Shown here piece after piece: positions 1 to 64,000 of a stretch of DNA of 64,000 bases. The stretch is taken from IMG/VR virus record IMGVR_UViG_3300031707_000001, positions 1 through 64,000 of that record; one strand, given 5' to 3'. Made by a program: the position numbers and the translations under genes. Each line of letters begins with the position of its first letter. Within the stretch, counting starts at the first letter, position 1. The notes under the pieces are model-generated. The model had not been told where the DNA came from and did no database searches. It saw only the letters and a program-made list of their open reading frames with translations.

Positions 1-18
1 GAAGAAAAGCCTCGGAGC

Positions 19-924
19 ATGACTGTAGCAGCGGCTCCAACTCCGGACGTGCTTTTCATAACTCAATGCCTGACTGAACTGGCTGAAGAGGTCCAAAAAG
101 TTCTGGCCAAGGATGGTCAAATCCCGGCGATCAAGTTTATTCGGGAAAAGACAGGTATGGATCTCCTGCCTGCCAAGCTTTGGGTGGACAGCATTACGGA
201 TACCAAGATTCCGGTACCTCCGATTGCGCTTGGCGCCTTACAGGCCTATGCGAAAAAGATGGAAACACTGTTCATATGCGGAAGGCAGTCGGGTAAGACC
301 CTATCTACGCTGAATGAACAAGTACAGTCCATGCGTAAAGAGCAAGTTGCCAAGGCTATGGATCCGCTCAAAGCGGCTGCTGAGCGTCAGCACAAAATCG
401 ACATCGCCGGGGACAACAAGAGCATGTTGGTCCAAGCGGCACGGAAGATTGCCCGGGAACTGGGTGTTAAGGGCCCGATCTCGATCGACGATGTAACGCT
501 TGAAATGAGCAAGAGCTATAACGTGTTGCCTATCAAGGGCAAGCGTCACAACTGGAAGGGCAGCGTATTCACCAGCACCGAATGGGTGTTTATTGGCGAC
601 ATTGCTTCCCGTCAGGTATCCTCACACGGCCGGCCTGTGGGCATGTGGGCGCTCAAATCCTGGTTGCAGGACAATACATTGAACGGGAAGGAAACCCACA
701 TTTCGTCCTTCGTGGTTTCCAGGTTGTATTCGGACTTCAAACGAATCAACCCTCGCCTCGAACTGAAGGATTGCAACTGCTACATCGGCGACGAGCGTGT
801 GGCGGCTGAAATCCGTGACAACATCAAGAAGAGCGGAAATCGCTTGTATGAAATTCCAGTGAGCTGGATTCCGGGTGCCGTTGGCGCCCTGATCCTCCCG
901 CCGGAACCTGCGAAAGTTATGTAG
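19..924 (+). CDS. Hypothetical protein with N-terminal ribosomal L7/L12 C-terminal-like motif
   Basis: 301 aa; QIPAIKFIREKTGMDLLPAKLWVD resembles the L7/L12 CTD consensus [24 protein letters not shown]; remainder unrecognised. Confidence 0.6.
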   Translation: MTVAAAPTPDVLFITQCLTELAEEVQKVLAKDGQIPAIKFIREKTGMDLLPAKLWVDSITDTKIPVPPIALGALQAYAKKMETLFICGRQSGKTLSTLNEQVQSMRKEQVAKAMDPLKAAAERQHKIDIAGDNKSMLVQAARKIARELGVKGPISIDDVTLEMSKSYNVLPIKGKRHNWKGSVFTSTEWVFIGDIASRQVSSHGRPVGMWALKSWLQDNTLNGKETHISSFVVSRLYSDFKRINPRLELKDCNCYIGDERVAAEIRDNIKKSGNRLYEIPVSWIPGAVGALILPPEPAKVM

Positions 925-931
925 TGAAAAC

Positions 932-980
932 GACCGCCGCTGAGGGGCAGCACTTCGCTGCACCCTCCAGCGGACGGTTA
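932..980 (+). promoter_or_regulatory. Long GC-rich intergenic hairpin
   Basis: ACCG-CCGCTG-AGGG-GCAGC / GCTGC-CCCT-CAGCGG-CGGT around an ACTTC loop; no U tract. Confidence 0.45.
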
Positions 981-991
981 GGAGGTATACG

Positions 992-1312
992 ATGCAAGCC
1001 TTTTTGACAGGTAGCCAAGTGTATGGTGAGCCGACGCAGGATTCAGATGTGGATCTGGTGATCTTCACCGATGTGGATACTATGCTACGTCTGCAAGCAT
1101 TGGCAGAGACTTCGCAAACAGCCAGTATCAGTGGCGCTAATACGCACAAGTCGGCATCGATTCGATTTGGCAAACTCAATTTGACGGTAGTCACAAACGA
1201 AGATGAATGGCAGGCATGGAGACTGGCAACGCTTGCATTAAAAGCAGAGGCACCAGTATCGAAAGAGCATGCAGTTGAAAGACACGAATGGCTACGAAAA
1301 GGTGTTAAATAG
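992..1312 (+). CDS. Minimal nucleotidyltransferase (Pol-beta superfamily)
   Basis: LTGSQVYG..QDSDVDLVI (GS..YG..SDxD motif); AGGAGG RBS. Confidence 0.7.
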   Translation: MQAFLTGSQVYGEPTQDSDVDLVIFTDVDTMLRLQALAETSQTASISGANTHKSASIRFGKLNLTVVTNEDEWQAWRLATLALKAEAPVSKEHAVERHEWLRKGVK

Positions 1313-1336
1313 AACACCAAACAAGGAGACAGTGTT

Positions 1337-1861
1337 ATGAGTAACAGTATTGCATTGCACAGTAAGTTAGGTGTCAATCCGAGAATGATTAAGGTTCACT
1401 GCCGAATATGCGGAGAAGTGAAAACGGATTCACTTATACTTTTGGGATCAGCTAACTACAAAGAACAGTGTCCAGAATGCAAGACGTGGGTGTTTGGCGG
1501 GTTCAACAAATCAGACAGTAAGCATCCCTTCAAGTGGTGCCCAAAGTGTGAAAGTTCCAGCAGAGGAGGGCGGGTAGAATTAGCCGATTCCGAACACGTG
1601 GAAACCAACGGTGTATGTTCTGATTGTCGGAAGCTATTGGAACAAGGCGTTGCATTCATTTCCGTCAAAGACGGCGAGAAGAGTGACAATCCCTATCGTA
1701 CAGGTAAGTTCTGCGTGATCAAGCAGGATGCTGTAGAGCGTATGCCCATTGATAAAGAATTGAAGGAAGGCATCATTGCTAAACGAGTATGCTTCATCGA
1801 GGATGAGGTGTGGAGCAAACTGGGCTTTCCAACAGAGAACACAGCAGCAGTAGAAAAGTAA
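1337..1861 (+). CDS. Hypothetical Zn-ribbon protein
   Basis: 174 aa, four CxxC pairs, AAGGAG RBS. Confidence 0.7.
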   Translation: MSNSIALHSKLGVNPRMIKVHCRICGEVKTDSLILLGSANYKEQCPECKTWVFGGFNKSDSKHPFKWCPKCESSSRGGRVELADSEHVETNGVCSDCRKLLEQGVAFISVKDGEKSDNPYRTGKFCVIKQDAVERMPIDKELKEGIIAKRVCFIEDEVWSKLGFPTENTAAVEK

Positions 1862-1872
1862 AGGGAACCGTT

Positions 1873-2448
1873 ATGAGCAAAAGTTTGCATGACAAAGCAC
1901 GTAAAGTATTTTGGTTTGTGATAACAGCACTTGCTTTTGGGTTCATAGTAGAGCAAATGTTTTTTGAAGAATATCCTAAGACGAGGATTGTCCAATTAGA
2001 TGACGGGGCATTCCAAGTCGAAAGGAAGTACAGTTTTTTGAACTGGTTCGAAGCCGGGCAGGAAGCAACGCTGGAGAAGGCGCTGAAACGCTTCGAGTTC
2101 TACAAGAACAACGATCTTGAAGAAAAGGCAAAGAAAAACAAGAGGGTTGTACGAGTAGTTGTATCAGACAGGTATAAAATAGGCATTGATCCTTTGGACT
2201 TCAGTTCGAAGCCGAAGCCACAACCCTCTATAGAGGAGTACGCTGCCCGCTTGCGAAAAGATATGGCAAATGTCAACATCTACTCTGTATCAAATCGATA
2301 TGAAATCTGGACTACAGGTGGATTTCTGCCTGGTAAGTGGAAAGATGCAGGAAGCCTGGAAGAAGCCCGAAAAATAGTAGACGACTACTACATTGAATGG
2401 GCGAAGAACTGTATTGGGCCTACACCGCTAGGAAGGAAAGTGGAATAA
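1873..2448 (+). CDS. Hypothetical protein with N-terminal TM segment
   Basis: ATG 1873 after AAGGG; hydrophobic VFWFVITALAFGFIV. Confidence 0.6.
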   Translation: MSKSLHDKARKVFWFVITALAFGFIVEQMFFEEYPKTRIVQLDDGAFQVERKYSFLNWFEAGQEATLEKALKRFEFYKNNDLEEKAKKNKRVVRVVVSDRYKIGIDPLDFSSKPKPQPSIEEYAARLRKDMANVNIYSVSNRYEIWTTGGFLPGKWKDAGSLEEARKIVDDYYIEWAKNCIGPTPLGRKVE

Positions 2449-2453
2449 CAACT

Positions 2454-2753
2454 ATGACTAAGTATATTTTAGACGGGCATAAAGTCGTACGCTGTGATGA
2501 TATGATTAAGTGGTCACAGTGGTTTGCAACTGGTGATCGTCAGGTCGCCTTAACCGAAAAGGACGGTATTCGAGTGAGTACTGTTTTCTTGGGACTGGAT
2601 CACGGTTGGGGAAAAGGCAAACCTGTATTATTCGAAACCATGATATTTGGCGGACCACACGACGAGAACATGTACCGCTACCATACATGGGAAGAAGCCG
2701 AAGCTGGGCACAAGGAAATGTGCAAGCAGGCTTTTGGAGAGTCCGATAAGTGA
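2454..2753 (+). CDS. Conserved phage hypothetical protein
   Basis: VSTVFLGLDH..FETMIFGG motif common in phage ORFs. Confidence 0.7.
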   Translation: MTKYILDGHKVVRCDDMIKWSQWFATGDRQVALTEKDGIRVSTVFLGLDHGWGKGKPVLFETMIFGGPHDENMYRYHTWEEAEAGHKEMCKQAFGESDK

Positions 2754-2772
2754 AGGAACAAAGGAGTAACTT

Positions 2773-3195
2773 ATGGCTGATTATTACACAATTTTGAGTT
2801 TCGAGCTAAAGCTTCCGGCAAAAGCTTTGGATTGGATTGAAGCGGAAATTAAGAATGAACAAAGCGAAAAGTTTGAAAATAAGTACGGCAGCATCACAGG
2901 TTGCACCTTTGAACGTGAAGATCCGAAAACGTTGTGGATAAGCAACGACGAAAGTGCCAATGTCAACGCACTATCAGCGGTCATTCAAGCAGCGCTGAAG
3001 AAGTTCAAATTGAACGATAGAGTTGGATTTGAATACGCTTTTACGTGTAGCAAACCACGTTTGGATGCTTTCGGTGGCGGTGCCACAATAGTGACAAAAG
3101 ACGGTTTTGACTACACATCGACATCAATGTGGTTAGACAAAAAAATGAAGCCGCTGCCGTACAGTGTATGCAACAAACCCGATTGGAACTCTTGA
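2773..3195 (+). CDS. Hypothetical protein
   Basis: 140 aa, AAGGAG RBS. Confidence 0.7.
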   Translation: MADYYTILSFELKLPAKALDWIEAEIKNEQSEKFENKYGSITGCTFEREDPKTLWISNDESANVNALSAVIQAALKKFKLNDRVGFEYAFTCSKPRLDAFGGGATIVTKDGFDYTSTSMWLDKKMKPLPYSVCNKPDWNS

Positions 3196-3306
3196 TGGGT
3201 GATTCCCAAGACATTCGGTTGGGACAGTTATTGGATGAAGCCAAAGATGCAGTGAAAGATCAATTCTGTAAAATCACGGTAGAGAAACTAAGGAGAACGA
3301 AAGAAG

Positions 3307-4050
3307 GTGCCGTTGAGCCAGGACCGTACGTTGGTACCTGAAAGCTATCTGCAGGATATCTATGCGGAATTGCTGGCAAACCTGGGCGAACTGATCGAAA
3401 AGGATGACCTTGGCGCCGGCCACGTCCGTATGGCCATGGAAGATGAACGGGTAGATTCAGCAACGTGTACCAGGCTGTTCAAGCAACAGTTCGGTGATAA
3501 TGCTGTGATCCAGAACCCGTTTGATCCGGATAGCAATCAGGCAGCAGCTCGCCAAGGTGCTCCTATCGTATCACCTAGAACGTTTGGGGCAACCGTAAAC
3601 GACAAACTGCGGGACGGGGGTGTGAAGACCACGACCGAAAGCTATTCCCGGGACGTAGGCGTATTGCAAATATTGGGTATGCCTACGGGTTACAAAGACC
3701 TGGCAGACGCTGAACATCGTAAGCCGCTGACAGACTATGTACAGTTTCTATCCCAGCAGTTCTATGGGAAGAAGCTTACGGTGAAATATGCCCAGTGGAT
3801 ATCGGGTGGAGCGGCCGCTATCTATACCCACGGATCTGGCATAACGTTCAACGTCATGGAAATCACGAAGGCAATGATGACACATCCCGTAACCCACTGC
3901 ACAGCAATAGTTCTTCATGAGATGGCACATTGCTGCGGTAATGGACATTCGGGAGTGTACGATCATGAATTCGAAAGACTAGTGAACAAACACACGCAAC
4001 TTATGCTGGAACAGCCAAAGCTGTACAAGAAGTTTGAAGAGATAATATGA
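3307..4050 (+). CDS. HExxH metallopeptidase-like (SprT/WLM-type) protein, possibly N-truncated
   Basis: VLHEMAH motif; GTG start without a clear RBS, in-frame TAA at 3289. Confidence 0.55.
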   Translation: MPLSQDRTLVPESYLQDIYAELLANLGELIEKDDLGAGHVRMAMEDERVDSATCTRLFKQQFGDNAVIQNPFDPDSNQAAARQGAPIVSPRTFGATVNDKLRDGGVKTTTESYSRDVGVLQILGMPTGYKDLADAEHRKPLTDYVQFLSQQFYGKKLTVKYAQWISGGAAAIYTHGSGITFNVMEITKAMMTHPVTHCTAIVLHEMAHCCGNGHSGVYDHEFERLVNKHTQLMLEQPKLYKKFEEII

Positions 4051-4460
4051 AATATTGTGATCATTGTGGTAACCCATATTTTTTAAGTCCAGATGGTGTT
4101 TCTCATCATGAAGGTAATGGTCCAGACAGTATTGATCATGTTTTGGATGAAGACCACATAGCCTACGGTAAGGAAGCAGTTGCCTTACAGAGCTTAAACT
4201 CGCCTAGGCCGAAAGATCCGTTTGAGGATTATAAAATTATTGATGGAGTTAAACTGTATCGCTCTAATTGCAACTGTTGCGGAATAGAGTTTTACGACAA
4301 GAGTCCGTACAAACTCTATTGTCCGGATAAGGTAGGACACAAAAAAGTTAGAAAAAGAAAGAAACCTAGATTAGGCTGCAGCTGTACGGTAATTACTTCA
4401 AACAATGACGGCTCTTGGGATAATGCCGTAGGACTGCTCGAAGATAGGGAAACAGAATGA
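4047..4460 (+). CDS. Hypothetical protein
   Basis: 137 aa, ATGA overlap with upstream stop, CxxC motifs. Confidence 0.6.
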   Translation: MKYCDHCGNPYFLSPDGVSHHEGNGPDSIDHVLDEDHIAYGKEAVALQSLNSPRPKDPFEDYKIIDGVKLYRSNCNCCGIEFYDKSPYKLYCPDKVGHKKVRKRKKPRLGCSCTVITSNNDGSWDNAVGLLEDRETE

Positions 4461-4900
4461 GAATAAACATACTATGCGTTGACTTGGATGATACGATCAC
4501 CGACTACCCGGGATGGGAAGGTGAAGGATATACGATCGTGAAAGGTACGCCTTTAGCAGGTATTCACGACGCCATCGCTACGTTGCGCAACGAGGGTTGG
4601 CTGATTTTGGTGCACTCCACCCGGTGCAACTTCAAAGGCGGCGTAGTGGCCACAGCTAAATTCCTGGAAGACAACGGCATTCGGGTTGACGGCGTGTGTT
4701 TCAACAAGCCGCCGGCCGACATATACCTGGACGACAAAGGAATGACCTTTGATGGTAACTGGTCAGGAATGCTGGATAAAATACGGAAGTTCAAGTCCTG
4801 GAAAAAACTACAGGAGATAGAATGTCAAAATTCATCGACGAAACCGGCAGAGTTGCCCCCGCCCTTGGCGACTTCCTTGCCAGTGAACGTGAAAGACTAA
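4457..4900 (+). CDS. HAD-superfamily phosphatase
   Basis: VDLDDTIT (DxDxT) and KPPADIYLDDK motifs. Confidence 0.75.
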   Translation: MRINILCVDLDDTITDYPGWEGEGYTIVKGTPLAGIHDAIATLRNEGWLILVHSTRCNFKGGVVATAKFLEDNGIRVDGVCFNKPPADIYLDDKGMTFDGNWSGMLDKIRKFKSWKKLQEIECQNSSTKPAELPPPLATSLPVNVKD

Positions 4901-6363
4901 CCAAGGCGCCAGGCAATATCTGTAATCCAGCCCACGATCGGGGCGTTGAACCACACGATCCATTCCAGCGGTACAACTACCCCTATATCCACGAGCTTGG
5001 GACTTTCAGCAGCAAGCCGTGGAACGTATTGCTCAAACAGACACCTGAGGACCTCATCCCGGCCGACCCCTTCGAGGTTAGCCGGGTGAGGGGTCCTGGA
5101 CACTCTCAACTATGGGACGCCGGCATTTGCGTGCCGGCGTGCTCCCATAGGAAATGCAATTTGGTAGGTCTTCGGGATTTGCCCGTACTACGAAATAGCA
5201 ACACACACTGGTCTGGCAATATGCATGAGGCGTTGGGACATGCTGGTGTGGAAATCAACGGGAAGTGTACCCGTATTCAAGGGCCATGGATCTTTGATTT
5301 AACCACTATGGGTGAATATGGTTGGTTCCTGGCGGAAGCTATGCATGCCTGGGCTCACTACCGGGCTGACTTCAAAGCGCTTACCAAAGGCGCTGCTGTA
5401 ATGGTAGATTCCAAAACCATTGGTCGACTACAGCAAGCTTTGGGTTTGCTAGCCGTTTCACACTTCTACGGTTTACCTTTGTTTATTGGCGAGGAAATCG
5501 AGGATACAAGGGCATATTCGTACTTCCGTCAATATGGCATTGATGTGAAGACGACCACTGAGTTCACGAACCCTATTGTAGCTGAACCCTGGATAGGCAA
5601 CGAGGCCCCTAGATTTGATCATACGCTGGCAACTGTAGTAGTTGCTATACGCATTGAGCCTCCGCCTCTGGCGCTGCATACCGGCATAGTCCAGTCCAGA
5701 CCTGAAGATCGTTGGGCGGGCTTTCCCACTATGGCTGCCATTGTTGGTTGGGAACGTATGGACGTAACGCTGCATCAGCCGCTAGTTGCGTACTATCCGG
5801 ATAATCCAGATAGTACGCCTTGCTATGGTTTGCATCCGGCCGATCTGATGACTCCAGAAAGCTTTTGGAGCTTTCTGGCACTCGGTCGTAGAGCTAGGGG
5901 ATTGCCAATCGTTGATGACCAAAACATGACGTTTGAGAATTGGATGCTATCTCCTCACGGCATAGCACGAATCAATGAGACGCCACCACGGCCTTGTTCG
6001 CCGTGTCTGGGATGGCAGAAACGTTCAGAAGCATATCACAAGCGTCCGAAAAAATATGCTTCGAAGGCCGAAAAGGAAGCGTACCATAAGGATGTTCTTA
6101 CCTTTCGAAAGGTAGTACGAAAAGCTGAGCGGGACTATCAAGCCAAAATCTATGGCAGCAATACGGCTCGAAATCGGGTAAACAAGCAACGTAATGCGGC
6201 GCATAAGTTAAAGCTGGAACGAGACCGTCAAAAGAAACTTCTGATGGAAGCCAAGCAGAAAGTTAAGGACGGGAAACAATTGACAGAACGACAGCAAAAC
6301 GCATATACTCCTTATCGTGAAATGATTCGAAACCGAAAGGAAAACGAATGCTCTATTACATAG
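4822..6363 (+). CDS. Hypothetical protein
   Basis: 513 aa open frame, basic C-terminus. Confidence 0.75.
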   Translation: MSKFIDETGRVAPALGDFLASERERLTKAPGNICNPAHDRGVEPHDPFQRYNYPYIHELGTFSSKPWNVLLKQTPEDLIPADPFEVSRVRGPGHSQLWDAGICVPACSHRKCNLVGLRDLPVLRNSNTHWSGNMHEALGHAGVEINGKCTRIQGPWIFDLTTMGEYGWFLAEAMHAWAHYRADFKALTKGAAVMVDSKTIGRLQQALGLLAVSHFYGLPLFIGEEIEDTRAYSYFRQYGIDVKTTTEFTNPIVAEPWIGNEAPRFDHTLATVVVAIRIEPPPLALHTGIVQSRPEDRWAGFPTMAAIVGWERMDVTLHQPLVAYYPDNPDSTPCYGLHPADLMTPESFWSFLALGRRARGLPIVDDQNMTFENWMLSPHGIARINETPPRPCSPCLGWQKRSEAYHKRPKKYASKAEKEAYHKDVLTFRKVVRKAERDYQAKIYGSNTARNRVNKQRNAAHKLKLERDRQKKLLMEAKQKVKDGKQLTERQQNAYTPYREMIRNRKENECSIT

Positions 6364-6848
6364 GAATTGACAACGGCGTCTCCGGTTCCATCGGAGTTTT
6401 GTCTACAGACGGTACTCCGCCAGAATTCATCCTATCGCCGGTGAAATCTGAACAAAACTACACCAAGACTAAGAAGAACATCACACGAATCAACTATCCG
6501 GAGCTGGTAAAGTATTTCGCCAAGTTTGCTGCTCTTCCGGCACTGGCACATGTGATGCTCGAAAGACCTATGGTGAATCCTGGACGTTTCATGGCTACCA
6601 CGTCTGCTTTGCGGGCACTGGAAGCTACTTTGATCATACTGGAACAGTTTCGAATATCGTTTGAATACATTGACTCCAAAGAGTGGCAGAAGGTTCTGCT
6701 GCCTCACGGATTGAAAGGTCCAGATGAACTCAAGAAAGCCAGCCACGACATAGGCTGCCGGCTATTCCCGCAGTTCACGGAGTTATTTGACAAACACAAG
6801 GATGCTGACGGTATGCTTATTGCTGAATATTGTCGGAGGGTACGGTAA
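6348..6848 (+). CDS. RuvC-like Holliday junction resolvase
   Basis: IGIDNG, VMLERP, WQK and DADGMLIA RNase H-fold acidic motifs. Confidence 0.75.
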   Translation: MLYYIGIDNGVSGSIGVLSTDGTPPEFILSPVKSEQNYTKTKKNITRINYPELVKYFAKFAALPALAHVMLERPMVNPGRFMATTSALRALEATLIILEQFRISFEYIDSKEWQKVLLPHGLKGPDELKKASHDIGCRLFPQFTELFDKHKDADGMLIAEYCRRVR

Positions 6849-7564
6849 TGCAAACAACACTTCTGGATGCCTATATTGGAACCTGTTTGGCCAATAAGGA
6901 TCGACTCCATGTTTGTGGTGCCATGAACGACGTACTACGAACAACTCCTCCGGTTGCTCATATATGGGAGACACCGAACGCTTTGGTAAGACCGTTGGCC
7001 AACGCTCCACTCGTACTACCCGATTCAGCCATGTGCCTGTGCGTCATTCCCAGTATTACGCCAGGATATTATCGATTCTGCGTAGACCAGGATATGGATG
7101 CACCAATTTTGGGGGACTGGATAGGCGGATGTCCTTGGAGTTTGGAAGGCTTACTGGTCTACCAATACGACGACAAAACGTTTGATACTATTCCATTAGT
7201 CCGACAAATGTCTGGTGGAAACTCTGTCATGCCGGAAGTGCAGATGCACTTTACCTTGACACCAGAAGGTTGGATTTGGCAAAAGTCAAAGACTGGACAT
7301 GTCAACTCCTATTTTCACGATGTCATGATACGCATGCTTCCTGACCAGGACAGGCTTGATGATTCTATTGCCTATTTGGGCTCTGTAATCAATGCCTGCC
7401 TGGGTTCATATTTGGACTACATCAATCGTCCGGGAAAATGGCAGATATGTGTGGCACGGGAACCAAAATTGAAACTCAAGAACGGTAAAGTGAAAAAGCT
7501 TTACCGAGAAGGTAGTGTCGGATACAAACAATTCGTACCAGGAGAAACAGATGGCCAACGATAG
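6848..7564 (+). CDS. Hypothetical protein
   Basis: TAATG coupling with upstream stop. Confidence 0.65.
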   Translation: MQTTLLDAYIGTCLANKDRLHVCGAMNDVLRTTPPVAHIWETPNALVRPLANAPLVLPDSAMCLCVIPSITPGYYRFCVDQDMDAPILGDWIGGCPWSLEGLLVYQYDDKTFDTIPLVRQMSGGNSVMPEVQMHFTLTPEGWIWQKSKTGHVNSYFHDVMIRMLPDQDRLDDSIAYLGSVINACLGSYLDYINRPGKWQICVAREPKLKLKNGKVKKLYREGSVGYKQFVPGETDGQR

Positions 7565-7769
7565 ACTGAAACTTCGGCTCGTGATGCCCACAACGGCTGA
7601 CATGGAACTGGTCTCACAGGACGGAGGCACCATTGAGTTGGCGCCAGTATTCTACGGGCCTGCTAGCAGCGGACCACACCTTGTGGTTTTGATGGGCGAC
7701 AAGATTATCTCCAGGTTCAAGTTGATGTTGAAGCCTGACGGCAGACTGGAGTTGAAAAGAGCACTATGA
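7551..7769 (+). CDS. Hypothetical protein
   Basis: AGGAG RBS, ATG 7551. Confidence 0.55.
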   Translation: MANDRLKLRLVMPTTADMELVSQDGGTIELAPVFYGPASSGPHLVVLMGDKIISRFKLMLKPDGRLELKRAL

Positions 7770-8281
7770 AGACAAACGTACAGATCTACAAACCGCCTGA
7801 TGGAGATAAAGGTAAAGGATACCCTCGTATCCCAAAGGTGTTCGAACCTCTTCGTAATTGGTTCCTCAATGAGGTAACGGCATACATGCGTTACTTCGGA
7901 ATCAAACACATTACCATCCGCCCAAACATGGTTGGTCTACGTACAATGGCAGAAACAACTTTCAAGCCGTTGGATGAGAATCCACCACCGGAATATCTGG
8001 CTGCACGCTCGTTCATAGTCAGGAATATTGCGGACCGCATGCTCATGTTCGGCGTATTGGATGTGAGCATCGAACCCACAGATAAAGAGATGAAGATTCT
8101 ACGTAAGGATTGGTCGGATTTGATCGAGGGTAAATCCAATGAGGATATTAACCTCAAAGAAATCAAACTGAACCTGGAAGAGGATCCTACAGCCAAAAGT
8201 GTATTACCCCCTGTAGTGGAGGAATCAAATGGAAAGCCCGAGCCCGAACCAGACGGAAAACCGGCCATTACCCCAGATTGA
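7766..8281 (+). CDS. Hypothetical protein
   Basis: 171 aa, ATGA coupling. Confidence 0.65.
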   Translation: MKTNVQIYKPPDGDKGKGYPRIPKVFEPLRNWFLNEVTAYMRYFGIKHITIRPNMVGLRTMAETTFKPLDENPPPEYLAARSFIVRNIADRMLMFGVLDVSIEPTDKEMKILRKDWSDLIEGKSNEDINLKEIKLNLEEDPTAKSVLPPVVEESNGKPEPEPDGKPAITPD

Positions 8282-8675
8282 CGTACTACAGTGCGTCAAT
8301 AGAAACTTGTTCCCCGACGTTGCCCTGCAAACTATAGGACTACGTATACTGGGATCGGTGTTTGAAAAACATCCAGAACTCAACAAGCCAGAACTGTACG
8401 AACGGGTGGACGAGTTCGATCAAAAGTTCAAAACCAATTGGAACGAATTCAAAATTCAAGCTAGATATGTGGGTGCAATCTCGTTCCATATGCTTCTAAC
8501 GAGCTACGATAGTATGGTAAATGAAGTTGCTGGATTCGTGCGCCATATTGCTTCCGAACCAGTTGTAAAAATCGTCGGAGGTACGTTACGTTTACATGTT
8601 GGTATTCGACATTACCACTGTGAGGATGATGTCACAGTGGTGTTTACGTTGATGTGGATAGAAAAACAACAATAG
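8229..8675 (+). CDS. Hypothetical protein
   Basis: 148 aa, GGAGG RBS. Confidence 0.55.
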   Translation: MESPSPNQTENRPLPQIDVLQCVNRNLFPDVALQTIGLRILGSVFEKHPELNKPELYERVDEFDQKFKTNWNEFKIQARYVGAISFHMLLTSYDSMVNEVAGFVRHIASEPVVKIVGGTLRLHVGIRHYHCEDDVTVVFTLMWIEKQQ

Positions 8676-8683
8676 GAGAACGC

Positions 8684-9415
8684 ATGTCAGAAGAAACACC
8701 GATCGAAACACCAAAGACCGAGTTGACCGTCAAGCCCGAACCTGTGGAACAAAATGCAGGTGCGTCAGTATTCGACGTACCAGACGACAAAGGTAATTCG
8801 GCAGCACCTGATGCACAAGTTAAACCTGCAGAACAACAGGTTATACGAGTGCAGAAGAAGGCCATCATTGAATGGAAAGCTGGACCAGACAAGGAAGTTA
8901 CGGAAACCGTAACTCACTTCCGAAGTTTGGCTGCACTGTTCGATCTCCTGATGGGCGTGTTGATGAAACACCCTGAAAAGGAAAAAGACTACCTGGAAGT
9001 CTATCTTCAGGTGGAAACAACAGATCCGGCTCAACCTGCCCCTAAGCTATATATTGCCAAGGGTGAACTGAAAGAAGTGCTGATAAAGTTGCGCTCAAAG
9101 TGTGTGACAGCACAACAAGCTGTAATGGAAGTACAGATGGCCCTCGGTCATCTTTCTGAAATCAGTACGCTTAAGGGCGCCATTCTGACTGTAGTATTTG
9201 ATGATTCTCTAGGCGGTGGGTTGGGATTCCTAACTGAATCCAACGACGTAACCGACAATGATATCATGGTACTAGCCGAATCGGCGGCCGCCCAAGCTGA
9301 GCTATTCAAAGAGAAAATGCGGGCAAGCAAGGGCATTGTATTCCCCAGCGATAAGGGCAAAATCATCGTGCCCGGGGGACCTATGCCGCCAACTATGAAA
9401 CTACACAGGCGATGA
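8684..9415 (+). CDS. Hypothetical protein
   Basis: AGGAG RBS, ATG 8684. Confidence 0.7.
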   Translation: MSEETPIETPKTELTVKPEPVEQNAGASVFDVPDDKGNSAAPDAQVKPAEQQVIRVQKKAIIEWKAGPDKEVTETVTHFRSLAALFDLLMGVLMKHPEKEKDYLEVYLQVETTDPAQPAPKLYIAKGELKEVLIKLRSKCVTAQQAVMEVQMALGHLSEISTLKGAILTVVFDDSLGGGLGFLTESNDVTDNDIMVLAESAAAQAELFKEKMRASKGIVFPSDKGKIIVPGGPMPPTMKLHRR

Positions 9416-9792
9416 AATTCCTTGTTTCGGTACCGCCCGAAAAGATTACCGAGAAGGATGTGTGGGCTGAGGGCGATGAACCAGTTATACCCTGGTTCCC
9501 AGCCACTTCAGAGAATGTCTTTCTCAGCATAAAAAGTTTCAAGAAATCTCCGTATGCAAAAGTAGCTGACTGTCCAAAATTAGATGTGGACGATTTGGCT
9601 ACTGCATTGAAAAAGCAATATCCCGGACTGCCGGCCAAGTTGCACGAGAACTATGTGGTGGCAATCGCTATGGCAGCGCATGCCTATCCAGTAGGCACTA
9701 AGTTTCAAATATTCATTACACAAGATACTGCCAAATTGAAGGTAGTCGGAAAAGAAGAACTTCACATTCTTTGGGAGAAACAACCGTTATGA
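9412..9792 (+). CDS. Hypothetical protein
   Basis: 126 aa, ATGA coupling. Confidence 0.65.
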   Translation: MKFLVSVPPEKITEKDVWAEGDEPVIPWFPATSENVFLSIKSFKKSPYAKVADCPKLDVDDLATALKKQYPGLPAKLHENYVVAIAMAAHAYPVGTKFQIFITQDTAKLKVVGKEELHILWEKQPL

Positions 9793-10220
9793 AGTTGGAT
9801 CTAGGTAGATCAGAATTGGCACCGTTGACAGCAGTAATAGATGCTTTAGACAAAGCAAATGCAAAAGAGCATTCTGCTCTTGAGTTAACAGCTCTGTTCA
9901 AGCGTGTGGAAAGCATGATGGACGGCCTCAGACAGCGTATCAAGAAAGAGGCTAACAAAGAATTCCTGGAACTGGCGAGTAAGAATCCAAAATTGAACAC
10001 CTGGCCGTTTCTACAGGGAATCGTACAGCTTTCACGCTATACGCAGAAAGGTTATTGGAACTATCCAATGGAGGTTATCCATCTGGAAAACGAATGGCGT
10101 AGTGCACAGAAACGTTCCCAGATGGATGGCACAGCTAAGAAAAGCATGCCCAACGTAGACACCAGCACGGATACAATATTCTCTCTAACCGTATCCGAAG
10201 ACTATAATCGGGTCAAATGA
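9789..10220 (+). CDS. Hypothetical protein
   Basis: ATGA coupling at both ends. Confidence 0.65.
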   Translation: MKLDLGRSELAPLTAVIDALDKANAKEHSALELTALFKRVESMMDGLRQRIKKEANKEFLELASKNPKLNTWPFLQGIVQLSRYTQKGYWNYPMEVIHLENEWRSAQKRSQMDGTAKKSMPNVDTSTDTIFSLTVSEDYNRVK

Positions 10221-11251
10221 ACCGAGAACGGCTTTATCGTCTCACACGAGACCGGCTGGGACACGTCCTACCTAATCTACAGGTAAACGGCTGTCTCATG
10301 CTGGCACGTTTACTTTCTGGAGAGCTGAATCGACAATATAGCCATGTGCTGTTTGTTGAGAATGCTCTCCAGGAGGTAGACTATACGCTCGTACAACAAT
10401 GCCAAGGCGCTGGAATGGAATTGGTACAAACCGATTACATTACACCTGACCTGCTGCTGGAACATGGCTGTACAGGAGCCATCCTTTACAACGTAACCAA
10501 CCATCCGGGTCTGGGACAGGCTGTACCGAGTATCTACTATTCATATGGTGTATATGATCCTGATACCAAGTGTGAGCTGGTAGTTCCGTGTTCCAAATTT
10601 GCAGCACGGCACGGACGTCGAGGTCCTTACCCAGAAGTGTTGGATGAAGAATGGATCGTTCCGCCTATGCTGGCTACCCGACCGCTTCGGCGGCTGAAAG
10701 GTGTGTCACATCCATACACTGTTGGAATATATACCAGTGGATCAAATGACAAATATCCCAGTAAACTGGTAATTGAATTGCTGGGCAGTCTACCGGCCGG
10801 CACGGGCATACTGGTAAGCACATTACCCAAATACAGGCATCCGGGCGTACACTTGGCTTTGGAGGGGCGAACTACCAAATACGGTAGTTTAGCTGGCTGC
10901 CCTGTTCGGTTGGATGCAACTGTACCCTATATGATCAATGCAGACTTGGTCATCTATGGATCGGCGCCAGATCATTATGAACCTTATGGTCGTATTGTTG
11001 TAGAAGCCATGGCATTGGGCAAACCTGTGATCTGTGAACGCAAGGGTATTTTCGGGGAAGTCCTGGAGCACGGCGTTAATGCCGTTCTTTATGACACAAC
11101 CGACGACATCCTTAATCTTGTTGAGTGGTTACGTTCAGATACCAATACTGCGACAAAGCTGGGTGTCAATGCACAATTGTGGGCCTCATGGCACGATACG
11201 ACTGTGCATATTGGCAAGCTGAAACGCATTATGAAAATGTTGGGAATATGA
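10217..11251 (+). CDS. GT-B glycosyltransferase (family 4-like)
   Basis: EPYGRIVVEAMALGKPVI signature. Confidence 0.85.
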   Translation: MNRERLYRLTRDRLGHVLPNLQVNGCLMLARLLSGELNRQYSHVLFVENALQEVDYTLVQQCQGAGMELVQTDYITPDLLLEHGCTGAILYNVTNHPGLGQAVPSIYYSYGVYDPDTKCELVVPCSKFAARHGRRGPYPEVLDEEWIVPPMLATRPLRRLKGVSHPYTVGIYTSGSNDKYPSKLVIELLGSLPAGTGILVSTLPKYRHPGVHLALEGRTTKYGSLAGCPVRLDATVPYMINADLVIYGSAPDHYEPYGRIVVEAMALGKPVICERKGIFGEVLEHGVNAVLYDTTDDILNLVEWLRSDTNTATKLGVNAQLWASWHDTTVHIGKLKRIMKMLGI

Positions 11252-11592
11252 GGCCAATTGTATTGACAGTAGAATGGCAACATAAGGACGGTCCGACCGG
11301 CCATCCGGAAGTAGCAGAGATGCGTCCGATGTCCTGGTGGGAACACCTAATGTACACAGCACGAAAACGGTTGAGCAAATCCAATGCGGTGCCCAACAAC
11401 GTCTTCGTTAAGAAAAGCGACTTCAGTGTCGCTGTAGAAATATCCCGGGATCAGTATACCAAGCTGTTACTGGGTGACGTGAAAGCCGTAAAGGCGATGC
11501 AATACATGCAAGGGCAGGATGTAGCAACCCTGGCGTTGATTCCTCCTTCCCATGCGAATACGGTCGACGAGCAAAATGAAGACCAAGTATGA
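11248..11592 (+). CDS. Hypothetical protein
   Basis: ATGA coupling at both ends. Confidence 0.6.
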   Translation: MRPIVLTVEWQHKDGPTGHPEVAEMRPMSWWEHLMYTARKRLSKSNAVPNNVFVKKSDFSVAVEISRDQYTKLLLGDVKAVKAMQYMQGQDVATLALIPPSHANTVDEQNEDQV

Positions 11593-12410
11593 ACGAACGC
11601 AGTATCAAACCTACGTGTGATCGAAAGACCAAATTCTGGAAAAACCAGCAAAACACCTATGGGCTACTTCCGGGGTTGGAAGGCACCTGTCCGTGTGCAA
11701 CTACAGCTCCAGGTGGCTGTTGGCATATCAGTGAAGGGCGTAAGTTACCCGCTTGCTATGTAGCCCATACCTGCAACTGTTACGGTGGCGTCAAGACCGT
11801 ACTTGCGCACAATACCAAGCTGTTGATGGGTGCCTCGTATTGGGGCAAGATCGAACTGCTTGATGCAGAATTCAAACGGTTCAGAGAAGCTGAACAGCGC
11901 CATAACAACGCCACTGATGGTGATGATCCTCAAATGTATTATCGGATCCATTGGTCCGGTGACATCTTCAACGAAGAATACGCCAAAGCTCTCGCCTCTG
12001 CCATGCAGTTAAACAGTGACATTCATTTCTGGGGTTACACCCGTTCTTTCTTTGCAGTTCCACACTTGTGCAATCTTCCCAATTTCACATTATATCTTTC
12101 CCTGGACCCAGTGAATATAGTGCAAGGACTTATGGTCTTTGCCGAGCACAAGAGGTACAACAACAATTTACAGTTTTGCTATATGAGCCCGAACAATGAG
12201 TTCGAAGCTCACCTTGGCAGGGTGAACGAAATGCTAAAAGAAGAAAACAACCTACGCAAAGCGTGGGGGTATCCGTTGAAGACAGTTGTCTTTGATACCG
12301 TATTGAGAGCGTGTCCGGTAGATGCCGGAAAACTGGAATTGGAAAATGGCTGTTCAAAATGCAGAAAATGCTTGTCTAAAACGCCGGATCCAGTTTGGTT
12401 CCAATCTTAA
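11589..12410 (+). CDS. Gp88-like (degenerate radical-SAM-like) protein
   Basis: N-terminal Cys cluster (TCPCAT..C..CY) and YRIHWSGDIF motif. Confidence 0.7.
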   Translation: MNERSIKPTCDRKTKFWKNQQNTYGLLPGLEGTCPCATTAPGGCWHISEGRKLPACYVAHTCNCYGGVKTVLAHNTKLLMGASYWGKIELLDAEFKRFREAEQRHNNATDGDDPQMYYRIHWSGDIFNEEYAKALASAMQLNSDIHFWGYTRSFFAVPHLCNLPNFTLYLSLDPVNIVQGLMVFAEHKRYNNNLQFCYMSPNNEFEAHLGRVNEMLKEENNLRKAWGYPLKTVVFDTVLRACPVDAGKLELENGCSKCRKCLSKTPDPVWFQS

Positions 12411-12720
12411 ACTATCAACCCAATATCTTTGGTTGAGGTGTCTAAGCGAGGTTACCGAACCGCTCGACTCCTGGGATTTTGCGAGGCTGGCCTGTCGTCG
12501 GGGCATTTATTGTCCTGCAGGTGGGTCAGCCTCTCCCAAACGCTTGGGAGAATGGGGCCGGGTTAACGCATTGGAGTTGCTGAACTTAGGTCTTGCAAAA
12601 TGCTGTAGAGGTGCTAGACTATACAATTATGGGCCTATAAGAAAGGCTTATGTCATTACTGACAAAGGAAAGGATTGGCTTCGGGCATACGAAGGAAAAG
12701 TTTCACGAGGAGAACTATGA
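12322..12720 (+). CDS. Hypothetical protein, possible winged helix (start uncertain)
   Basis: Fills the gap; C-terminal YVITDKGKDWL. Confidence 0.4.
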   Translation: MPENWNWKMAVQNAENACLKRRIQFGSNLKLSTQYLWLRCLSEVTEPLDSWDFARLACRRGIYCPAGGSASPKRLGEWGRVNALELLNLGLAKCCRGARLYNYGPIRKAYVITDKGKDWLRAYEGKVSRGEL

Positions 12721-13598
12721 TCCTAGTTCACTTTGATCCGGCAGGCGGTCGTAGGATAACCGATCTGCAAAACATATATTGGCAGCGTACAGCTATGCTG
12801 GTTGGTGGCGCCCCGAGCTTGCGTGAGCAGCCTATTGAAATGCTTAACAAGCGGGGTGTTCTAACCATGGCAATGAACAACGCTGCTGTGCACTTCCAAC
12901 CAACCCTATGGTCAAGTGGAGACCTTCCGGAATGTTACGAACCTCAGATCCTACTTGATCCCAAAATCATTAAGTTTGCTCCGATGGTCCATGCAGAATA
13001 CCAACTACTCGGACGCAAGTACAGGCAAATGCCTAATATCTACTTCTACATGCAGGAAGGTAATGTGCCTTGGGACGAGTTTCTGGCTAATCGGCCGGCA
13101 GTTCCTTGGTACAACAATACCTTGTTCGTCAGTCTGCATATTCTCTACCAACTTGGTATACGACGAATCATTCTGGCAGGTTCGGATTTCGGATTTGCAA
13201 AACCGGACGATTCCAAGTATGATAAACAAAGTGGAGATATGTACGCTCATAAGACCGACCTTGGGTCCTTGGAGCGAAAATGGAACTTAGACTTATACAA
13301 CAGTCAAGTACGAGAACTACGCATGCTCAAACCCGTTTTCGATCGGTATGAATTGGTACTCATGGATTCATCCAAGAACAGCCGTATCAAACAGGTATAT
13401 GAACACATTACCTTGGAAAAGGCAATCAAGCTTTGCTTGGAAGACTTTCCCAAACATTCCGTCGACCCTGCTACCCTACCCCACTGTTCAAAATTTGCTC
13501 CCATACCCATTCAGAAGAGTATTGCCGAATGGCCGGGGCACCAGCTCGTAGGACCAGGACCACAAAGTGAAGAAGCACAAATACAGGCAGTTGTATAG
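12717..13598 (+). CDS. DUF115/MptE-like (MAF-type) sugar-transferase-like protein
   Basis: LVGGAPSL, AMNNAA and RIILAGSDF motifs. Confidence 0.65.
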   Translation: MILVHFDPAGGRRITDLQNIYWQRTAMLVGGAPSLREQPIEMLNKRGVLTMAMNNAAVHFQPTLWSSGDLPECYEPQILLDPKIIKFAPMVHAEYQLLGRKYRQMPNIYFYMQEGNVPWDEFLANRPAVPWYNNTLFVSLHILYQLGIRRIILAGSDFGFAKPDDSKYDKQSGDMYAHKTDLGSLERKWNLDLYNSQVRELRMLKPVFDRYELVLMDSSKNSRIKQVYEHITLEKAIKLCLEDFPKHSVDPATLPHCSKFAPIPIQKSIAEWPGHQLVGPGPQSEEAQIQAVV

Positions 13599-13607
13599 TT
13601 AGGAGTC

Positions 13608-14186
13608 TTGATGATAAGAGCAGAACACATCGTACACCTGAAGCTGGATAGAGACAGGTTATTGGCACATCGAAAAATGCCACCGCCACCCTATTCGACC
13701 AAGGAACTAACCAATCAAATTACGGCAATCGGAGATGCCATCATTGCCAATCTATTGAATGTCACGCCAGAAATATTCCAATTACAGTTGGAAGCGGCCA
13801 GACAATTCAAAGTGTCATACCTGGTAGAAGACTCGAACAGGAACATGTTGGGTATTTCTACAGCGTTGTCACTGATTAAAAATGGGGACATCCTCAGCAA
13901 GAGTCTAATCATGCCCAGGGACGTCCTATGGAAAGATGCTCGTTTGAAGAATCACTTTATTATAGGTGCTTTCATTCGAGGAAGTGTGGTAGATGGTGTG
14001 CTTCCGGACATTTCGGAAGTTGATGTGGCAGGATGGACGGATATTCATGACCTACGGAAATTCAAGCGGGAAGACCTCCCGCCGACCTTCAAGAGCAAAC
14101 TTCCGGTTGTTATGATACCTTGTTCTGTGCTTCATCCTATTTCGACATTAGAAGGACAGTTTGGTAAGGAAGTACAGTTTGTCTAA
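13608..14186 (+). CDS. Hypothetical protein
   Basis: 192 aa, AGGAG RBS. Confidence 0.65.
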   Translation: MMIRAEHIVHLKLDRDRLLAHRKMPPPPYSTKELTNQITAIGDAIIANLLNVTPEIFQLQLEAARQFKVSYLVEDSNRNMLGISTALSLIKNGDILSKSLIMPRDVLWKDARLKNHFIIGAFIRGSVVDGVLPDISEVDVAGWTDIHDLRKFKREDLPPTFKSKLPVVMIPCSVLHPISTLEGQFGKEVQFV

Positions 14187-14255
14187 ATACGTAGGTGGTA
14201 TACGTTATAACTACATAGGCAATTAGCCTTTGGCTAACTGCGAAGGAGTGGGTCA

Positions 14256-15167
14256 ATGAGACTCATAGAATACAGATACCTGGTGCCGGGCAGAGACATA
14301 AATTTTCGTCTCTATGCATTGGGTGACGTTCATATCGGAGCACTTAATTGTGCTGAAGTAGAACTGATAAAGCTAGTCAAACACATCCAAAAAGATCCCT
14401 ATGCAGTTTGGATTGGTGGAGGAGATTACGCCGATGCTGTTATCTTGAATGATGCAGCCAGGTTCGACGTAAATACTTTGCCTAACTGGATGCTGACTGG
14501 AAATCCGCAAACCATCAAGGAGCGGATAGGAGACATTCTCTTTGCCCAACGGCAGAGGTTTGTAGATATCGTGAGTCCTATTCGTGACAAATGTTTAGGT
14601 CTCATAGAGGGTAACCACGAGTTTGCCATCTTCAAGCATCACAATAGAGATCATATGTCCGAACTATGCCGAATGCTTGATGTTCCAAACTTGACAGACT
14701 GTGCATTTCTGCGGCTAAAATTTTCCAGAAATGTAGCCTATTGCAAGAAGCAATCAGTCCGAAAACACGGGTATCCTACATCAACGTGTACAGTATTCAT
14801 TTGTCATGGTCATGGCGGTGGACGAACGGCTGGAGCCGAGCCCACCAAACTGCAACGTTTGGCTATGGACAAAGATGCCGATATAATCCTGACAGGGCAT
14901 TCGCATACTTATCACATCCTTCCGCCTATTGTGCAATTAGCTGTTCCTCATTCAGGCAAATTGCCTGAGGATCCTATTGTGCACGAAAAGCACGTGGCAA
15001 ATTGGGGAAGCTTCCTGTATACATATAAGACAGGAGCTAGTACATATTCTAGCCGGGAGAATTACCCGGTGCGTCCCATGTATACAGTGGAAACAGTGAT
15101 TTCTCCGTGGCATACCAATCGTACCCAGGAATTTGTTCGCATACAAATGAACGGTATAAAACTATGA
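14256..15167 (+). CDS. Calcineurin-like metallophosphoesterase
   Basis: GDVHIG, GDYAD, GNHE, HGHG and GHSH motifs. Confidence 0.85.
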   Translation: MRLIEYRYLVPGRDINFRLYALGDVHIGALNCAEVELIKLVKHIQKDPYAVWIGGGDYADAVILNDAARFDVNTLPNWMLTGNPQTIKERIGDILFAQRQRFVDIVSPIRDKCLGLIEGNHEFAIFKHHNRDHMSELCRMLDVPNLTDCAFLRLKFSRNVAYCKKQSVRKHGYPTSTCTVFICHGHGGGRTAGAEPTKLQRLAMDKDADIILTGHSHTYHILPPIVQLAVPHSGKLPEDPIVHEKHVANWGSFLYTYKTGASTYSSRENYPVRPMYTVETVISPWHTNRTQEFVRIQMNGIKL

Positions 15168-15478
15168 ACAGTGCACCCAAGCCAAAGAAGCAATTCGATA
15201 GGGACAAATCCCCATTTCATTTATTGTTTGTCATGGATAGCAAATTCATGACAAGAGAGTTTCCCCAACTCGAAGAACTAGCCAAATTTGTCAAACAACT
15301 ATCGTTGGGCTGGGCCGACTACGGCATCATCCACGGCGAAACAGTGAAAGAACTTCCCCAAAAAGAATTGGACGAAGATATACCCGATGAAGATCTGGAC
15401 CAGCCCGAATCTGGCATCGAAGCATTGTCGGACGAAGATGCGAAAGAATTGCTGGATACTGATAACAGTATGATATGA
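15164..15478 (+). CDS. Hypothetical acidic protein
   Basis: ATGA coupling. Confidence 0.6.
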   Translation: MNSAPKPKKQFDRDKSPFHLLFVMDSKFMTREFPQLEELAKFVKQLSLGWADYGIIHGETVKELPQKELDEDIPDEDLDQPESGIEALSDEDAKELLDTDNSMI

Positions 15479-15561
15479 TTTTGGACGGGCTGCACCTCTT
15501 TCTTTTCAGCAGAAATGCTGGATTCCTTTCAAGGTGTGGCCCGTCTTCATTTGGAGAACAT

Positions 15562-15858
15562 ATGACAAAGAAACAGAAACATAGAATTGTGGATTGCATT
15601 GTTTGCCAAGCAGCTGAAGCCGATGTGAAGTTGCACTTCCTGGGATCCGATCCTACGGAGTTTGCTGAGGCCATTATTGGCGTAACCTTTTCGATGAACA
15701 AACCCCATGTTGTGTACGATTACGAGAAGACCCTGAAGGTCTTCATGCGGAACAACAAGTGGACACAGGAAGAGGCAATCGAATGGTTCGACTACAATGT
15801 TGAACGTGGACTGCCTTATTACAAGAATCCCCCAATCTTTGTGGAGGTAAGCCCATGA
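15562..15858 (+). CDS. Conserved phage hypothetical protein
   Basis: VVYDYEK..EEAIEWFDYNV motif; GGAG RBS. Confidence 0.7.
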   Translation: MTKKQKHRIVDCIVCQAAEADVKLHFLGSDPTEFAEAIIGVTFSMNKPHVVYDYEKTLKVFMRNNKWTQEEAIEWFDYNVERGLPYYKNPPIFVEVSP

Positions 15859-16175
15859 CGGATAGAGCACTTTGCATTGAAGTTGCAGAACTGTGTGGAT
15901 GGAAAGATATGGAAGATCGAAAAGGTTTCGGGATCTGGTACGGCAGAAAACCGCCAGAGTATAATGGGTATTCTATACTCCCCGATTACTCCAACGATCT
16001 AAATGCCATGCACGAAGCGGAAGAACGTATTCTCCACAAGGATCTGATTGGAACCGGAACGTATCAAAGATACCTGGCTAATTTGGAGTCTGTATGTGCT
16101 CCACGTAATCCCATATTTGCGACTGCCAGACAACGAGCAGAAGCGTTTGTTGCAACTATGCAGGAACTGAAATGA
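15855..16175 (+). CDS. Hypothetical protein (NinX-like motif)
   Basis: PDYSNDLNAMHEAE..TARQRAEAF. Confidence 0.6.
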   Translation: MTDRALCIEVAELCGWKDMEDRKGFGIWYGRKPPEYNGYSILPDYSNDLNAMHEAEERILHKDLIGTGTYQRYLANLESVCAPRNPIFATARQRAEAFVATMQELK

Positions 16176-16645
16176 ACATCACTAGATCAACGTTCTGCTT
16201 GCGTTGTGGACAAACCACATCAATGGCAGCTGCATGTAAACTGAAAAAACGCAGATGCCCAGAATGCGGTACCATTCATTACGGGTTGCCGGATAAAGCC
16301 GGCCGAACAAGAGCATGTACATCGTGTGAACGAATATACGATGAAACGTGGAAGGAAATGCCATGGGAAGACTGGGAGTGCATCCCATCCAAGAAGCCCT
16401 GTCCAACATGCCAAGCCGAATTGAACATGATGGAAACAGTAGTGAAGGCGGGAGGCATATATTGGCGATGCAACAACTGTAGGCGCTCTGGAGTTATAGG
16501 CGCCGATAGTGAGTTGGCAAAAAGTATAAGATTGACTTCGAAAACTCCGGCGCCGGAGCCGATAGGTATAGATTTTAATCCGGAACAGTGTCCAGTGTGC
16601 AGTGGAAAAGTTAAACCGAAAGAAGGCATAGATGAACTTACCTGA
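16172..16645 (+). CDS. Hypothetical multi-Zn-ribbon protein
   Basis: Six CxxC pairs. Confidence 0.65.
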   Translation: MNITRSTFCLRCGQTTSMAAACKLKKRRCPECGTIHYGLPDKAGRTRACTSCERIYDETWKEMPWEDWECIPSKKPCPTCQAELNMMETVVKAGGIYWRCNNCRRSGVIGADSELAKSIRLTSKTPAPEPIGIDFNPEQCPVCSGKVKPKEGIDELT

Positions 16646-17429
16646 TGATTACACGGTAGTAGGTCCGGACGGTCAGTGTATGAACTTTGATTCGTTGGAC
16701 GAAATCATGAAGAACCCAATGATGGCGGATAGCATTCTCCATATGGCAGGTATTGCCGTGGAAAAGAAATGGCAGATCTTTGAACGTACTACTACAGATC
16801 TGGTATTTTCCCTGAGAGCACACGGAAATATCAGCAACGTGGAAGATGTGGTTGTCGTTTTCATCGATGAACTATTCAAGGCTTTAACACCCTTCCATCA
16901 GTTGTATGCCAAGGTGTTTGAGCACAATCCAATAGATTATTCAGCCGTTACCAATATGCGAACTGAAATTGCTCAAATGCAGAACAAGTTTCTGCCGGGA
17001 CTTCCTCTGGAAGGAATGCTATCCGCATTTGTGTCTGTTGTACCCAATACTGTTGGGATCAACATAGTGGACATTGGTATGGCCTATCAGTCTCTTATGT
17101 TTTTCCACGATAAAGTACAGGCAGCCAAAACATTCCCGCCTGAAACTATCGAGGCAAGTCGAGAGCATTTTGTACGTATGAGTCATGAAGGTTGGACAAA
17201 CCTTTTGACCTCAGTGTCACAGACCTGCAAGGCAGAACTTCCAACAGAAGTTGTCCCACGTGCGATCCGGGAAGCCCGGGAGTACCGCCGATTGGTACGG
17301 GAAGGTCTAGATCGGAATAAAGCCTGTGACGAGGCATTCAAGGTAATCCGTCAGGCCGGATCCAAGGAAGCCTTCTATGCCTGGTTTGACAAAGAGTTCA
17401 ATATTGACTCTGAGCAGGCAGCAGAATAG
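16632..17429 (+). CDS. Hypothetical protein
   Basis: 265 aa open frame. Confidence 0.7.
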   Translation: MNLPDDYTVVGPDGQCMNFDSLDEIMKNPMMADSILHMAGIAVEKKWQIFERTTTDLVFSLRAHGNISNVEDVVVVFIDELFKALTPFHQLYAKVFEHNPIDYSAVTNMRTEIAQMQNKFLPGLPLEGMLSAFVSVVPNTVGINIVDIGMAYQSLMFFHDKVQAAKTFPPETIEASREHFVRMSHEGWTNLLTSVSQTCKAELPTEVVPRAIREAREYRRLVREGLDRNKACDEAFKVIRQAGSKEAFYAWFDKEFNIDSEQAAE

Positions 17430-17550
17430 ACTATAGCTGTAACAGAAATGCCAGTTCCCGAACACCACAAAGCACGGCTCTACGGGGCTGTGTATAGGGG
17501 ACCCAGGGGGCTGCGACGTTCTGTGAGTAAATATCAAAGGGTCCCCTAAT

Positions 17551-17628
17551 GGACTTGTAGCTCAATTTGGCTAGAGCATCGGACTGTCGATTCGAAGGTT
17601 GCGAGTTCGAGCCTCGCCAAGTCCGCCA
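17551..17628 (+). tRNA. tRNA-Asp(GUC)
   Basis: Cloverleaf, loop CT-GTC-GA, G73, encoded CCA. Confidence 0.93.
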
Positions 17629-17646
17629 GTTTGTCGAATATTTGTG

Positions 17647-17674
17647 TTGATTCGACAGCATATTTTGATATACT
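17647..17674 (+). promoter_or_regulatory. Sigma70-like promoter of HNH gene (leaderless)
   Basis: TTGATT-N16-TATACT, ATG 6 nt downstream, no SD. Confidence 0.6.
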
Positions 17675-17680
17675 ATAAGA

Positions 17681-18061
17681 ATGAAGTGCATTACTTGCAA
17701 AAAAGACAAACCCGAAGAAGAATTCATTTGGGCCGATAGAAAATTAGAATTACGTGGAGCGAGATGTAGGCTTTGCCAAAATGCATATTCGAAGCAACAC
17801 TATAGGTTGCATAAGCAAGACTATTTGAAACGCAATAGGTTGCGTAGAAACGAAAATAGAACCAAGCTTGCCCAATTGAAAAGTTCTACGCCGTGTGCGG
17901 ATTGTCATCAAAAATATCCTAGTTGTGCAATGGATTTTCATCATCTTCGCAATAAGCGTTTACGTATACAACCATCACAACAATGGGAAACATTGGTCAA
18001 AGAGATAAAGAAATGTGTATTGCTTTGTGCCAATTGTCATAGAATACGTACACACGCCTAA
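17681..18061 (+). CDS. HNH endonuclease
   Basis: CADC..DFHH..KCVLLCANCHRIRT. Confidence 0.85.
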   Translation: MKCITCKKDKPEEEFIWADRKLELRGARCRLCQNAYSKQHYRLHKQDYLKRNRLRRNENRTKLAQLKSSTPCADCHQKYPSCAMDFHHLRNKRLRIQPSQQWETLVKEIKKCVLLCANCHRIRTHA

Positions 18062-18102
18062 GCAAATGTGGTGTTCAACAGCAGCATAATAACCTGCCAC
18101 AA

Positions 18103-18177
18103 GCGAGCGTAGCCTAGCGGTCAGGCACAATCTTGCCATGATTGACCAGATGGGTTCGACCCCCATCGCTCGCTCCA
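18103..18177 (+). tRNA. tRNA-Gly(GCC)
   Basis: Loop TT-GCC-AT, U73, CCA. Confidence 0.93.
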
Positions 18178-18195
18178 ACCCCTTCAAGGAGATCC

Positions 18196-18399
18196 ATGAA
18201 GCTGAACAAAGAACAGAAACAGATTGCCAAGAAGTATGGCAAGTACTTCAACAACACAGGCGGTAACGAGATTGTAGAATTTGCCAATCGTGAGGATATA
18301 AGCTTTTTCAACAACTGTATTGCAGCTGCCATGCAGAGTTGTATATGGTCACAGATAAGTTTGATACAGACGCTCACCAGGGAAGGACTGTTGAAATGA
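18196..18399 (+). CDS. Hypothetical protein
   Basis: AAGGAG RBS. Confidence 0.6.
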   Translation: MKLNKEQKQIAKKYGKYFNNTGGNEIVEFANREDISFFNNCIAAAMQSCIWSQISLIQTLTREGLLK

Positions 18400-18782
18400 A
18401 CGTCGGAGAAGCACTCGTTGAGGCGGTACATGAGATAGGTAAATTACATGACCAAGTAAGGGAGTTGGAGGGACAGCTTAGAGTTGCCAACGCAATAGGT
18501 GATACGTTTTGGGAAGCCTTAAAAGCCTTACACCTTACGCATATAGATGTTAACAATCCTGGCCGGGTCGTTACTGAAGTCATTAACGAACGGGACCAAT
18601 TAAGAAAGCAATACATGGAATTGATAATGGCTGTTGGCAAAAAGTACCACGGTGAGACTCGTCATCAAACAGCTCTTCGATATATCAAAGACTCAGAGGA
18701 TACGTGTTTTGAAGAAGGTCCGAAAAGGGCAAGATATGATGACAGCTCTGATGACAGCTCTTTCGATTGGATGGGACATTAG
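18396..18782 (+). CDS. Hypothetical protein
   Basis: ATGA coupling. Confidence 0.6.
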   Translation: MNVGEALVEAVHEIGKLHDQVRELEGQLRVANAIGDTFWEALKALHLTHIDVNNPGRVVTEVINERDQLRKQYMELIMAVGKKYHGETRHQTALRYIKDSEDTCFEEGPKRARYDDSSDDSSFDWMGH

Positions 18783-18790
18783 GAGAAAAC

Positions 18791-19123
18791 ATGAACAGTG
18801 AATCCTGTTTGGACTGTACACACAAGCACCTCTGTCAAGCCATGATCATCCACGAGGAAGAGGTGCCTTTGGGTTATCCCGATGACATCAAGCGTGTGAT
18901 CGGCCACCTGGCTGAAGCCACCCGACACGCCTTGGGAAAACATCCTGGACTAGCCCTCTTACTGAGGCTGTGGCGCAAGACCGTACGTCAGACTAACTCG
19001 GTACCACCCTATGCTAAGATCATAGATTTTGTGGAAGTCCTGATTGCCTGTGAAAAGCAGAACCTGCCCTTTCCGGACCTGCCTGAAGGCCTGGGAAGCA
19101 CCACTGATCCGACCCCTAAATAG
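18791..19123 (+). CDS. Hypothetical protein
   Basis: AGGAG RBS. Confidence 0.65.
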   Translation: MNSESCLDCTHKHLCQAMIIHEEEVPLGYPDDIKRVIGHLAEATRHALGKHPGLALLLRLWRKTVRQTNSVPPYAKIIDFVEVLIACEKQNLPFPDLPEGLGSTTDPTPK

Positions 19124-19256
19124 GGGGTCGTAATCGGTTATAACTACATGCCACAGAATAAGTCTTTCATTGGGACGGTTAACGTGACCGTCAGAACGAG
19201 AGGCTTTTTCTTTACTAACCGTAATAATGCCCTTCGGGGCAGGAAAGGAGACCCAA

Positions 19257-20234
19257 ATGGAATCAACCCCATTCGGGCCAAATGTTGGAGCGACGATTAC
19301 AGGACTGCAGCTACAGGAGGAGGAACGGCCGAAAATTCCGGAAATAACCCCTCCGGCGCCTGCAGTATTGGAACCCGCTCCGGCAAAGCCGATCGTTGAC
19401 GAACTGCGTTTCTGCGCCATCTACATGATTGGAATAACCCCGGGTATGACCGGCAGAGTTATTCCGCCAGAGCGTTCGAAGAAGGGAGAAGATGTCGGCT
19501 GGGTAAATCCCAGAGGTTGGTTGGTAGTGGGCCCGTCAAATCAGGTGCAGGATGCCTCCTATAAGGAATTCCTGAACAGCCTTCAGGGATACCGGTGGTG
19601 GTTGAATGCCGGCAAGCTGTACCACACGAAAGAACGGAAGATCGTGTGGCAGAATCCATCCATCGTTGAAGATTACATCGAGGAATGCACCTGCAGCAAG
19701 TGTAGCTGGAAGGACACCAAAACCTACCAGGAAACGTGCGTTATGGCCGAAGCGAAGCAATTCTGTTGTCCCAGTTGCGGAAGCAGAGTTCTGACACGGA
19801 GGTCGTTTACGTCCGTATTTCCTGGCAAGCCAAATCAACGGGAGATTTTCAAGACGCCCGAAGACGACGTCCTGCAGCAGATGCACATTCGAATGTGCGA
19901 AGAGGATATTGTTCCGTCTGAGCTGCTGCCGAGAATCTGGGCGTTGTATCCCATCGGAGATACACCCTTTGATTGGGCGCCACAAGACGAGAAAGCGAAA
20001 GCCCTGGATCAGAAGTTCAAGGCTTTTGGCAAAACCATACGACCGTTCAAGACGGCCCGAACGGTAAACTTCTCGAAAGGCGCACATCATCGTATCTATC
20101 GGTGGGCCATGGAAGTACATTCCGAACTACAGTTCGGATGGGTGAAGGTAACCGATTTGTGTACCCAGTCGATTGATGGACCGACCGGTTACACGAGGAG
20201 ATTTGGGTTCGAACCCAAACTGACCGGAGTATGA
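19257..20234 (+). CDS. Hypothetical protein with Zn ribbons
   Basis: AAGGAG RBS; CSKC and CPSC. Confidence 0.7.
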   Translation: MESTPFGPNVGATITGLQLQEEERPKIPEITPPAPAVLEPAPAKPIVDELRFCAIYMIGITPGMTGRVIPPERSKKGEDVGWVNPRGWLVVGPSNQVQDASYKEFLNSLQGYRWWLNAGKLYHTKERKIVWQNPSIVEDYIEECTCSKCSWKDTKTYQETCVMAEAKQFCCPSCGSRVLTRRSFTSVFPGKPNQREIFKTPEDDVLQQMHIRMCEEDIVPSELLPRIWALYPIGDTPFDWAPQDEKAKALDQKFKAFGKTIRPFKTARTVNFSKGAHHRIYRWAMEVHSELQFGWVKVTDLCTQSIDGPTGYTRRFGFEPKLTGV

Positions 20235-20698
20235 TTATTTCGTGGCGGTTCCTGGGTGCAATCCCTGGGAGCCGCCATAGATAATTGAATACTAAGAAGC
20301 TAGTCTTTAATTATTGCAGACTATAAAACAGTATGCAAATTTGTATTTACTAAAGTTTGCAGTCTGGAGAACAGTCTGCAAACGTTAGTGTTTCAAATGT
20401 CTCATTAAGCAAAAACTGATCGGAAGTGCCGATGTAAGTATTTCCGTATCAATGAGTAGCTACAAAATCAAAAGACTGAGTCTGGATTCTCAGACGACCT
20501 ATTTCTAAAAAGGTTCTCGACGTGCTTTTGGGCCGAAAACGTGTGATTTCTGCGCCGTAGGCTATATACGAAGTATATAGCCCACTGCCGTACTGATATC
20601 CCAGTTACGTCCGAAAACCACTTCTCTCCAAAAAGTAGAATTTTCAATTTTTCCAAGCCGAAAGAAACAAACCCGAAAAATGCTAACAGGAGAAACCT

Positions 20699-21007
20699 AT
20701 GGAATCGTTCGAACTGTTGCTGAACCTACTACACGAAGTTGCTATCAAGTGTGGAAACCCGTCTGAGTTTGAGGCCCACGTTACATGTATGGGTCTGAGA
20801 AACGATAAGGCTCTAGGGCCTATCAATTACCTCATTACAATACTTGAGACCGTGGATAGTCACGAGATATGCAGTGGCGGGGGATCGAGCCTTGCAGACG
20901 CCTCTGAGGCCATTCTTGACGGGCTTGATTCAAACCTGAAGTATTGGCAGTACACAATTCCTAAGGCCACGCTAAAACGGTTGCACTCATCCAAGAAAAA
21001 AGGGTAG
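20699..21007 (+). CDS. Hypothetical protein
   Basis: AGGAG RBS. Confidence 0.6.
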   Translation: MESFELLLNLLHEVAIKCGNPSEFEAHVTCMGLRNDKALGPINYLITILETVDSHEICSGGGSSLADASEAILDGLDSNLKYWQYTIPKATLKRLHSSKKKG

Positions 21008-21016
21008 TATATTCAC

Positions 21017-21238
21017 ATGTACGAACAATATGAACATAATGGTCGTAGGGTCTGGGTGAGATCGGATCTTAAAGAGATGTATCCGTGTTATCATCTCTGT
21101 CTCAAATGCCAGGAGTACAAGCCTGAACGCAGTCGAGAACAAAACTGCAAGATTGCCAACGCAGTCTCTGACATTTGTGATCAGTATGGTATTGTTATGC
21201 CGGTGTTCGAATGTCCGGCATTCAAGTCTTCCGTGTAA
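21017..21238 (+). CDS. Hypothetical Cys-rich protein
   Basis: 73 aa. Confidence 0.55.
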   Translation: MYEQYEHNGRRVWVRSDLKEMYPCYHLCLKCQEYKPERSREQNCKIANAVSDICDQYGIVMPVFECPAFKSSV

Positions 21239-21476
21239 GTGATTCTCTCCGATCCGCAGCCCGGCCAGGCCCTTCCCTCTCCGACGAAAATCGGATGCCC
21301 GCTTGTCGGGTTGCCTGGTTCGGGCTGCCTCTTTTTCAGCCGCCATTTTGACTGGCGGCTTGCCTTCAAAAAAGTTTCATTTAGCAGTTGCACCAGATCT
21401 GCCTCGGTGGTACTGTATTCATGCCGCTTAGAAAAGTGGCCTCGGGCAAATTCGAAATACAATACGTGCTACTGCT

Positions 21477-21707
21477 ATGCCCACGTTTGGGCAGGAGAAG
21501 GATATGTTGACAATCAGAATATCGGAGTCGGTGATCGAAGAAAAAGTTCGTAGTCTGGCAAGGGCTCATGGAAAGAGCGCAGACGACATCGTGATGGGGG
21601 CGCTCGCCAACAGCCTGGGTGCTCCAGAGGTTCTAGCAACACTGCAATTCCCGTTAGCGTTCGAATTTGACGAATATGCGCCTGTGCCCATGGTGGCGAT
21701 GGCGTGA
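21477..21707 (+). CDS. Hypothetical protein (ribbon-helix-helix-like)
   Basis: LTIRISESVIEEKVRSLARAHGKS. Confidence 0.5.
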   Translation: MPTFGQEKDMLTIRISESVIEEKVRSLARAHGKSADDIVMGALANSLGAPEVLATLQFPLAFEFDEYAPVPMVAMA

Positions 21708-21717
21708 AAGGAGTTCG

Positions 21718-22005
21718 ATGAAGAAGAGTATGATGCTGTTGGTAGTGTGTATGTTGTTTGCCGGATGCGCATCGACCAAGGGTCGTTTCGTTCTGGCAGA
21801 CATCAATGGATGGGAGCCGCCTCAAATGACGGCGAGTACTCCGGAAGATATCAGCGTGTACAAGTGTGATACACCAACAAATATGATGATGGCGCCAGCA
21901 CCCGGGATGCTTACACCATTCTATGAGTTCATTGCTGACATCATCAAGGCAGTGAAGGGAATACGTATTCGAGTGCTTAACGTAGAGTGGAACGAATGTA
22001 AATGA
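21718..22005 (+). CDS. Putative lipoprotein
   Basis: MKKSMMLLVVCMLFAGC signal peptide and lipobox; AAGGAG RBS. Confidence 0.7.
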   Translation: MKKSMMLLVVCMLFAGCASTKGRFVLADINGWEPPQMTASTPEDISVYKCDTPTNMMMAPAPGMLTPFYEFIADIIKAVKGIRIRVLNVEWNECK

Positions 22006-22024
22006 GAGGTTGGTTGGTGGGAGT

Positions 22025-22062
22025 GGGCCGGTCTGGGTAACACCAGGCCGGCCCTTCTTTTT
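22025..22062 (+). terminator. Rho-independent terminator
   Basis: GGGCCGGTCTGG/CCAGGCCGGCCC followed by TTCTTTTT. Confidence 0.8.
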
Positions 22063-22071
22063 GGAGAAATT

Positions 22072-22335
22072 ATGACAGAACATAAATCGCTCGGAGTTAT
22101 GCAGTATCCTTGTGCTGCTGTCAGCAGTTTTAGCGGCAGTACAAGTGAAGCAGAAATCACATTGACGGGTTCTGGGAAAAAACTCAAGGTGAAGTTAGGT
22201 ATAAGCTGTGTAAGCACGTTGGTCAAGCTAGCACAAGACATTACAGGTCGTCAGCGTGAATACGCTATGCGGGAGTGGAACGAATATTTGCACATGAAGA
22301 AAGTTACTGGGTACGTTCCTACGAGTGGAGATTAA
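22072..22335 (+). CDS. Hypothetical protein
   Basis: GGAG RBS. Confidence 0.6.
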   Translation: MTEHKSLGVMQYPCAAVSSFSGSTSEAEITLTGSGKKLKVKLGISCVSTLVKLAQDITGRQREYAMREWNEYLHMKKVTGYVPTSGD

Positions 22336-22344
22336 GGAGAACAG

Positions 22345-22782
22345 ATGAGCTTAAGCAAAGAGATAGAAGAGAAATTCGGCCGAGCCCTTGCCATCGCTGG
22401 TGGAAGCATATCACCGGCCGGTGCTATATTGGTACTGGCTGACGTTATAGCATCTAGGATGGATGCTGCAAAGTTGCCGTCTGAAGCGGACGTAATTCGT
22501 GAAGCGGAAAAAGCCAAAGAAGACGTTCACATTATCAAAACCAAAGGCGATCTTTGGCAGTATTTGTTTCGTGTAGCCAAGGATTACGTAAGGCAGGGCG
22601 TACAGGCCAGCTTGGTTCGGAACAACCATATGCATAAGGCACCAACCACTAAAAAAGAGGTGATAGGTTATTCCACGGATATTGCCGAGGCCATTCTGGT
22701 GGACTTCATCAACAAGGTTGGTATGGATCAAGGTTTGGATGTGGGTCTATATACGAAGCATCTGCACGAGGATGAACTATGA
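22345..22782 (+). CDS. Hypothetical protein
   Basis: AAGGAG RBS. Confidence 0.65.
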   Translation: MSLSKEIEEKFGRALAIAGGSISPAGAILVLADVIASRMDAAKLPSEADVIREAEKAKEDVHIIKTKGDLWQYLFRVAKDYVRQGVQASLVRNNHMHKAPTTKKEVIGYSTDIAEAILVDFINKVGMDQGLDVGLYTKHLHEDEL

Positions 22783-23132
22783 GTGACGTACTATATCATT
22801 ACATGGTGGGTGAGCCGGCCGCACCAGAGAAGCGTGGCTTTGATAAATGGGGTCGTGTTCACTGCTTGTCTTGGGGTATGATCTACAAAAAGGGAAAGTT
22901 CTTCGCACCTCCAAACATGCACACCGTGGGTTTCAGTGGCTGCGGAATTGGACAGGCCAAGTCTATTGCAGAAGGCCGTAAACGGTTGCATGAATACATT
23001 CGTGCCAGGCTAACAGACGAGTTGAAAAAGTCCCAAGACGAAGTTCGTCGGATCAAAGCAGCACTGACAAAATTAGGCGACGATCCAAAAAATCTGGAAC
23101 GTTTTCGTGTGAAGGATACTCGAAAGGATTAG
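22779..23132 (+). CDS. Hypothetical protein
   Basis: ATGA coupling. Confidence 0.6.
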   Translation: MSDVLYHYMVGEPAAPEKRGFDKWGRVHCLSWGMIYKKGKFFAPPNMHTVGFSGCGIGQAKSIAEGRKRLHEYIRARLTDELKKSQDEVRRIKAALTKLGDDPKNLERFRVKDTRKD

Positions 23133-23134
23133 GT

Positions 23135-23593
23135 ATGACACGTAAGATAATCAAGGAGGATTTTGAACGCTGGAAGGACCACAGGGGTGACTTTGAAACT
23201 TGTCCTAGTTGTGGTAAAAAACGTGGAATAGAGTTTTGGAAGAACTCGGCACATACTCTATGTTTGAAACCGCAACACGGTAAGGCGGATTCAGTTATGG
23301 TTATTTCCAGTTGTAATACCTGCAGCGAAGATTCGTGGGTACACGAACCCATGTCTTCGTTTCACGATTATTGTGACTACTGGCCTAAAAAGTGGAAGGC
23401 GGCAGTTCAAAAATATGAGGCTCAGGTAATGTTGGAAGCATTGCGAGATTGGTGCCGATCGGTATGCGGTATCTGTGCTAGGCTTACAAGCGGTACTGTG
23501 AAATATCATGCCTGGCGCCATTGCGAGATTGGCAGTGGCCCAGCTGAGATCTACTGCGAGAAATTCAAGGAACTGAAGCGCAAGAAGGGGTGA
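23135..23593 (+). CDS. Hypothetical Cys-rich protein
   Basis: 152 aa, CxxC motifs. Confidence 0.6.
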   Translation: MTRKIIKEDFERWKDHRGDFETCPSCGKKRGIEFWKNSAHTLCLKPQHGKADSVMVISSCNTCSEDSWVHEPMSSFHDYCDYWPKKWKAAVQKYEAQVMLEALRDWCRSVCGICARLTSGTVKYHAWRHCEIGSGPAEIYCEKFKELKRKKG

Positions 23594-24129
23594 TCATGGA
23601 TTATATCGAAGAGGCAAATAGAACGAAGAGTGCCATGCACTGTGCTGTTGACGTGGATACAGAGCATGGCATTTTGGGTATTGCCACAGAGGCAGGTGAA
23701 CTGTTGGATGCTTTGAAGAAAGCCATCTTCTACGGCAAACCGCTAGATCTGGTAAACATCAAAGAAGAGATTGGCGATGCGATGTGGTATATTGCATTGA
23801 TCTGCAAGGCCAATGGGTGGACCTTTGAAGAAATCCAGCAACAGAACATTGCCAAACTGAAGGCACGCTACCCGGACAAGTTCACGCAGGACAAGGCCCT
23901 AAATCGTGATTTGCCCAAAGAGCGGGAAGTTCTGGAGAGCGAAACCGATGAGCGGCATTTTATTGTTTACTGGGAGATTGATGCCGATGCTGCTACTCCC
24001 AAAGCAGCAGCTGAATATGCCTTGAAAGTACAACGTAATCCAGAATCGATTGCAACTGTCTTTGATGTGTTTGAAGACAATCACTTTAAGGCCCGTGTGG
24101 ATCTGACAGAAGGAACGGTGACACAATGA
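23590..24129 (+). CDS. MazG-like nucleotide pyrophosphohydrolase with C-terminal extra domain
   Basis: GIATEAGELLD..KEEIGDAMWY..NIAKLKARY. Confidence 0.85.
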   Translation: MIMDYIEEANRTKSAMHCAVDVDTEHGILGIATEAGELLDALKKAIFYGKPLDLVNIKEEIGDAMWYIALICKANGWTFEEIQQQNIAKLKARYPDKFTQDKALNRDLPKEREVLESETDERHFIVYWEIDADAATPKAAAEYALKVQRNPESIATVFDVFEDNHFKARVDLTEGTVTQ

Positions 24130-24443
24130 GCAGCTTTAGTTTGTGTGGGGGATCAGACCTTAAATGCCCGCAATGCGGGCATGGCTTCGATATTGAATGG
24201 GACACAGAATATGGAGATCCACAAGTTGGAGAACATGAGGTGGAATGCTGCTCCAACTGTGGTAGATCGTTTTCGTTCGAATGTCACTACGTATACAATA
24301 TACTGCCAGAAAAAACGGACGTAGCCGTAGAAAAGTTGGCAACAGCTGTTGCTGTTGGACTCAAAGAGCACTTCCACCTTTTGGATGGAATCGTGAGTGT
24401 TGCCGAATATACCAAGTATCTGATTCGAACTTGGAAAGGATAA
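24126..24443 (+). CDS. Hypothetical Zn-ribbon protein
   Basis: CPQC and CSNC. Confidence 0.6.
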   Translation: MSSFSLCGGSDLKCPQCGHGFDIEWDTEYGDPQVGEHEVECCSNCGRSFSFECHYVYNILPEKTDVAVEKLATAVAVGLKEHFHLLDGIVSVAEYTKYLIRTWKG

Positions 24444-24448
24444 ACTGT

Positions 24449-24703
24449 ATGAGTTTGGCAGAAGATGGGCTTCAAATATGCTCCTGGTGTGAAGGAGATG
24501 GTGTTATCTCTGTGGGCGGCGATAAACCTGTCAGAAGTAGTCTATTCAACAAGCTGGTGGAAGAACTCAATAAAGCACAACTCTCGTTGGACGTATTGGC
24601 AGAGGATGCCGAAGAGGCTGGTTATCCGAATCGAGCTTTGGAAGCCGAGAGCCACGCCGCCAGCATACGAGCACTTCTACTATCGATAAAGAATGTACTA
24701 TGA
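24449..24703 (+). CDS. Hypothetical protein
   Basis: AAGGA RBS; CSWCEGDG. Confidence 0.55.
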   Translation: MSLAEDGLQICSWCEGDGVISVGGDKPVRSSLFNKLVEELNKAQLSLDVLAEDAEEAGYPNRALEAESHAASIRALLLSIKNVL

Positions 24704-24936
24704 AAATAAAACTGATAACAGCCTGCGGATGTCATAGATACATTGATGGGATGCGTAGGTATGGCGGAGTTATTCGTCTTCTTCTACCTAATTATTTTGC
24801 GAAGTCGAAAAAATTAGAGGAGTTATATCCTGTCGGAAGTCGGGAGTTTAAGTGCACTGCAAGATATGAAAAAGGCGGGGAGGTCCCCATCTATAGAGAA
24901 GTACTTATTCCACGAACAAGAAAGGTTAAGCGATGA
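24700..24936 (+). CDS. Hypothetical protein
   Basis: ATGA coupling. Confidence 0.5.
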   Translation: MKIKLITACGCHRYIDGMRRYGGVIRLLLPNYFAKSKKLEELYPVGSREFKCTARYEKGGEVPIYREVLIPRTRKVKR

Positions 24937-25337
24937 AAAAAGGGAAGAAGTTCAAGGCACCCAAGTTCAAAAAGCATTGTACGATCGGTGAGGTTTACGG
25001 GCCAGCTATGAAGATCACAGATCCCGAAGAAGCAAAAGTTTACTTCGAGGCTCTTGTAAAGCATATACTGGCTATGAAACCTGAAAATGAACCCCGAATC
25101 ACATCCAGGGACAAAGCTGAGGAAATCGTACGTAAGAATCTGGGTTACTATTCGGGCTATTATGATCACGAGACTATGAAGCGAGTCTTCAAGCTGTTCG
25201 ACTGTGCCCATCCCATCTTTGGGACGACAATTCCTACCCCGGAGGCAGCATTTGAGGCCGGCAAGAAAATGGGGGAAGCTGCAAAGAAATCCAAAAAATT
25301 GAATTGGGACGGCGGTGGTTCAGGTGACTGTGATTAA
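24933..25337 (+). CDS. Conserved phage hypothetical protein
   Basis: NLGYYSGYYDHET..HPIFG. Confidence 0.65.
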   Translation: MKKGKKFKAPKFKKHCTIGEVYGPAMKITDPEEAKVYFEALVKHILAMKPENEPRITSRDKAEEIVRKNLGYYSGYYDHETMKRVFKLFDCAHPIFGTTIPTPEAAFEAGKKMGEAAKKSKKLNWDGGGSGDCD

Positions 25338-25355
25338 CCCAAGGAGCTAGCACGA

Positions 25356-25559
25356 ATGACAAAAGCAGACTTCGTGGATAAGATCGTACGTTACGAAAGC
25401 GGAGAAATGCCCGAGGACGAGGAAATCAAGTTCTTCCAGGAACTCATTAACAGTGGTGATGCCTGGAAGCTGCAAGGACATTACGGCCGTACGGCTATGA
25501 TGTATATTAACGCTGGACTTTGTCATAAGCCCGGAGCGAAACCCAAGAAAAGGAGATAA
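25356..25559 (+). CDS. Conserved phage hypothetical protein
   Basis: FFQELINSGDAWKLQGHYGRTA. Confidence 0.7.
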   Translation: MTKADFVDKIVRYESGEMPEDEEIKFFQELINSGDAWKLQGHYGRTAMMYINAGLCHKPGAKPKKRR

Positions 25560-25561
25560 GT

Positions 25562-25774
25562 ATGCGGGGAAGAAACGACACGGCGTGGAGTTGGCCTAAG
25601 GACATCTATGTATATGTTTGTGACAGAGAAGAAGATGGAGATCCTATTTTGGCTGTAGCCAAATATCCAGACGAAATTCCGACAAATATTGACGGTGAAG
25701 AGGTTGGTCTTTACCAATTTACAGGTAAGGGTAAATTCAAAGTGAATCCTACCGTTGTGAAGGAAGGCCGGTAA
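25562..25774 (+). CDS. Hypothetical protein
   Basis: AGGAG RBS. Confidence 0.55.
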   Translation: MRGRNDTAWSWPKDIYVYVCDREEDGDPILAVAKYPDEIPTNIDGEEVGLYQFTGKGKFKVNPTVVKEGR

Positions 25775-25932
25775 TGGGGGCTTACAATCCGATTGGGCTT
25801 CGAATCTGCTCGGATGGTGTAACCCGGGACAAGTACGGCCGGGAGTTCACTTTCTGCGAGCGCACCTTCAGGAAGCGCCGCAAGAACTCGGCAACTCCGG
25901 CCTACCACGCACACAAGGTAAAGGGGTAAAAT

Positions 25933-26646
25933 ATGGAATCCGATACCATTGAGGAACTGTTGAAGAAAATGAAGGCCGCATCACTACCGCCAACTGCTGT
26001 ACAGGATATGGAACTGGTCTTAACTCTCAGAAAAAATATTATGTCTTTAGGATTGGATCCAATGCCTTTGAGTACGCTTGTTGAGGGTATTACAGACATA
26101 ATAAAGCGCTTGATGACATTGAGCAACGCTTTGAGTTCCATGATTGGTATTGTTATGGGACAAGCCGAAGATAAGAAAAAGGCCAAGGCGACTGTCAAAT
26201 TGGTGTTGGACACGGTTGATGTATTGATGAAGGACTTGTTGACTAAGACAGCTGAGCAGCTAAACGATTCCAAGCAGTTGGAATTGATTACACTGCCTTC
26301 CAATGTTGTATTCGAAGTGGAGAAATTGGTTGAGAGCGGTATGAGCCACTCGGAAGCAGCAGAGGCAGCTGTTAACAAATATGTGTCCGATCCTGGAAAA
26401 CATTTTGATGCTCTGATGGGATATTACAAGAGCAAGTACATGAGTAAGATCACCGAACGTGCCAACGAGTTAGGGAGTAAGCAAAGCCTTCCGCAGGATG
26501 CGGCACTTCTGCAAGCCATTGATGAAATCATCGACAATTCTGCAGTGCGGATCCGGCTGAAGGAGAAAGTGTATCTCATAGGCCTGGCCCAGCAAAGCGG
26601 AATACCTCCAGGGCTGATCCAAGGCATATTGGGGATGAAGCGGTAG
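25933..26646 (+). CDS. Hypothetical helical protein
   Basis: 237 aa. Confidence 0.7.
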   Translation: MESDTIEELLKKMKAASLPPTAVQDMELVLTLRKNIMSLGLDPMPLSTLVEGITDIIKRLMTLSNALSSMIGIVMGQAEDKKKAKATVKLVLDTVDVLMKDLLTKTAEQLNDSKQLELITLPSNVVFEVEKLVESGMSHSEAAEAAVNKYVSDPGKHFDALMGYYKSKYMSKITERANELGSKQSLPQDAALLQAIDEIIDNSAVRIRLKEKVYLIGLAQQSGIPPGLIQGILGMKR

Positions 26647-26691
26647 CTGATCCCCCGTGAAGTAATTGTGTGGTGTTGTCCTTTGGAGTTC

Positions 26692-26796
26692 AGGTTTGGT
26701 ACAGTATGGTCAGATGCGGTATGGGTTTGGTAAGGTAATGCTCAGCACGGTATCGGTTACGTAACACATGGTACCCTGTGGTATCGTTATGGTTTT
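26692..26796. repeat. Degenerate NGGTN pentamer array
   Basis: About 12 GGT units at roughly 5/10-nt spacing in noncoding DNA. Confidence 0.5.
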
Positions 26797-26848
26797 GCTT
26801 GCCAATGGCATGCCCCATCTGTTAGAGTGCTGGCAGATGGGGCACCAT

Positions 26849-26922
26849 TGCCCCGTAGTGTATTAGCTGCACGAGACTCTCTGAAAGTCTTTGAGTTGGT
26901 GCAAATCCAGCCGGGGCAACCA
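26849..26922 (+). tRNA. tRNA-Gln(CUG)
   Basis: Loop CT-CTG-AA, U1-A72, atypical T loop TGCAAAT, CCA. Confidence 0.88.
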
Positions 26923-26923
26923 C

Positions 26924-26997
26924 GGAGCTGTAGTGTAATGGCAGCACAAGACCCTTTGGCGGTCTTGGTCTGGGTTCAAATCCTGGCAGCTCTACCA
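26924..26997 (+). tRNA. tRNA-Gln(UUG)
   Basis: Loop CT-TTG-GC, CCA. Confidence 0.9.
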
Positions 26998-27009
26998 TCA
27001 CTTCAAAGC

Positions 27010-27039
27010 TTGACTGTGCAACCATCAATTTGATAATCT
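27010..27039 (+). promoter_or_regulatory. Sigma70-like promoter of HNH gene (leaderless)
   Basis: TTGACT-N18-TAATCT, ATG 6 nt downstream, no SD. Confidence 0.6.
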
Positions 27040-27045
27040 TCTTAT

Positions 27046-27564
27046 ATGAAGACTAAAAATATTGATGGTAGGAATTTTGTGCAAACAAGATGTTCAGTAT
27101 GTGACAAGAAAATTTGGCGTCGTCGGTGGTTCTTGCAACATACAGAACAGAGGGTATGCGGGCCAATCTGTAAACATAAATTACAACAAACCGGGAAAAA
27201 GGTTCAATGTAAGTTGTGCAAAACTCTTGTATACAGGCCTGCAGCACAACTGGCTAAGAGCAAATACTATTTTTGTAGTGCTAGTTGCAGAGCCAAATAT
27301 TACAACGCCAAACGTACAGGTTGTTTGCATCCCGCCTATACCACAGGTGCGTGTACATTCAGACGGGAACTGCTACGCAAACAGGCTGGTACTTGTGGAA
27401 ATACCAGATGTCCTATCATGAAAGCCGGAATACATATTCCAAGATTTTTGCTAGAAGCACATCATTTGGATTCTGATCGAACAAATAACAATCTTAGCAA
27501 TGGACGAGCATACTGTACGTGGTGTCATAAACATTTAACTATAACTGGTAACTTGCCTACTTGA
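27046..27564 (+). CDS. HNH endonuclease with N-terminal treble-clef Zn fingers
   Basis: FCSASC repeats; LEAHH..RTNN..NG..YCTWCH. Confidence 0.85.
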   Translation: MKTKNIDGRNFVQTRCSVCDKKIWRRRWFLQHTEQRVCGPICKHKLQQTGKKVQCKLCKTLVYRPAAQLAKSKYYFCSASCRAKYYNAKRTGCLHPAYTTGACTFRRELLRKQAGTCGNTRCPIMKAGIHIPRFLLEAHHLDSDRTNNNLSNGRAYCTWCHKHLTITGNLPT

Positions 27565-27589
27565 CAACCTATCGTTGTGTTGTTAGGTT
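27561..27589 (+). promoter_or_regulatory. Sigma70 promoter for tRNA-Met
   Basis: TTGACA-N17-TAGGTT. Confidence 0.65.
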
Positions 27590-27601
27590 GTTTATCTCGA
27601 C

Positions 27602-27672
27602 TGCGGGTGGGCCAGTGCTCATCTGAGGCTCATAACCTTGGTCGCTCGGGGCAGCACCGAGACCCGCTACCA
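27602..27672 (+). tRNA. Atypical tRNA-Met(CAU), initiator-like
   Basis: Loop CT-CAT-AA, U1.U72 mismatch, 4-nt D loop, T loop GGCAGCA, CCA. Confidence 0.75.
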
Positions 27673-27704
27673 ACCCCCTTCAAAAACTAACGAAAGGACG
27701 AAGT

Positions 27705-28160
27705 ATGTCTGATTTAAGTGAGTACTATATTGACGTATCAGGAACAGTACATATCGACGTGGGTGGTCAAACATTCACGGCCGATCACGATATAGAATTA
27801 ACGTTGAGTGATTTGATCGACGATTTCAGAGATCAAATAGAGCTTGATGTCATTCACGATTTCATCGAAGAACTAGATAATGCACAAAGTGATATGGACT
27901 TCAGTGTAAAGCTCTTCAAAACCATTGCCAAGGGCATCATTACAGAATTTCCCGAGAAAGCTGACGAGCTTAATCACCTAATCGATCGCTTTGACGAAAT
28001 TGTAAAGGTAGAACTACATGAGGAACCTGAAAGCGATGAACAAACTGATAATCCGTTAAATACGGAAGATCCCATCGTTGACGACATACCTAAAAAATCC
28101 GACGCTGTCGAGAGCGATGGTGTGATAACTCCAACCGTTCTCAGACCGGTAGGTTTTTAG
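27705..28160 (+). CDS. Hypothetical acidic protein
   Basis: AAGGA RBS. Confidence 0.65.
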   Translation: MSDLSEYYIDVSGTVHIDVGGQTFTADHDIELTLSDLIDDFRDQIELDVIHDFIEELDNAQSDMDFSVKLFKTIAKGIITEFPEKADELNHLIDRFDEIVKVELHEEPESDEQTDNPLNTEDPIVDDIPKKSDAVESDGVITPTVLRPVGF

Positions 28161-28186
28161 TTTTAACAGTAAGTGAAAGGAGTGAT

Positions 28187-28486
28187 ATGGCATTGGTTAT
28201 CTATCCAGACGGCAAACAACAATTTGTGGAGCTGTCGAATGAACAAAACCTTCGAGTAACAGAGCTAGCAAAGTTATTCGAGGGGGAAGCGCCACAAGTA
28301 GCAGGAACAACGGGAGACGGTAAAAAGATATCTCCTACTTCTATGGCCTATCGCTTGAAATTTGTTCAGGCAGTATATATGGAAACGGGGTCAGGCAAAG
28401 CTATGAACAAAGCCGCAGAAAAATTCTGTGGAATACCAAACTACAAAGGCCAAATGGCCTTTTTGAGAAAGGAAGAAGTCATATAA
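28187..28486 (+). CDS. Hypothetical protein
   Basis: AAGGAG RBS. Confidence 0.6.
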   Translation: MALVIYPDGKQQFVELSNEQNLRVTELAKLFEGEAPQVAGTTGDGKKISPTSMAYRLKFVQAVYMETGSGKAMNKAAEKFCGIPNYKGQMAFLRKEEVI

Positions 28487-28818
28487 TGGCTAAGTTAATA
28501 ATGTCAGATGGGTTGGCAAGCGATCTGGCTATACCTGCAGATTATCCTGGAACAGTGTTGGAAAAAGCAATAGGTGGGCACGGATATATTGTTGCCGTGA
28601 TGCCTGCATCGTTAGCGGAAAAATCGGGATATGTCTATGCTTGCTTTCTTACGGCAGCGCATGATAAGCCCAAAAATCTGCGGGCTGACATTTGGATGGG
28701 CCATGGAACAGTAAATGGCCCAGTAGTTTTCCTTGCAGAATCCGAACTGTACGGATTGGTTGGGGAAAAGAAGGTCGAACTTATCGAAAAGTTGTTGGAA
28801 AAGAATAGAAACGGTTAG
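28486..28818 (+). CDS. Hypothetical protein
   Basis: TAATG coupling. Confidence 0.6.
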   Translation: MAKLIMSDGLASDLAIPADYPGTVLEKAIGGHGYIVAVMPASLAEKSGYVYACFLTAAHDKPKNLRADIWMGHGTVNGPVVFLAESELYGLVGEKKVELIEKLLEKNRNG

Positions 28819-28848
28819 TTAACAAACAGTAAGCGAAGGAGTAAGCAA

Positions 28849-29322
28849 GTGAGTAAGAACGTGTTCCCGGTAGATATCTTCCAGCATTACTACCTGCATG
28901 ACAAAGCAGGTCAGCCGCTGGCAGTGGTTGCAATTGGTGTCGGATCCGAAGCCGGCAAAATAGTCCGAGGCATTTCCATTCGCTCTGATATGGATGCTTG
29001 GGATCGTGTGAAAGGCCGCAAACGAGCCGTAGGTCGCTGCCGCAAGGCGTTGGCCACGAAGAAGTGCGCTGATCCGATAAACCTGGCGAGGAAGCGGGTT
29101 GTGCCGTCCATAGAGGCATTTATTGCACTCTACGGAGATGAGTACTTCGTGGTGGCAGCCGAAATCGGATATAATGCAGTCGTTAAGACCGGCTACGATG
29201 TCCCTCCGACGGACAGAGAAGAAAAGATCCTGGCCATGCTAGTAAAGCGATTGACACCAAAACCCGAGCCTGTGCAGGTGGTGGACGATCTCGATAGCAG
29301 CGGCGAACCGAAGCATGCATGA
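28849..29322 (+). CDS. Hypothetical protein
   Basis: AAGGAG RBS, GTG start. Confidence 0.65.
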   Translation: MSKNVFPVDIFQHYYLHDKAGQPLAVVAIGVGSEAGKIVRGISIRSDMDAWDRVKGRKRAVGRCRKALATKKCADPINLARKRVVPSIEAFIALYGDEYFVVAAEIGYNAVVKTGYDVPPTDREEKILAMLVKRLTPKPEPVQVVDDLDSSGEPKHA

Positions 29323-29705
29323 ACCTTAAAGAGGCGATTGATCGCCAGGTCAAGGAATACAAGGCTATTCGTGGATGCGATCCTGACGTGCTGTATATGA
29401 CCGAAACTGCGTTCCTGTATCTGCTCATGCAGCTACACGACGAATTCAAAGACGGTCCGCATTGTACCCTGATCAACGATGCCGTTCGGCAGGGTGCAGT
29501 GCATACAGCACGGCGGGTGCGTTTCATGAATATGAGAATCTCCATCAAGGAAGAGTCCTCGAAGAGTTTCTATGTTCGGCAGAATGCTGAACTGGATGAC
29601 GGAAAAGGACTTGAACTGTCGAAGAAGAGCAAATCGCTTTTTGGTGAAATATTTGGACGTGGAGGCCTATTCGACAAAATTTTCGGGGGTGGAAAATATG
29701 AGTAG
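29319..29705 (+). CDS. Hypothetical protein
   Basis: ATGA coupling. Confidence 0.6.
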   Translation: MNLKEAIDRQVKEYKAIRGCDPDVLYMTETAFLYLLMQLHDEFKDGPHCTLINDAVRQGAVHTARRVRFMNMRISIKEESSKSFYVRQNAELDDGKGLELSKKSKSLFGEIFGRGGLFDKIFGGGKYE

Positions 29706-30126
29706 GCTATTGGCAATTGGAGTGGCTGCTCAGAGTTGGTTTGGCAACAACTTGCGGCAAATCAATGAATGTTTTGATCAAGGCTGTCCTCATGGTGGGG
29801 TAACTGATCTACGTAAGTCTTTGAGTTATTGCCTCCAGAGTGCAGAGCCCGGTTTGACCAAGACTGAATTGGACATGCTGATAAAGATCGAACTATCGGA
29901 GTCCTCTGATGATTAAAGAAAAAACAGAAATATTTGTCGTACAACGATATCGAAGTATGGATCATCGTTGGCTTTATGTGATAGCAAGTTGGGGGTTGCC
30001 TGGGGCCACAAGAGTCTGTCGCAAGCTTCAACAGGGAAATCCAGTACCGTTACTGAGAATAGTCAGGTATGTAAAATCTGTTGTTATTGAATATCCAACC
30101 CGAAAAGAAGCGAGGCACTGCAAATC

Positions 30127-30300
30127 ATGCAAACAGAAGTGTCAATGCACCCCTGCGAACCGAAGCTCTCGGAACTGCTGAAGATCCAGCGTGAACTGTT
30201 CGTGGAGCCCAGCACCGACGAGAACATGAAGAAACTCCAGGCAATCAAAGGCCAGATCGAACGGCACGTTGCGGCCGGCGAGAAGATGGAATCCGTATAA
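30127..30300 (+). CDS. Small hypothetical protein (57 aa)
   Basis: MQTEVSMHPCEPKLSELL..KMESV, GAGG RBS. Confidence 0.5.
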   Translation: MQTEVSMHPCEPKLSELLKIQRELFVEPSTDENMKKLQAIKGQIERHVAAGEKMESV

Positions 30301-30402
30301 ACGTCAATGGTGGATCGTTCAGCCGTTGGCCCGGCCGGTACCACGGCTGAAAGGTGAGGGTTTAGAGCCACTCACCAACTCTACTAACGTGGGGATGGTT
30401 TA
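30300..30402 (+). ncRNA. 103-nt structured element, copy 1
   Basis: Hairpins TTCAGCCG/CGGCTGAA, GGTGAG/CTCACC, CTCTAC/GTGGGG; 98/103 identical to copy 2. Confidence 0.65.
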
Positions 30403-30449
30403 AGGATTGCTTCTGATTGCCAAGTGTGGTTGAATATTTGTGGACAGAT

Positions 30450-30536
30450 TCGGGAGTCGCCTAATGGTCTGGCAGCGGCCTGTTAAGCCGCCGCTGCGGA
30501 AGCAGCCTGCAGGTTCGAATCCTGCCTCCCGAGCCA
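30450..30536 (+). tRNA. tRNA-Asn(GUU) with long variable arm
   Basis: Loop CT-GTT-AA, G73, V arm GCTGC-GGAA-GCAGC, CCA. Confidence 0.88.
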
Positions 30537-30537
30537 C

Positions 30538-30612
30538 GTCCCCATAGACTAGCGGTTAGGTCATCGCCCTTTCACGGCGATCGGGGGAGTTCGAATCTCC
30601 CTGGGGACACCA
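30538..30612 (+). tRNA. tRNA-Glu(UUC)
   Basis: Loop CT-TTC-AC, CCA. Confidence 0.93.
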
Positions 30613-30628
30613 GTTTCGAAGGAGCATT

Positions 30629-30859
30629 ATGGTTGGTCAAGGCACGCAATCAGCATCGCATGAATACGTCGTGGGTCCCGATACAAGTACGGCGCCTACA
30701 GTTGATGGATGTACAATAACGTTTACGATCGATCCGGTAAAGCTATCGGTGGACAAAGCCGAAGCTGAAGCAAAGCGGCGCCAAGAAAACATAGAGCACG
30801 AACGCAAGGTTTGGCAGGAGCGGCGAAAAGCACTTCGAAAACTCTCGAAGATTTCATGA
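30629..30859 (+). CDS. Hypothetical protein
   Basis: AAGGAG RBS. Confidence 0.6.
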   Translation: MVGQGTQSASHEYVVGPDTSTAPTVDGCTITFTIDPVKLSVDKAEAEAKRRQENIEHERKVWQERRKALRKLSKIS

Positions 30860-30884
30860 TCGAAAGTTAGCAAACATGTATATT

Positions 30885-30987
30885 AACGTCAACGGTGGAT
30901 CGTTCAGCCGTTGGCCCAGCCAGTACCTTGGCTGAAAGGTGAGGGTTTAGAGCCACTCACCAACTCTACTAACGTGGGGATGGTTTA
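30885..30987 (+). ncRNA. 103-nt structured element, copy 2
   Basis: Direct repeat of 30300-30402 with 5 substitutions. Confidence 0.65.
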
Positions 30988-31226
30988 CATGTATAGTTAC
31001 TGTTATGGAACAGCACATACATTGCTTTGAGCACGTCTTCGGCCGGTGTGATCGTTGTCGGTCGAACAAGGACACTGATTTCAAGAATCAGGATTGTTCG
31101 AATTTTAAGCCTGTGCTTGTTGTCGATAAATCAGAGAACCGCTATGCTGTCGTTACTTACAATACTGATCATACTGTGTCTAATTCTCCTGTTCAATAAT
31201 CCCAACACACCGAAACAATCTTGAAT

Positions 31227-31303
31227 GGGGGCGTAACTCAACTGGTTAGAGTGCCACTCTGATACGGTGGATGTTATAGGTTCAACTCCTGTCGCCCCTA
31301 CCA
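31227..31303 (+). tRNA. tRNA-Ile(GAU)
   Basis: Loop CT-GAT-AC, CCA. Confidence 0.93.
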
Positions 31304-31388
31304 TTTCCCTGTGGCTGAGCCAGGACGAGCAGGCGATTGTAGTGCCACGGGGTACGGGGCAGCTCGACCCCGTCTATTGGAGGGTTGT

Positions 31389-32231
31389 ATGCTTTACATT
31401 GCAACCGTGCATCACCATAGCCAGGTATGGGTTGGATTGCAGCTACGTTTTCTTCTGGCCAATACCCATGTGCCTTTCAAGATCTTTGCTGTCTGTAACG
31501 GAGTAGAACCCGGGTTGATGGTAAAGTTTGGTATGGTTTATCGTACAAAGTTTCGAAGCACGGGTTCCCAGAATCACGCCGAGAATCTAAACTTCTTGGG
31601 TCGTGAGATCCTGCGGGAAGCCAAGCCGGACGATCGCATTATTTTTATGGATAGTGATGCTTTTCCCGTCAGTCCGGAATGGTTGGCTAAGTTGGATAAG
31701 TGGTTAACTGAGACGCCGCTTGCGGCAGCCAGACGTGACCAAGGACCCAGCCCAATGATACCTCATCCTTCGTTTTGTGCTACAACGGCTGCATTCTGGA
31801 AAAAGCTTCCAGGTGATTGGTTACCCTCACCGCATAAGCTAATCGATGGCACCTTAGTTGATGATACTGGAAGCAAGCTCTACAGACGTTTGGTTGAGCA
31901 TTCCATATCGTGGCGAGCGATACGTAAAACCAATCATGTATTTGATCCACACCCAACAAAATTCTCGCTATATGGGGATGTAATTTACCACGACGGCGCC
32001 GGATCCAGAACCGGATATCCAGACATGAATTCTGGTGGAAGTATGAGCTTGTATGTCCGTTTGCTTTCCGATATCATGTTGCGGTTAATGGATGACCATA
32101 GCGATTTCTATCAACTATTTACGAACGGAAAATACCTGGACGCAGTAAGGCAAGCTGCACACAAAAAAGGAATACCCGATGAGCTTTTTAGGACCTATGT
32201 CAAAAAAGAGACTACTGAAGGGCCTCGATGA
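31389..32231 (+). CDS. GT-A-like glycosyltransferase
   Basis: IIFMDSDAFP (DxD) and PHPSFC; GGAGG RBS before ATG 31389. Confidence 0.6.
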   Translation: MLYIATVHHHSQVWVGLQLRFLLANTHVPFKIFAVCNGVEPGLMVKFGMVYRTKFRSTGSQNHAENLNFLGREILREAKPDDRIIFMDSDAFPVSPEWLAKLDKWLTETPLAAARRDQGPSPMIPHPSFCATTAAFWKKLPGDWLPSPHKLIDGTLVDDTGSKLYRRLVEHSISWRAIRKTNHVFDPHPTKFSLYGDVIYHDGAGSRTGYPDMNSGGSMSLYVRLLSDIMLRLMDDHSDFYQLFTNGKYLDAVRQAAHKKGIPDELFRTYVKKETTEGPR

Positions 32232-32379
32232 GCAGATCGAGAACAGGAAGTACGATCTGACGGATACCATGCTGTCTCACGAGCCACTTCTGGATAGAGA
32301 GGCTGTGATTAAAACCCTGAAATCCGAGATCGCCCAGATGCGACAATTGAGAGACAGCCTGGAACCGCTTCTTGAATGA
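32179..32379 (+). CDS. Hypothetical protein
   Basis: Stop codon abuts tRNA-Ile. Confidence 0.5.
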   Translation: MSFLGPMSKKRLLKGLDEQIENRKYDLTDTMLSHEPLLDREAVIKTLKSEIAQMRQLRDSLEPLLE

Positions 32380-32455
32380 GGGCGGGTAGCTCAACGGTAA
32401 GAGCAGGGTGCTTATAACGCCAAGGTCGAAGGTTCAACTCCTTCTCCGCCTACCA
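32380..32455 (+). tRNA. tRNA-Ile(UAU)
   Basis: Loop CT-TAT-AA, A73, CCA. Confidence 0.88.
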
Positions 32456-32475
32456 GCTTACGAAAGGACAAAGCT

Positions 32476-32643
32476 ATGTCTAAAACGGTTATTAAGATAC
32501 ATCCCATATCGCAAGGTATATCGTTTGGAGCTGCATTGGCTTTGGTGTTGAGCTATACAACACACCATTCCATTTTGTGGGCCATCGTGAACGGCTTTTT
32601 CGGATGGTTCTACGTTATCTACTGGGCGCTTAAATTTGGATGA
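32476..32643 (+). CDS. Small membrane protein (55 aa)
   Basis: GISFGAALALVLSY..SILWAIVNGFFGWFYVIYW; AAGGA RBS. Confidence 0.65.
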   Translation: MSKTVIKIHPISQGISFGAALALVLSYTTHHSILWAIVNGFFGWFYVIYWALKFG

Positions 32644-32758
32644 AAACAGGAAGGTGCTTCGGCAACGAGCACACAGGGTGAATCAACACCGTCATGCGCC
32701 GGCGAGTCTGCTCTCTTGGGTCCGGCGCCATAATAGAGGGCAGGCTTCCTGTGCCTTT

Positions 32759-32834
32759 GGGGGTGTGACGCAATGGGCAGCGTACCAGGTTTTTACCCTG
32801 GGAGTTAAGAGTTCGAGTCTCTTCGCCCCTACCA
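32759..32834 (+). tRNA. tRNA-Lys(UUU)
   Basis: Loop TT-TTT-AC, CCA. Confidence 0.88.
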
Positions 32835-32849
32835 ACAACGGAGGTATAG

Positions 32850-33419
32850 ATGAAGTTCGACAAGATCAAGGACATTCTTCACCCGAACGATCCCACAGGA
32901 AAAGAATTCCTGTCGTGGTACCCGGAGTACTACGGGGTCAAACAAGAGATTGTTCAGCAATGCAAACCCAATATCATTTGCGAGATTGGGATTCGTGCTG
33001 GCTATTCTGCTATGGCTTTCCTGGATGCCTGTCCAGATGCTATCTACTTTGGGTTCGATGCTGATAACGGCAGTCATGGTGGTCACGTAGGGTTTACTGA
33101 TTGGGCCCGCAGTTTGCTGAAGAAGGCAGGTTATGCCCATAAGATCTGGGCACCCTTCAATACGCAGGAAGTACTTTGCTTGCCTGTACGAGCAGACTTC
33201 TACCACGTTGATGGAGACCATACGACAGATGGTTGCTACCACGACATCAAAATGTGCTTTGAAGATGCAATGCCTGGGGCCTATATCTTGGTGGACGATT
33301 TTGACTTCTTGGGTGATGTACGTCGAGCGGTGAATAGCTTCATCAACGCATATACGAATGCAATCATTCCCCGGTACATTAAGTCCAAGCGAGGCGAAAT
33401 GCTTATCAGGAAACTGTAG
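32850..33419 (+). CDS. Class I SAM methyltransferase (Methyltransf_24-like)
   Basis: CEIGIRAGYS, HVDGDH and ILVDD motifs. Confidence 0.85.
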   Translation: MKFDKIKDILHPNDPTGKEFLSWYPEYYGVKQEIVQQCKPNIICEIGIRAGYSAMAFLDACPDAIYFGFDADNGSHGGHVGFTDWARSLLKKAGYAHKIWAPFNTQEVLCLPVRADFYHVDGDHTTDGCYHDIKMCFEDAMPGAYILVDDFDFLGDVRRAVNSFINAYTNAIIPRYIKSKRGEMLIRKL

Positions 33420-33446
33420 ACAGCCGTCCTGGATTGTGGTAGGGTA

Positions 33447-33653
33447 TTGTCGAATATGGAGTCCAATATGGCCACGAGAACCATGCATGAAGTCGAAGCT
33501 GATTGCCGGCAAAGTCTGGAAGAGCTGAAGTCTTTGCTGGAAGGCAAACCTACTGCCAAGATGTCAGAGGAACAGCTTCGGGAAGCCATGCCGTTTTTTG
33601 AGGACCTGTTTGGATTCAAATCGGTACCGAAAAAGCCCGCCGAGAACTATTGA
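33447..33653 (+). CDS. Hypothetical protein
   Basis: 68 aa or shorter, start uncertain. Confidence 0.45.
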   Translation: MSNMESNMATRTMHEVEADCRQSLEELKSLLEGKPTAKMSEEQLREAMPFFEDLFGFKSVPKKPAENY

Positions 33654-33670
33654 GTTTGATACATGTTTTT

Positions 33671-33759
33671 GGCGGGGTGGCCGAATTGGTGAAAGCGCCA
33701 GACTGTAGATCTGGTCCCACTGGGTAAACTTAGGGGTTCGAATCCTCTCCCCGCCACCA
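33671..33759 (+). tRNA. tRNA-Tyr(GUA)
   Basis: Loop CT-GTA-GA, long V region, CCA. Confidence 0.92.
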
Positions 33760-33954
33760 ATTTCGAAAGGAGAAACACGAAATGGCAATGTCACTGGGAA
33801 CTAAAGGATACAACGGCGTAAGCCTGGTACGTGACACGAAGAAGTTCAAACAGAATTTCGACGATATTGATTTTAGTAAGGCACCACAGAGGATGCCAGT
33901 TCGTATGCGAGGGGGAAAGAAGACCTATGCATACGGCAAGGCAGGAGTAAAAGA

Positions 33955-34662
33955 ATGAACAGTCAAGCAATTCGCAAGGTACTAAAGGGCAAGGCGGACA
34001 AAGAAGGTAAAACTCCGGCCGACGTCGATCAGAAACAGTTGGCTCGGGGTGTTCAGGTCGAAAAGGAACATACGCCAAAGCCTCAGATTGCCAAACGAAT
34101 TGCAACGGACCATCTGGTAGAGATACCAGATTACTATACGAGGTTAGACAAAATGGAATCACAAGCCAAGAAAGCGTGTGGACATATGAGTTCTGATCAA
34201 CCTGCTCCGGGTGAATCCCAACACGATATCGAAACCAAAGGCAAGAAAGCAAAGGTTTCGTTGAGTGGTGACAAGATTGAACCTCGGAAAGTGGGTCCGT
34301 GGGACACGGAAGGTTCGCCGGAGAACGTAGGGGAAACCTACAAAGACCTGGCGACCAAGGAAGCCTATTGGATAGGCTTTTCTCTGCGCTGCACATCACA
34401 CGGCACAACTCCGGAAGTGATATTTGCGGCCGGCACCAAGATGGCTATGGAACACGCTATGGCGGCGCCCAATTCGGTTGCCTTCAAGGACAGCAAGATT
34501 CCTGTGAAATATAGCAGGAAAGACGTTGTGGATCACAACGAGCGCAAGGAAGATGCTGATACTGATACAGTACGGCGTGAGACCCAAGGTAAGAAAGAAG
34601 AGTCCAAAGACATTTTGACATCCCCTGTAAAGGGTAATCAGTTGGAACGCAGTAACGGTTAA
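33955..34662 (+). CDS. DUF5661-like protein
   Basis: QLARGVQVEKEH..IATDHLVEIPDYYTRL. Confidence 0.7.
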   Translation: MNSQAIRKVLKGKADKEGKTPADVDQKQLARGVQVEKEHTPKPQIAKRIATDHLVEIPDYYTRLDKMESQAKKACGHMSSDQPAPGESQHDIETKGKKAKVSLSGDKIEPRKVGPWDTEGSPENVGETYKDLATKEAYWIGFSLRCTSHGTTPEVIFAAGTKMAMEHAMAAPNSVAFKDSKIPVKYSRKDVVDHNERKEDADTDTVRRETQGKKEESKDILTSPVKGNQLERSNG

Positions 34663-34757
34663 CATGAATTCTCTCAAGACAGTACAGCACCTGAGACTAC
34701 CGGCACATCCATTGTGTCCCGTAGCGGGATAGCTGTCTGTCGCCCCCTCAACCCGGA

Positions 34758-34790
34758 ATCAGGCAGCTCTCTAGGCTGCCTGATTTTTTT
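34758..34790 (+). terminator. Rho-independent terminator
   Basis: ATCAGGCAGC/GCTGCCTGAT followed by a T run. Confidence 0.85.
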
Positions 34791-34804
34791 ATGGAAAGGA
34801 AACT

Positions 34805-35092
34805 ATGACAGTAGGACTCAGATATCAATACAGAGACCTAGAACCCGGTGACATCGTCAATGCGGTTGTATTGTATTTCTACAATGTCGATCCAGGGAAA
34901 CAACTTGAGGCCTTGTTTAGCGGAGCAAATGAAGCGTACTTGGAAAACTGGTTAGTAACGTACCATGCAGGCTTTACTGAATTTTGGGGCAGACTCGATT
35001 CCGAAAAGAAGGATCAATATGTAGAAGCTGCTCTCACTAAGTATGCAGACGAAGTAAGGAAGAATCGCAAGGAAATTGAACGACATACGTAG
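34805..35092 (+). CDS. Hypothetical protein
   Basis: AAGGA RBS; stop lies inside tRNA-Cys. Confidence 0.65.
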   Translation: MTVGLRYQYRDLEPGDIVNAVVLYFYNVDPGKQLEALFSGANEAYLENWLVTYHAGFTEFWGRLDSEKKDQYVEAALTKYADEVRKNRKEIERHT

Positions 35093-35162
35093 GGTAGCTG
35101 AACGGTAAGGCGGTTGCCTGCAGAGCAACAAACAGTGGGTTCAACTCCCACCCCTACGTCCA
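35088..35162 (+). tRNA. tRNA-Cys(GCA)
   Basis: Loop CT-GCA-GA, U73, CCA. Confidence 0.9.
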
Positions 35163-35163
35163 C

Positions 35164-35248
35164 GGGAGCGTGGTGGAATTCGCAGACACGTAAGATTTAG
35201 GATCTTATGCCGAAAGGCTTTCGGGTTCAAGTCCCGACGCTCCTACCA
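35164..35248 (+). tRNA. tRNA-Leu(UAG)
   Basis: Loop TT-TAG-GA, V arm GCC-GAAA-GGC, CCA. Confidence 0.9.
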
Positions 35249-35907
35249 TCAACTATATTGCGAATGATTGTAAGAAACTTTATAGCTTTACATTCTTTGA
35301 AATACGTCAATCCAGATACATCAATGATACAAAGTTCGATGCCATGTTCAGCACAAGCCAGCATCTTTCTATGATCGTTGGTTTTGATAGAAGCTAATTT
35401 ATTTGGGCCGTAGATGGGTTCGTAATGAAAGATACCGTTTAACTCAAAGGCTAGTTTCAAAGTTGGAATGTAAATATCAAGTTCGCCATTGATGGCATCC
35501 TTTCGGTTGAAATGAAATTCAAGTTTAGGGTATAACTTGAGTAATTCTGTAGCTAACCAAGCCTCAAGTTTGGACACACGGGTACCTTTGGTCTTATGAG
35601 TGTTGTTCCAAGTTGCAGCACATGATTGTGAACAGAAATGATGCTTAGTTTTTCTTATCTGACCGGCACGTTTGTAAAAAAGTTTTTGGCACTGTTGACA
35701 GTTCATTTTAATACGTGGGTGCTGATAACGATCTTGGCAAGATGTAGAACAAAATTCACCTGTTGAATGCTTATTGGTTTTGTTCAAAATAGCTTTTATT
35801 TCATGCTTGGTCCGATATGCGGTTTTATTGCAGTATTTACATCGCAGCGGAACTAGTTGTAGCGACTTATATGTGGCAAATTCTTTATCTGTACATAGCA
35901 ATTTCAT
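35227..35907 (-). CDS. Homing-type endonuclease (Zn fingers plus Vsr/EDxHD-like PD-(D/E)XK domain)
   Basis: FCSxSC repeats; ELDIYIP..LAFELNGIFHY; the only convincing minus-strand gene; AT-rich. Confidence 0.8.
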   Translation of the reverse strand: MKLLCTDKEFATYKSLQLVPLRCKYCNKTAYRTKHEIKAILNKTNKHSTGEFCSTSCQDRYQHPRIKMNCQQCQKLFYKRAGQIRKTKHHFCSQSCAATWNNTHKTKGTRVSKLEAWLATELLKLYPKLEFHFNRKDAINGELDIYIPTLKLAFELNGIFHYEPIYGPNKLASIKTNDHRKMLACAEHGIELCIIDVSGLTYFKECKAIKFLTIIRNIVDGRSVGT

Positions 35908-35914
35908 AGATGCT

Positions 35915-35943
35915 ATACTAAACCAAAAGATTGCCGATTGCAA
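35915..35943 (-). promoter_or_regulatory. Sigma70-like promoter of minus-strand endonuclease (leaderless)
   Basis: TTGCAA-N17-TAGTAT, ATG 7 nt downstream. Confidence 0.65.
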
Positions 35944-35954
35944 CAAATATTGTT

Positions 35955-35977
35955 TTCAAATCCCTCCCGGCCTACCA
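35955..35977 (+). pseudogene. Orphan tRNA 3' end (T loop to CCA)
   Basis: TTCAAATCCCTCCCGGCCTACCA, 20/23 identical to the 3' end of tRNA-Leu(UAA). Confidence 0.55.
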
Positions 35978-35993
35978 ATTTAAGGAGAAGCAA

Positions 35994-36212
35994 ATGAGTT
36001 GTTGTCCGTGTCGAGTAATAGGTCCCGGAACGTTTCCTCCGGACGATCCAGACGGATCAAAAGCCAGAGCACAAGTAATAGGGCATGCTTTAGATCATGC
36101 AGCTTACGGATGGGCAAAAGGGTTACCAGTACGAAATGATCGGCGTGATTGGACACTTGAAGAAATTGAGCTTTACAATAAAACCTACGATAAAGCAATG
36201 GCAGATATATGA
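35994..36212 (+). CDS. Hypothetical protein
   Basis: AAGGAG RBS. Confidence 0.55.
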   Translation: MSCCPCRVIGPGTFPPDDPDGSKARAQVIGHALDHAAYGWAKGLPVRNDRRDWTLEEIELYNKTYDKAMADI

Positions 36213-36610
36213 ATATATTAATTTTGGAAGACGACACCACCCGACATGAGAAGTTCAAGCAGAATACTGTTGGACACGCACGGGTCATTGTGGATCAGGC
36301 GCAGGCTTGTATTGGCGCCTTGACAGCGGCCGTAGAGCTGGATAAACCCATTGACGTGCTTTTCCTGGACCACGACTTGGGTGGTCACATCATGCAGGAA
36401 TCTGGACCCGGGACGGGGTACGAGGTAGCCTGTTGGTTGGAGAAGCACCCACGGTATCAACCTAAGCATATTGTGATACACAGTTTCAATCCTGACGGCG
36501 CCATGCGAATGCAGGCTGCCTTGCCTAAGGCGGTACGGATGCCTGGAGCATGGGATCTGGACATTTACGCAATCATCAAGTATTTGGAGGAACAATGTAC
36601 AACAACGTAG
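36209..36610 (+). CDS. Cyclic-phosphate-processing receiver (REC-like) domain protein
   Basis: ILILEDD..LFLDHDLG..GYEVACWL..HSFNP. Confidence 0.8.
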   Translation: MNILILEDDTTRHEKFKQNTVGHARVIVDQAQACIGALTAAVELDKPIDVLFLDHDLGGHIMQESGPGTGYEVACWLEKHPRYQPKHIVIHSFNPDGAMRMQAALPKAVRMPGAWDLDIYAIIKYLEEQCTTT

Positions 36611-37059
36611 CATTATTGATTGGGCATTTGATAGGAGACTATCTGTTTCAGAATGACGGCATGGCGGTAAATAAGTCAAAGCCTAGTTTTATGGGAAGTT
36701 TGTGGTGCCACTTGCATTGTATGATCTATGCTATATGCGTAGGTCTATGCGTTTGGCTGGGAGGGTGGCGTTTTCACTGGCAACCCGATCTTAGTTATAT
36801 GATGGCATTCTTGATTGCCTGGGTAACGCATTTTCCAATCGATCGCTGGGGCTTAGGTTGGAAGTGGATGAAGTTCTTCAAAATGTCCGAGTTTAAGGAT
36901 ATTGATGGTGCTGTTGGTCCAGGCGAAAAGATCAGTATTCCTTATGTTGCTGTAAAGATAGACAAGCGGCAGTACTTCATTGCGCCAGTGTACATCGCTG
37001 TGGACAATACACTGCACCTGGTGCTGATGTGGATACTTTTGAGTTTGTGTGGAAAGTGA
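36595..37059 (+). CDS. DUF3307 membrane protein
   Basis: HLIGDYLFQ, HFPID and VDNTLH motifs. Confidence 0.8.
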   Translation: MYNNVALLIGHLIGDYLFQNDGMAVNKSKPSFMGSLWCHLHCMIYAICVGLCVWLGGWRFHWQPDLSYMMAFLIAWVTHFPIDRWGLGWKWMKFFKMSEFKDIDGAVGPGEKISIPYVAVKIDKRQYFIAPVYIAVDNTLHLVLMWILLSLCGK

Positions 37060-37066
37060 GGAAAGA

Positions 37067-37465
37067 ATGCCCGAGCTACGAACGTGTGCTAGTTGTGGTG
37101 AGAAGGCCGAGTTGTGTGGTAGTTGTAGTTCCGATGGTATACAACAGCCTAAAATGTGTAAGAAGTGTTTGATAGAAGCCATGGGCACTGACTTCGAAAA
37201 TCAGAAGATAAATGATGTCTACTATCTGCGTCAGCTGGCAGAGGCCGACGACAAGCAATCCTTCGATGGTTTGATCAAGGGCTTCTCGGAGGACGAGCGA
37301 ACGAAGTTGGGTTTGCTTTACAAACTCTGGAGAGACAAAGATGAGAAAGCGTTTGAAGCTGAAAAAGCGAAGTTGTTCGATGTGCAAGGCGCACAAGATG
37401 CACGGGTCGAACCGGTGGAAGCCAAAAGAGTTGGATGCACTAAAAAGATTCGAAAGGGAAAGTAA
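37067..37465 (+). CDS. Hypothetical protein
   Basis: GAGG RBS, CxxC motifs. Confidence 0.6.
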   Translation: MPELRTCASCGEKAELCGSCSSDGIQQPKMCKKCLIEAMGTDFENQKINDVYYLRQLAEADDKQSFDGLIKGFSEDERTKLGLLYKLWRDKDEKAFEAEKAKLFDVQGAQDARVEPVEAKRVGCTKKIRKGK

Positions 37466-37471
37466 GGAACT

Positions 37472-38248
37472 ATGAAGAAAGTATTGGAAGAGCAGCTGAT
37501 TAAGAAGTATCCCAGTATCTTTGGGACTTTGTTGAATAAGCCAAAGGTAGTAAAATTCATTCTGCCCATCTACTTCGGCGTGGATACCGGGGACGGTTGG
37601 TATGACTTGCTGTACGAGCTATGCGGCCGGCTGGTACAGATAGAGAAGAACTTTGGCATCATTACGATTGCCGACCAGATCAAGGAAAAGTTTGGTGGGT
37701 TGCGCTTCTATCATCACTGTGATCTGAATCGTGAGAAGATGAAGAGTTACAAGCGTAATGGTACGTGGCACTATACCTGGGTCATGAATGGCGACGTCAA
37801 ATTGAGCAAGCCGGAGAAAGAGTTTAAGATCGAGAAGATTTGGGGTGAAATCGACGGCTTGGTATCAATGGCTGAAGCCATGAGCTATCGTATCTGTGAG
37901 CAGTGCGGATTGCCCGGAAAGCCCAACGATGCAGGTTGGATCACCACGCTGTGTGATAACTGTCGTAATGCTAAAGAGCAGGAACGAGCTGAAGGCTTAA
38001 AGCAGATACGGAAAGCAAAACGGGCATTCAAAAAGCGTGACTTGGGTACTCAAGTAGAATCAGTGTTGTTCGGAGAAGAACAAGGTGAAAGATCCAGAAA
38101 ACAGAAGCTTTTGGATGCGGCCACAAAACCCTGGCCTCGTGGAAAGATGATACGAGAAACTATCATAGCCAGATCCAAAGCTTGTATGAAAGCACTGCAT
38201 GGTGGTGTATCCGGTAACGAATTGATCGAAGGAAAGTTGGATACGTAG
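37472..38248 (+). CDS. Conserved phage hypothetical protein
   Basis: GDGWYDLL..QIKEKFGGLRFY..CEQCG. Confidence 0.75.
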   Translation: MKKVLEEQLIKKYPSIFGTLLNKPKVVKFILPIYFGVDTGDGWYDLLYELCGRLVQIEKNFGIITIADQIKEKFGGLRFYHHCDLNREKMKSYKRNGTWHYTWVMNGDVKLSKPEKEFKIEKIWGEIDGLVSMAEAMSYRICEQCGLPGKPNDAGWITTLCDNCRNAKEQERAEGLKQIRKAKRAFKKRDLGTQVESVLFGEEQGERSRKQKLLDAATKPWPRGKMIRETIIARSKACMKALHGGVSGNELIEGKLDT

Positions 38249-38334
38249 CCGGCGTATCCGAATTGGTAGCAGGAGGCAGACTCAAAATCTGCTGGAGCAA
38301 TCCCATGCGGGTTCGACTCCCGCCGCCGGCACCA
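38248..38334 (+). tRNA. tRNA-Leu(CAA)
   Basis: Loop CT-CAA-AA, long V arm, CCA. Confidence 0.92.
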
Positions 38335-38336
38335 AT

Positions 38337-38410
38337 CGGAGCGTAGCCCAGTTGGCTAGGGCGTCTGGCCTGGGACCAGAAGGTCGGCAGTTCGAGTCTG
38401 CCCGCTCCGA
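38337..38410 (+). tRNA. tRNA-Pro(UGG), C33, no encoded CCA (CTA)
   Basis: C1-G72, A73, loop CC-TGG-GA. Confidence 0.85.
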
Positions 38411-38436
38411 CTACTCTAGGAGGTTATGAAAGCAGT

Positions 38437-39084
38437 ATGACATTAAAGCCATCAGAAGCGTTTGAAGATCCCGTCCGCTTTAAGAAGCTTACCGATCGAT
38501 GGAATCGGATTACCAATATCGGTGGGGTAACTGTAAACAAAGACGTTTCAGTTTCTGAGGTAGAAAAGCGGTACCTCAGAGTATTCGATGTCTATAAACA
38601 GTTCTACACCAAACGCTGGCGTCCGGCCTTTGATGCAGTTGTCAAAGCAAAGCAGGCCCACGCCAAGCCATCGCACAAACATACGTGTATGGGCAAGATC
38701 GAACCGGACGGTACGGTTTGTGAATGTTGGTGGTTGTATAAGGGTTACATCAACGATTGGGGTACATCAATTGGATTTGACTGGGTAGCAAAACCTAAGA
38801 AGCCAAAGAATTTGAAAGTTGGCCAGGCATACTACGATGTGGATCAACGTTCGAATATTGTGCATGGGCGTAAGCTTAGGTTTGGTGCTGTACTTGACAG
38901 CATGATCATTGGCGAACTGTACAAGCAATTACCACATCCGAATAAGTCTGGACCAAAGATCGTCAGGGTCATCGTCAACGATCGTGTTTACTGGTATCAG
39001 ACGATATCCTACCATCATGGTGGATTGATATGGTCAAGATTGGCCTGGCCGGAAGACGAATTGCAAGGAGTTGTATTGAAGTAA
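38437..39084 (+). CDS. Hypothetical protein
   Basis: 215 aa, AGGAGG upstream. Confidence 0.7.
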   Translation: MTLKPSEAFEDPVRFKKLTDRWNRITNIGGVTVNKDVSVSEVEKRYLRVFDVYKQFYTKRWRPAFDAVVKAKQAHAKPSHKHTCMGKIEPDGTVCECWWLYKGYINDWGTSIGFDWVAKPKKPKNLKVGQAYYDVDQRSNIVHGRKLRFGAVLDSMIIGELYKQLPHPNKSGPKIVRVIVNDRVYWYQTISYHHGGLIWSRLAWPEDELQGVVLK

Positions 39085-39094
39085 GAATGCCCAC

Positions 39095-39263
39095 GACTCC
39101 TCTTGATCCGTAGGAGCTTTGAAAAGGGTGAAATAAACGGATCCCTCTTCCCTTGCTCGGCCGCTGACAGGTCGGAGCACTTGGTCCCGTCGTGCAGTCC
39201 AAGTCAGAAAAAGCACGATCCCTGGTGGAGAGATCCCACCTGACAGCCGGGAACAGACCGGCC
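39095..39263 (+). ncRNA. Unknown double-pseudoknot ncRNA upstream of tRNA-His
   Basis: CTCCT/AGGAG with GATCCGT/ACGGATC; ACTTGG/CCAAGT with TCGTGC/GCACGA; terminal hairpins. Confidence 0.65.
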
Positions 39264-39270
39264 TATCGAC

Positions 39271-39346
39271 GCAGTTGTTGGTGCAGAGGTTAGCACGTCA
39301 GGCTGTGATCCTGAAAACATGGATTCGAATTCCATACAACTGACCA
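39271..39346 (+). tRNA. tRNA-His(GUG), G-1 opposite A73
   Basis: Loop CT-GTG-AT, CCA. Confidence 0.88.
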
Positions 39347-39361
39347 TTTCAAGGAGGAACT

Positions 39362-39721
39362 ATGGCTAAAGCAACGTCATGTGGGGTAAAGAAAAGACAT
39401 TTCAATTCAAACGGCGACTACCATCCTTTCATATGCGGGCGGTTGAAAGGGCATACTAACAAGCACGAATGTCATTGTGGCTGCGGACATCAATGGGGCA
39501 CAAACAAGCAGGGGAAGAACGTAAGACTCAGCAACAAAGAAAAGTGTATTATTGCATTTGTACAGGGAGCTCAATGGTGGGAGTTTTACAAAACAAAATT
39601 TACTATGTGGCAAAGTGATCGTAATTTGGCTTTAGCGGAAGCTACAAGGCGGGCAAAGGGCGGGTTGCTTGGAATAGTACCCATTGTTGAAAGAATTCAT
39701 CGAAATCGAAAGGAAGTATAG
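39362..39721 (+). CDS. Hypothetical protein
   Basis: AAGGAGG RBS. Confidence 0.6.
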   Translation: MAKATSCGVKKRHFNSNGDYHPFICGRLKGHTNKHECHCGCGHQWGTNKQGKNVRLSNKEKCIIAFVQGAQWWEFYKTKFTMWQSDRNLALAEATRRAKGGLLGIVPIVERIHRNRKEV

Positions 39722-39723
39722 CT

Positions 39724-40014
39724 ATGACCATATGGAAATATATCTTGAAGCCGACCTGTGAAATAGAGATGCCAACGGGTGCGCAGATTCTGAGTGTACA
39801 CGCACAACCTAACAAAGCACCACCGTTCAAACTTGACGGAGAAGAGATTTGTATTTGGGCGAAAGTGGAACCCGCAAATCCCAAAGAGACACGTAAGTTC
39901 GTTGTATTTGGGACAGGTCATCCTGTACCGTGTGAATTGCATATGCAGTTTTTGGGTACGGCATTGTTGCACGGCGGGCTATTTACCTATCACGTATTCG
40001 AGGTGTTGCCATGA
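39724..40014 (+). CDS. Conserved phage hypothetical protein
   Basis: TIWKY..MPTGAQILSVHAQ..VFGTGH..HVFE. Confidence 0.75.
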   Translation: MTIWKYILKPTCEIEMPTGAQILSVHAQPNKAPPFKLDGEEICIWAKVEPANPKETRKFVVFGTGHPVPCELHMQFLGTALLHGGLFTYHVFEVLP

Positions 40015-40147
40015 CCGAAAAAGAGATAGAGCAAGACAAGTATGCAGAGCTTATAATTTCTATGTGTACAGACTTCCTACTGAAGAAGCTGACGTGGGAA
40101 ACTGTAGTGAGCAACTTGAAGCTGATCATAACACAGATAGGTAAGCT

Positions 40148-40384
40148 ATGAAAACTGTACCAAATGATTGGGGACATCCCTGGATGGATTGGCCAGATTG
40201 GAAACATCGTGCTTGGATGAAACTACATCTTTACATTTTGGTTGAGGGTATTAAAGGTGGGGCAGGATTGACGGCCGAACAAAAAGGTTGTAAAGAAAGG
40301 GAAGCATTACGAACTGGAAGACCTCAATATGATGTAGCTCATTGTAATGAGTTAATCAGACGAGCCGATTCTATCGTTATATAG
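40148..40384 (+). CDS. Hypothetical protein
   Basis: 78 aa. Confidence 0.5.
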   Translation: MKTVPNDWGHPWMDWPDWKHRAWMKLHLYILVEGIKGGAGLTAEQKGCKEREALRTGRPQYDVAHCNELIRRADSIVI

Positions 40385-40392
40385 GTATAATT

Positions 40393-40659
40393 ATGAACCG
40401 CAAACAGGTTACACAGGGATCATTAGCAGAGGCAGAGCGCCTGGTTCGTCTCAACATGGAGACACAGCTGCGGCTTAAGGGATATGGAACGTTTGCTTCC
40501 AGGCATGAAATCCTGGGATCTGTAACGGAAGAATACCACGAACTTGTTGATGCAGTACACCGCAACGACATGTTCGATTGTGAAAAAGAGTTGGCAGATG
40601 TCGCCGTAGCTGCTATATTCGGGCTGGCATGTATTAAGGAAAAATCTTTGGATTGGTAG
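40393..40659 (+). CDS. Small MazG-like protein
   Basis: HEILGSVTEEYHEL..ELADVAVAA. Confidence 0.65.
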   Translation: MNRKQVTQGSLAEAERLVRLNMETQLRLKGYGTFASRHEILGSVTEEYHELVDAVHRNDMFDCEKELADVAVAAIFGLACIKEKSLDW

Positions 40660-40721
40660 GAGAATGATTATGAACTTCCGGAGGAACGCAGTCTTCTGAT
40701 ATACTAACATCAGGAGGCTGT

Positions 40722-41024
40722 ATGAGCAGAACGTATAGAGACGGTGTAGAGTGGCTGTACAAGTTGCACGGCCATTACTACGAACAACCCCCAGCTGGGA
40801 CGTCATGGCAAGACTGGGAGTCCTGGCGTGGGGTCCATCTGGCACGTATTGAGAACAGTCGGTGTCGGGATGGCAAGTTCAAGAACGGGCTAATGACCAG
40901 TCCTTCGGCGCCGTGGTTCAAAGTCATACGCCGGCGTGAGCGTCGGCATGCAGAGAACCAGGCGGTGTACCTGGGAAAAGAGCCGCCACGCTTCAAAAAG
41001 ACCGATCGTTGGGAGTGGTGGTAA
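40722..41024 (+). CDS. Hypothetical basic protein
   Basis: AGGAGG RBS. Confidence 0.6.
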   Translation: MSRTYRDGVEWLYKLHGHYYEQPPAGTSWQDWESWRGVHLARIENSRCRDGKFKNGLMTSPSAPWFKVIRRRERRHAENQAVYLGKEPPRFKKTDRWEWW

Positions 41025-41077
41025 AAGCCTTAATTCCTTAAGGAATTAGGGTATAACTAATGTAGAGAATTTCATAT

Positions 41078-41446
41078 GGGGCTGTCACGGTGTCGACTCA
41101 GGGATGAGCGAACCAGTAGCATGCCGTGCAATGCACAGTTGGGCACGTTAAAATCATCCTGTGTACAAGTAAGTGGTAACACACTGAAACTCGCTGCCTA
41201 GCAATAGGCAACTAGGAAACCGGGCGACTCCGATAGCCCGGGAGTACGACTATTCATCGGAAACCACAGGTGAGGCTGGACCCTGAGAATAATCCAGACC
41301 AGGTTGTCTGACCTGGTTGAAAAAACAGACTGGTGGACGTGCTAGGAAACTGGCGCCCCCTCGGTTGCTGGACCTAAACCAGATAAGCATGTAGTTGCTG
41401 TTAGCAAACTCTGAACACGGGAGTTCAACTCTCCCCAGCTCCACCA
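41078..41446 (+). ncRNA. ssrA: tmRNA; tag ORF 41175-41201 GNTLKLAA*
   Basis: GGGGCTG/CAGCTCC-A-CCA with G3.U70, T arm, GCATGC/GCATGT helix, GTAAGT resume context. Confidence 0.93.
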
Positions 41447-41452
41447 TTTTTT

Positions 41453-41761
41453 GAGGACAGTATTCGGTGAATGGATACCGATATAACTTGGGGTATCAAT
41501 CCTGTGACAAGTATCATTGTGGTTCTAGGTGCGTGTTTGTAGGATTCATGCCAAGCTATCCTGCATCATGTGGACTTAACTGCATTAGAGAAAGGACACA
41601 GTTAGGAAAGCCAAGTTGAACAATGTTATACGCCTTCAGGTAGGCGCTGGATAGGGTTATAAATAAGCAGGCACCGAATCCAGAAGCCACTGCGCAACGG
41701 ATTTCCAATCCTCAGCGTTGTTGACACCCGAAAGTTCCAGGTTCGATTCCTGGCTGTCCTC
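41453..41761 (+). ncRNA. Large tRNA-like RNA with a ~245-nt insert in place of the anticodon loop
   Basis: GAGGACAG/CTGTCCTC acceptor, CCAGG-TTCGATT-CCTGG T arm, TCGGT/ACCGA D-like arm, TTGGG/CCCGA stem. Confidence 0.65.
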
Positions 41762-42030
41762 ATTTCTCTTTTCAATCAACAGTGTAACAGTGATTGTCGG
41801 CGGCGTAAGGAAGACGGTTGTCAGGCTCAAAGAGCACAACACCGGTGTTGTAAAGACTACCACCCTTACGCCGCCGTTCGTTTTCAACAATCAACAAAGG
41901 AGGCTAAAATCAACAAAAACGACAAGCAGCACTTAAACTCACTCGGTGTTGCTTTTTCGTAATACTTAAGTAGTGAGTATGCAGATCAAGTGCTCAATGA
42001 CGCTAATATACATGCGTCTAGGAGTTACGG

Positions 42031-43125
42031 ATGCAAACAGAATACGAAAAGACAATAGTATGCAAAACGGAAGACGGAAAGAAAACGCTGCGGGGCGGAG
42101 AAGCTATTCTTCGTCATTTGGGTGCTCTACCTGTATCGGAGTACACTCGGAAGGAACTGCTTGAGATGAAACCTGAGATTCCTCAGGGGATTCTCGATCA
42201 GCTCCAGATACGGCGTGACGAACCGGACTTCGTATTGTACTGGGTGTTCCCTCCAGATGTTGCTCGAAAGGTTGTTGATCATTATCATGGGAACAACCGG
42301 AAGATAAGTGCAGTAACGACTAAGGAAATCGAAAAAGCAATCCTCAAGGATTTGTTTTTCATCGATTCGTCGGACGCTCTGCGCTTCACAGTTGAAGGTC
42401 CGTTGGATGATGGACAGAATCGACTAACGGGTGCAGCAAATAGTGGTAAGACCGTAGTGCTGCCCTGCGTGTTTAACGTGCCAACATGGCACTTGGGCGC
42501 TCAGGTTGGCAAGCGAAGGGATACTGTCGAACAGTTCATATGCCGAATTCTTGCTCCACAGCTGAAGCAGGACCTGGGAGGCGATGGTCGTATCTACCAG
42601 TTCGTCAGTGCGTTGCGGGTGGCTTTCCATCCGTTTCGGCCTAGGCGTTCCGAAGTAATTGCCGATGCATATCGCTCGGTCGAGTTAGCACAGGCGTTGA
42701 TTCGGGAGTTTGCTCAGGCAATTTGCAATTTGCCTAGGGTAAAAGCAAGACGGTCACCGTTCGGAAAAGCGGTAATTACGTTTCCGTTCTTCCTTGCGTC
42801 ATACACGATGGATACGGAGTTGCTGCTTGGCAGCTCTCGAACTCTCGTGGACCTGAATAACTGCGCCGTGCCTTATCGGCCGATTGCAGCATTCAGAGGC
42901 TATGCGATGCCTTTGCTCAGTAGTCAGTCGGCAGAGGCGGAGGATATCAGCCTGAAGGTCATGATGAACCTTCTTTGGGCCTTGAATGCTGTACATGAGG
43001 GGAATACCAAATGGGTGCCCAACCTGAAGTTTTCTGGCACGATTGTTGAAGCTCGTGCCTGGGGCATTCCGTTCAAATGGCCCAAGAAGCTTCTAGACCT
43101 GGTGCCTGAATTACAGGTGTGTTAG
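42031..43125 (+). CDS. ParB-like/DGQHR-domain protein
   Basis: NNRKIS..LDDGQNRL motif. Confidence 0.6.
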   Translation: MQTEYEKTIVCKTEDGKKTLRGGEAILRHLGALPVSEYTRKELLEMKPEIPQGILDQLQIRRDEPDFVLYWVFPPDVARKVVDHYHGNNRKISAVTTKEIEKAILKDLFFIDSSDALRFTVEGPLDDGQNRLTGAANSGKTVVLPCVFNVPTWHLGAQVGKRRDTVEQFICRILAPQLKQDLGGDGRIYQFVSALRVAFHPFRPRRSEVIADAYRSVELAQALIREFAQAICNLPRVKARRSPFGKAVITFPFFLASYTMDTELLLGSSRTLVDLNNCAVPYRPIAAFRGYAMPLLSSQSAEAEDISLKVMMNLLWALNAVHEGNTKWVPNLKFSGTIVEARAWGIPFKWPKKLLDLVPELQVC

Positions 43126-43134
43126 TAATCTGGG

Positions 43135-43170
43135 TGGGCCCACAGGAAATACCTGTGGGCCCATCTGCTT
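43135..43170 (+). terminator. Probable terminator hairpin
   Basis: Perfect 12-bp TGGGCCCACAGG/CCTGTGGGCCCA, weak U tract. Confidence 0.6.
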
Positions 43171-43360
43171 TGTTCTGCTTGGGGGCGTTCTGTTTAGCTA
43201 TCGGTTAGGCATGAATTAGATGGTTGTGCCAAACTGCATAAGCAGACAGTTGTCGCTGACAGACATATGGGTTCACGCCCAGTTCTTGGTGGAGTATTCC
43301 AAACGGAAGCTTCAATTGACAGTGTAACAATGTATTAAGATCCAACGAAGGAGTTAAACA

Positions 43361-44809
43361 GTGTCTGAAGATCTTGAAAGAATGAGCCGGCCGCAACTGG
43401 TAAAAGTCATCAAAGATATGCAGACGGAGCTGGATCAGATATCCAGTGACGTCTCAGTAAAGCGGGGAACGTCAGATATCGTCCTTCCGAACAATATGAG
43501 CTACGATGAGGCCATCGAATGGCTCTATCGGAAGAAGGAAGAAGACGAGACTGTCGTGGACCTGCAGCACCAAATCCAATGTCACCCGCTGGACGGGGCA
43601 TATGCCTTATTGAAGGCTATTCAGAAACGCTTTGGCTGGGCCAACATGATTCCCACTCCGGGATTCTTTGGTCCGACGCCACCGAGTATGATCACAATGC
43701 GTGTGGGTCCTGAAGAGAGTGATACGGTTATGGTGCCCTGGGGGCACATGCAGATTCCCGGTTTTGCCGGCATCATCTACGTTGACTACCAGGCGGTTGA
43801 TTCAATACCGGCATTTGTTATCGGCGCCAGCACCAAGAAGAAGGATCAGGCCAAGTTCTATGAACTGGCCAAGCTGGCACAGCACTTCGTGGAGACGGAA
43901 TCCGTCTACCACCGCAAAGCCCTGAGCATGAAGCTCGACTGGGTCAGGGAAGGACGCAAGTTCGATCCCAGAGTCGATGGATTCAAGTTCATCAATTTGA
44001 GTGGGGTCAAAGAGGATCAGCTGATCTTCGATAAAACGACCACTGACATCCTGGAAGCCACACTGTTCTCGTTCATCGAGAACGTGGAGACATGCCGGAA
44101 GCTGCATATCCCGTTGAAGCGTGGTGTATTGCTGGAAGGACCCTATGGCGTTGGCAAGACGTTGACAGCGTACATTACGGCCAAGAAGGCAATTGACAAC
44201 GGATTCACGTTTATCCTCATTGAGGATTCCCGTGATCTGGACAAGATCATCACCATGGCTCGGCGCTATCAGCCGTGTGTTCTCTTCTGTGAGGACATCG
44301 ACCGCATAGTATCGGGACAGCGTGACATTACCGTTGACAGCCTGCTCAATACCATTGACGGGTTGCAGTCGAAGGGTGGTGAGATGATCCTGGTGCTTAC
44401 CAGCAACAACGTGGAGAACATCAATCAGGCCATGCTGCGGCCGGGCCGGCTCGACGCCGTGATTCGGCTGGAGTCTCCTGATGCAGAGGCCGTGGAACGT
44501 TTGATCCGGTATTATGCTGGGTCGTTGTTGTCGCCCACTTCCAACATCAGTTCGGCAGCAGCCAAGCTGCAGGGTAACATTCCGGCTACAATCCGGGAGG
44601 TTATCGAGCGTGCCAAGATGATAAGTATGACCAAGGGTCGTATGGGCGATGGGTCCATTACCGGTGACGACCTGGACATATCGGCCGAATCCATGAAGCG
44701 TCAACTGCAACTGTTGATTCCGAAGCCTCAGGTGCAGGACAGACTTCAGCTCTTTGGAGCGGTGGTTGGCGAGCACATCGCCGAAGCCATCACAAACTTC
44801 AAGGAATAA
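43361..44809 (+). CDS. AAA+ ATPase (CDC48/FtsH-type module)
   Basis: GPYGVGKT Walker A, LFCEDID Walker B, MLRPGRLD SRH. Confidence 0.9.
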   Translation: MSEDLERMSRPQLVKVIKDMQTELDQISSDVSVKRGTSDIVLPNNMSYDEAIEWLYRKKEEDETVVDLQHQIQCHPLDGAYALLKAIQKRFGWANMIPTPGFFGPTPPSMITMRVGPEESDTVMVPWGHMQIPGFAGIIYVDYQAVDSIPAFVIGASTKKKDQAKFYELAKLAQHFVETESVYHRKALSMKLDWVREGRKFDPRVDGFKFINLSGVKEDQLIFDKTTTDILEATLFSFIENVETCRKLHIPLKRGVLLEGPYGVGKTLTAYITAKKAIDNGFTFILIEDSRDLDKIITMARRYQPCVLFCEDIDRIVSGQRDITVDSLLNTIDGLQSKGGEMILVLTSNNVENINQAMLRPGRLDAVIRLESPDAEAVERLIRYYAGSLLSPTSNISSAAAKLQGNIPATIREVIERAKMISMTKGRMGDGSITGDDLDISAESMKRQLQLLIPKPQVQDRLQLFGAVVGEHIAEAITNFKE

Positions 44810-44879
44810 TTTACGGTATTCGTTGCCGTTACCCCGTGGCAACTGAAATATAACGGGGTGGCTATTTTAGGAGTAAGTC

Positions 44880-45263
44880 ATGGGCAAAGTTCAAAAGTAT
44901 TTCTACTATGCTCGTCTGATGAACTGTGGAACATCACACGATAGGTTTGGCTATTCCACACTGAAGGATGCTAGTGCCGTATGCTTGGCTGTGCGTATAT
45001 TGGAGCAGTTCAGTTCAGCTGTAGTAAAGAAGGCAAAAAAGGGAATGTTCATGTACGATTTGGCCTGCCTTATTTTACGCCATCTGAATATAGATTTGAA
45101 GAAGCTGCCGGAGGACATTCAGACAGCTGAACGCAGAACCCATTATTGGTGCCATTCCAGAAAACGAAATGAAATAGTATTGCATGCAGATACAAACCTG
45201 GTTTGGCTTGAACCTGAAAAACCGTCAACGAGGATTATGCCCAATGTCAAGAATACTCGATGA
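44880..45263 (+). CDS. Hypothetical protein
   Basis: AGGAG RBS. Confidence 0.6.
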   Translation: MGKVQKYFYYARLMNCGTSHDRFGYSTLKDASAVCLAVRILEQFSSAVVKKAKKGMFMYDLACLILRHLNIDLKKLPEDIQTAERRTHYWCHSRKRNEIVLHADTNLVWLEPEKPSTRIMPNVKNTR

Positions 45264-45504
45264 TGCAGAACTTCGGAGAATTCACCTGGCCGAGCACAAT
45301 GGGTTGCCTCTCCACGAGTTGGCCAAAATGTATCGTGTGCATCAAACCAAATTGAGGCGGCAGTTGGATGCTTGGCGCCAGGCAAGAAATCTGTTGGGCG
45401 TAGTCAAAGTCACACAGGCACAATTGTGTGAAGCAGCCGATCGTGTAATAGAATCCGACCTATCCTCCCGGGATACAAATCGGAACTGGTTGTTTGCAAA
45501 ATGA
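45238..45504 (+). CDS. Small HTH-like protein
   Basis: LPLHELAKMYRVHQTKLRR; GAGG before ATG 45238. Confidence 0.5.
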   Translation, partial: CPMSRILDDAELRRIHLAEHNGLPLHELAKMYRVHQTKLRRQLDAWRQARNLLGVVKVTQAQLCEAADRVIESDLSSRDTNRNWLFAK

Positions 45505-45695
45505 AAACCAAGACCAAAAAGAACACTCTAACAAAGATCCAGAAGACGCTTAAAAAATGGCGACGTAGGGGCTGTACTGGTTTGACTGCATACCCATATT
45601 ACGAAGACGCCCAATATGCCTGTAGAGGCACCAAGGGTGCTGTTTCCTATATGTGCCATCGTTGCTATAAGTGGCATATAGGGGTATGCGTATAA
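45501..45695 (+). CDS. Hypothetical protein
   Basis: YMCHRCYKWHI. Confidence 0.5.
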   Translation: MKTKTKKNTLTKIQKTLKKWRRRGCTGLTAYPYYEDAQYACRGTKGAVSYMCHRCYKWHIGVCV

Positions 45696-45746
45696 TCATG
45701 CTTGCAATCTGACTGTTGTTATGTTTCAATATGGACATGATAACAG

Positions 45747-45827
45747 AGGCAGTTACAGCTAAGTCGTTAAGTAAGCGCTTCGGCGTAGCCGGATCAGTGT
45801 GGTCCGGAATGACCTAGCTGTCTGCCT
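45747..45827 (+). ncRNA. Structured RNA upstream of terminator and tRNA cluster
   Basis: AGGCAG/CTGCCT, ACAGCTA/TAGCTGT, GTC/GAC closing two hairpins (GC-TTCG-GC; CCGGATC/GGTCCGG). Confidence 0.55.
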
Positions 45828-45845
45828 AAACCATTTGATAGACAG

Positions 45846-45875
45846 GCAGCTCCCTGAAAAGGAAGCTGCTTTTTT
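45846..45875 (+). terminator. Rho-independent terminator
   Basis: GCAGCT..CC/GG..AGCTGC followed by T6. Confidence 0.7.
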
Positions 45876-45879
45876 GTTT

Positions 45880-45955
45880 GGCGACTTAGCTCAGTTGGTA
45901 GAGCAGCAGACTGAAAATCTGCGTGTCTCCAGTTCGATTCTGGAAGTCGCCACCA
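45880..45955 (+). tRNA. tRNA-Phe(GAA)
   Basis: Loop CT-GAA-AA, CCA. Confidence 0.95.
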
Positions 45956-45982
45956 GGATCTTTGACAATTGAATTAGGTGAA

Positions 45983-46056
45983 GCGTGGTTGGCCTAATGG
46001 TTGGGTCCCAGCCTTCCAAGCTGGCTACGTGAGTTCGATCCTCACACCACGCTCCA
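45983..46056 (+). tRNA. tRNA-Gly(UCC)
   Basis: Loop CT-TCC-AA, U73, CCA. Confidence 0.92.
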
Positions 46057-46062
46057 TTGTTC

Positions 46063-46120
46063 GGGGTGGTAGCCTAATGGACAGGGCAACAGTCCTCTAA
46101 ACTGTTTTGTGCGGGTTCGA
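46063..46120 (+). pseudogene. tRNA-Arg(UCU) truncated in the T loop
   Basis: D and anticodon arms intact (CC-TCT-AA); ends at GCGGGTTCGA with no complementary 3' part. Confidence 0.7.
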
Positions 46121-46257
46121 CGGAACGATCGTGAAATCCCTGTTTTGCAGGATAGACAACGTACTGTAAGTGTCAACGGTTGCATACCCAGACGGCCGGC
46201 ATGTCTAGGTGGAGTGGTTCGATTCCACAGGTACACGGAACGTTCGTGAAATCCCTG
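46120..46257 (+). repeat. 23-bp direct repeat (46120-46142, 46235-46257) flanking a degenerate tRNA-like unit
   Basis: ACGGAACG(A/T)TCGTGAAATCCCTG twice; inner unit has a GTGG-TTCGATT-CCAC T arm. Confidence 0.7.
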
Positions 46258-46271
46258 CTTTATTCGTTTTT

Positions 46272-46403
46272 GACATGCGACGTGCGTATTGTTCGCACTA
46301 TGACTTGGTGAACGTGCTAGCCAACGTTCCCGTATGTGTACTGCCTACAGGCCAATAACCTGTTGAACCAGCAGAGCCAGCTCTGACAACCTGGCCGCAT
46401 GTC
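46272..46403 (+). ncRNA. Multibranch structured RNA
   Basis: GACATGCG/CGCATGTC closes hairpins GTGCG/CGCAC, GAACGT/ACGTTC, ACAGG/CCTGT, CAGAGC/GCTCTG. Confidence 0.5.
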
Positions 46404-46408
46404 TCTAT

Positions 46409-46484
46409 GGAGGTGTAGCTCAGTTGATAGAGCAGCCGGCTCTTAACCGGCGGGTCGTGGGTTTGAATCCCTCCACCTCTACCA
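46409..46484 (+). tRNA. tRNA-Lys(CUU)
   Basis: Loop CT-CTT-AA, CCA. Confidence 0.9.
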
Positions 46485-46512
46485 TTTCGTTAACGTCAAC
46501 AAAAAGGAAAAG

Positions 46513-46723
46513 TATGAGTCCGTTTAGCTATTATTTGATTACGTTGTTGAGTGAGGCAACACTCATTCGAGTGGCGTTGAAGACAGACGTAGACGTTGAG
46601 TTTTACATGGAACCGGAAGGTATAGCACAGCTTTTGGCTTTGCTTCCTCCACACGTACGAAGCATTGGTCCAATTGTAGACGTTGAAGAGATATTTGACG
46701 TCGTAGACGCAACAGTGAAGTAA
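46513..46723 (+). CDS. Hypothetical protein
   Basis: AAGGA RBS. Confidence 0.5.
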
Positions 46724-46756
46724 ATACAGTGAAACAGTAGAAAGGATAGTGTTGGT

Positions 46757-47839
46757 ATGAAGAAAGAATCGAAAGATATTATGATCTCGTTCGACACGAC
46801 AGGGAGCATGTACCCCTGTCTGACCCAAGTGCGGCGCAACGTATCCGCCTTGGTAACCCGGTTGTTCAAGGACATTCCGGACCTGCGAATCGGTATTATT
46901 GCTCACGGTGACTACTGTGACAAGAATCTGACGTACATTACGAAGATGCTGGATCTGACCAACGACAAGGATAAGATCGTCCATTTCGTAAACAACGTGG
47001 AAGCTACAGGGGGTGGAGATTCCCCGGAGTGCTACGAGTTTGTGTTGAACCAGGTACGTACGCTGGCTTCCTGGTCAAGTGGCAAGTCGAAGATCCTGAT
47101 CATGATTGGTGACGATGTGGCGCATAGCCCAAGGGAAACGCAGAACTTCAAGAAGCTGGAATGGCAGAACGAGATCGGCCTGATCAAAGAAGCAGGTATC
47201 AAGGTCTATGCCGTGCAGGCGCTGGGACGCAGCCATGCAACCAGTTTCTGGCGTACAATGGCATTTAAGTCGAACGGCTACTACATCACGCTGAATCAGT
47301 TTGCGGACATTCAGCACATGATCACAGCGGCTGGCTACAAGCAGCGGGGTGACAGTTTCCTGCAGGACTATGAAAAGGAACTGATTACCAATGGTGTGAT
47401 GAACCGGGACCTGGATTCAGCGATCGGTACCATGTTGGGACGAGAAACAAGTTCCAGGTTCAAGGTCAGTCGTACTCGCTTGGGTGCTGTGGACAGTGGA
47501 CGTTTTCAGGTTATGGAAGTGGACGAAAGATGTCCCATCAAGGAATTTGTGGAAGCACAAGGTGTTACATTCAAGGTAGGACGTGGATTCTATGAGTTCA
47601 CGAAGTCATCGGTTATTCAGCACTATAAGGAAGTAATCCTGATGGATAACCGGACTGGTGACCTGTTCAGTGGAGACAAAGCCCGGGAGCTGGCTAACAT
47701 TCCGATCGGGGTAACAGCCAAGCTGGGCCCGACACTGGTACCTGGCTACACAGTATTTGTGCAGTCAACATCATATAACCGGGCGCTCATGCCAGGAACG
47801 AAGTTCCTGTACGAGATTCCGGATTGGGAACGAGTTTAG
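46757..47839 (+). CDS. von Willebrand factor A domain protein
   Basis: FDTTGSM (MIDAS), GDYCD, GGGDSPECYE, IGDD. Confidence 0.85.
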   Translation: MKKESKDIMISFDTTGSMYPCLTQVRRNVSALVTRLFKDIPDLRIGIIAHGDYCDKNLTYITKMLDLTNDKDKIVHFVNNVEATGGGDSPECYEFVLNQVRTLASWSSGKSKILIMIGDDVAHSPRETQNFKKLEWQNEIGLIKEAGIKVYAVQALGRSHATSFWRTMAFKSNGYYITLNQFADIQHMITAAGYKQRGDSFLQDYEKELITNGVMNRDLDSAIGTMLGRETSSRFKVSRTRLGAVDSGRFQVMEVDERCPIKEFVEAQGVTFKVGRGFYEFTKSSVIQHYKEVILMDNRTGDLFSGDKARELANIPIGVTAKLGPTLVPGYTVFVQSTSYNRALMPGTKFLYEIPDWERV

Positions 47840-47842
47840 ATT

Positions 47843-48148
47843 ATGACACTTGACGAGATGAAGGCTTTGTTTGAAAAATACAGTAGTGGTGAAAGCATCG
47901 AATACGTAGCATTCAAACGAGTTAAGAATCCGAAGTGTAAACGTCCTGATATTTGTGCGTTTATTCGTTTGGACGAACTCGTTTCGGGAAAAGCGTACAT
48001 GGTGTCAGCAGCCGAACACGACGAAATCTTTTTAGACGTAGACGTGGAAGAGTTGGCTGCCGTAGTTACAGAAGAGGACATTGTCATGCTGCTACGTTGT
48101 GGAGTACGCTATGACAGTAGCGTGGACTCGTTGGCTATGTTCGTATGA
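47843..48148 (+). CDS. Conserved phage hypothetical protein
   Basis: RPDICAF..SAAEHDEI..LLRCGV. Confidence 0.7.
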   Translation: MTLDEMKALFEKYSSGESIEYVAFKRVKNPKCKRPDICAFIRLDELVSGKAYMVSAAEHDEIFLDVDVEELAAVVTEEDIVMLLRCGVRYDSSVDSLAMFV

Positions 48149-48297
48149 TTTGAATTTGTGGCCTGGGGACATCCCACGCAAAGTGACGTCCGAGTGTGGC
48201 CGGTTGAATAGCCGGCGTGAAGCCTACGGATACGTATGGGTTCATTGGCACTAACCTGGGCCTTATACAACAACCGAAGAAGAAAGAGGAAACGAAA

Positions 48298-48903
48298 ATG
48301 AGCAAAGGATCGATAGTTAGTTTGGGTATCGTGGGTGTTATTGTTTTGCTGCTAATCTGTATCATCTCCTGGTTCATCGGTGTGAAGAATGGAGAAATTA
48401 CGTTGGCTAATCGGTATGAGGCACAGTTCAACGTGGTGGAAACCACACTGGATACCATGCGCAAAACGATCATGAATCAGACCAAGTGTACCCGGGAATG
48501 GGCAGAGAAGTTCATTGCCGTGGTCATGGCACAGGCAGCTGGCAGATCCGGTGTAGTAGCCGGTGGTGCTGAAGCAGGCCCAAATGCCAAGAATGCGGCT
48601 GTAGCGGCCGCTGTAGGGTCAGGGGGTCTAGGTATCAACGTCAGCAGGGAATCGGAGGCGCTAGGCCTAACGCCGGCCCTCTATCAGCAGCTGGCTAATA
48701 GCATCGAAGGGAAACTGGCCGAATTCAAACGGTCCCAGGACACCCTTACGGACATATGGCAGACGCATAAGACGTTCTGTCAGAAGTTCCCGGCCAGCCT
48801 GGTAGTAGGCGACAAAGTGAAGCCCAAGCCCAGGATGATTACATCCGAGGATACGAAGGCTGCAGTGGCCACGGGAGTCATCAGCGACGATCTGATGAAA
48901 TGA
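48298..48903 (+). CDS. Membrane-anchored protein (LemA-like topology)
   Basis: N-terminal TM followed by helical domain; GAGG RBS. Confidence 0.65.
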   Translation: MSKGSIVSLGIVGVIVLLLICIISWFIGVKNGEITLANRYEAQFNVVETTLDTMRKTIMNQTKCTREWAEKFIAVVMAQAAGRSGVVAGGAEAGPNAKNAAVAAAVGSGGLGINVSRESEALGLTPALYQQLANSIEGKLAEFKRSQDTLTDIWQTHKTFCQKFPASLVVGDKVKPKPRMITSEDTKAAVATGVISDDLMK

Positions 48904-48904
48904 T

Positions 48905-50065
48905 ATGTTTCTAGCAATTACAACATTGCTTCCGGCAATCGCCATAGTGGGGATCCTGGCATCCCCACTATGGTGTGTTACTATAGGCCGAGACATGGAT
49001 CAGTATTTGGCTCGGAAGAAATTGCTGATCTTCAGCTTGGCTTCGTTTGTTATGTCCGCTTGCGTGTCCGGAGCGCTTTATGGCTTTGCAGCCATGAGCA
49101 TCATGGATAAGGAAGTATGGCACTTCAAGATCTTTACGATCCGACACGAAGAAGAATGGACGACGCACGAGACTCGGACGGAAACATATACCACAGGCAG
49201 CGGTAAGCATCAAACCACGCATACAAAGACAGTGCACTATACAGAAAACCACGGACCATATTGGACAGCTATAGACGAGCGTAGTAGCGAACATAGGATT
49301 GACTCGTCCGAGTACGATAAGTGGTCCAAGGTATGGGGAAATCAGCTTCAAACGGGCGTGCACAAAGGCAGTTCAGCAGGCTGGGATCGTTCGATAACTG
49401 GCAAGATCTTTGAATGCAAGTGGACCAGAGACTTTGAACGGATTTATCCGTGGGACGAGATACATCACTACAAGAACAAGGTGCGGCATTGCAGTTCTGT
49501 TCTGAAGTACAGGGAACCTACCAAGGAACTAGAAAAGCTGTATCCACGGCCGGCTGAGTCGGGTGACTGTTCACCCGTGTTGTGTTACGGTGCTTCCCTT
49601 GGAGCAGCTGATATACAGCGATTGCGACAGGTTAACGCAGAGTTGGGTCCCAAGTACCTGGTGCATACGCTTTTAGTATTGTTCGGAAAGGATGCAGATC
49701 GTTCGAAGATTGACGATATCCTGAGTGCTTGGAGGAGCGTCAACAAGAATGAATTGGTAACCTTCTTGGCTCTGGATGGTGGATCCACCGTAAGATGGTG
49801 TGAGGTCCAAAGTTGGATGGACGATACTACGATCCATGCTACGTTAAGGGATGCCTTGGTAGCTGAACCGTTTACGGCCAGGCGATATTCCGACCTGTTG
49901 ATGCAGTACGTGCCGAAGCAGTGGAAGAAAAAGAACTTCCACGATTTCGACTATCTGCGGGTTGAAATACCGATAGGATGGAAGGTGATAGCAATACTGG
50001 TCGTGATTGGTGGATTGGTAGGCATCTTTGTTGTTGTAGACCAAAAAGTAACGTTGTCATGGTAA
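48905..50065 (+). CDS. Multi-TM membrane protein
   Basis: Two N-terminal and one C-terminal hydrophobic helices. Confidence 0.75.
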   Translation: MFLAITTLLPAIAIVGILASPLWCVTIGRDMDQYLARKKLLIFSLASFVMSACVSGALYGFAAMSIMDKEVWHFKIFTIRHEEEWTTHETRTETYTTGSGKHQTTHTKTVHYTENHGPYWTAIDERSSEHRIDSSEYDKWSKVWGNQLQTGVHKGSSAGWDRSITGKIFECKWTRDFERIYPWDEIHHYKNKVRHCSSVLKYREPTKELEKLYPRPAESGDCSPVLCYGASLGAADIQRLRQVNAELGPKYLVHTLLVLFGKDADRSKIDDILSAWRSVNKNELVTFLALDGGSTVRWCEVQSWMDDTTIHATLRDALVAEPFTARRYSDLLMQYVPKQWKKKNFHDFDYLRVEIPIGWKVIAILVVIGGLVGIFVVVDQKVTLSW

Positions 50066-50073
50066 GGAGGCGT

Positions 50074-50556
50074 ATGTTCGCACGTAGTCAGTCTATCAAA
50101 AGGTATGTGGCAGAACACTCTCCGAAGAGTTTTGCCAGGCGGATTGAAAGCCGCAATCGAAAACTTCTGAATGCGTTGTTGAAAATAGGTCCGAAAGTGA
50201 CGACCTATACGCATGTGTGGATAAACAACGGATGTCCTCATTGCAATGAGTACAATTGCCAAAGATGCCTGTGGACAACTGCTGCAGAGAAATTTGCACT
50301 TGACGAGACAACAGGCTGTTCAGATTGTTGTGACACGGAATTTGGTGGAGTATCTTATTGTGATGTGACTGGGGAAGATACTCAATATTATTGGGTTGAG
50401 TATAAGGATTGCGGAGCATCCTTGCATACAAGAGATACTCGTGACCTGCGGCAAGGTTGCCCAACTCCAAAAGAGGAATACGACAATCTTGTGGCCTTTT
50501 TGAAAGGGCATATTGCCTGGGCACAATGGGAATGCTGGGGAAAGAAATACAAATAG
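50074..50556 (+). CDS. Hypothetical protein
   Basis: AAGGAGG RBS; stop overlaps tRNA-Val. Confidence 0.65.
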   Translation: MFARSQSIKRYVAEHSPKSFARRIESRNRKLLNALLKIGPKVTTYTHVWINNGCPHCNEYNCQRCLWTTAAEKFALDETTGCSDCCDTEFGGVSYCDVTGEDTQYYWVEYKDCGASLHTRDTRDLRQGCPTPKEEYDNLVAFLKGHIAWAQWECWGKKYK

Positions 50557-50630
50557 GCGGTTAACTCAGTTGGTAGAGTGTCAGATCTACACTCTGAATG
50601 TCACAGGTTCAAGTCCTGTACCGCCTACCA
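50555..50630 (+). tRNA. tRNA-Val(UAC), C33
   Basis: Loop TC-TAC-AC, A73, CCA. Confidence 0.88.
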
Positions 50631-50631
50631 T

Positions 50632-50708
50632 GTGCCTGTAGCTCAATTGGACAGAGCATCTGACTACGGATCAGAAGGTTGCAGGTTCGATTCCTGCCAG
50701 GCACGCCA
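50632..50708 (+). tRNA. tRNA-Arg(ACG)
   Basis: Loop CT-ACG-GA, CCA. Confidence 0.95.
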
Positions 50709-50720
50709 TTAGGAGTAAGT

Positions 50721-51137
50721 ATGAAGTTTGTTGAAGTTGCAGAAAGCATAGCCCGAGTGGCTCACGAAGGCCAGGTTCGAAAACTGGGCGAGGAAAAGGG
50801 TAAACCTTACATTGTTCATCCAGAACGGATAGCAGCAAAGGTTGAAGGAGATACGTTGAAGTCGATAGCCTGGCTTCACGATGTGTTGGAAGATTGCCCC
50901 GCTTACACGTCTCTAACGTTGGCTGTGGCCGGCATACCTGAAGACGTGATCGATGTGGTTAAGTTGTTGACCCGTCGTCCGGGGGTTCCTTATCTGGAAT
51001 ATTTGTTGGGCGTAGTCACTAACGACTATGCAATTGAAGTCAAACTGATGGATCTCGAAGATAATCTTCGGACGTGTCCACCCGGCAATATGAGGGACAA
51101 GTACGAGTTGGCTAAGTACATACTGGAGAATTACTAG
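50721..51137 (+). CDS. HD-domain hydrolase (SpoT/Mesh1-like)
   Basis: AHEGQVRK..PYIVHP..AWLHDVLED..KLMD. Confidence 0.85.
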   Translation: MKFVEVAESIARVAHEGQVRKLGEEKGKPYIVHPERIAAKVEGDTLKSIAWLHDVLEDCPAYTSLTLAVAGIPEDVIDVVKLLTRRPGVPYLEYLLGVVTNDYAIEVKLMDLEDNLRTCPPGNMRDKYELAKYILENY

Positions 51138-51138
51138 T

Positions 51139-51381
51139 ATGGCTGATTTTTGCACAAACTGTGTACGAGAAATGTTTGGCGCCAAAGATGACCAGGGGCT
51201 CAAACCAGACATTGACGTGAAGAAGATCTTCAAGAAGCTGAAGAAGGACCACTATGCCGAGGTACTTTGTGAAGGATGTGGCATGGTAGCTATAGGGAAC
51301 ATGGATGGAAAATTGAAGGTGCGTTATATCAACAGTTGTGAATGGCACGACTATGGGAGGCAATTACGAAAGTCCAAGTAA
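51139..51381 (+). CDS. Conserved phage hypothetical protein
   Basis: MADFCTNC..LCEGCG. Confidence 0.65.
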   Translation: MADFCTNCVREMFGAKDDQGLKPDIDVKKIFKKLKKDHYAEVLCEGCGMVAIGNMDGKLKVRYINSCEWHDYGRQLRKSK

Positions 51382-51548
51382 CATTTAAGCATCCTGATGT
51401 CACATTCGATGCACTCGAAGCTGTAAAGAACGAAGACGATCATGATAAGCTGGAACGTGTGTTCATGAAGTTCATCGAATTCGGAGAATACCTTAGAGTT
51501 GAGTTTGACACAGAAGCCCAAACGGCAACTGTGATTACTTGTAAATAG
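51342..51548 (+). CDS. Hypothetical protein
   Basis: EYLRVEFDTE; stop overlaps tRNA-Ser. Confidence 0.55.
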   Translation: MARLWEAITKVQVTFKHPDVTFDALEAVKNEDDHDKLERVFMKFIEFGEYLRVEFDTEAQTATVITCK

Positions 51549-51639
51549 GCGGGGTAGGCTAATAGCGGAAGTCAACAGTCTTGAAAACTGTCGGTCCTCG
51601 AAAGAGGCCATGGGGGTTCGAATCCCTCTCCCGCCGCCA
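51548..51639 (+). tRNA. tRNA-Ser(UGA)
   Basis: Loop CT-TGA-AA, long V arm, G73, CCA. Confidence 0.92.
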
Positions 51640-51640
51640 C

Positions 51641-51727
51641 GGAAGTGTGTGCCGAACAGTAAGGCAGCAGGCTGCTATCCTGCCTCCCGCAAGGGAATTG
51701 CACGTGCAAATCGTGCCGCTTCCGCCA
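51641..51727 (+). tRNA. tRNA-Ser(GCU)
   Basis: Loop CT-GCT-AT, V arm, T loop TGCAAAT, G73, CCA. Confidence 0.88.
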
Positions 51728-51927
51728 CTTTGAGAAGGAGTAGTTATGTATCTTATTTTTTGTGAGTACGACGAATACTGTCAAGGTTGGGAGGCAACCT
51801 CTGGCTACTTTCTGGTGTATGCTGATAGTTTTGAGGCAGCCTGTAATAAGTTAAGTCAATGTTATAGCCCGCTTGATTACACGGCCTTTCGAAACTTCAA
51901 GGACTGTACGATCAAATAGGAGGTTTT

Positions 51928-52239
51928 GTGGACAAGAAGAAGTTTGTTGAATGTGTGAACGCAAAGATGGAAAAAGACCTGGTCGAATGGGCCGGCACAA
52001 CGGTGATAAAAGAATTGGGTAGGCGTAAGAAGCTCATTGAGAAAATGAGCAAAGAATATCTGGAATCTCCGGAAGGTCAAAAGTATCTACACCGGCGTGT
52101 GCTGGAGACTGTGCGTTCCTACATCGACGATGTAGGAGACGTTTTCGATTACAGCTTTTGGGATAAGTTAATACGCCATGCGGTTACGTCTTCGTTCAAA
52201 CCTGAAATTCTAAAACTCGTCTTGAAAAACAAGAGGTAG
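51928..52239 (+). CDS. Hypothetical protein
   Basis: AGGAGG RBS, GTG start. Confidence 0.6.
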   Translation: MDKKKFVECVNAKMEKDLVEWAGTTVIKELGRRKKLIEKMSKEYLESPEGQKYLHRRVLETVRSYIDDVGDVFDYSFWDKLIRHAVTSSFKPEILKLVLKNKR

Positions 52240-52244
52240 AAGAA

Positions 52245-52460
52245 ATGGCGTACAAGTTCAATAATGGAACAGGCGCTGTGATTTGTGATCACTGCGGCAT
52301 TACGATTGACGAAGGTCTTAGCTACACGGAATACGAAGAATGTTATGGAAGCGAGCAGAAGAAGGACTACTGCACCAGATGCTTCCACCCGGCAAACCGA
52401 CAGAAAGTTAAGGAGGAATCCGATGGCGAGCGATTTGATAGTGCCCGTTGTGAAGCTTGA
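52245..52460 (+). CDS. Hypothetical Zn-ribbon protein
   Basis: KFNNGTGAVICDHC. Confidence 0.6.
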   Translation: MAYKFNNGTGAVICDHCGITIDEGLSYTEYEECYGSEQKKDYCTRCFHPANRQKVKEESDGERFDSARCEA

Positions 52461-53547
52461 ACAGTTGAGACCTCACCCCAATGCTGACAAGTTGGAGTTG
52501 GTCAACGTATTGGGATACCAGATGTGTGTGCCCAAAGGATTGCACAAGGATGGCGACGTCATGGTGTACTTCCCTGCGGATACACTTATTCCGGCTACGT
52601 GGGCGGATTCTTTTGGCGTACGCAAGTACCTGAAGGGTAAGGATCAGGATCGTGTCGGCCGAATCAAGCTGCGGGGTGAGCCTTCGTTTGGACTGGTAGT
52701 CCAGCCGCCTAAGCTACCTGCTGATGTAAAATTCAATGTTGGCGACAATGTGGCTGACTACTATGGTGCCAAGAAGTACGAGCCGCCGGTTCGTGCTACT
52801 GCCGGCGATGCTGCTGCCCGGGATCCTTTGATCGATCCATTCTTTGAGCAGTTCACGGACGTGCAGAACGGACGTATGTTTACGGATATCTTCGTTGATG
52901 GCGAGGAAGTCATCTGCACGGAGAAGATCCACGGTACCAACTGCAAGGTTGGATGTATTGATGGTAAGCCTGTGGCTGGATCTATGGGCGTACGCAGAAA
53001 GCGTCCAACAAAATTATTTGAAGGTCAGGAAATTCCTTGTAAACTAACTGATGATGCAATTGCTACAAACACCTATTGGTTTCCGTTTAGCCTTCCTGGT
53101 GTTAGAAGCCTCATGTCTGACTTTGCAGAACAGGAAATCAAAGAGCCTGTACTGCTCTACGGAGAAGTATATGGTGGTAGTATACAGAGTCTGGACTACG
53201 GTATACCTAAAGGTAAGGGCTTGGGCTTTCGAGCATTTGGACTCAAAGTCAATGGTAGGTTTTTGGACTGGGACGTTTTCGCAGATACATGTATAAAATA
53301 TGGTGTTAAGATGGTTCCAGTTCTTGGGCGTGGCCCTTTCAGTATGGAGAAGGCCAAACACTATGCAGACGGAACATCTGTTCTTTGGACCGATGCGGGA
53401 GTTAAGGTAGAACATATGCGTGAAGGTTGTGTAATCTATCCGGTCAAGGAACGTGAACACCCGAAGATCGGGCGGGTCATCCTAAAGTATATCGGAACCG
53501 AGTATGAGCTTAGCAAACACAAAGAACAAGACACAAAGGACGTTTGA
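52423..53547 (+). CDS. RNA ligase, DRB0094 family
   Basis: N-terminal OB-like HPNADKLE; motif I TEKIHGTN, YGEVYG, REGCVI, LKYI. Confidence 0.9.
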   Translation: MASDLIVPVVKLEQLRPHPNADKLELVNVLGYQMCVPKGLHKDGDVMVYFPADTLIPATWADSFGVRKYLKGKDQDRVGRIKLRGEPSFGLVVQPPKLPADVKFNVGDNVADYYGAKKYEPPVRATAGDAAARDPLIDPFFEQFTDVQNGRMFTDIFVDGEEVICTEKIHGTNCKVGCIDGKPVAGSMGVRRKRPTKLFEGQEIPCKLTDDAIATNTYWFPFSLPGVRSLMSDFAEQEIKEPVLLYGEVYGGSIQSLDYGIPKGKGLGFRAFGLKVNGRFLDWDVFADTCIKYGVKMVPVLGRGPFSMEKAKHYADGTSVLWTDAGVKVEHMREGCVIYPVKEREHPKIGRVILKYIGTEYELSKHKEQDTKDV

Positions 53548-53646
53548 TTATGGGTACAAAGAAAGCCAAGATAGTGGAGAAGACCAATAGCACAAAACGT
53601 TTGGAGGCCGTCAAGCGGGCACAAAAAGTTGTTGCCTGTTTGATGC

Positions 53647-54006
53647 GTGATCTCGATCGCTTTGACAAGGAAATCGACAAGCTGGCCAAAGAGGTTAACA
53701 TCATTGAAAACGGACCAACCAAAAACTGACGGACTGTTCAAAAGGTGTCCCGGATACAAGACCAATTTTGATACGCTGTGCGGGGCGATCAAAAACGAGG
53801 ATGTCTGCATTGCAGCTTGTACCGACAAAGCCACAGGAAAAGAGGTGGCTGTTATATGCGCCGTTATGCGCAAAGTCGGCGGAGATTACGTACTAATCCC
53901 GATGGCCAAAATGTTTGACGGTAATCCATACGAAGAGGTAAATCCACCAGGGAAGGAAGAAGAACATGGCAAAAGCAAAGCCGAGTCTGTATGCGCCACC
54001 AATTGA
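53647..54006 (+). CDS. Hypothetical protein (start uncertain)
   Basis: VLIPMAKMFDGNPYEE. Confidence 0.5.
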   Translation: MISIALTRKSTSWPKRLTSLKTDQPKTDGLFKRCPGYKTNFDTLCGAIKNEDVCIAACTDKATGKEVAVICAVMRKVGGDYVLIPMAKMFDGNPYEEVNPPGKEEEHGKSKAESVCATN

Positions 54007-54169
54007 GGCATCAGATCTGAAGAGGGGCAAGTATGCCGGTTATTGCAAAGGCTGCAGTGGTCTTCTTTGCGAATTGGACAAAGTCGACGACGGATATAAA
54101 TGTCCACGTTGTGGTACAACGGTAAAAACCCCCGAGAAGACCAAGAAGGAAAGTACAACGTGGTCATGA
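53966..54169 (+). CDS. Hypothetical Zn-ribbon protein
   Basis: CKGC and CPRC. Confidence 0.55.
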   Translation: MAKAKPSLYAPPIEASDLKRGKYAGYCKGCSGLLCELDKVDDGYKCPRCGTTVKTPEKTKKESTTWS

Positions 54170-54364
54170 GAGATTTGAATGAAGATCTGTTGTACTTAGT
54201 GGTCTTGGATGACCAGACGTTTGTACGCAAGATGCGGTGGGACCAGATGTGGCATCTGGTGAACGGTAATCCTGCCATGCCTTTCCTCAAGGCGGGATAC
54301 AAACGCATTAGCTCACGCAGAGCCAGGGCGTTAATTCGACGTAAGGAAAAGTCCGGATTCTAGT

Positions 54365-54438
54365 ACGGCAGTGGTATACAGGCTGTGCCCAGCTCTCCAA
54401 AAGCTGTGAAGTAGGTTCAACTCCTACCTGCCGTGCCA
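54365..54438 (+). tRNA. tRNA-Trp(CCA)
   Basis: Loop CT-CCA-AA, G73, CCA. Confidence 0.9.
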
Positions 54439-54440
54439 GT

Positions 54441-54516
54441 GGGCCCGTGATGCAACGGCAGACAGGGCAGACTTAAAATCTGTTTCTTGTGGGTTCGAAT
54501 CCCACCGGGCCTACCA
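54441..54516 (+). tRNA. tRNA-Leu(UAA) with short variable loop
   Basis: Loop CT-TAA-AA, 5-nt V loop TTCTT, A73, CCA. Confidence 0.88.
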
Positions 54517-54718
54517 ATTTAGGAGCCAATTGTGACTGAAAAGAAGCTTACCAGAGGTGAGAAAAACAAAAAGCGGCATCGACTACAGCTTTTGCTCCGG
54601 CCAAAAACCCAGCGATGCGAACTATGTGGGGGACAGATGGCGTGGTGTACTACTTGTCAAACATGGACCCGCATATGTTGCGTAGACTACGGGACTTGCA
54701 TGTGCAGCTAACCTTTGT

Positions 54719-54780
54719 GGGTGCGTAGCTCAGTGGTAGAGCCATGGAAACCGTGGGTTCGAATCCCGCCGCATCCACCG
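54719..54780 (+). ncRNA. Anticodon-less tRNA-Ala-like RNA
   Basis: GGGTGCG/CGCATCC (G3.U70), A73, canonical D and T arms joined by about 9 nt; ends CCG. Confidence 0.75.
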
Positions 54781-54952
54781 ATCTTTGAAGGAAACCCGAA
54801 TGAACAAAGGAACATATGAGCAGAATAACATTAGGAATAGGGGCTATAAACTTTTTCGCACTTAGTTTTATAATGCCAGACAGTGAACAGCATATATGTC
54901 TGATGTTTGCACTGTTGTGTGCAATACTAGCTACAAGTGTTAGGAACCCTAA

Positions 54953-55156
54953 ATGACCAAAGAAGAGATGATACAGTGGATTGATAATGCTAGCTATGAA
55001 GACTTGCTTAGGAAGTGGCGGTTTGCTGATGTGGCAAATCCCTTCTTCTGCGCTGAAGTAGGTGCACATTACAAAGAGGTTATGTTCAAGCGCCGTGATG
55101 AAGTGGGACCTGAAGCAGCCGTGGCAGCAAGCAAGTCCGTAGGATGGGATAACTAG
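54953..55156 (+). CDS. Conserved phage hypothetical protein
   Basis: WIDNASYEDLLRKWRFA. Confidence 0.65.
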   Translation: MTKEEMIQWIDNASYEDLLRKWRFADVANPFFCAEVGAHYKEVMFKRRDEVGPEAAVAASKSVGWDN

Positions 55157-55678
55157 ATGACACAAGAACAAGAGCTGAAAGTAGTAGAACTTTGCAAGCA
55201 GTTTATGATGGTGGCGGAAGAGGTCAACTTGACCTTCATTGATCTGTGTAAGATCAGGGACAAGTACTTCCCAATCATCAATGGGCGTCGGGTACAAAAC
55301 CCCGCCGACATAGCAAAGAGCATTCAGATACTGGACGAACACAAGAAGAACCTGCAGGCCGTACTGACTGATACAATGGGTGTAAAATTCGAAGGGGAAC
55401 TGGTAACCGGGCATAAGTCTGATGCTAAAATACAGGCAGCTAAGCCTGTTGCAGCACTTCCGGCAGCGCCTTTGGAAGTACCCCAGGATGCAGTGATTTT
55501 GGATCAGTTCATCCTTGACTACAAAATGGGTGGTCCCAAGACCAAGTGGAAGGTGCGTCAGGTAATAGCCGAAGCACGAAAGACAGGATCCATATCCAAA
55601 AAGAACGTAGAGTATTTGAAGAAGGTTGCCAAAGGCGAACCTACAGATAAGTTCATTGCTACGCTGAAGGTAGAGTAA
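55157..55678 (+). CDS. Hypothetical protein
   Basis: 173 aa. Confidence 0.7.
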   Translation: MTQEQELKVVELCKQFMMVAEEVNLTFIDLCKIRDKYFPIINGRRVQNPADIAKSIQILDEHKKNLQAVLTDTMGVKFEGELVTGHKSDAKIQAAKPVAALPAAPLEVPQDAVILDQFILDYKMGGPKTKWKVRQVIAEARKTGSISKKNVEYLKKVAKGEPTDKFIATLKVE

Positions 55679-55682
55679 TTCT

Positions 55683-56375
55683 ATGATCATTGTTGCTGGA
55701 GATATACACGGGGATTTTGGAAGCTTGAATGCCATGATAAACAAGCAGAATCCAGAGATCATTTTGCAATGTGGAGATTTCGGATTTTGGCCCGCTATGC
55801 GTCCACAGGACTTCTACGGACCTACCGGCCACAAAAATGCCAAGCTTCCAATTCCCAGGGTGGGTAAGACCAAGGTATACTGGTGCGATGGAAACCACGA
55901 GGATCATCATTCGTTGATTGCACGTAAGACCAACGAGTTGTGGCCTAACGTATTCTATCAGCCTAGGGCTTCCACACTGCAACTGCCGGACGGTCGCACA
56001 GTGTTGTTTATGGGTGGCGCCGATTCCTACGACAAACCGTATCGGACTCCGAACATAGATTGGTTCCAGGAAGAACTGATTACTCAGGCCGATATGGATC
56101 GGTTGCCCAAGTGCAAAGTGGACATCGTTATAAGTCATACCTGCCCTTGTGAGTTTGTAATGGGAATGGGGCTTGGTTTTGATCTACGGCTTAACGATCC
56201 ATGCCGGCACGCATTGTCTATGATTCTACACGAATACAAGCCAGCGCTCTGGTACTTTGGGCATTGGCACAAAAACATAACATATTACGATAGCGAATGG
56301 GGTTGTCGGTGGACGGCATTAAGCCATACAACCGGCGGAGGGTCTGGCCGCTGGTGGGAGGAACTACGAACATGA
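55683..56375 (+). CDS. Calcineurin-like metallophosphoesterase
   Basis: GDIHG, GDFG, GNHE, SHT and GHWH motifs. Confidence 0.88.
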   Translation: MIIVAGDIHGDFGSLNAMINKQNPEIILQCGDFGFWPAMRPQDFYGPTGHKNAKLPIPRVGKTKVYWCDGNHEDHHSLIARKTNELWPNVFYQPRASTLQLPDGRTVLFMGGADSYDKPYRTPNIDWFQEELITQADMDRLPKCKVDIVISHTCPCEFVMGMGLGFDLRLNDPCRHALSMILHEYKPALWYFGHWHKNITYYDSEWGCRWTALSHTTGGGSGRWWEELRT

Positions 56376-56580
56376 TAACTGAAGTAGAAAGTCAAGCTGA
56401 ACTGAAGTCAATTGTCCGTTTGATTGGAGCAGCAGTACGCCATTCTTGGGAGAGATACGAGGCTACGGAAGACTCCGAAATGTTGGCGATCCTTTCAGAT
56501 TTGGATAAAGCCAAAAATGCAATTACATCTCACATTAAGATGTTTCAGGTCTTATCGAAAGATCTCAAGGAACACCAAAC

Positions 56581-57033
56581 ATGAAAGTCTATAAGCTTGA
56601 AGTAATGGTGATCGATCACGACGAATTAGGCCCGGATGGAATTCGTGAAGAGCTTGAAAATGCAGACTTCGCAAATCATTGTATTCATCCTGCAGTGAAG
56701 AAAGTTGAATGTCGAGATATAGGTGAGTGGAGCGACGATCATCCGCTCAATATAGGCAGTGCCTGCGAAGAAGAATATAGGCGTTTGTTCGAAGAGCCTT
56801 CACCGGAGGACTTTGTGCCACCTACGTGTGGACGGTGCTATGCCGAAAACGTTGAACTGTTTCCCGCTACGTGCAACGAGAAGCCGGAGGAGCGTCGGGG
56901 TGAGCCTATTGGCATGTATCACTGCCCGGATTGTGGTGCCATGCTGATAGCAGGACTTCCCCATCCCACGGTGTGTGCGCTTTGTCGGGACCACAAGCAT
57001 CCCGGGTTTGATGAACTAAATATGGGGCGATAA
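56581..57033 (+). CDS. Hypothetical protein
   Basis: Two-part ORF with C-terminal Zn ribbons. Confidence 0.65.
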   Translation: MKVYKLEVMVIDHDELGPDGIREELENADFANHCIHPAVKKVECRDIGEWSDDHPLNIGSACEEEYRRLFEEPSPEDFVPPTCGRCYAENVELFPATCNEKPEERRGEPIGMYHCPDCGAMLIAGLPHPTVCALCRDHKHPGFDELNMGR

Positions 57034-57107
57034 GGCGCAATATATTGTGCATTAACCCGATTTTGGATCGATAAAGCGTACAATAATGCGCCTACAAAGG
57101 AGTCAAA

Positions 57108-57419
57108 GTGATAATCAACGAACTGATTCGGATGTGTAACAAATATTACGACGATGGATACCTGGCGTTGTATTGGAACTTCAAGAAGTCCAAGCCCGTG
57201 GATACAAATTCCGGGGATACGTTGGCGCTGTTCATCGTGCGTGAAATCAACGATACCTTTCAGCCCAGACTGTCGGATAAGAAGCAGTTGATAGAGGCTA
57301 AGCGATGTATGCGTAGTGCCTGTGTACAACTGGCGAATATGATAATAGGGATAGACAACGAATACGATCGTCTACCGAGGAGAAAGAAATGTCATTCGAA
57401 GCAGGTCCCTTTGGCATGA
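57108..57419 (+). CDS. Conserved phage hypothetical protein
   Basis: GDTLALFIVREI. Confidence 0.6.
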   Translation: MIINELIRMCNKYYDDGYLALYWNFKKSKPVDTNSGDTLALFIVREINDTFQPRLSDKKQLIEAKRCMRSACVQLANMIIGIDNEYDRLPRRKKCHSKQVPLA

Positions 57420-57664
57420 TCGCTGAAATGTGTCAGAGAAAATTGGACAAGACACCTTTACAGGAACCAGAGAAGAGTCCTTTCTTTTCCTGGTGGTGTG
57501 AAGTGCTTAGTGTTTACGACGAAGATGCCATGGACAGATTCTCACTAAGAGATATTGCGGACATGGCATTTGCAGCTGGTCAGAACTATCAGAAGGCGCT
57601 ACAATACGAACCCAAAGTCAATAAAAAGGAGGCCCAAGATGCCACAGTTTGCGGTACTCACTGA
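57389..57664 (+). CDS. Hypothetical protein
   Basis: GAGGAG RBS. Confidence 0.5.
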   Translation: MSFEAGPFGMIAEMCQRKLDKTPLQEPEKSPFFSWWCEVLSVYDEDAMDRFSLRDIADMAFAAGQNYQKALQYEPKVNKKEAQDATVCGTH

Positions 57665-57818
57665 AGATGGTGTTGACGATAAGCGGTATGATTCAATCGA
57701 CGAAGCAACAGATGCAGCCAAAGCAGCCGTCGAGGATCCGGATACGGAAGTGGAGATTGTCCAGATATTGAGGAAGGTTTCTTCGACTCTGGAAATCACA
57801 GTAGAAGACGTGGCGTAG
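57639..57818 (+). CDS. Small acidic hypothetical protein
   Basis: AAGGAGG before ATG; MPQFAVLTE. Confidence 0.55.
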   Translation: MPQFAVLTEDGVDDKRYDSIDEATDAAKAAVEDPDTEVEIVQILRKVSSTLEITVEDVA

Positions 57819-57833
57819 ACAAGATTTGCATGC

Positions 57834-57862
57834 TTGACAAGTCTCAGTAACTCCACTAATAT
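57834..57862 (+). promoter_or_regulatory. Sigma70 promoter of HNH gene (leaderless)
   Basis: TTGACA-N17-TAATAT, ATG 6 nt downstream. Confidence 0.75.
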
Positions 57863-57868
57863 GGTGGC

Positions 57869-58426
57869 ATGAAGATAAAGAGTATTGTTGCCAACGATGG
57901 ACAAAAGCGAAAGCATGCACTAATACGTTGCCACTATTGCCATAAATATTTTTGGAAATCAATACACTTAATGAAACAGAGTATAAATCATTTCTGCTCT
58001 GTTGTGTGTAGTCGTTTAGGACACCGTAAGCGAAAGAAATTCAAATGTGCCTTTTGTGGCGAACAAGGTGAGAAGCCACTTCAAAAATTTTCTAAAAGTA
58101 AATCGAAGCTACATTTTTGTTCTCGGCGATGCAAGGATTTAGGCCAAAGTATAACTTATGGCTTAGAAAAAATGTGGCCTAAGCACTACAATAGAAATGG
58201 CGGGAGTGTAGATTTTTATCGTAGGCTTGCATGGCACAGTTATAAGCACTACTGCGCAGGTTGTGGCTATGATAAAATACCTGAAATTCTAGAGGTGCAC
58301 CATATCGATCGAAATAGAAAAAATAATAAAGTAGAGAATCTAATACTCCTTTGTTCCACCTGTCATACGATAATTACACTCGGTTACGGTAAACTGGTAA
58401 ATCGTAAACTTGTTATGGGGCAGTAG
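57869..58426 (+). CDS. HNH endonuclease with Zn fingers
   Basis: FCSxxC twice; CAGCG..LEVHHIDRNRKNN..NLILLCSTCH. Confidence 0.9.
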   Translation: MKIKSIVANDGQKRKHALIRCHYCHKYFWKSIHLMKQSINHFCSVVCSRLGHRKRKKFKCAFCGEQGEKPLQKFSKSKSKLHFCSRRCKDLGQSITYGLEKMWPKHYNRNGGSVDFYRRLAWHSYKHYCAGCGYDKIPEILEVHHIDRNRKNNKVENLILLCSTCHTIITLGYGKLVNRKLVMGQ

Positions 58427-58492
58427 CCAAATGGCCACGGCGACAGACCTGCAATCTGTTTTTTCGGAGTTCGATTCTCCGCTGCTCCACCA
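58417..58492 (+). tRNA. tRNA-Ala(UGC), C33
   Basis: G3.U70, A73, loop CC-TGC-AA, CCA. Confidence 0.9.
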
Positions 58493-58527
58493 ACTTTCAA
58501 ACAAAAGCCAAAACAAGGAGATGCGGT

Positions 58528-59274
58528 ATGGGTAAGTTATGCGAAGTGTTAGCGGTAGAAGGTGAATTGGACTCGACCTGCAAGGCAGTCCTGGAAGAAG
58601 CGACGAAGACGTTCAAAGATAAGGCTGCTCACTTTGTGGGTCAGACTAAAACCTACGAACCCTTCGAAGAAGGTACGCCAGGGTTGCCCGAAGAACACCT
58701 GGCCATGGTCACAACGGTAAACGAGAAGCTGGCCTACGTGTTTGAACACCTGGTCAAGCTGATTGATGCCAAGGCCCAGAAGGACGCTACAAATCAGGTA
58801 GCCAAGGCCGACATCGTGACGGATAGCGGAACGTTGGCTACGGGTGTGCCGGCCACGACATTGTTGGGGTTGGAAGCAACCCTGCGTCAGGTGAAGGCAT
58901 TGGCGCTGGAAGTGCCCACGTTGCCTCCAGGCATCGAATGGAAGAAGGATCCTGCCTTGGGCAAGGACATCTATCATCGGGTACATCCCGCCGTGACGTT
59001 CAAGACCCGTAAGACCTTCCGACACAAAGTGCTGGTGGAGCCCACCAAGGAACACCCTGCTCAGATCGAAAAGTGGAGCGAGGACGAGAACATCGGCAAG
59101 TTTATCACAGATGCATGGTCAGGCATGTTGACGCCGGCCGAGAAGAGTGATATGATTGGCCGCATTGATACGTTGGCTCGGGCTGTGAAAGAGGCCCGGC
59201 AGCGTGCCAATACAACCGAAGTTGTGAAGATCAAGCTGGCGAAGAGTCTGATGGACTACATTCTGCCGGCATAA
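58528..59274 (+). CDS. Conserved hypothetical protein (family I recognise from bacteria and phage; function unknown)
   Basis: KLCEVLAVE..TYEP..KDATNQVAKADI..LLGLE..HPAQIE..WSG..AVKEARQRAN. Confidence 0.8.
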   Translation: MGKLCEVLAVEGELDSTCKAVLEEATKTFKDKAAHFVGQTKTYEPFEEGTPGLPEEHLAMVTTVNEKLAYVFEHLVKLIDAKAQKDATNQVAKADIVTDSGTLATGVPATTLLGLEATLRQVKALALEVPTLPPGIEWKKDPALGKDIYHRVHPAVTFKTRKTFRHKVLVEPTKEHPAQIEKWSEDENIGKFITDAWSGMLTPAEKSDMIGRIDTLARAVKEARQRANTTEVVKIKLAKSLMDYILPA

Positions 59275-59382
59275 TGCTTTTGGGTAGACTTATCCTTATC
59301 GTTATGTTCTGATCGTGCTCCCGACTAAGTCTCGGAAAGAGCGATCAGATATCATCGTTATCGTTATAGTTTTGCCCAAGCA
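59275..59382 (+). ncRNA. Structured RNA with hexamer repeats in a symmetric internal loop
   Basis: TTGGGTAGAC/GTTTTGCCCAA; TCTGATCG/CGATCAGA; TTATCS/ATCGTT units on both loop strands. Confidence 0.65.
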
Positions 59383-59415
59383 ACCTCAGGCGGATGCGTC
59401 ATCCGACAAGGCGGG

Positions 59416-59548
59416 TGCAGGTTCTAATTTAATGTGCGTCGTGGGTTCAATTCCCACTCCGGTCTCCTTCGTACACAAGCCGGGTATTGTGTTCGAAGAG
59501 ACCGGGTAGCTCAGTGGTAGAGCACACAGATTCAACATGAAGCCTGCA
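59416..59548 (+). ncRNA. Circularly permuted tRNA-like RNA (T arm, closed acceptor, then D arm)
   Basis: GTGGG-TTCAATT-CCCAC, TCCGGTC/GACCGGG, TA-GCTC-AGTGGTA-GAGC, TGTG/CACA, TGCAGG/CCTGCA. Confidence 0.78.
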
Positions 59549-59630
59549 ATTCCAGCTCAAGGAGACGAGGAGCCAAATGGATTGTATCCTATGAAGCCTT
59601 CGGGCTGATTAGAAAACATGAAATATCATT

Positions 59631-59668
59631 GGGGGCCCAGATTGGGAATTGATCTGGGCCCCTATTTT
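59631..59668 (+). terminator. Rho-independent terminator
   Basis: GGGGCCCAGAT/ATCTGGGCCCC followed by TATTTT. Confidence 0.75.
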
Positions 59669-59673
59669 ACACT

Positions 59674-59759
59674 GCCGGAGTGCCTCAGTGGCGACAGGAC
59701 GGGTTTTGTAAACCCGCACATAAGAAACATCGGGAGTTCGAGTCTCTCCTCCGGCTCCA
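59674..59759 (+). tRNA. tRNA-Thr(UGU) with 15-nt variable region
   Basis: Loop TT-TGT-AA, V region CACATAAGAAACATC, CCA. Confidence 0.85.
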
Positions 59760-59781
59760 TTAATGGTAGAGCATTTACCGT

Positions 59782-59810
59782 TTGACAATAGGTCTACCTT
59801 ATGCAATAGT
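59782..59810 (+). promoter_or_regulatory. Sigma70-like promoter of HNH gene (leaderless)
   Basis: TTGACA-N17-AATAGT, ATG 6 nt downstream. Confidence 0.6.
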
Positions 59811-59816
59811 ATTGAC

Positions 59817-60239
59817 ATGAGTAGATCATCACGTTTTAGAATCTGTTCTGTATGCCACAAATCTTATCATGCGTGGGCTAAGGTAGCACTATACTGTTCA
59901 AATGCATGTCAATGGGAACAAGATTACCAAAAACGAATTTTGATTGTTCGAAAGACGCATAATTGGTTTGATGGTTGGCAGAGCTGCACGTCTATTCGAA
60001 ATGCTTTACATAGAGAACGAGGTATACGTTGTGAGATTTGCGGTGGTACAAAGTGGCAGGGAAAACCAATGCCAGTAGTGATGGACCATATTGATGGAAA
60101 TTCGGACAATTGGGTAGATTCTAACTTGCGGCTCGTATGCGGGAACTGTGATATGCAATTGCCTACGTATAAAAATAAGAACAAGGGCAAGGGTCGACAT
60201 AGTCGACGTTTACGCTATCAGCAAGGAAAGTCTTACTAG
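59817..60239 (+). CDS. HNH endonuclease
   Basis: YCSNAC; CEICG..MDHIDGNSDN..NLRLVCGNC. Confidence 0.9.
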   Translation: MSRSSRFRICSVCHKSYHAWAKVALYCSNACQWEQDYQKRILIVRKTHNWFDGWQSCTSIRNALHRERGIRCEICGGTKWQGKPMPVVMDHIDGNSDNWVDSNLRLVCGNCDMQLPTYKNKNKGKGRHSRRLRYQQGKSY

Positions 60240-60480
60240 CTTACCGTTGTAGTTTACAGTGATACGAATTCATAATCCACGAGCACAAATACCATTCCAC
60301 GATAAGTTGGATCACTGGTTGGGTAGATAAAAGTTTGTGTATGAATTCGTTAGAGTTTAATTACCTTAATTGGCTCCAGTTTACAACATAGCCTGTGGTG
60401 AAAGATCCGTTACGAGGTGGACGGGCATGAAAACTTAGGAGTAACCACAGGTTATAAAATCAACAAGGAAGGTCCTACTT

Positions 60481-60672
60481 ATGAGTGAACCTAAAACGAT
60501 ACATATGGAAGATGTACATTCCATCAGCTTGGAAGCAATGAGTATTGTGGAAACCAGGCTGCGTGAATTCGGCATCACATTGACACCTGAGCAAGACGAC
60601 GAAATTTACATACCACTGGATAACACCATAGAAAAATTCGCCGGATATCCGGACTTTGCCCACGAACACTAA
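60481..60672 (+). CDS. Hypothetical protein
   Basis: 63 aa, AAGGAAGG upstream. Confidence 0.55.
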   Translation: MSEPKTIHMEDVHSISLEAMSIVETRLREFGITLTPEQDDEIYIPLDNTIEKFAGYPDFAHEH

Positions 60673-60694
60673 ACCTCAAAACGAAGGAACGAAA

Positions 60695-61333
60695 ATGGCC
60701 GAGAATACAGACGTGACGAAGAACATCGAACTGAAGGCAAATCTGACATTGACGAAGGACGAGATCATCGAACGGATCGTCGATGCGGAGTTGGAACCGT
60801 TGCAGGCAGCAGCAGACAAACTACGTTTGGCGATCGATATTACTCATGCAAAGGTGTGTAAGGCAGAACACATCTTTTGTGAAAATCATGACAAGATGGT
60901 AAGACCTGATCCTCGGAGCTTTTTGAGTGACGAGCAGCAAAAGGCATACGATGCTTTTGTTAAGGCATTCGGCGGACTAGGTAAAGTCACATACGCACTC
61001 GGACTGCCTACATATGAGGTTTGTAATGGAAAACTGCACATAGTGGTGTCAATGCATAATTACAAAACTAGTTGTGTGGATATATTGGTAGATTTATGGT
61101 GCGGTCTACCGGCTGACCTAAAAGAATCTTATGACAACATGCAGAAGGCCAGAGAGGATGCCCAGGTAGCAAATCTTGAATACCAGTGTGCAGCTTCCAA
61201 ATGTGACAGGGAAGGCAAAGCCCGACTTCACAAGGCGATTAAGAATCGCATGATCGACAATCTCTTCAAAGAGATCAATGGTTCGCTGAAGAAGCTTCTG
61301 GCCCTGCCGGAAGATACAGAGAAGCCGGCGTAG
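60695..61333 (+). CDS. Hypothetical coiled-coil protein
   Basis: AAGGA RBS; stop lies inside tRNA-Thr. Confidence 0.7.
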   Translation: MAENTDVTKNIELKANLTLTKDEIIERIVDAELEPLQAAADKLRLAIDITHAKVCKAEHIFCENHDKMVRPDPRSFLSDEQQKAYDAFVKAFGGLGKVTYALGLPTYEVCNGKLHIVVSMHNYKTSCVDILVDLWCGLPADLKESYDNMQKAREDAQVANLEYQCAASKCDREGKARLHKAIKNRMIDNLFKEINGSLKKLLALPEDTEKPA

Positions 61334-61399
61334 CTCAATCGGAAGAGCAGCTGATCCGTAATCAGCCGGTTGTCGGTTCGACCCCGGCCGCCGGCTCCA
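61324..61399 (+). tRNA. tRNA-Thr(CGU), C33
   Basis: Loop TC-CGT-AA, CCA. Confidence 0.88.
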
Positions 61400-61412
61400 A
61401 ACAAGGTGAAGT

Positions 61413-61634
61413 ATGGACAATTGTTTAGACTGTTCCGTACCTGCAGAGTTTGAACCGTTTACTACTGGAGCCCAATGCCCAATGTGTGGCAGTCAAAATC
61501 TTCAAAAAACATATTGCCAAGGACGACTTGGCTCGGCTGCATCAGAGGAGCCTGTAGAATGGCTCAGGATTCATTGCGATGAGTGTGGATACGTATACAA
61601 CATGCAAACAAGGAAACATAAGGAGACAGCATGA
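61413..61634 (+). CDS. Hypothetical Zn-ribbon protein
   Basis: CPMC and CDEC. Confidence 0.55.
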   Translation: MDNCLDCSVPAEFEPFTTGAQCPMCGSQNLQKTYCQGRLGSAASEEPVEWLRIHCDECGYVYNMQTRKHKETA

Positions 61635-61915
61635 TTAGTGATGGTTCAGCTGCGGGGTGTAAGGTTGCACAACCAAAAGATATTCAACGAGCATTTGAGC
61701 TGCTGAATAGTAACTTGTCTGTCTTGGACAAGGCAATATCTGAATTAGTTGACCGTATAACATCGATTCGATCTCCGGGGGCACAATCCCTAGATCCCGA
61801 GACAAAATCGCCGGCATTTGCGGCGCCAATGGCAAATGTGGTTGCTGCACTAACAATCAGAGTATTGAAAATGATAGCTTTTGTTCAACATACAAACAAC
61901 CAAATTGAACTGTAA
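61631..61915 (+). CDS. Hypothetical protein
   Basis: AAGGAG RBS. Confidence 0.6.
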   Translation: MISDGSAAGCKVAQPKDIQRAFELLNSNLSVLDKAISELVDRITSIRSPGAQSLDPETKSPAFAAPMANVVAALTIRVLKMIAFVQHTNNQIEL

Positions 61916-62308
61916 CACCCCGATCTGCCTGAAGATCAGCGTCCGGAAAAGGTAGCCTTTGTCATCCTAACAGATGGCGAAGAGAATTCCAGCAAGGAGT
62001 TTCAACAGGCAAAGGTGCTGGAAATGATCAAGCACCAGCAGGAAGTCTATAGCTGGCAGTTCATGTTCCTCGGTGCGAATATTGACGCCATCAAGGTTGC
62101 CGCAAGCATCGGCATCAACGTAAAGTCAGCCATGACGTTTGCAGCCAATCATGTCGGCACGTCATCAGCTTATGCTGGCGTATCCCGCTGCCTGACCTCC
62201 TACCGTTCGGGTGATATGCAGAATCTGGAGTTTGACAAGCAAAGCTACGATGATCAAGCGAATGCTGGCGCCAATGCTAAACTCAAAGGCAAGAAAACAA
62301 CAGCATGA
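61916..62308 (+). pseudogene. C-terminal half of a vWA-domain gene
   Basis: RPEKVAFVILTDGEENSSKEF..WQFMFLGANIDA in frame directly after TAA 61913; the N-terminal DxSxS half is missing. Confidence 0.75.
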
Positions 62309-62514
62309 GTGATATCCAAATACGAGGATCGAGTTGGCAGGAAGTGCCGGACAAAGATGTCCGGCACGTCTGGCAGTGTCGCAATGACGATTGCGACGAA
62401 CAACCCAGCGTAAACGTTATGCCTGACTATTACCAGGAAAGCGGTACGCCAATGTGCACAGAGTGTAACAAGCATATGCAATACGTTCGAACAGAAGTAC
62501 GGAGGAAAGTATGA
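62305..62514 (+). CDS. Hypothetical Zn-ribbon protein
   Basis: YQESGTPMCTEC. Confidence 0.6.
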   Translation: MSDIQIRGSSWQEVPDKDVRHVWQCRNDDCDEQPSVNVMPDYYQESGTPMCTECNKHMQYVRTEVRRKV

Positions 62515-62819
62515 CCAGTTGGGAACGACTCGTATCACAGACAACGTCAGGTCGGTGGTTGCTCACAATTACAGCGGGCATATGCTTGCTGGCGATGACA
62601 GCAGCTGATTGCTGGTATGTATGGGTAGGCAAGTTTGCTGCAAACAGTCCCCTGCCCTTCAGCGTTGAAGCCCTGTTGACCATTATCACGGCCGTCTTCA
62701 TGGCCTACTTCGGCAAGGAAGGCCAAGCTGGATCTACCAGCAGTAATGGGAATAGCAACGGCAATGGGAATGGCAATGGGAACGGGGATCCCAAACTTCT
62801 GACCCAGCACCAGCCATGA
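62511..62819 (+). CDS. Two-TM small membrane protein (holin-like) with GN-repeat tail
   Basis: Two hydrophobic helices; SNGNSNGNGNGNGNG. Confidence 0.6.
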   Translation: MTSWERLVSQTTSGRWLLTITAGICLLAMTAADCWYVWVGKFAANSPLPFSVEALLTIITAVFMAYFGKEGQAGSTSSNGNSNGNGNGNGNGDPKLLTQHQP

Positions 62820-63040
62820 AAGCCTATCTGGCGATCGGTAACAACGAGCTTGAGCATATGCCTAAGCTAAAGAAGACCGAGGAATGTCCATCCTGTGGTA
62901 AGAGCCACAGGGTGGATTTCGGTAAAGACAAGGATGGCGACCCGACCGACCTAGGTTTTGTAAAGTGTCCCAAAAGCAAGAAAGCATACTTGGTCGCTAT
63001 TGCCGGGAAACGTATTCCGAACAAGAAGGGCAAGCTGTGA
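62816..63040 (+). CDS. Hypothetical Zn-ribbon protein
   Basis: CPSCG; ATGA coupling. Confidence 0.6.
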   Translation: MKAYLAIGNNELEHMPKLKKTEECPSCGKSHRVDFGKDKDGDPTDLGFVKCPKSKKAYLVAIAGKRIPNKKGKL

Positions 63041-63345
63041 GCGAAAAGCCCTTTTGCATCCACTTTAACGATCGTCGAAAGGTCCTTGAACGTTTGCCTA
63101 AAGACGCCATAGTCTTGGACAATCGCAGGGATTCCTGGATGATCGTACGCTTGCCCGGGATGACATGGGATCAAGCCCGGGACTATTTCAAAGATGATGC
63201 CTTGATTGGTATCTGCGAACAGAAGGAGTATTTGGCAAATGAAAAAGCAGAAGTCGAAGTCGAACCCCACAAAGTCGACGCCGTGTTGGATGCCCATGGG
63301 GGCGGAGATAAAGGACCATGCGGAAAACGTGGCTGTGTCGTATGA
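63037..63345 (+). CDS. Hypothetical protein
   Basis: GTGA coupling. Confidence 0.5.
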   Translation: MSEKPFCIHFNDRRKVLERLPKDAIVLDNRRDSWMIVRLPGMTWDQARDYFKDDALIGICEQKEYLANEKAEVEVEPHKVDAVLDAHGGGDKGPCGKRGCVV

Positions 63346-63642
63346 TGTTTTCCGTGGCTTCTATTCCCGGTTTCGCAGGAAAGCTGGACTTCCTCCAGCA
63401 CGCAAGGATGCCTATGAAATGACTACCGCCCTGGCCGATAAGCTGGGACGGCTTTGTCGAATCGTCAAGCATCTGGAGCGCAAAGATCCACTCAAGAATT
63501 CCACAGCGATGATGGAAGAATGCGTGGCTGGAATGGTTGTCTATCTGGAGATGTTGGCCCAGCGGTACAAGCTCGACTTGATGTCAGGGTTTGCCCGTGA
63601 GCTGATGAAGGCCGTAGTCCAGCACGGAAATAAATAAACATT

Positions 63643-63760
63643 GGCAGGGTAGCTCAGTTGGTAGAGCACGTAATCGTACAGTTTGTATGAACTGGCTACA
63701 GCAACCAAAATTACCCTTATAAGGTCGTGGTCGTGGGTTCGAATCCCACCCCTGCCACCA
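63643..63760 (+). tRNA. tRNA-Ile(UAU) with a 42-nt insert in the anticodon stem (63671-63712)
   Basis: Removing the insert gives CG|ACC-CTTATAA-GGTCG and a canonical cloverleaf with CCA. Confidence 0.8.
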
Positions 63761-63762
63761 AT

Positions 63763-63874
63763 CGGATCGGAGTGTAACGGTAGCACAGCGGTAAATATGT
63801 ACAGATTGTATAATCTGTCTACAGCCATCAAAATGGAACCGCAGGACCAGGTTCAATTCCTGGCGATCCGACCA
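63763..63874 (+). ncRNA. tRNA-like RNA (Pro-like C1-G72/A73) with a 45-nt module replacing the anticodon loop
   Basis: CGGATCG/CGATCCG-A-CCA, D arm, GCGGT/ACCGC, T arm CCAGG-TTCAATT-CCTGG. Confidence 0.78.
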
Positions 63875-64000
63875 TTCTTAATTTCAGGTGCAAGTGCGTT
63901 ATAATACATGTAGGAAATAATACTCTCGCCGACCCGGCAGATGAAATCACAAATACAGCTGCCACGGTTTTCGGCAGAGCATCCTACAGAAGAACAGCCG

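What the first reader, a model, noticed from the sequence alone, without database searches (positions are those of the whole stretch)
17647..60239. Five tRNA-adjacent endonuclease cassettes share an own-promoter, leaderless-ATG design
Seen: 17681, 27046, 35907(-), 57869 and 59817 each have a sigma70-like -35/-10 (spacer 16-18) with the ATG 6-7 nt after the -10 and no Shine-Dalgarno, while most other genes here use AGGAG. All are AT-richer, carry Cys Zn-finger motifs and abut or overlap tRNA genes. Established: freestanding homing endonucleases (T4 SegB) promote inheritance of tRNA loci. Inference: a self-contained, leaderless-expressed mobile nuclease module that spreads tRNA genes or cuts host/competitor tRNA loci.
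Basis: partly seen in the sequence, partly recalled or inferred. Interest (0 to 1): 0.62.

Follow-up and report, generated by a model that had tools for sequence, protein, structure and literature searches.

The report
Self-promoted nuclease genes beside phage tRNAs
Five selfish DNA-cutting genes wedged among the tRNA genes of a 211-kb sediment phage (plus two elsewhere in its genome) each start six or seven bases behind their own promoter with no ribosome-binding site. Their relatives in many other phage contigs sit next to tRNA genes, so the pattern is real, although homing nucleases in phage tRNA clusters are already a known theme.

Summary
The window is the first 64 kb of a single-contig 210.7-kb phage genome with 27 tRNAs and a tmRNA. 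At 17681, 27046, 35907(-), 57869 and 59817 an ATG lies 6 nt (c3: 7 nt) after a sigma70-like -10, with a -35 16-18 nt upstream and no Shine-Dalgarno. By the strict criteria, 5 of the genome's 8 nuclease genes qualify against 0 of 315 other called genes (p about 2e-9). Qualifiers include a sixth gene at 200358; c3 and a seventh at 115306(-) are weaker.

Four proteins are HNH endonucleases. c3 has zinc fingers plus a Vsr/I-Bth0305I-like nuclease domain. All five are AT-rich outliers.

Relatives elsewhere are tRNA-linked. Half of the c4 family sits within 150 nt of tRNA-Ala(UGC), against a 3% background. c5 relatives often sit by tRNA-Thr. c3 relatives lie antisense at tRNA 3' ends, and young copies are flanked by a perfect 20-bp duplication of tRNA T54-N73.

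The promoter/ATG layout is not inherited with the families: 46% of c4 homologues have an SD. It looks like convergence within this phage.

Best reading: free-standing homing-type nucleases whose translation depends on transcripts from their own promoter. No RNA data exist, so leaderless expression stays inferred.

The parts
17551..17628 (+). tRNA-Asp(GTC), upstream neighbour of c1
   Evidence: ARAGORN; Rfam
17647..17674 (+). c1 promoter-like site: TTGATT, 16 nt, TGaTATACT (extended -10). It ends 6 nt before the ATG.
17681..18061 (+). c1 ORF, 126 aa, HNH endonuclease. A CxxC motif at residues 3-6 fixes the start. There is an in-frame stop 4 codons upstream.
   Evidence: PHROG 2255, E 6e-26; homologues align from residue 2-3; GC 38%
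18103..18177 (+). tRNA-Gly(GCC), 42 nt downstream of c1
26924..26997 (+). tRNA-Gln(TTG), upstream neighbour of c2
27010..27039 (+). c2 promoter-like site: TTGACT, 18 nt, TGaTAATCT, then 6 nt to the ATG. Alternative reading: 16 nt, GATAAT, 8 nt.
27046..27564 (+). c2 ORF, 172 aa, a diverged member of the zf-FCS + HNH superfamily of c4. An SD-like AGGA precedes an internal GTG at 27079, but the conserved N-terminal DG.R motif lies upstream of that GTG.
35164..35248 (+). tRNA-Leu(TAG). Its 3' end is overlapped by 22 nt by the 3' end of c3, in convergent orientation.
35227..35907 (-). c3 ORF, 226 aa: two MYM/FCS-type zinc fingers plus a C-terminal Vsr-like PD-(D/E)xK nuclease domain
   Evidence: Pfam zf-FCS; AlphaFold model, pLDDT 83; I-Bth0305I Z 9.9 and Vsr Z 9.4; over 3500 homologues
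35915..35943 (-). c3 promoter-like site: TTGCAA, 17 nt, TAGTAT, then 7 nt to the ATG. A weak match, 8 of 12.
   Evidence: below the threshold
35955..35977 (+). Orphan tRNA 3'-end remnant (T-loop, T-stem 3' strand, acceptor 3' strand, CCA) on the far side of c3. It matches tRNA-Leu(TAG) T54-N73 at 14 of 20 and tRNA-Leu(TAA) at 17 of 19.
57834..57862 (+). c4 promoter-like site: TTGACA, 17 nt, TAATAT, then 6 nt to the ATG
57869..58426 (+). c4 ORF, 185 aa, two zf-FCS fingers plus HNH. The first finger (C21, C24, C43, C47) is invariant in the family, so the public 151-aa gene call starting at M35 is too short.
58417..58492 (+). tRNA-Ala(TGC). Its first 10 nt are the last three codons and the stop of c4.
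59674..59759 (+). tRNA-Thr(TGT), upstream neighbour of c5
59782..59810 (+). c5 promoter-like site: TTGACA, 17 nt, TGcAATAGT, then 6 nt to the ATG
59817..60239 (+). c5 ORF, 140 aa, HNH endonuclease. The alternative in-frame ATG at 59763 would place the promoter inside the ORF.
   Evidence: homologues

Best explanation
The five loci are free-standing, horizontally acquired nuclease genes of homing-endonuclease type that have colonised the tRNA array of a 211-kb phage. Four are HNH enzymes. c3 is a Vsr/EDxHD-like enzyme with zinc fingers.

Target choice (inferred from where the families sit):
- The c4 family goes with tRNA-Ala(UGC).
- The c5 family often goes with tRNA-Thr.
- The c3 family goes with the T-arm and 3' end of any tRNA.
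- A cut in a cassette-free competitor genome would be repaired from the cassette-bearing genome. That copies the nuclease gene and the tRNA next to it, as shown for T4 SegB.

Expression (inferred from sequence):
- Each gene is its own transcription unit. A sigma70-type promoter, mostly with a TGn extended -10, places +1 on or next to the A of an ATG that has no Shine-Dalgarno.
- Read-through transcripts from upstream would therefore be poorly translated.
- Only transcripts started at the gene's own promoter carry the 5'-terminal AUG that leaderless initiation needs.
- This would tie nuclease synthesis to one promoter class and keep it low.
- It is the functional counterpart of the hairpin-plus-proximal-promoter gating of T4 I-TevI/II/III and Aeh1 MobE.
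- For c4, a second brake is likely. The last three codons and the stop lie inside tRNA-Ala, so RNase P processing should yield a non-stop mRNA, as proposed for segB and tRNA-Arg.

The layout arose in this genome by convergence and was not inherited with the genes.

Shown: the sequence layout and its statistics, the protein families, the tRNA linkage in relatives, and the duplicated tRNA ends.
Inferred: the transcription start sites, leaderless translation, the cleavage targets and homing.
For: - Layout and statistics. Five of 8 nuclease genes against 0 of 315 others; a spike at 6 nt.
- No SD at any of the seven ATGs (read by eye), against 65% of crude gene calls with a core of at least 4 nt.
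- All seven start with ATG, six with ATGAA.
- The first 40 nt are less structured than internal windows in 6 of 7 genes (-2.6 against -4.7 kcal/mol, p 0.03).
- Start codons are fixed by conserved N-terminal zinc fingers or motifs and by nearby in-frame stops.
- Nuclease identity.
- Foreign composition.
- c4 family and tRNA-Ala. Some loci have the HNH gene between an intact divergent tRNA-Ala and a truncated canonical tRNA-Ala 5' fragment.
- c5 family.
- c3 family: antisense at tRNA 3' ends; perfect 20-bp repeats of T54-N73 for four isotypes; six contigs with two copies.
- The gene map of a relative with 85% protein identity lacks room for c4 and c5.
- Precedents: SegB recognises the T-arm motif and cuts at tRNA 3' ends, and its stop codon is removed by tRNA processing (PMC2330249). 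SegB-tRNA linkage is widespread (PMC13096335).
Against: - No RNA data: every public run that holds the phage is DNA, so no start site is mapped.
- Promoter-like hexamers are no more frequent in the window than in shuffles.
- c3 (8 of 12) and c7 (7 of 12) are weak matches.
- c5 has an upstream in-frame ATG (59763). c2 has an SD-like AGGA before an internal GTG (27079).
- The host is unknown, so neither its promoter consensus nor its capacity for leaderless translation is known.
- The layout is not enriched at homologues in other phages.
- No cassette-free allele was recovered as DNA, and no empty site for c3-type elements was found.
- A 2-nt cutter like I-Bth0305I does not by itself explain a 20-bp duplication.
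Confidence: 0.6

Rival explanations
1. The promoters are real, but the mRNAs are not truly leaderless. Transcription starts a few to tens of nt away, or the ORFs are translated from read-through transcripts by an SD-independent route (A-rich starts, ribosomal protein S1). The 6-nt spacing would then be a by-product of packing a promoter into a very short gap after a tRNA.
For: No start site is mapped. About a third of crude gene calls in this genome also lack a clear SD. c5 and c2 have alternative starts. The gaps after the tRNAs are only 53-58 nt.
Against: The spacing is 6 nt in six of seven genes, including c6 and c7, which have no tRNA nearby. In-frame stops 3-4 codons upstream and conserved N-termini fix the ATG in c1, c2, c4 and c6. 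Seven nt after the -10 is the usual start distance for sigma70 promoters (established knowledge).
Confidence: 0.2
2. The nuclease genes are retained because they serve the phage, not merely themselves. As shown for SegB against the Septu, OLD and ToxIN defences, cuts in tRNA genes drive segmental amplification or exchange of tRNA genes, which helps against tRNA-cleaving host defences. The private promoters provide early expression for that role. This is compatible with the main explanation as an added function.
For: PMC13096335. The phage invests heavily in RNA repair and rescue: 27 tRNAs, a tmRNA, an RNA ligase and a Y-RNA-like element. Some c4-family cassettes travel with their own divergent tRNA-Ala.
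Against: No tandem amplification is seen in this genome or in the contigs laid on it. The AT-rich composition and patchy distribution fit selfish elements. No functional test was possible.
Confidence: 0.25
3. The promoters exist chiefly to transcribe downstream tRNA genes, and the nuclease ORFs merely sit between promoter and tRNA.
For: c1 is followed by tRNA-Gly after 42 nt. c4 runs into tRNA-Ala. No terminator separates them.
Against: c2 and c5 are followed by protein genes. c3 is antisense to the tRNAs. c6 and c7 are more than 50 kb from any tRNA. Most tRNAs of the array have no such promoter. A tRNA promoter gives no reason for an ATG exactly 6 nt after the -10.
Confidence: 0.1
4. c3 and its family are not classical homing endonuclease genes. 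They are compact insertion elements of about 0.8 kb that insert directly after tRNA position 73 by staggered cleavage at T54 and N73 and gap filling, like a transposon with a 20-bp target duplication.
For: Perfect 20-bp repeats match the local tRNA in four different isotypes. The cassette ends are conserved. Six phage contigs hold two copies next to different tRNAs. There is no isotype preference.
Against: No empty site was found. The nearest solved relative makes 2-nt overhangs (PMC3239194). No joining activity is encoded. In 24 of 32 loci the repeat is at or below background, including the window copy at 14 of 20.
Confidence: 0.35
5. Chance: hexamer look-alikes happen to lie before these ATGs.
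For: The overall density of promoter-like sites equals shuffle expectation.
Against: Binomial 4e-12 and Fisher 2e-9 for 5 of 8 nuclease genes. TGn is present in 5 of 7. SD is absent in 7 of 7.
Confidence: 0.02

Closest known systems
T4 SegB (GIY-YIG homing endonuclease in the T4 tRNA cluster; PMC2330249, PMC13096335)
   Same: It is a free-standing nuclease gene inside a phage tRNA array. It recognises the conserved T-arm motif and cuts at tRNA 3' ends, the same geometry as the T54-N73 junctions of the c3 family. It carries neighbouring tRNA genes along. Its stop codon overlaps a tRNA, so tRNA processing truncates the mRNA, as at c4 and tRNA-Ala. It shows no isotype preference, like the c3 family.
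   Different: The fold differs: GIY-YIG against HNH or Vsr-like. segB has no promoter of its own, and its SD and start are sequestered in a hairpin. Here each gene has a private promoter and no SD. The c4 family is isotype-specific (tRNA-Ala), which was not reported for SegB.
Phage T5 F-TflI/II/IV and mycobacteriophage HNH genes in tRNA clusters (cited in PMC2330249 and PMC6409571)
   Same: They are HNH-type nuclease ORFs located among phage tRNA genes and are proposed to shape tRNA repertoires.
   Different: No relationship by sequence was tested here. No promoter-at-the-ATG layout and no family-to-isotype link is reported in the texts read.
I-Bth0305I, prototype of the EDxHD (Vsr-like) homing endonucleases (PDB 3R3P; PMC3239194)
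   Same: The C-terminal domain of c3 matches it best (Z 9.9, 97 of 97 residues aligned). The family-invariant D144, N157 and H161 have the spacing of its D196, N208 and H213.
   Different: I-Bth0305I is encoded in a group I intron in recA and binds DNA through NUMOD/HTH motifs. c3 is free-standing, uses two MYM/FCS-type zinc fingers and sits at tRNA 3' ends with a 20-bp duplication.
Promoter-gated translation of T4 I-TevI/II/III and Aeh1 MobE (as summarised in PMC2330249)
   Same: Only transcripts started at a promoter lying directly at the gene are translatable. Read-through transcripts are silent. This keeps a toxic nuclease low and timed.
   Different: There the gate is a hairpin that hides the SD in long transcripts. 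Here the proposed gate is the need for a 5'-terminal AUG, with no SD at all.
Known leaderless mRNAs tied to nuclease control or phage regulation: the C.PvuII transcript (PMC2175313) and lambda cI from PRM (own knowledge)
   Same: The promoter is placed so that +1 is the A of the AUG, and the mRNA is translated without an SD.
   Different: Those are regulators, one per system. Here six or seven unrelated nuclease genes in one genome share the layout.

Membership tests
Free-standing homing endonuclease gene (HNH type): c1, c2, c4, c5 | HNH nuclease motif with zinc-binding cysteines | tested here: met
   Pfam HNH/HNH_3 passes its cutoff for c4 and is weak for c2 and c5. PHROG HNH families: c1 6e-26, c4 4e-19, c5 5e-16, c2 7.5e-4. 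HH..N..H and the cysteines are invariant in alignment A1.
Free-standing homing endonuclease gene (HNH type): c1, c2, c4, c5 | Stand-alone ORF of foreign composition between host-phage genes, not inside an intron or intein | tested here: met
   The ORFs lie between tRNAs or genes. GC is 37-42%, against 47.7% for genes; percentile 0.5-7 for these four.
Free-standing homing endonuclease gene (HNH type): c1, c2, c4, c5 | Patchy presence among close relatives (filled and empty alleles) | tested here: inconclusive
   The gene map of the contig with 85% protein identity has gaps of 250 and 541 nt where the window has 710-864 and 1207 nt, but its DNA could not be fetched. Other assemblies are the same phage.
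Free-standing homing endonuclease gene (HNH type): c1, c2, c4, c5 | Recurrent position next to one conserved target gene in unrelated genomes | tested here: met
   c4: tRNA-Ala(UGC) is the nearest tRNA within 150 nt in 32 of 64 representatives, against a 3.4% background, p about 1e-24. c5: a Thr tRNA is nearest in 6 of 17 loci. c1 and c2: no relatives were retrieved, so these are untested.
Free-standing homing endonuclease gene (HNH type): c1, c2, c4, c5 | Site-specific cleavage of the cassette-free allele and gene conversion in mixed infection | not testable with these tools
   Needs purified protein and phage crosses.
SegB-like (GIY-YIG) tRNA-targeting homing endonucleases | GIY-YIG catalytic domain | tested here: not met
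   No GIY-YIG hit. The domains are HNH or Vsr-like. These genes work like SegB but are not members of its family.
SegB-like (GIY-YIG) tRNA-targeting homing endonucleases | Target is the T-arm and 3' end of tRNA genes | tested here: inconclusive
   In the c3 family the junctions lie exactly at T54 and N73. Cleavage itself was not observed.
EDxHD / Vsr-like homing endonucleases (c3) | Vsr-like PD-(D/E)xK fold | tested here: met
   Model pLDDT 83. 3R3P Z 9.9, 3HRL Z 9.9, 1CW0 Z 9.4. Foldseek gives probability 1.0 with E about 1e-3.
EDxHD / Vsr-like homing endonucleases (c3) | Catalytic Asp, Asn/His and His residues | tested here: inconclusive
   D144, N157 and H161 are invariant in A2. Their spacing is 13 and 17, against 12 and 17 for D196, N208 and H213. 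No residue-level superposition was made.
EDxHD / Vsr-like homing endonucleases (c3) | NUMOD/HTH DNA-binding region; residence in a group I intron | tested here: not met
   The N-terminus is two zf-FCS fingers. The gene is free-standing.
Leaderless mRNA genes | No Shine-Dalgarno; AUG start codon | tested here: met
Leaderless mRNA genes | The -10 element ends 6-7 nt before the start codon | tested here: met
Leaderless mRNA genes | Transcription start on the A of the AUG and translation from it | not testable with these tools
   No RNA run holds the sequence.

The most novel reading that the evidence does not exclude
Three linked points that the evidence does not exclude:
1. c3 may stand for a large, uncharacterised class of minimal mobile elements of phage tRNA arrays (over 3500 proteins, almost only on phage contigs). 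Each has a Vsr-like nuclease with MYM/FCS zinc fingers. The elements insert right after tRNA position 73, duplicate T54-N73 (20 bp) and spread between tRNA isotypes within a genome. That behaviour is transposon-like rather than classical homing.
2. The c4 HNH family may be an isotype-specific partner of tRNA-Ala(UGC). It may cut the canonical gene near position 40 and bring its own divergent, immune tRNA-Ala, so that it really spreads a tRNA gene.
3. Leaderless, own-promoter gating may be a general and convergently evolved way for phage nuclease genes to escape read-through translation.
Probability: 0.35. Interest if true: 0.75.

Novelty: new variant of a known kind. Interest (0 to 1): 0.55.

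Why it matters
Homing nucleases in phage tRNA clusters are known (T4 SegB, T5 F-Tfl) and have recently been linked to escape from tRNA-cleaving defences. How their toxic expression is restrained outside T4 is unknown.

This phage gives a clean, testable case. Six or seven unrelated nuclease genes have converged on one layout (-10, six or seven bases, ATG, no SD). That layout would make translation depend on one promoter.

The comparative work also yields two leads of wider use:
- An HNH family tied to a single tRNA isotype offers candidate sequence-specific cutters of the tRNA-Ala(UGC) gene.
- A very abundant, unnamed Vsr-like family marks its insertions with a 20-bp tRNA-end duplication. This gives a sequence signature for dating and tracing how phage tRNA arrays are built.

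It also shows that standard gene callers truncate such genes: c4 is on record as 151 aa instead of 185 aa.

Tried and rejected
- Megablast of 12 kb against GenBank phages: no match. A tblastn of an AAA protein found only distant phages, so no cultured relative exists.
- Read laying on 56500-61500 with four DNA runs: only near-identical low-depth contigs and no joint that skips c4 or c5.
- Relatives of the flanking DUF7873 gene: none in IMG/VR. In JGI metagenomes, only the same phage and relatives at 40-46% identity without tRNAs nearby. Contigs with 84-88% protein identity exist, but their DNA could not be served.
- Single-protein scans for c1 and c2: nothing.
- Test of whether the layout is inherited: no enrichment at 70 c4-family starts and only a marginal one at 44 c3-family starts. 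The HNH gene of a relative with 31% GC (L166) lacks it.
- Tree of the c4 family against the nearest tRNA: poorly resolved, and the label is not clustered. I read the tRNA-Ala link as spread across the family, not clade-specific.
- Rfam at relaxed threshold: no further partial tRNAs next to c1, c2, c4 or c5.
- Exact-pattern searches for empty sites of two young c3-type elements: none.
- Minus-strand ORFs next to tRNAs (54650-55762, 46496-46984, 32829-33512) look like antisense artefacts.
- Ten other ORFs next to tRNAs have no nuclease domain in Pfam.
- c8 (88578-89372, - strand), an eighth HNH gene, shows no clear layout.
- Genome contigs: the c3 family occurs on only 9 MAG contigs of scattered taxonomy, most of them short (one of 363 kb), which is most likely binned phage DNA.

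Full report
WHAT THE WINDOW IS. The window is bases 1-64000 of a single-contig genome of 210,732 bp at 48% GC. All 27 tRNA genes found by ARAGORN, and a tmRNA, lie between 17.5 and 61.4 kb on the + strand. It has no close match among GenBank phages. The same phage was assembled from several sediment metagenomes. No RNA run holds it.

CHECK OF THE OBSERVATION. Direct reading confirms the layout at all five sites.
- c1: TTGATT, 16 nt, TGaTATACT, 6 nt, ATG 17681.
- c2: TTGACT, 18 nt, TGaTAATCT, 6 nt, ATG 27046 (or 16 nt, GATAAT, 8 nt).
- c3 on the minus strand: TTGCAA, 17 nt, TAGTAT, 7 nt, ATG 35907.
- c4: TTGACA, 17 nt, TAATAT, 6 nt, ATG 57869.
- c5: TTGACA, 17 nt, TGcAATAGT, 6 nt, ATG 59817.

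The independent consensus scanner lists c1, c2, c4 and c5. c3 falls below its threshold.

That scanner also shows that promoter-like sites are no more frequent in the window than in dinucleotide shuffles: 27 against 28.5, and 24 against 25.3. Hexamer matches alone therefore mean nothing here. What is far from chance is where they lie.
- Genome-wide, a site of at least 9 of 12 matches ends 5-8 nt before the start of 5 of the 8 nuclease genes, and before none of 315 other called genes (Fisher 2e-9; binomial 4e-12).
- The distance from the -10 to ORF-opening ATGs spikes at exactly 6 nt: 7 cases, against 1.6 +/- 1.3 at other distances.
- Five of the seven promoters carry TGn before the -10.
- None of the seven has an SD at its ATG (read by eye). 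About 65% of 320 crude gene calls have a core of at least 4 nt.
- All seven start with ATG, six with ATGAA.
- The first 40 nt of the ORFs are less structured than internal windows in six of the seven.

One is an HNH gene at 200358 (TTGCCA, 17 nt, TGcTAAATT, 6 nt, ATG). A weaker one is an HNH gene at 115306 on the minus strand (TTTACT, 17 nt, TGgTAATCT, 6 nt, ATG). Neither is near a tRNA.

Three small ORFs outside the window follow strong TTGACA promoters at 6-9 nt (142919, 159444 on the minus strand, 151827). The layout is therefore a class of transcription unit in this phage, dominated by nuclease genes, and not a property of tRNA adjacency.

ARE THE ATGs THE REAL STARTS?
- In c1, c2, c4 and c6 an in-frame stop lies 3-4 codons upstream.
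- In c1 the first CxxC is at residues 3-6, and homologues align from residue 2-3.
- In the c4 family the first zinc finger (C21, C24, C43, C47) is invariant. The public gene call of 151 aa starting at M35 is therefore truncated.
- c2 shares the N-terminal M.K...DG.R segment with c4 and other family members. This argues against the SD-like AGGA and GTG at 27079.
- c5 remains ambiguous: there is an in-frame ATG at 59763, with the promoter then inside the ORF.

WHAT THE PROTEINS ARE.
- c1, c4 and c5 are clear HNH endonucleases, and c2 is a diverged one.
- c2, c3 and c4 share MYM/FCS-type zinc fingers.
- The C-terminal half of c3 has no Pfam family, but it is very conserved in more than 3500 metagenomic proteins.
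- An AlphaFold model of c3 (pLDDT 83) matches the I-Bth0305I homing endonuclease domain (Z 9.9), the DUF559-type protein 3HRL (Z 9.9) and Vsr (Z 9.4).
- The family-invariant D144, N157 and H161 have the spacing of the I-Bth0305I active-site residues.
- All five genes are compositional outliers: 37-42% GC, against 47.7 +/- 3.9%.

LINK TO tRNA GENES IN RELATIVES.

For c4, four homologues fetched from unrelated metagenomic contigs all lay next to tRNA-Ala(UGC). A profile search of IMG/VR found 249 relatives. In the best 80 loci every one has a tRNA within 2.5 kb. Among 64 representatives below 90% identity, tRNA-Ala(UGC) is the nearest tRNA within 150 nt in 32, against a background share of 3.4% (p about 1e-24). 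The gene can lie on either side and in either orientation. About ten loci have tRNA-Ala as the only tRNA in 5 kb.

In the window and in several relatives (L001, L027, L031, L061, L068, L069) the ORF runs into the first bases of tRNA-Ala.

In L043, L057 and L086 the HNH gene lies between two tRNA-Ala sequences. One is an intact but divergent tRNA-Ala. The other is a truncated, canonical tRNA-Ala 5' fragment that breaks off at about position 40. This is what one expects if the resident gene was cut there and replaced by a cassette bringing its own insensitive copy.

A tree did not resolve isotype-specific clades.

For c5, 17 relatives all lie on the tRNA strand. A Thr tRNA is the nearest in 6 and second nearest in 2. 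c1 and c2 gave no relatives in single-protein scans. c1-like genes do recur in other phages' tRNA arrays.

THE c3 FAMILY. In 79 IMG/VR loci the gene is antisense to the tRNAs in all but two of the 74 loci that have tRNAs. Its 3' end abuts or overlaps the 3' end of an intact tRNA of any isotype.

On the other side of the gene, 27-49 nt before the ATG, lies an orphan copy of the tRNA 3' end. In L129 (Gly), L114 (Pro), L148 (Met) and L092 (a CUA-anticodon tRNA) this copy is a perfect 20-bp repeat of T54 to N73 of the very tRNA at the other end. Of 32 non-redundant loci, 8 reach at least 15 of 20 matches, where mismatched pairs never exceed 15. The window copy (35955-35977) has decayed to 14 of 20.

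Young copies also share a conserved 3' terminal motif, and a palindrome whose left arm is the duplicated T-loop. Six contigs hold two copies next to different tRNAs.

The family is nearly absent from cellular genomes: 9 MAG contigs, most of them short.

This geometry is that of T4 SegB, which recognises GGTTCRANTCC and cuts at the tRNA 3' end. How a Vsr-like enzyme would create a 20-bp duplication is unexplained, and no empty site was found.

IS THE LAYOUT PART OF THE MOBILE UNIT? The evidence says no.
- At 70 non-redundant c4-family starts, an SD is as frequent as at control ORFs of the same loci (46% against 41%), and a -10 at 5-8 nt is not enriched (11% against 10%).
- For 44 c3-family starts there is only a marginal excess (41% against 26%, p 0.045).
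- A few relatives do show the layout (L061, L066, L031).
- The spacers of the seven promoters of this phage share no sequence.

So unrelated insertions converged on one layout in this genome, which points to selection in this phage-host system.

PRESENCE OR ABSENCE IN CLOSE RELATIVES. A contig whose DUF7873 protein is 85% identical has the same gene order. It has 250 nt where the window has 710-864 nt including c4, and 541 nt where the window has 1207 nt including c5. Its DNA could not be fetched, so this is indirect evidence.

HOW IT MOST LIKELY WORKS.
- Each nuclease gene is an autonomous unit read from a sigma70-type promoter.
- Because the ATG has no SD, read-through transcripts of the densely packed tRNA and ORF array should not be translated.
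- Only transcripts that start at the gene's own promoter have the 5'-terminal AUG that leaderless initiation needs.
- This would couple nuclease synthesis to one promoter class and keep it low. T4 solves the same problem with an SD-hiding hairpin plus a proximal promoter.
- For c4, the overlap of its last codons and stop with tRNA-Ala predicts truncation by RNase P, as proposed for segB and tRNA-Arg.
- The nucleases then cut tRNA genes of cassette-free relatives and are copied in by repair, taking tRNA genes along.
- A benefit to the phage through tRNA-array amplification, as shown for SegB, is possible but untested.

All steps after the sequence layout are inferred.

COMPARISON AND NOVELTY. 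Homing nucleases in phage tRNA clusters are known (SegB; T5 F-Tfl; HNH genes of mycobacteriophage clusters). Leaderless translation has been suggested for a hidden HNH gene in mycobacteriophages. A leaderless transcript controls the PvuII system.

I found no report of the following in the papers searched:
- the convergent -10/6-7 nt/ATG layout at six or seven nuclease genes of one phage;
- the isotype-specific link of an HNH family to tRNA-Ala(UGC);
- the abundant Vsr-like family with a T54-N73 duplication.

I rate this as a new variant of a known kind, of moderate interest.

Noticed in passing
window 41078-41446: Phage-encoded tmRNA (Rfam 82.7 bits) with tag peptide GNTLKLAA. A T-arm-like fragment follows at 41738-41752.
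   Followed up: partly
window 59415-59552: Sub-threshold Y-RNA-like (YrlA) match: 35 bits against a gathering score of 69, E 4e-4, over the full model length. It has a long closing stem with T-arm and D-arm motifs in permuted order. It lies between the DUF7873 gene and tRNA-Thr, and an RNA ligase gene lies at 52285-53547.
   Followed up: partly
window 54719-54780: A 62-nt tRNA-like element with acceptor stem, D-arm and T-arm but no anticodon arm, just after tRNA-Leu(TAA). Rfam calls it tRNA/tmRNA-like; ARAGORN does not call it.
   Followed up: partly
window 63642-63873: Two adjacent tRNA-like genes missed by ARAGORN (63642-63760 and 63763-63873). Each has an insertion of about 40 nt in the anticodon region, and the two insertions share a motif (GTACAG..TTGTAT..CTG.CTACAGC..CAAAAT).
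   Followed up: partly
window 60905-60977: A 73-bp stretch present here but absent from the other assembly of the same phage (Ga0315273_10000005, L167). The two are otherwise 99.99% identical over 11.4 kb.
   Followed up: no
G000:C1 142884-143053, 151789-151970 and 159307-159480 (outside the window): Strong TTGACA promoters followed after 6-9 nt by the ATG of small ORFs: a 44-aa basic protein, a 47-aa protein, and a 45-aa zinc-ribbon protein that heads a minus-strand operon. The promoter-at-the-ATG layout is therefore not confined to nuclease genes.
   Followed up: partly
window 57869-57970: The public gene call for c4 starts at M35 (151 aa) and cuts off the invariant first zinc finger. Automatic callers seem to miss starts of this kind that lack an SD.
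   Followed up: yes
window 58528-59274: A conserved DUF7873 (PF25283) gene lies between c4/tRNA-Ala and tRNA-Thr/c5. The same family also lies near a c4 homologue in an unrelated contig (L005) and has 244 relatives, many on large phage contigs.
   Followed up: partly
L043 2398-3035, L057 2399-3005, L086 2401-3061: c4-family HNH genes flanked by an intact but divergent tRNA-Ala(UGC) and a truncated canonical tRNA-Ala 5' fragment ending near position 40.
   Followed up: partly
window 46069-46108: A tRNA-like 5' half (D-arm plus an anticodon-arm-like hairpin with a CUA loop) directly after tRNA-Gly(TCC). Neither tRNA tool calls it.
   Followed up: no

What the first reader, a model, noticed from the sequence alone, without database searches (positions are those of the whole stretch)
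38337..61399. U33-to-C in five tRNA anticodon loops
Seen: Pro CC-TGG-GA (38337), Arg CC-TCT-AA (46063, truncated), Val TC-TAC-AC (50555), Ala CC-TGC-AA (58417) and Thr TC-CGT-AA (61324). Established: U33 is near-invariant (U-turn), and phage tRNAs are known to carry anticodon-loop changes that escape anticodon nucleases. Inference: a systematic evasion of a nuclease or modification enzyme that reads U33-N34, or C-to-U editing.
Basis: partly seen in the sequence, partly recalled or inferred. Interest (0 to 1): 0.62.

Follow-up and report, generated by a model that had tools for sequence, protein, structure and literature searches.

The report
Phage tRNAs with C at position 33
A 211-kb uncultured sediment phage carries four intact tRNA genes (Pro, Val, Ala, Thr) and one broken one (Arg) in which the almost universal U before the anticodon is a C; this is real, far above chance, shared with its nearest relative and seen in some unrelated phages, but why is still an inference.

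Summary
ARAGORN and Infernal both place C at position 33 in tRNA-Pro(UGG), Val(UAC), Ala(UGC) and Thr(CGU). A fifth case, Arg(UCU) at 46063, is a 5' fragment cut off in the T loop.

The window is the first 64 kb of a complete 210.7-kb jumbo phage from sediment metagenomes, with 27 tRNAs and a tmRNA. An independent sample's contigs reproduce the two sites I could check. The four genes score 58-67 bits, keep their synthetase identity elements, and are the phage's only Pro, Val and Ala tRNAs.

The same pipeline gave these C33 rates:
- bacteria: 1/222
- viral contigs: 37/947 (3.9%; 1.8% below 50% GC)
- this phage: 4/27
- its nearest relative: 4/26

In these two phages the deviation is specific to position 33 (8/53, against 8/370 at seven other near-invariant positions). 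The Val orthologues keep C33 across compensatory stem changes.

Among phages C33 is biased by isotype (Val, Ala, Glu, Ile, Thr, Pro) and clustered in a few genomes. One unrelated 65%-GC phage has nearly the same isotype set.

Best reading: these are functional tRNAs in which C33 removes a feature read by a host tRNA-directed enzyme. This is inferred, not shown. Near-neutral tolerance is a strong rival. Editing has no support.

The parts
38337..38411 (+). tRNA-Pro(UGG), loop CCTGGGA, C33 at 38370. It lies 2 nt after tRNA-Leu(CAA). C1:G72 and A73 are kept. The 3' end reads A-CTA, so no CCA is encoded.
   Evidence: (63.3 bits)
46063..46120 (+). 5' fragment of tRNA-Arg(UCU), loop CCTCTAA, C33 at 46095. 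It is broken in the T loop and followed by tRNA debris and a 27-nt direct repeat (46120-46146 / 46235-46261).
   Evidence: contigs of X1 and X3 identical
50555..50630 (+). tRNA-Val(UAC), loop TCTACAC, C33 at 50587. tRNA-Arg(ACG) follows 1 nt later. A73 is kept. The orthologue in G001 has the identical loop with compensatory stem changes.
   Evidence: (67.3 bits)
58417..58492 (+). tRNA-Ala(UGC), loop CCTGCAA, C33 at 58449. G3:U70 is kept. An HNH endonuclease gene abuts its 5' end.
   Evidence: (58.1 bits)
61324..61399 (+). tRNA-Thr(CGU), loop TCCGTAA, C33 at 61356. G1:C72 and C2:G71 are kept.
   Evidence: 59.1 bits
17551..63874 (+). The phage's whole tRNA region: 27 tRNAs for 19 amino acids (no Met found), a tmRNA (41078-41446), tRNA-like RNAs and tRNA fragments, all on the + strand, interspersed with small ORFs.
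52285..53547 (+). RNA ligase (PF09414 with a PHA02142 OB domain; phrog_968) inside the tRNA region. It is a candidate sealing enzyme for tRNA repair.
55683..56375 (+). Calcineurin-like metallophosphoesterase (PF00149). It could be the end-healing partner of the ligase; this is inference.
57869..58426 (+). HNH endonuclease next to tRNA-Ala. A second HNH-motif protein lies at 59763-60239 next to tRNA-Thr, with homologues beside tRNAs in G001 and two other viral contigs.

Best explanation
The four intact C33 genes are working phage tRNAs. A pyrimidine at 33 is enough for them to decode. In this phage lineage C33 is kept, in certain isoacceptors, because it removes a feature (U33) that a host tRNA-directed enzyme reads. 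That enzyme could be an anticodon-loop nuclease, or a modification enzyme whose product marks the tRNA for attack. The phage's own Pro, Val, Ala and Thr(ACG) decoding would then survive when the host's U33 tRNAs are hit, with the RNA ligase and phosphoesterase as a second line of defence. Shown: the C33 is real, enriched, specific to position 33, conserved in Val, and biased by isotype, and the genes are intact. Inferred: that they are expressed and charged, that a U33-dependent host factor exists, and that C33 blocks it.
For: (1) The genes are intact. They score 58-67 bits with no non-canonical pairs in the anticodon arm. G3:U70 in Ala, C1:G72/A73 in Pro, G1:C72/C2:G71 in Thr and A73 in Val can be read directly from the sequences. 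Pro and Val sit 1-2 nt from U33 tRNAs, so they are probably co-transcribed. They are the only phage tRNAs for Pro, Val and Ala. (2) Specificity: in G000+G001, position 33 deviates in 8/53 tRNAs, against 8/370 at U8, G53, T54, T55, C56, A58 and C61 (p=2e-4). (3) Enrichment: Fisher p=0.0024 for the window and 3e-5 for both phages against viral loci below 50% GC. (4) The Val orthologues are 83% identical, with two compensatory pair changes in the anticodon stem, others in the acceptor stem, and an identical TCTACAC loop. (5) The replacement is almost always C, not a purine (37 C, 3 A, 1 G), so function is being preserved. (6) C33 is biased by isotype (permutation p=6e-4) and clustered by genome (p=2e-4). 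The unrelated 65%-GC phage G008 has C33 in Arg, Ala, Ile, Val, Pro, Thr and Leu, which includes all five of the window's amino acids (chance about 0.0014, post hoc). (7) Precedent: phage tRNA substitutions defeat AriB and are proposed to defeat VapC, and E. coli TsaBCDE cannot put t6A on U33C tRNA. (8) An RNA ligase and a metallophosphoesterase lie in the tRNA region.
Against: No nuclease is known to require U33, and those I could check do not. The host and its tRNAs and defences are unknown. Position 33 differs between G000 and G001 in 4 of 23 same-anticodon pairs (Pro, Ala, Thr-UGU, Glu), about as often as an average site, which fits neutrality as well as an arms race. Phage tRNAs in general deviate about 4% at every near-invariant position, and C33 rises with GC (1.8% below 50%, 10.8% above 60%), which points to a share of mutation pressure plus weak constraint. 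The t6A argument covers only ANN-reading tRNAs. There are no expression, charging or modification data. The background survey is small and not corrected for relatedness.
Confidence: 0.4

Rival explanations
1. Near-neutral tolerance. U33 to C costs little in certain isoacceptors, and phage tRNAs are under weaker purifying selection than cellular ones, so position 33 drifts between the two pyrimidines in some lineages with no defence-related role.
For: Viral tRNAs deviate at all near-invariant positions at about 4-5% (33: 24/490; others: 137/3405). There are 4 C/U flips in 23 orthologous pairs between G000 and G001. C33 frequency rises with GC. An isotype bias could reflect where C33 is structurally tolerated. 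Farther relatives (17 tRNAs) and the cultured kin Arash and Vibrio D69 are almost all U33, so the state is young.
Against: In G000 and G001 the other invariant positions are well kept (2%) while position 33 is at 15%. The window is 48% GC, where the background is 1.8%. C32 does not follow GC. Val C33 survives across compensatory stem evolution. Two unrelated phages converge on the same amino-acid set.
Confidence: 0.35
2. The encoded C33 is deaminated to U33 after transcription (C-to-U editing), so the mature tRNAs are canonical.
For: None directly. Editing of C to U in tRNA exists elsewhere (archaeal position 8, trypanosome position 32); this is from my own knowledge.
Against: No cytidine or dCMP deaminase domain (PF00383) is present in the complete phage genome. 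No bacterial enzyme editing position 33 is known to me. C33 occurs in phages of very different GC content and therefore different hosts. No RNA run holds this phage.
Confidence: 0.04
3. The C33 genes are inactive pseudogenes or non-decoding decoys.
For: The Arg-UCU copy is truncated. The region holds other tRNA debris and tRNA-like RNAs. tRNA-Pro lacks an encoded CCA.
Against: The four intact genes have high covariance-model scores, intact stems and identity elements, and no other invariant-position deviation (0 of 4). They fill otherwise empty amino-acid slots. Compensatory changes in Val show selection on structure.
Confidence: 0.06
4. Sequencing or assembly error.
For: None.
Against: A 63x contig and an independent sample's contigs are identical over the Arg fragment and Val. 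The same state recurs in G001 and other phages.
Confidence: 0.01

Closest known systems
Nuclease-escape tRNAs of phages (T5 tRNA-Lys, Thr and Asn against PARIS AriB; T5 tRNA-Tyr against retron PtuAB; cluster C1 mycobacteriophage tRNAs against VapC)
   Same: They are phage-encoded near-complete tRNA sets with substitutions in the anticodon arm relative to the cellular norm. They lie interspersed with HNH endonucleases and tRNA-like RNAs, as in T5. RNA repair genes are nearby.
   Different: The described escape changes lie at positions 32, 37-41 or in the stem. None is at the universal U33, and T5 has 0 C33 in 22 tRNAs. No cognate nuclease is known here.
Initiator tRNA-Met of multicellular eukaryotes (natural C33)
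   Same: It is a functional tRNA with C33. There C33 acts as an anti-determinant for bacterial and yeast t6A enzymes (PMC8887486).
   Different: It is an initiator that acts in the P site, with a CAU anticodon. Here the tRNAs are elongators for Pro, Val, Ala and Thr in a bacterial virus.
T4 Pnkp/Rnl1 tRNA repair against PrrC
   Same: An RNA ligase and a phosphoesterase are encoded among the tRNA genes, which suggests the phage expects tRNA breakage.
   Different: The ligase is of the PF09414 (Rnl2/DNA-ligase-like) type with an OB domain. No polynucleotide kinase was found in the ORFs scanned, and no link to C33 is shown.

Membership tests
Canonical elongator tRNA (Rfam RF00005) | Cloverleaf with a 7-nt anticodon loop and 5-bp anticodon stem, scoring above the gathering threshold | tested here: met
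   58.1-67.3 bits against a 29-bit cut-off, full-length alignment. ARAGORN agrees.
Canonical elongator tRNA (Rfam RF00005) | U at position 33 | tested here: not met
   C at 38370, 50587, 58449 and 61356
Canonical elongator tRNA (Rfam RF00005) | Other near-invariant nucleotides (U8, G53, T54, T55, C56, A58, C61) and synthetase identity elements | tested here: met
   0 of 4 C33 tRNAs deviate at these positions. G3:U70 (Ala), C1:G72/A73 (Pro), G1:C72/C2:G71 (Thr) and A73 (Val) were read.
Phage nuclease-escape tRNAs | Phage-encoded, and differing from the host's isoacceptor at a nuclease determinant | not testable with these tools
   The phage origin is shown. The host is unknown, so no host tRNA can be compared.
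Phage nuclease-escape tRNAs | Resistance to a defined tRNA nuclease, and rescue of infection | not testable with these tools
   This needs cleavage and plaque assays. The nucleases with published position-33 or loop data do not depend on U33.
C-to-U edited tRNAs | A deaminase able to act on the tRNA, and U in the mature RNA | tested here: not met
   No PF00383 domain in the complete genome. The mature RNA is not testable because there are no RNA runs.
tRNA pseudogene | Truncation, broken stems or a sub-threshold score | tested here: not met
   Not met for Pro, Val, Ala and Thr. Met for the Arg-UCU fragment at 46063-46120.
Eukaryote-type C33 initiator tRNA | CAU anticodon and initiator features | tested here: not met
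   The anticodons are UGG, UAC, UGC and CGU.

The most novel reading that the evidence does not exclude
C33 defines a convergently evolved class of 'protected' phage tRNAs. Unrelated tRNA-rich phages replace U33 in the same few isoacceptor families (Val, Ala, Thr, Pro, Ile, Glu, Arg-AGR) because a widespread, still undescribed tRNA-directed activity reads U33 in exactly those tRNAs. That activity could be a host defence, or the phage's own nuclease for depleting host tRNAs. The phage copies would be immune to it while still decoding.
Probability: 0.25. Interest if true: 0.8.

Novelty: new variant of a known kind. Interest (0 to 1): 0.55.

Why it matters
U33 is among the most conserved nucleotides in biology. 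Here it is replaced in about 15% of the tRNAs of two related phages and about 4% of phage tRNAs overall, in a repeatable subset of isoacceptors. That gives natural material to ask what U33 is needed for beyond the U-turn. It also gives a concrete handle for finding tRNA-targeting defences or modification checkpoints that read the 5' side of the anticodon loop. I found no paper describing C33 in phage tRNAs. If it proves to be neutral tolerance, it still sets a useful limit on how strict the U33 requirement is in bacterial translation.

Tried and rejected
- **Assembly error:** rejected for Val and the Arg fragment.
- **GC mutation pressure:** it contributes to the phage-wide rate but cannot explain a 48%-GC genome.
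- **General decay of phage tRNAs:** rejected for this clade, because the other invariant positions are kept.
- **Insertion splitting tRNA-Arg(UCU):** no matching 3' half lies within 3 kb. The alignment to G001's intact Arg-UCU stops at the T loop.
- **Close relatives:** megablast of 12 kb against cultured phages found nothing. DUF7873 and a Val-tRNA pattern in IMG/VR found only G001. The metagenome scan added only the same phage and U33-bearing distant kin.
- **C33-rich background contigs as relatives of this phage:** they are not.
- **Link of C33 to C32, A37 or A38 context:** not significant.
- **Link to the cmo5U34 family boxes:** three of the four in the window, but not upheld in the background (my reading).
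- **Phage-encoded enzymes:** no CCA-adding enzyme, TROVE/Ro60 or deaminase.
- **Shared proteins between G000 and G008:** only an AAA fragment and a dNMP kinase.
Full report
**What the window is**

The window is the first 64 kb of a single 210,732-bp virus record with direct terminal repeats, rated 100% complete. It encodes a multisubunit RNA polymerase beta-like protein, a tail-sheath-like protein, a family-A DNA polymerase and an SbcC-like protein. It has no near relative among cultured phages. The nearest cultured phages, by RNA polymerase at about 30% identity, are Salmonella phage Arash and some Vibrio phages. Public runs that hold it are sediment metagenomes. All its tRNA genes lie in the window on the + strand between 17.5 and 63.9 kb: 27 tRNAs for 19 amino acids (no Met was detected) plus a tmRNA. 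They are interspersed with small ORFs, two HNH endonucleases, an RNA ligase, a metallophosphoesterase, an AAA ATPase and a vWA protein. The layout resembles the tRNA region of T5.

ARAGORN and Infernal alignments to RF00005 agree on the anticodon loops:
- Pro-UGG: CCTGGGA
- Val-UAC: TCTACAC
- Ala-UGC: CCTGCAA
- Thr-CGU: TCCGTAA

Each loop is closed by a perfect 5-bp stem, so position 33 is C at 38370, 50587, 58449 and 61356. The other 23 tRNAs have U33.

The Arg-UCU element at 46063 has the loop CCTCTAA, but it stops resembling a tRNA after the first five bases of the T loop. No caller reports it, and no matching 3' half lies nearby. It sits in a patch of tRNA debris with a 27-nt direct repeat. 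It is a truncated pseudogene that carried C33 when it broke.

**Not an artefact**

A 63x contig of run X1 (the likely source) covers 45898-50681 without a difference. Contigs of the independent sample X3 cover the Arg fragment and Val without a difference.

**The genes look functional**

- They score 58-67 bits against a 29-bit threshold.
- None deviates at U8, G53, T54, T55, C56, A58 or C61.
- The synthetase identity elements are present: G3:U70 in Ala, C1:G72 with A73 in Pro, G1:C72 and C2:G71 in Thr, and A73 in Val (read).
- Pro follows Leu-CAA by 2 nt, and Val precedes Arg-ACG by 1 nt, so they are probably made from the same precursors as U33 tRNAs.
- They are the phage's only tRNAs for Pro, Val and Ala.
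- Pro lacks an encoded CCA, and the phage has no PF01743 enzyme, so it would rely on the host's.

**Background rates**

I sampled tRNAs in the same way from different collections: seed on a T-arm pattern, then run ARAGORN on the fetched flanks.

| Source | C33 / tRNAs |
|---|---|
| Bacterial and archaeal contigs | 1/222 |
| Viral contigs, two seeds, 172 loci | 37/947 (3.9%), plus 3 A and 1 G |
| Viral loci below 50% GC | 12/666 (1.8%) |
| Viral loci above 60% GC | 14/130 (10.8%) |
| T5 | 0/22 |
| Vibrio phage D69 | 0/22 |
| Salmonella phage Arash | 1/24 |
| This phage (48% GC) | 4/27 |

The fraction of C at position 32 does not change with GC. Against the background below 50% GC, the window gives Fisher p=0.0024.

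**The relative**

The closest record is G001, a 208.9-kb IMG/VR contig (RNA polymerase 68% identical, 52% GC in the part read). It has 26 tRNAs, of which 4 have C33: Val-UAC, Glu-UUC, Met-CAU and Thr-UGU. Both phages together give p=3e-5 against the GC-matched background.

The two Val genes are 83% identical. They show compensatory changes in the anticodon stem (tcaga/tctga against ccagg/cctgg) and in the acceptor stem, and the seven-base loop is identical. This shows selection on structure with C33 retained.

Pro, Ala, Thr-UGU and Glu differ at position 33 between the two phages, so 4 of 23 same-anticodon pairs are discordant. More distant kin found through a DUF2828-type protein carry 17 tRNAs, all with U33, including a Val-UAC.

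**Is it general decay?**

In viral contigs at large, every near-invariant position deviates at about 4-5% (position 33: 24/490; seven others: 137/3405). Bacteria are at 0-2%. So part of the phage-wide C33 rate may simply reflect looser constraint. In G000 and G001 the picture differs: 8/53 at position 33 against 8/370 elsewhere (odds ratio 8, p=2e-4). C33 tRNAs are no more deviant elsewhere than U33 ones.

**Patterns across phages (exploratory, not corrected for relatedness)**

C33 is unevenly spread over isotypes (permutation p=6e-4):
- Val 6/28, Ala 4/31, Glu 6/51, Ile 4/47, Thr 4/61, Pro 2/47
- None in 225 tRNAs for Gln, Phe, Tyr, Cys, Gly, His and Asp

C33 is also clustered in a few genomes (p=2e-4). 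One of these, G008, is a 108-kb contig of 65% GC that shares only two weak protein matches with this phage. It has C33 in 7 of 28 tRNAs: Arg-CCU, Ala-CGC, Ile-GAU, Val-UAC, Pro-CGG, Thr-CGU and Leu-CAA. That set contains all five amino acids affected in the window (chance about 0.0014 if sets were random; this is post hoc).

**Mechanism**

What is shown stops at the genes. From the literature:
- Phage tRNAs do carry anticodon-arm substitutions that defeat tRNA nucleases.
- The bacterial t6A37 enzyme set TsaBCDE cannot modify a U33C tRNA. Thr-CGU, and formerly Arg-UCU, would therefore probably lack t6A.
- The nucleases for which I could find data do not need U33. Gamma-toxin cuts U33C normally, AriB cuts between 40 and 41, and LbuCas13a reads U35.

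I therefore commit, at 0.4, to this reading: these are functional tRNAs in which C33 is kept because it removes a recognition feature for a host tRNA-directed enzyme, with the RNA ligase and phosphoesterase as a repair back-up. The main rival, at 0.35, is that C33 is a nearly neutral pyrimidine swap tolerated in certain isoacceptors. Editing back to U has no support: there is no deaminase and no RNA data.

**Comparison and novelty**

It works like the known escape tRNAs of T5 and the mycobacteriophages. Membership in that class cannot be tested without the host and a nuclease. The position affected, the near-universal U33, is not among the described escape positions. Four literature searches found no account of C33 in phage tRNAs. 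I rate it a new variant of a known kind, of moderate to good interest.

**Limits**

- The host is unknown.
- There is only one close relative.
- The background samples are small, seeded on T-arm patterns and not phylogenetically corrected.
- Three of the five sites were not checked against reads.
- The standard genetic code was used throughout.
- The large protein searches were not needed.

Noticed in passing
window 63643-63759 and 63763-63874: Two adjacent tRNA-like genes have intact acceptor, D and T arms and CCA, but each carries a 42-45-nt insert in the anticodon arm. The inserts share a hairpin (GTACAG..TGTAT..CTG..CTACAG) with a covarying stem. Removing 63671-63712 from the first leaves a perfect stem-loop with loop CTTATAA (Ile-UAU-like). 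The second would keep only a GGAA-capped hairpin. The motif occurs nowhere else in this genome or in the G001 parts read. It could be a small intron or a new tRNA-like RNA.
   Followed up: partly
window 59415-59552: A sub-threshold match to YrlA (bacterial Y RNA-like, RF02553; 35.3 bits, E=4e-4) has the permuted T-arm / closed acceptor stem / D-arm layout. A DUF7873 gene lies just upstream (58528-59274). A DUF2828+DUF7788 protein with a vWA-like DxSGSM motif follows the tRNA region at genome 64545-66149. No TROVE domain is present in the genome.
   Followed up: partly
window 54719-54780: A 62-nt mini tRNA-like element has acceptor, D and T arms but no anticodon arm, and ends ACCG. It is matched by both the tRNA model (48.4 bits) and the ends of the tmRNA model. 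T5 has annotated 'tRNA-like stable RNAs' in its tRNA region.
   Followed up: no
window 35955-35982 and 46160-46262: There are orphan tRNA pieces: a 3' end (T loop, acceptor strand, CCA) 89% like that of tRNA-Leu(UAA), and a degenerate tRNA-like stretch between two copies of a 27-nt direct repeat next to the broken Arg-UCU. A variant contig in run X5 has small indels at 46231-46236. These suggest rapid gain and loss of tRNA genes, perhaps through the neighbouring HNH endonucleases.
   Followed up: partly
window 41078-41446: A phage-encoded tmRNA (82.7 bits) has the predicted tag GNTLKLAA. No tRNA-Met of any kind was detected in this phage, whereas its relative G001 has two.
   Followed up: no
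G008 (IMGVR_UViG_3300003321_000691), loci L403-L408, about 93.2-102.5 kb: An unrelated 65%-GC viral contig has 7 C33 tRNAs out of 28: Arg-CCU, Ala-CGC, Ile-GAU, Val-UAC, Pro-CGG, Thr-CGU and Leu-CAA. It also has two tandem tRNA-Ile(AAU)-like genes with G32. Other C33-rich loci are L106 (4/36), L083 (3/30) and L153 (3/24).
   Followed up: partly
window 32380-32455: There is a tRNA-Ile with a UAU anticodon, rather than the usual lysidine-dependent CAU type, and ATA makes up 24% of Ile codons in the phage's long ORFs. The phage may decode AUA without the host's TilS.
   Followed up: no

What the first reader, a model, noticed from the sequence alone, without database searches (positions are those of the whole stretch)
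58528..59382. Conserved unknown protein followed immediately by a hexamer-repeat RNA
Seen: right after the stop, a 108-nt RNA whose large internal loop has same-sense repeats on both strands (TTATCC-TTATCG-TTATG and ATC-ATCGTT-ATCGTT-AT), so they cannot pair, typical of multivalent protein sites. The permuted tRNA mimic follows. My unverified recollection is that this protein family lies beside structured RNAs and TROVE/Ro60 genes in bacteria. Inference: a protein plus two-RNA ribonucleoprotein system with autoregulation or a scaffold role.
Basis: partly seen in the sequence, partly recalled or inferred. Interest (0 to 1): 0.72.

Follow-up and report, generated by a model that had tools for sequence, protein, structure and literature searches.

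The report
Phage protein with hexamer-repeat tRNA-like RNA
A phage gene of unknown function (DUF7873) is followed, here and in relatives from many phages and bacteria, by a two-part non-coding RNA, a hairpin presenting about eight 6-nt YAGNNU repeats joined to a rearranged tRNA look-alike; it looks like an undescribed protein-RNA partnership that resembles bacterial Ro60/Y RNA particles but lacks Ro60.

Summary
ORF 58528-59274 is a full-length DUF7873 protein. Two bases after its stop lies a hairpin RNA module (59276-59396). Its 9-bp terminal stem covaries, and its unpaired strands carry in-phase 6-nt units, Y-A-G/U-N-N-U. About 44 nt further on is a circularly permuted tRNA mimic on a long helix (59415-59552), a sub-threshold match to Rfam YrlA.

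A covariance model of the repeat hairpin hit 63 sites in 1.5 Mb of related loci. All 63 lie on the gene's strand and downstream of a DUF7873 gene. 58 of 62 testable sites are followed by the mimic, at a median of 41 nt.

In 121 genomes of one bacterial order, the RNA occurred in 12 of 22 DUF7873-positive genomes and in 0 of 99 negative ones. In six of the twelve it is unlinked from the gene, in some as tandem arrays.

The Ro60 link is not supported as adjacency. The complete phage has no TROVE gene, the Ro60-binding motif occurs at chance level, and TROVE is never adjacent in bacteria.

The protein matches no known fold. Best reading: a Ro60-independent, Y-RNA-like particle in which DUF7873 binds the periodic repeats. 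Binding itself is untested.

The parts
58528..59274 (+). DUF7873 protein gene (248 aa).
   Evidence: - Pfam PF25283: 240.8 bits, E 2e-71, profile positions 1-242 of 244.
- Single copy in the 210,732-bp genome.
- No match in PHROGs, PADLOC, NCBIfam or PDB sequences.
- AF2 model: pLDDT 89.9, four long helices plus a beta sheet with a long hairpin.
59276..59396 (+). Module 1: the hexamer-repeat hairpin RNA.
   Evidence: - Model R1 match: 58.2 bits, E 5.5e-9. The window sequence was one of the 21 seeds, so it matches partly by construction.
- MFE -33.1 kcal/mol, z -3.85.
- No Rfam family matches it, even at E<=10.
59279..59287 (+). 5' arm of the terminal stem (TTTGGGTAG). Its last three bases are the YAG of the first repeat unit.
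   Evidence: - Pairs with 59372-59380.
- Stem columns are 85.4% paired in 63 homologues against 65.0% in shuffles.
- 114 cells changed on both sides against 36.6 in shuffles (0 of 500 shuffles reach this).
59285..59308 (+). Four in-phase 6-nt units on the 5' strand: TAGACT TATCCT TATCGT TATGTT.
   Evidence: - Sequence.
- In the family profile, A at unit position 2 is 0.80-1.00, U at position 6 is 0.97-1.00, and G at position 3 is 0.62-0.78 (otherwise mostly U).
59308..59349 (+). Apical hairpin, a variable insert.
   Evidence: - 9-bp stem, 59308-59316 with 59341-59349.
- The stem sequence differs but stays complementary in L154 and L156.
- It is absent in minimal homologues and replaced by a second tRNA mimic in Klebsiella and Ralstonia jumbo phages.
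59353..59370 (+). Three in-phase units on the 3' strand: CATCGT TATCGT TATAGT.
   Evidence: - Sequence.
- Two units are conserved at this position across the family (alignment A6, columns 132-145).
59372..59380 (+). 3' arm of the terminal stem (TTGCCCAAG).
   Evidence: -.
- G-U and U-G pairs are frequent (G-U in 45 of 63 at one pair; C-G 29 and U-G 26 at another). The helix therefore exists on this strand only, which points to RNA.
59381..59389 (+). One and a half further units after the stem (CAACCT CAG).
   Evidence: Family consensus CAGCUUYAG, with A and U invariant in 63 of 63 (columns 159-167).
59415..59552 (+). Module 2: a permuted tRNA mimic on a long helix (YrlA-like).
   Evidence: - Rfam RF02553: 35.3 bits, E 4e-6, model positions 1-114, below the gathering score of 69.
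- Neither ARAGORN nor the Rfam tRNA model calls it.
- The flanks pair: duplex -34.0 kcal/mol, z -3.3.
59441..59457 (+). T arm (GTGGG TTCAATT CCCAC).
   Evidence: -.
- RNAalifold on 41 homologues: 5 pairs, 4 of them with compensatory changes, none broken.
59458..59506 (+). 7-bp acceptor stem (59458-59464 with 59500-59506), closed by a hairpin.
   Evidence: - All 7 pairs covary in 41 homologues.
- The window has U73 followed by CCU. 67 of 93 homologues encode N73-CCA here.
59509..59523 (+). D arm (GCTC AGTGGTA GAGC).
59631..59668 (+). Terminator-like hairpin followed by a U run. It probably marks the 3' end of the transcription unit.
   Evidence: - 15-bp hairpin in the MFE fold.
- It resembles the terminator part of Rfam SdsR_RyeB.
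- The simple terminator scan did not call it.

Best explanation
The locus encodes a two-component ribonucleoprotein: the DUF7873 protein and one bipartite non-coding RNA transcribed just downstream of it.

**Module 1** is a hairpin with a 7-9 bp stem. It holds open a long single-stranded region made of about eight 6-nt units, Y-A-G/U-N-N-U: four on the 5' side, two on the 3' side and about two after the stem.

**Module 2**, about 40 nt further on, is a tRNA elbow with a 7-bp acceptor stem in circularly permuted order: T arm, acceptor 3' strand, linker, acceptor 5' strand, D arm. In place of an anticodon arm it sits on a long helix formed by its own flanks, as in YrlA-type Y RNAs.

**Proposed mechanism (inferred).** Several DUF7873 subunits bind the periodic units, one subunit per unit or pair of units. 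Each reads the fixed A, G/U and U, as TRAP and HutP read spaced UAG/GAG triplets. The tRNA-like module would engage tRNA-recognising enzymes. In the 72% of homologues that encode N73-CCA followed by a linker, RNase P probably cuts 5' of G1 and leaves a two-piece RNA with a CCA end, as shown for M. smegmatis YrlA.

The particle would then play the part that Ro60/Y RNA plays elsewhere, but without Ro60. In this phage it lies in a tRNA and RNA-repair island, so a role in tRNA or RNA surveillance, or in countering tRNA-directed host defences, is the most plausible setting.

**Shown:** the anatomy, its conservation and covariation, and the genetic coupling of protein and RNA. **Inferred:** direct binding, stoichiometry, processing and biological role.
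For: **Anatomy and conservation**
- The protein is a DUF7873 member.
- The terminal stem covaries.
- Conservation is 6-nt periodic, with near-invariant A and U.
- T arm, acceptor stem and D arm: 15 of 16 pairs show compensatory changes in 41 sequences. These sequences were selected for pairing, so it is the diversity of pairs that is informative, not their presence.
- The long helix under the mimic: mean duplex energy -24.4 kcal/mol, against -16.0 for shuffled flanks and -14.6 for flanks taken from different loci; 68% of loci have z<-2.

**Coupling of protein and RNA**
- All 63 R1 hits at E<0.01 lie downstream of a DUF7873 gene and on its strand. Median distance from the stop is 14 nt. Nothing else matched in about 1.5 Mb searched on both strands.
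- 58 of 62 hits are followed by the mimic, median gap 41 nt.
- The mimic occurs in 72 of 81 viral and 29 of 64 genome loci, against 9 of 712 control windows.
- No protein neighbour is conserved: no cluster is present in more than 12 of about 149 loci.
- In one bacterial order, R1 hits occur in 12 of 22 DUF7873-positive and 0 of 99 negative genomes (p 5.5e-11). In six of the twelve the RNA is unlinked from the gene: 107-152 kb away in three genomes and on another contig in three. The three fetched regions hold two or three tandem units.
- The same layout occurs in cultured phages of Klebsiella, Ralstonia, Rhizobium and Vibrio, and the mimic also in a Gordonia phage, in gaps that are unannotated or carry only tiny ORF calls.

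**Independence from Ro60**
-.

**RNase P precedent**
- N73-CCA is encoded in 67 of 93 mimics.
Against: - There is no direct evidence that DUF7873 binds RNA. The complex prediction was not folded and cannot be counted either way.
- The protein matches no known RNA-binding fold.
- No RNA-seq run holding this sequence could be listed, so transcription, transcript ends and processing are unverified.
- 10 of 22 DUF7873-positive genomes in the sampled order gave no R1 hit. Six of those carry a divergent protein subfamily, and the genomes may be incomplete.
- Myxococcota loci carry a variant unit that the model misses.
- The window's own mimic has CCU and a long closing hairpin, so RNase P processing may not apply to this copy.
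- The whole-genome enrichment of TROVE with DUF7873 (odds ratio 11) leaves room for a functional link to Ro60.
- The co-occurrence statistics are not corrected for shared ancestry.
Confidence: 0.55

Rival explanations
1. It is an ordinary Ro60/Y RNA system. Module 2 is a YrlA bound by a host-encoded Ro60 (Rsr), module 1 is a YrlB-like second Y RNA, and DUF7873 is an accessory or unrelated neighbour.
For: - Full-length YrlA matches at E 4e-6 to 8e-5 in the window and four relatives.
- Y RNAs have a long stem plus a large internal loop, and YrlA has exactly this permuted tRNA module (PMC4201824).
- TROVE is enriched in DUF7873-positive genomes of one order: 15 of 22 against 16 of 99, p 3e-6.
- One viral contig has TROVE about 5.6 kb upstream.
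Against: - Scores of 32-38 bits are about half the Rfam gathering score of 69, and they come mostly from the generic T and D arms.
- The Ro60-binding motif GNCGAAN0-1G is at chance frequency: 4 of 93 against 4% of random 80-mers.
- There is no TROVE gene in the complete phage, in 48 of 50 related viral records, or in three apparently complete bacterial genomes that hold both the protein and the RNA.
- TROVE and DUF7873 are never adjacent in the 15 genomes that hold both, whereas published YrlA genes lie within 4 kb of Ro60 on the same strand.
Confidence: 0.15
2. Module 1 is only a cis-acting 3'-UTR element of the DUF7873 mRNA: a stabilising or terminating hairpin, or a site where the protein represses its own message. 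It would not be part of a trans-acting RNP.
For: - It starts a median of 14 nt after the stop codon, and within 30 nt in 35 of 63 cases.
- No convincing promoter lies between the gene and the RNA in the window.
Against: - In six of the twelve RNA-positive genomes of the sampled order the RNA is away from the gene: 107-152 kb away in three and on another contig in three. The three fetched regions hold two or three tandem ~528-nt units, and in Bernardetia each unit has its own terminator.
- In nine loci an ORF or tRNAs separate the gene from the RNA by 0.3-1.7 kb.
- No U tract follows the stem.
- Strict 6-nt sequence periodicity and the fixed link to a tRNA mimic are more than a stabilising hairpin needs.
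Confidence: 0.1
3. The repeats bind some other multimeric RNA-binding factor (host or phage) rather than DUF7873, for example a TRAP- or HutP-like, Hfq-like or PNPase-type partner. DUF7873 would act on the tRNA-like module or on something else.
For: - The site architecture, spaced YAG triplets, is that of known ring-shaped binders. This rests on established knowledge of TRAP and HutP.
- The DUF7873 model shows no known RNA-binding fold.
Against: - No other protein is a conserved neighbour.
- The RNA is found only in DUF7873-positive genomes.
- The hosts span several phyla, so a common host factor would have to be universal.
Confidence: 0.15
4. It is a DNA-level element (iterons or an origin, a recombination site, or decayed tRNA genes and simple repeats in a tRNA island) with no RNA function.
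For: - Direct repeats resemble iterons.
- Some related phages carry the gene next to SSB, RecA/UvsX, primase and exonuclease genes.
- tRNA islands accumulate tRNA fragments, and adjacent tRNAs can mimic YrlA.
Against: - Orientation is always that of the gene: 63 of 63.
- The stem is full of G-U pairs, which would be A-C mismatches on the other strand.
- Covariation occurs in four helices.
- The element is conserved down to 33% protein identity across phages and several bacterial phyla.
- There are zero hits in 99 DUF7873-negative genomes.
Confidence: 0.03

Closest known systems
YrlA-type bacterial Y RNAs with Ro60/Rsr (Rfam RF02553; Chen et al. 2014, PMC4201824)
   Same: - A non-coding RNA with a long helix and a tRNA-like domain in the same permuted order: T arm, acceptor-like hairpin, D arm.
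- It also occurs in phages.
- The mycobacterial form has a 7-bp acceptor stem, is cut by RNase P and carries CCA.
- It is encoded next to its protein partner and often in more than one copy.
   Different: - No Ro60/TROVE gene lies nearby or, in many genomes, anywhere.
- The Ro60-binding motif is absent.
- Scores are about half the Rfam threshold.
- It has an extra 5' module of 6-nt repeats that no Y RNA has.
- The linked protein is DUF7873, which has no detectable relation to the Ro60 ring.
TRAP-trp leader and HutP-hut mRNA (ring proteins that read spaced UAG/GAG triplets)
   Same: The RNA site is a run of about 8-9 YAG triplets at regular spacing in unstructured RNA. This is the signature of one-subunit-per-repeat recognition.
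   Different: - The spacing is fixed at 6 nt, with a second invariant base (U at position 6).
- The sites sit in a hairpin loop of a trans-acting RNA, not in an attenuator.
- DUF7873 (248 aa, helical bundle plus sheet) shows no similarity to TRAP or HutP.
- The resemblance concerns how it might work, not membership.
Two-piece (circularly permuted) tmRNA
   Same: The gene order is the same: T arm, acceptor 3' strand, encoded CCA, an intervening linker, then the acceptor 5' strand. Weak partial Rfam beta_tmRNA hits fall on this part in relatives.
   Different: - No tag reading frame and no pseudoknots.
- It has a canonical D arm.
- ARAGORN does not call it.
- The phage carries a normal one-piece tmRNA elsewhere (41078-41446).
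Protein-sponge or scaffold sRNAs with repeated motifs (CsrB/RsmZ for CsrA, CrcZ for Hfq/Crc)
   Same: Many copies of one short motif are displayed in single-stranded regions of a small RNA, and the RNA genes may be duplicated.
   Different: - The motif differs and is strictly phased.
- It is fused to a tRNA mimic.
- It is genetically tied to a protein of unknown fold.

Membership tests
Pfam DUF7873 (PF25283) | Full-length match above the curated cut-off (27 bits). | tested here: met
   240.8 bits, E 2e-71, profile positions 1-242 of 244. All 120 listed homologues carry the same single domain.
YrlA / bacterial Y RNA (Rfam RF02553) | Covariance-model score at or above the gathering score (69 bits). 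| tested here: not met
   35.3 bits in the window. 32.4, 36.2 and 37.6 bits in three relatives.
YrlA / bacterial Y RNA (Rfam RF02553) | tRNA-like domain in the order T arm, acceptor-like stem-loop, D arm, carried on a stem formed by the flanks. | tested here: met
   Window coordinates. Covariation in 41 homologues. Flank pairing z -3.3 in the window, mean z -2.6 in 93 loci.
YrlA / bacterial Y RNA (Rfam RF02553) | Ro60-binding motif GNCGAAN0-1G near the 5' end (Chen et al. 2014). | tested here: not met
   The window has GGCGGGUG. The motif is present in 4 of 93 mimics, against 127 of 3160 random 80-mers.
YrlA / bacterial Y RNA (Rfam RF02553) | Encoded within about 4 kb of a TROVE/Ro60 gene on the same strand. 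| tested here: not met
   - No TROVE in the complete phage.
- 2 of 50 related viral records have one, the nearest about 5.6 kb away.
- On different contigs or 700 kb apart in 15 bacterial genomes.
YrlA / bacterial Y RNA (Rfam RF02553) | Physical binding to Ro60. | not testable with these tools
   Needs immunoprecipitation or a gel shift.
tRNA (Rfam RF00005 / ARAGORN) | Contiguous cloverleaf with an anticodon arm. | tested here: not met
   Neither tool calls 59415-59552. The order of the arms is permuted and there is no anticodon arm.
Two-piece permuted tmRNA (e.g. Rfam RF01850) | Permuted tRNA-like domain with an encoded CCA, plus a tag reading frame and pseudoknots. | tested here: not met
   - ARAGORN finds only the one-piece tmRNA at 41078-41446.
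- Relatives give partial beta_tmRNA hits of about 25 bits against a gathering score of 84.
- The window copy has CCU, not CCA.
TRAP/HutP-type periodic-triplet binding sites | Runs of (U/G)AG triplets with short fixed spacers, bound by a homo-oligomeric ring protein of the TRAP or HutP fold. | tested here: inconclusive
   - The RNA side is met: YAG every 6 nt, about 8 units.
- On the protein side, no fold match to any solved structure was found.
- The oligomeric state was not tested.

The most novel reading that the evidence does not exclude
DUF7873 is the founding protein of a new class of RNP. A homo-oligomer would measure out RNA in 6-nt steps along YAGNNU repeats. It would carry a tRNA-shaped module that, after RNase P cleavage, exposes a real CCA end. 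Phages and bacteria would use the particle as a Ro60-independent device in conflicts over tRNA, as a decoy or adaptor for enzymes or toxins that act on the acceptor end or elbow of tRNA. The repeat hairpin would be a new RNA motif with a new mode of protein recognition.
Probability: 0.3. Interest if true: 0.88.

Novelty: new variant of a known kind. Interest (0 to 1): 0.78.

Why it matters
- **A partner for a protein family of unknown function.** DUF7873 occurs in at least 73 cultured phage genomes (Vibrio, Rhizobium, Gordonia, Klebsiella and Serratia jumbo phages, Ralstonia phiRSL1), in over 100 viral contigs and in several bacterial phyla. This work gives it a specific, testable partner.
- **An RNA motif that appears to be undescribed.** It is absent from Rfam 15, and no paper found in the library searches describes it. 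In the cultured-phage records examined it lies in gaps that are unannotated or carry only tiny ORF calls.
- **A wider view of Y RNAs.** If DUF7873 binds the repeats, tRNA-like Y-type RNAs are not tied to Ro60. The bacterial and phage Y RNA idea would widen into a family of modular RNPs.
- **A possible new way of reading RNA.** The strict 6-nt register suggests a way of reading RNA that structural biology could resolve quickly.
- **Relevance to phage-host conflict.** In phages the module sits among tRNA, tmRNA and RNA-ligase genes. It may therefore bear on how large phages protect translation from host tRNA-directed defences.

Tried and rejected
- **Exact-hexamer counting.** Counting hexamers with at most 1 mismatch against dinucleotide shuffles was weak: 14 of 85 loci at p<=0.05 (an earlier version timed out).
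- **Plain lag-6 autocorrelation.** It was only modest. The repeats are degenerate, so a phased A[GT]NNT test and the covariance-model profile were used instead.
- **RNAalifold on the first MAFFT alignment.** It gave no structure because the stems were out of register. A re-trimmed seed with a manually placed stem was used.
- **Quasi-palindrome idea.** I considered that the two loop strands pair as a helix with periodic mismatches, because the units are quasi-palindromes. I dropped it: in minimal homologues all units lie in one hairpin loop, and the energy model leaves them open.
- **Fold searches.** PDB by Foldseek gave TM below 0.25. The wide VIA search gave a best Z of 9.6 to generic helical bundles. 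AFDB clusters and the ESM Atlas returned only the family itself.
- **Cas7 lead.** A few Foldseek rows to Cas7/Cascade backbone proteins, which also bind RNA in 6-nt steps, have probability about 0.1. I treat them as noise, not evidence.
- **Protein-RNA complex prediction.** It is no evidence either way.
- **RNA-seq.** Only sediment DNA metagenomes hold the sequence, and no RNA run was listed.
- **Conserved protein neighbours.** None were found.
- **Bernardetia upstream ORF.** The 238-aa ORF just upstream of the Bernardetia RNA array is not a divergent DUF7873 (hhalign probability 0.4%).
- **Literature.** No paper contains 'DUF7873'. A 2026 preprint on bacterial tRNA mimics covers other families.
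Full report
**Setting.** The window is the first 64 kb of a complete 210,732-bp virus record with direct terminal repeats. This part of the genome is a tRNA island. It holds 27 tRNA genes and a one-piece tmRNA, interspersed with small ORFs. It also carries an HNH endonuclease, an RNA ligase (52285-53547), a metallophosphoesterase, an AAA ATPase and a VWA protein.

**The observation.** ORF 58528-59274 (+) encodes 248 aa and matches Pfam DUF7873 from end to end (E 2e-71). It has no match in PHROGs, PADLOC, NCBIfam or PDB sequences.

MFE is -33.1 kcal/mol, z -3.85. A 9-bp terminal stem (59279-59287 with 59372-59380) and an apical hairpin (59308-59349) enclose two unpaired strands. Those strands read TAGACT TATCCT TATCGT TATGTT and CATCGT TATCGT TATAGT.

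Next comes a permuted tRNA look-alike: T arm 59441-59457, a 7-bp acceptor stem closed by a hairpin, and D arm 59509-59523. Rfam's YrlA (Y RNA-like) model matches it full length at 35.3 bits, E 4e-6, below the gathering score of 69. No Rfam family matches the repeat hairpin, even at E<=10.

**Homologues and synteny.** The family is large, mostly metagenomic and always labelled hypothetical. I fetched 80 viral and 67 bacterial or archaeal-MAG loci and two near relatives.

- In the near relatives (85-88% identity), the terminal stem and the 5' repeats are conserved. The apical stem changes sequence but stays complementary. The exact 3' repeats drift.
- Clustering all flanking ORFs found no protein neighbour present in more than 12 of about 149 loci. 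The commonest are phage replication and recombination genes.
- A pairing-aware scan finds a permuted mimic within 700 nt downstream in 72 of 81 viral and 29 of 64 genome loci, against 9 of 712 control windows.

**The repeat hairpin is a conserved RNA motif.** Reading the downstream regions showed the same design almost everywhere. A stem encloses runs of 6-nt units such as CAGCUU, UAGCGU and UAUCUU, and one or two more units follow the stem.

- A MAFFT alignment of 21 trimmed examples shows invariant A and T columns every six positions.
- With a manually placed 9-bp stem, 85% of cells pair against 64% in shuffles and 32-52% when the partner is slid. There are 38 double changes against 13.7 in shuffles.
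- The covariance model R1 built from this alignment gave 63 hits at E<0.01 in 62 sources: the window, 39 other viral sources and 22 of the 67 genome loci. Forty-two hits are non-seed. Every hit is on the gene's strand and downstream of the gene, and nothing else matched in about 1.5 Mb searched on both strands.
- Median distance from the stop codon is 14 nt. In nine loci an inserted ORF or tRNAs push the hit 0.3-1.7 kb away.
- In the 63-sequence alignment the stem is 85.4% paired, against 65.0% in shuffles, with 114 double changes against 36.6. This alignment is fitted to the model, so it leans toward the structure.
- G-U pairs are common, so the helix exists only on this strand.
- The column profile is Y-A-G/U-y-n-U. 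A is 0.80-1.00 and U is 0.97-1.00. There are four units 5' of the variable centre and two 3' of it, then WUUG and the 3' arm, then CAGCUUYAG.
- The YAG of the first unit pairs with the UUG.
- Minimal forms have no apical hairpin and are a single ~45-nt loop of units. Klebsiella and Ralstonia jumbo phages carry a second tRNA mimic in the apical position.

**The two modules are one unit.** Of 62 R1 hits with enough downstream sequence, 58 are followed by the mimic, at a median of 41 nt and a minimum of 36. Two of the four misses have a mimic visible in their sequence that the scan missed, and one of these (L056) has a YrlA match.

- In 41 aligned mimics, RNAalifold recovers the T arm, acceptor stem and D arm. 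Compensatory changes occur in 15 of 16 pairs.
- The sequences flanking the tRNA-like core pair with each other: mean -24.4 kcal/mol, against -16.0 for shuffled flanks and -14.6 for flanks from different loci. The core therefore sits on a long helix, as in Y RNAs.
- 67 of 93 mimics encode N73-CCA directly after the acceptor 3' strand, then an A-rich linker and UAU before G1.
- Chen et al. showed that M. smegmatis YrlA, the form with a 7-bp acceptor stem, is cut by RNase P and carries CCA in vivo (PMC4201824). The same processing is a reasonable inference for most members of this family.
- The window's copy has CCU and a longer closing hairpin, so the inference is weaker here.

**Coupling with the protein beyond synteny.** In 121 genomes drawn from the order of Bernardetia, 22 carry DUF7873 and 12 have an R1 hit at E<=0.001. 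All 12 are among the 22. None of the 99 DUF7873-negative genomes has a hit (Fisher p 5.5e-11, not corrected for phylogeny).

In six of the twelve the RNA is not next to the gene. In three apparently complete genomes it lies 107-152 kb away, as two or three tandem units of about 528 nt. Read out in Bernardetia, each unit holds the hairpin, the mimic, an odd tRNA and a terminator. The RNA is therefore an independent gene that travels with the protein. It is not merely a 3' UTR.

**Ro60.**
- The complete phage has no TROVE gene.
- TROVE occurs in 2 of 50 related viral records, once about 5.6 kb from DUF7873.
- In the 15 genomes of the sampled order that hold both genes, they are on different contigs or 700 kb apart.
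- Three apparently complete genomes with the protein and the RNA lack TROVE.
- The published Ro60-binding motif GNCGAAN0-1G is at chance level upstream of the mimic: 4 of 93.
- Against this, TROVE is enriched among DUF7873-positive genomes of that order: 15 of 22 against 16 of 99, p 3e-6. This may reflect lineage or a shared pathway.

**The protein.** AlphaFold2 with a 127-sequence alignment gives a confident model (pLDDT 89.9, pTM 0.78). It has four long helices and a sheet with a long beta hairpin.

- Invariant or near-invariant residues include K206 and the ARQRAN motif (223-228) on the last long helix. They also include HPAQ (176-179) at the hairpin tip.
- No solved or predicted structure outside the family matches convincingly.
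- The complex prediction was not folded and is not evidence.
- No RNA-seq run could be listed.

**Interpretation.** What is shown is a conserved bipartite RNA gene, strand-specific and structurally constrained, that is genetically coupled to DUF7873 in phages and bacteria. What is inferred is that DUF7873 binds the periodic units as an oligomer.

- The architecture, spaced YAG triplets with a second fixed base, is that of sites read one subunit per repeat, as for TRAP and HutP.
- The tRNA-like module would bring in tRNA-recognising enzymes and, in most members, would be processed by RNase P.

The closest known system is Ro60 with YrlA. This RNA shares YrlA's tRNA module and helix but fails three of YrlA's defining features: score, Ro60 motif and Ro60 adjacency. 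It also adds a module and a protein that Y RNPs lack. I therefore class it as a new variant of a known kind.

**Testability.** The same layout sits, in gaps that are unannotated or carry only tiny ORF calls, in cultured phages of Klebsiella, Ralstonia (phiRSL1 ORF270), Rhizobium (RHph_Y65) and Vibrio. A Gordonia phage (Fryberger gp122) has the mimic, but its repeat hairpin is not evident. The hypothesis can be tested directly.

Noticed in passing
window 63643-63757 and 54719-54777: Two Rfam tRNA matches that ARAGORN does not call. One is 115 nt long (51.9 bits), suggesting an inserted sequence or intron. The other is only 59 nt (48.4 bits), suggesting a truncated or arm-less tRNA.
   Followed up: no
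window 41078-41446: The phage encodes its own one-piece tmRNA (82.7 bits; tag peptide GNTLKLAA), in addition to 27 tRNAs in this 64-kb window.
   Followed up: no
window 43361-56375: RNA-repair-style gene set just upstream of the finding: AAA ATPase (43361-44809), VWA protein (46757-47839), RNA ligase with PHA02142 OB domain (52285-53547) and calcineurin-like phosphoesterase (55683-56375). The close relative L154 has the ligase and the phosphoesterase in the same order.
   Followed up: partly
window 57869-58426 and 59763-60239: The DUF7873-RNA unit is flanked by tRNA genes. Beyond the upstream tRNA-Ala lies an HNH endonuclease gene (confirmed by Pfam), the kind of ORF that often marks mobile insertions in tRNA islands. 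Beyond the downstream tRNA-Thr lies a Cys-rich ORF with no Pfam match.
   Followed up: partly
L167 3313-3508 (Klebsiella phage KpLz-2_45) and L170 (Ralstonia phage phiRSL1), downstream of the DUF7873 gene: In these jumbo phages the apical part of the repeat hairpin holds a second complete permuted tRNA mimic. In the Klebsiella phage this inner mimic encodes CCA. The RNA therefore carries two tRNA-like modules.
   Followed up: partly
L163 6380-8060 (-) (Bernardetia sp. chromosome), L164, L165: RNA units unlinked from the gene occur as 2-3 tandem ~528-nt repeats. In Bernardetia (L163) each unit ends in a terminator. Each unit there also holds a conventional-order tRNA-like gene. ARAGORN reads two of these with a 2- or 4-nt 'anticodon' (type '???'); the last in each array is tRNA-Leu. 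A MoxR-type AAA_3 ATPase gene lies upstream of the array.
   Followed up: partly
L090 1378-1458 and 1550-1629: Two copies of the repeat hairpin lie downstream of one DUF7873 gene, separated by a run of N. This is either a true duplication or a scaffolding artefact.
   Followed up: no
L099-L107, L118, L122, L152 (Myxococcota loci): These loci carry a visibly related hairpin with G+C-rich units (CAGGCU GUGCGU GAUCGU CAGGCU). Model R1 does not detect it, so the counts of RNA-positive loci are lower bounds.
   Followed up: no
L018 (viral contig of 103,737 bases), about 5.6 kb upstream of the DUF7873 gene: The only case found where a TROVE/Ro60 gene lies near DUF7873, on the same strand. It would be a natural place to ask whether the two proteins share an RNA.
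   Followed up: no
window 59128-59156: A sigma-70-like promoter match (TTGACG, 17 nt, TATGAT with an upstream TG) lies inside the 3' end of the DUF7873 ORF. It could drive the RNA independently of the mRNA. The number of such matches in the region is not above chance.
   Followed up: no
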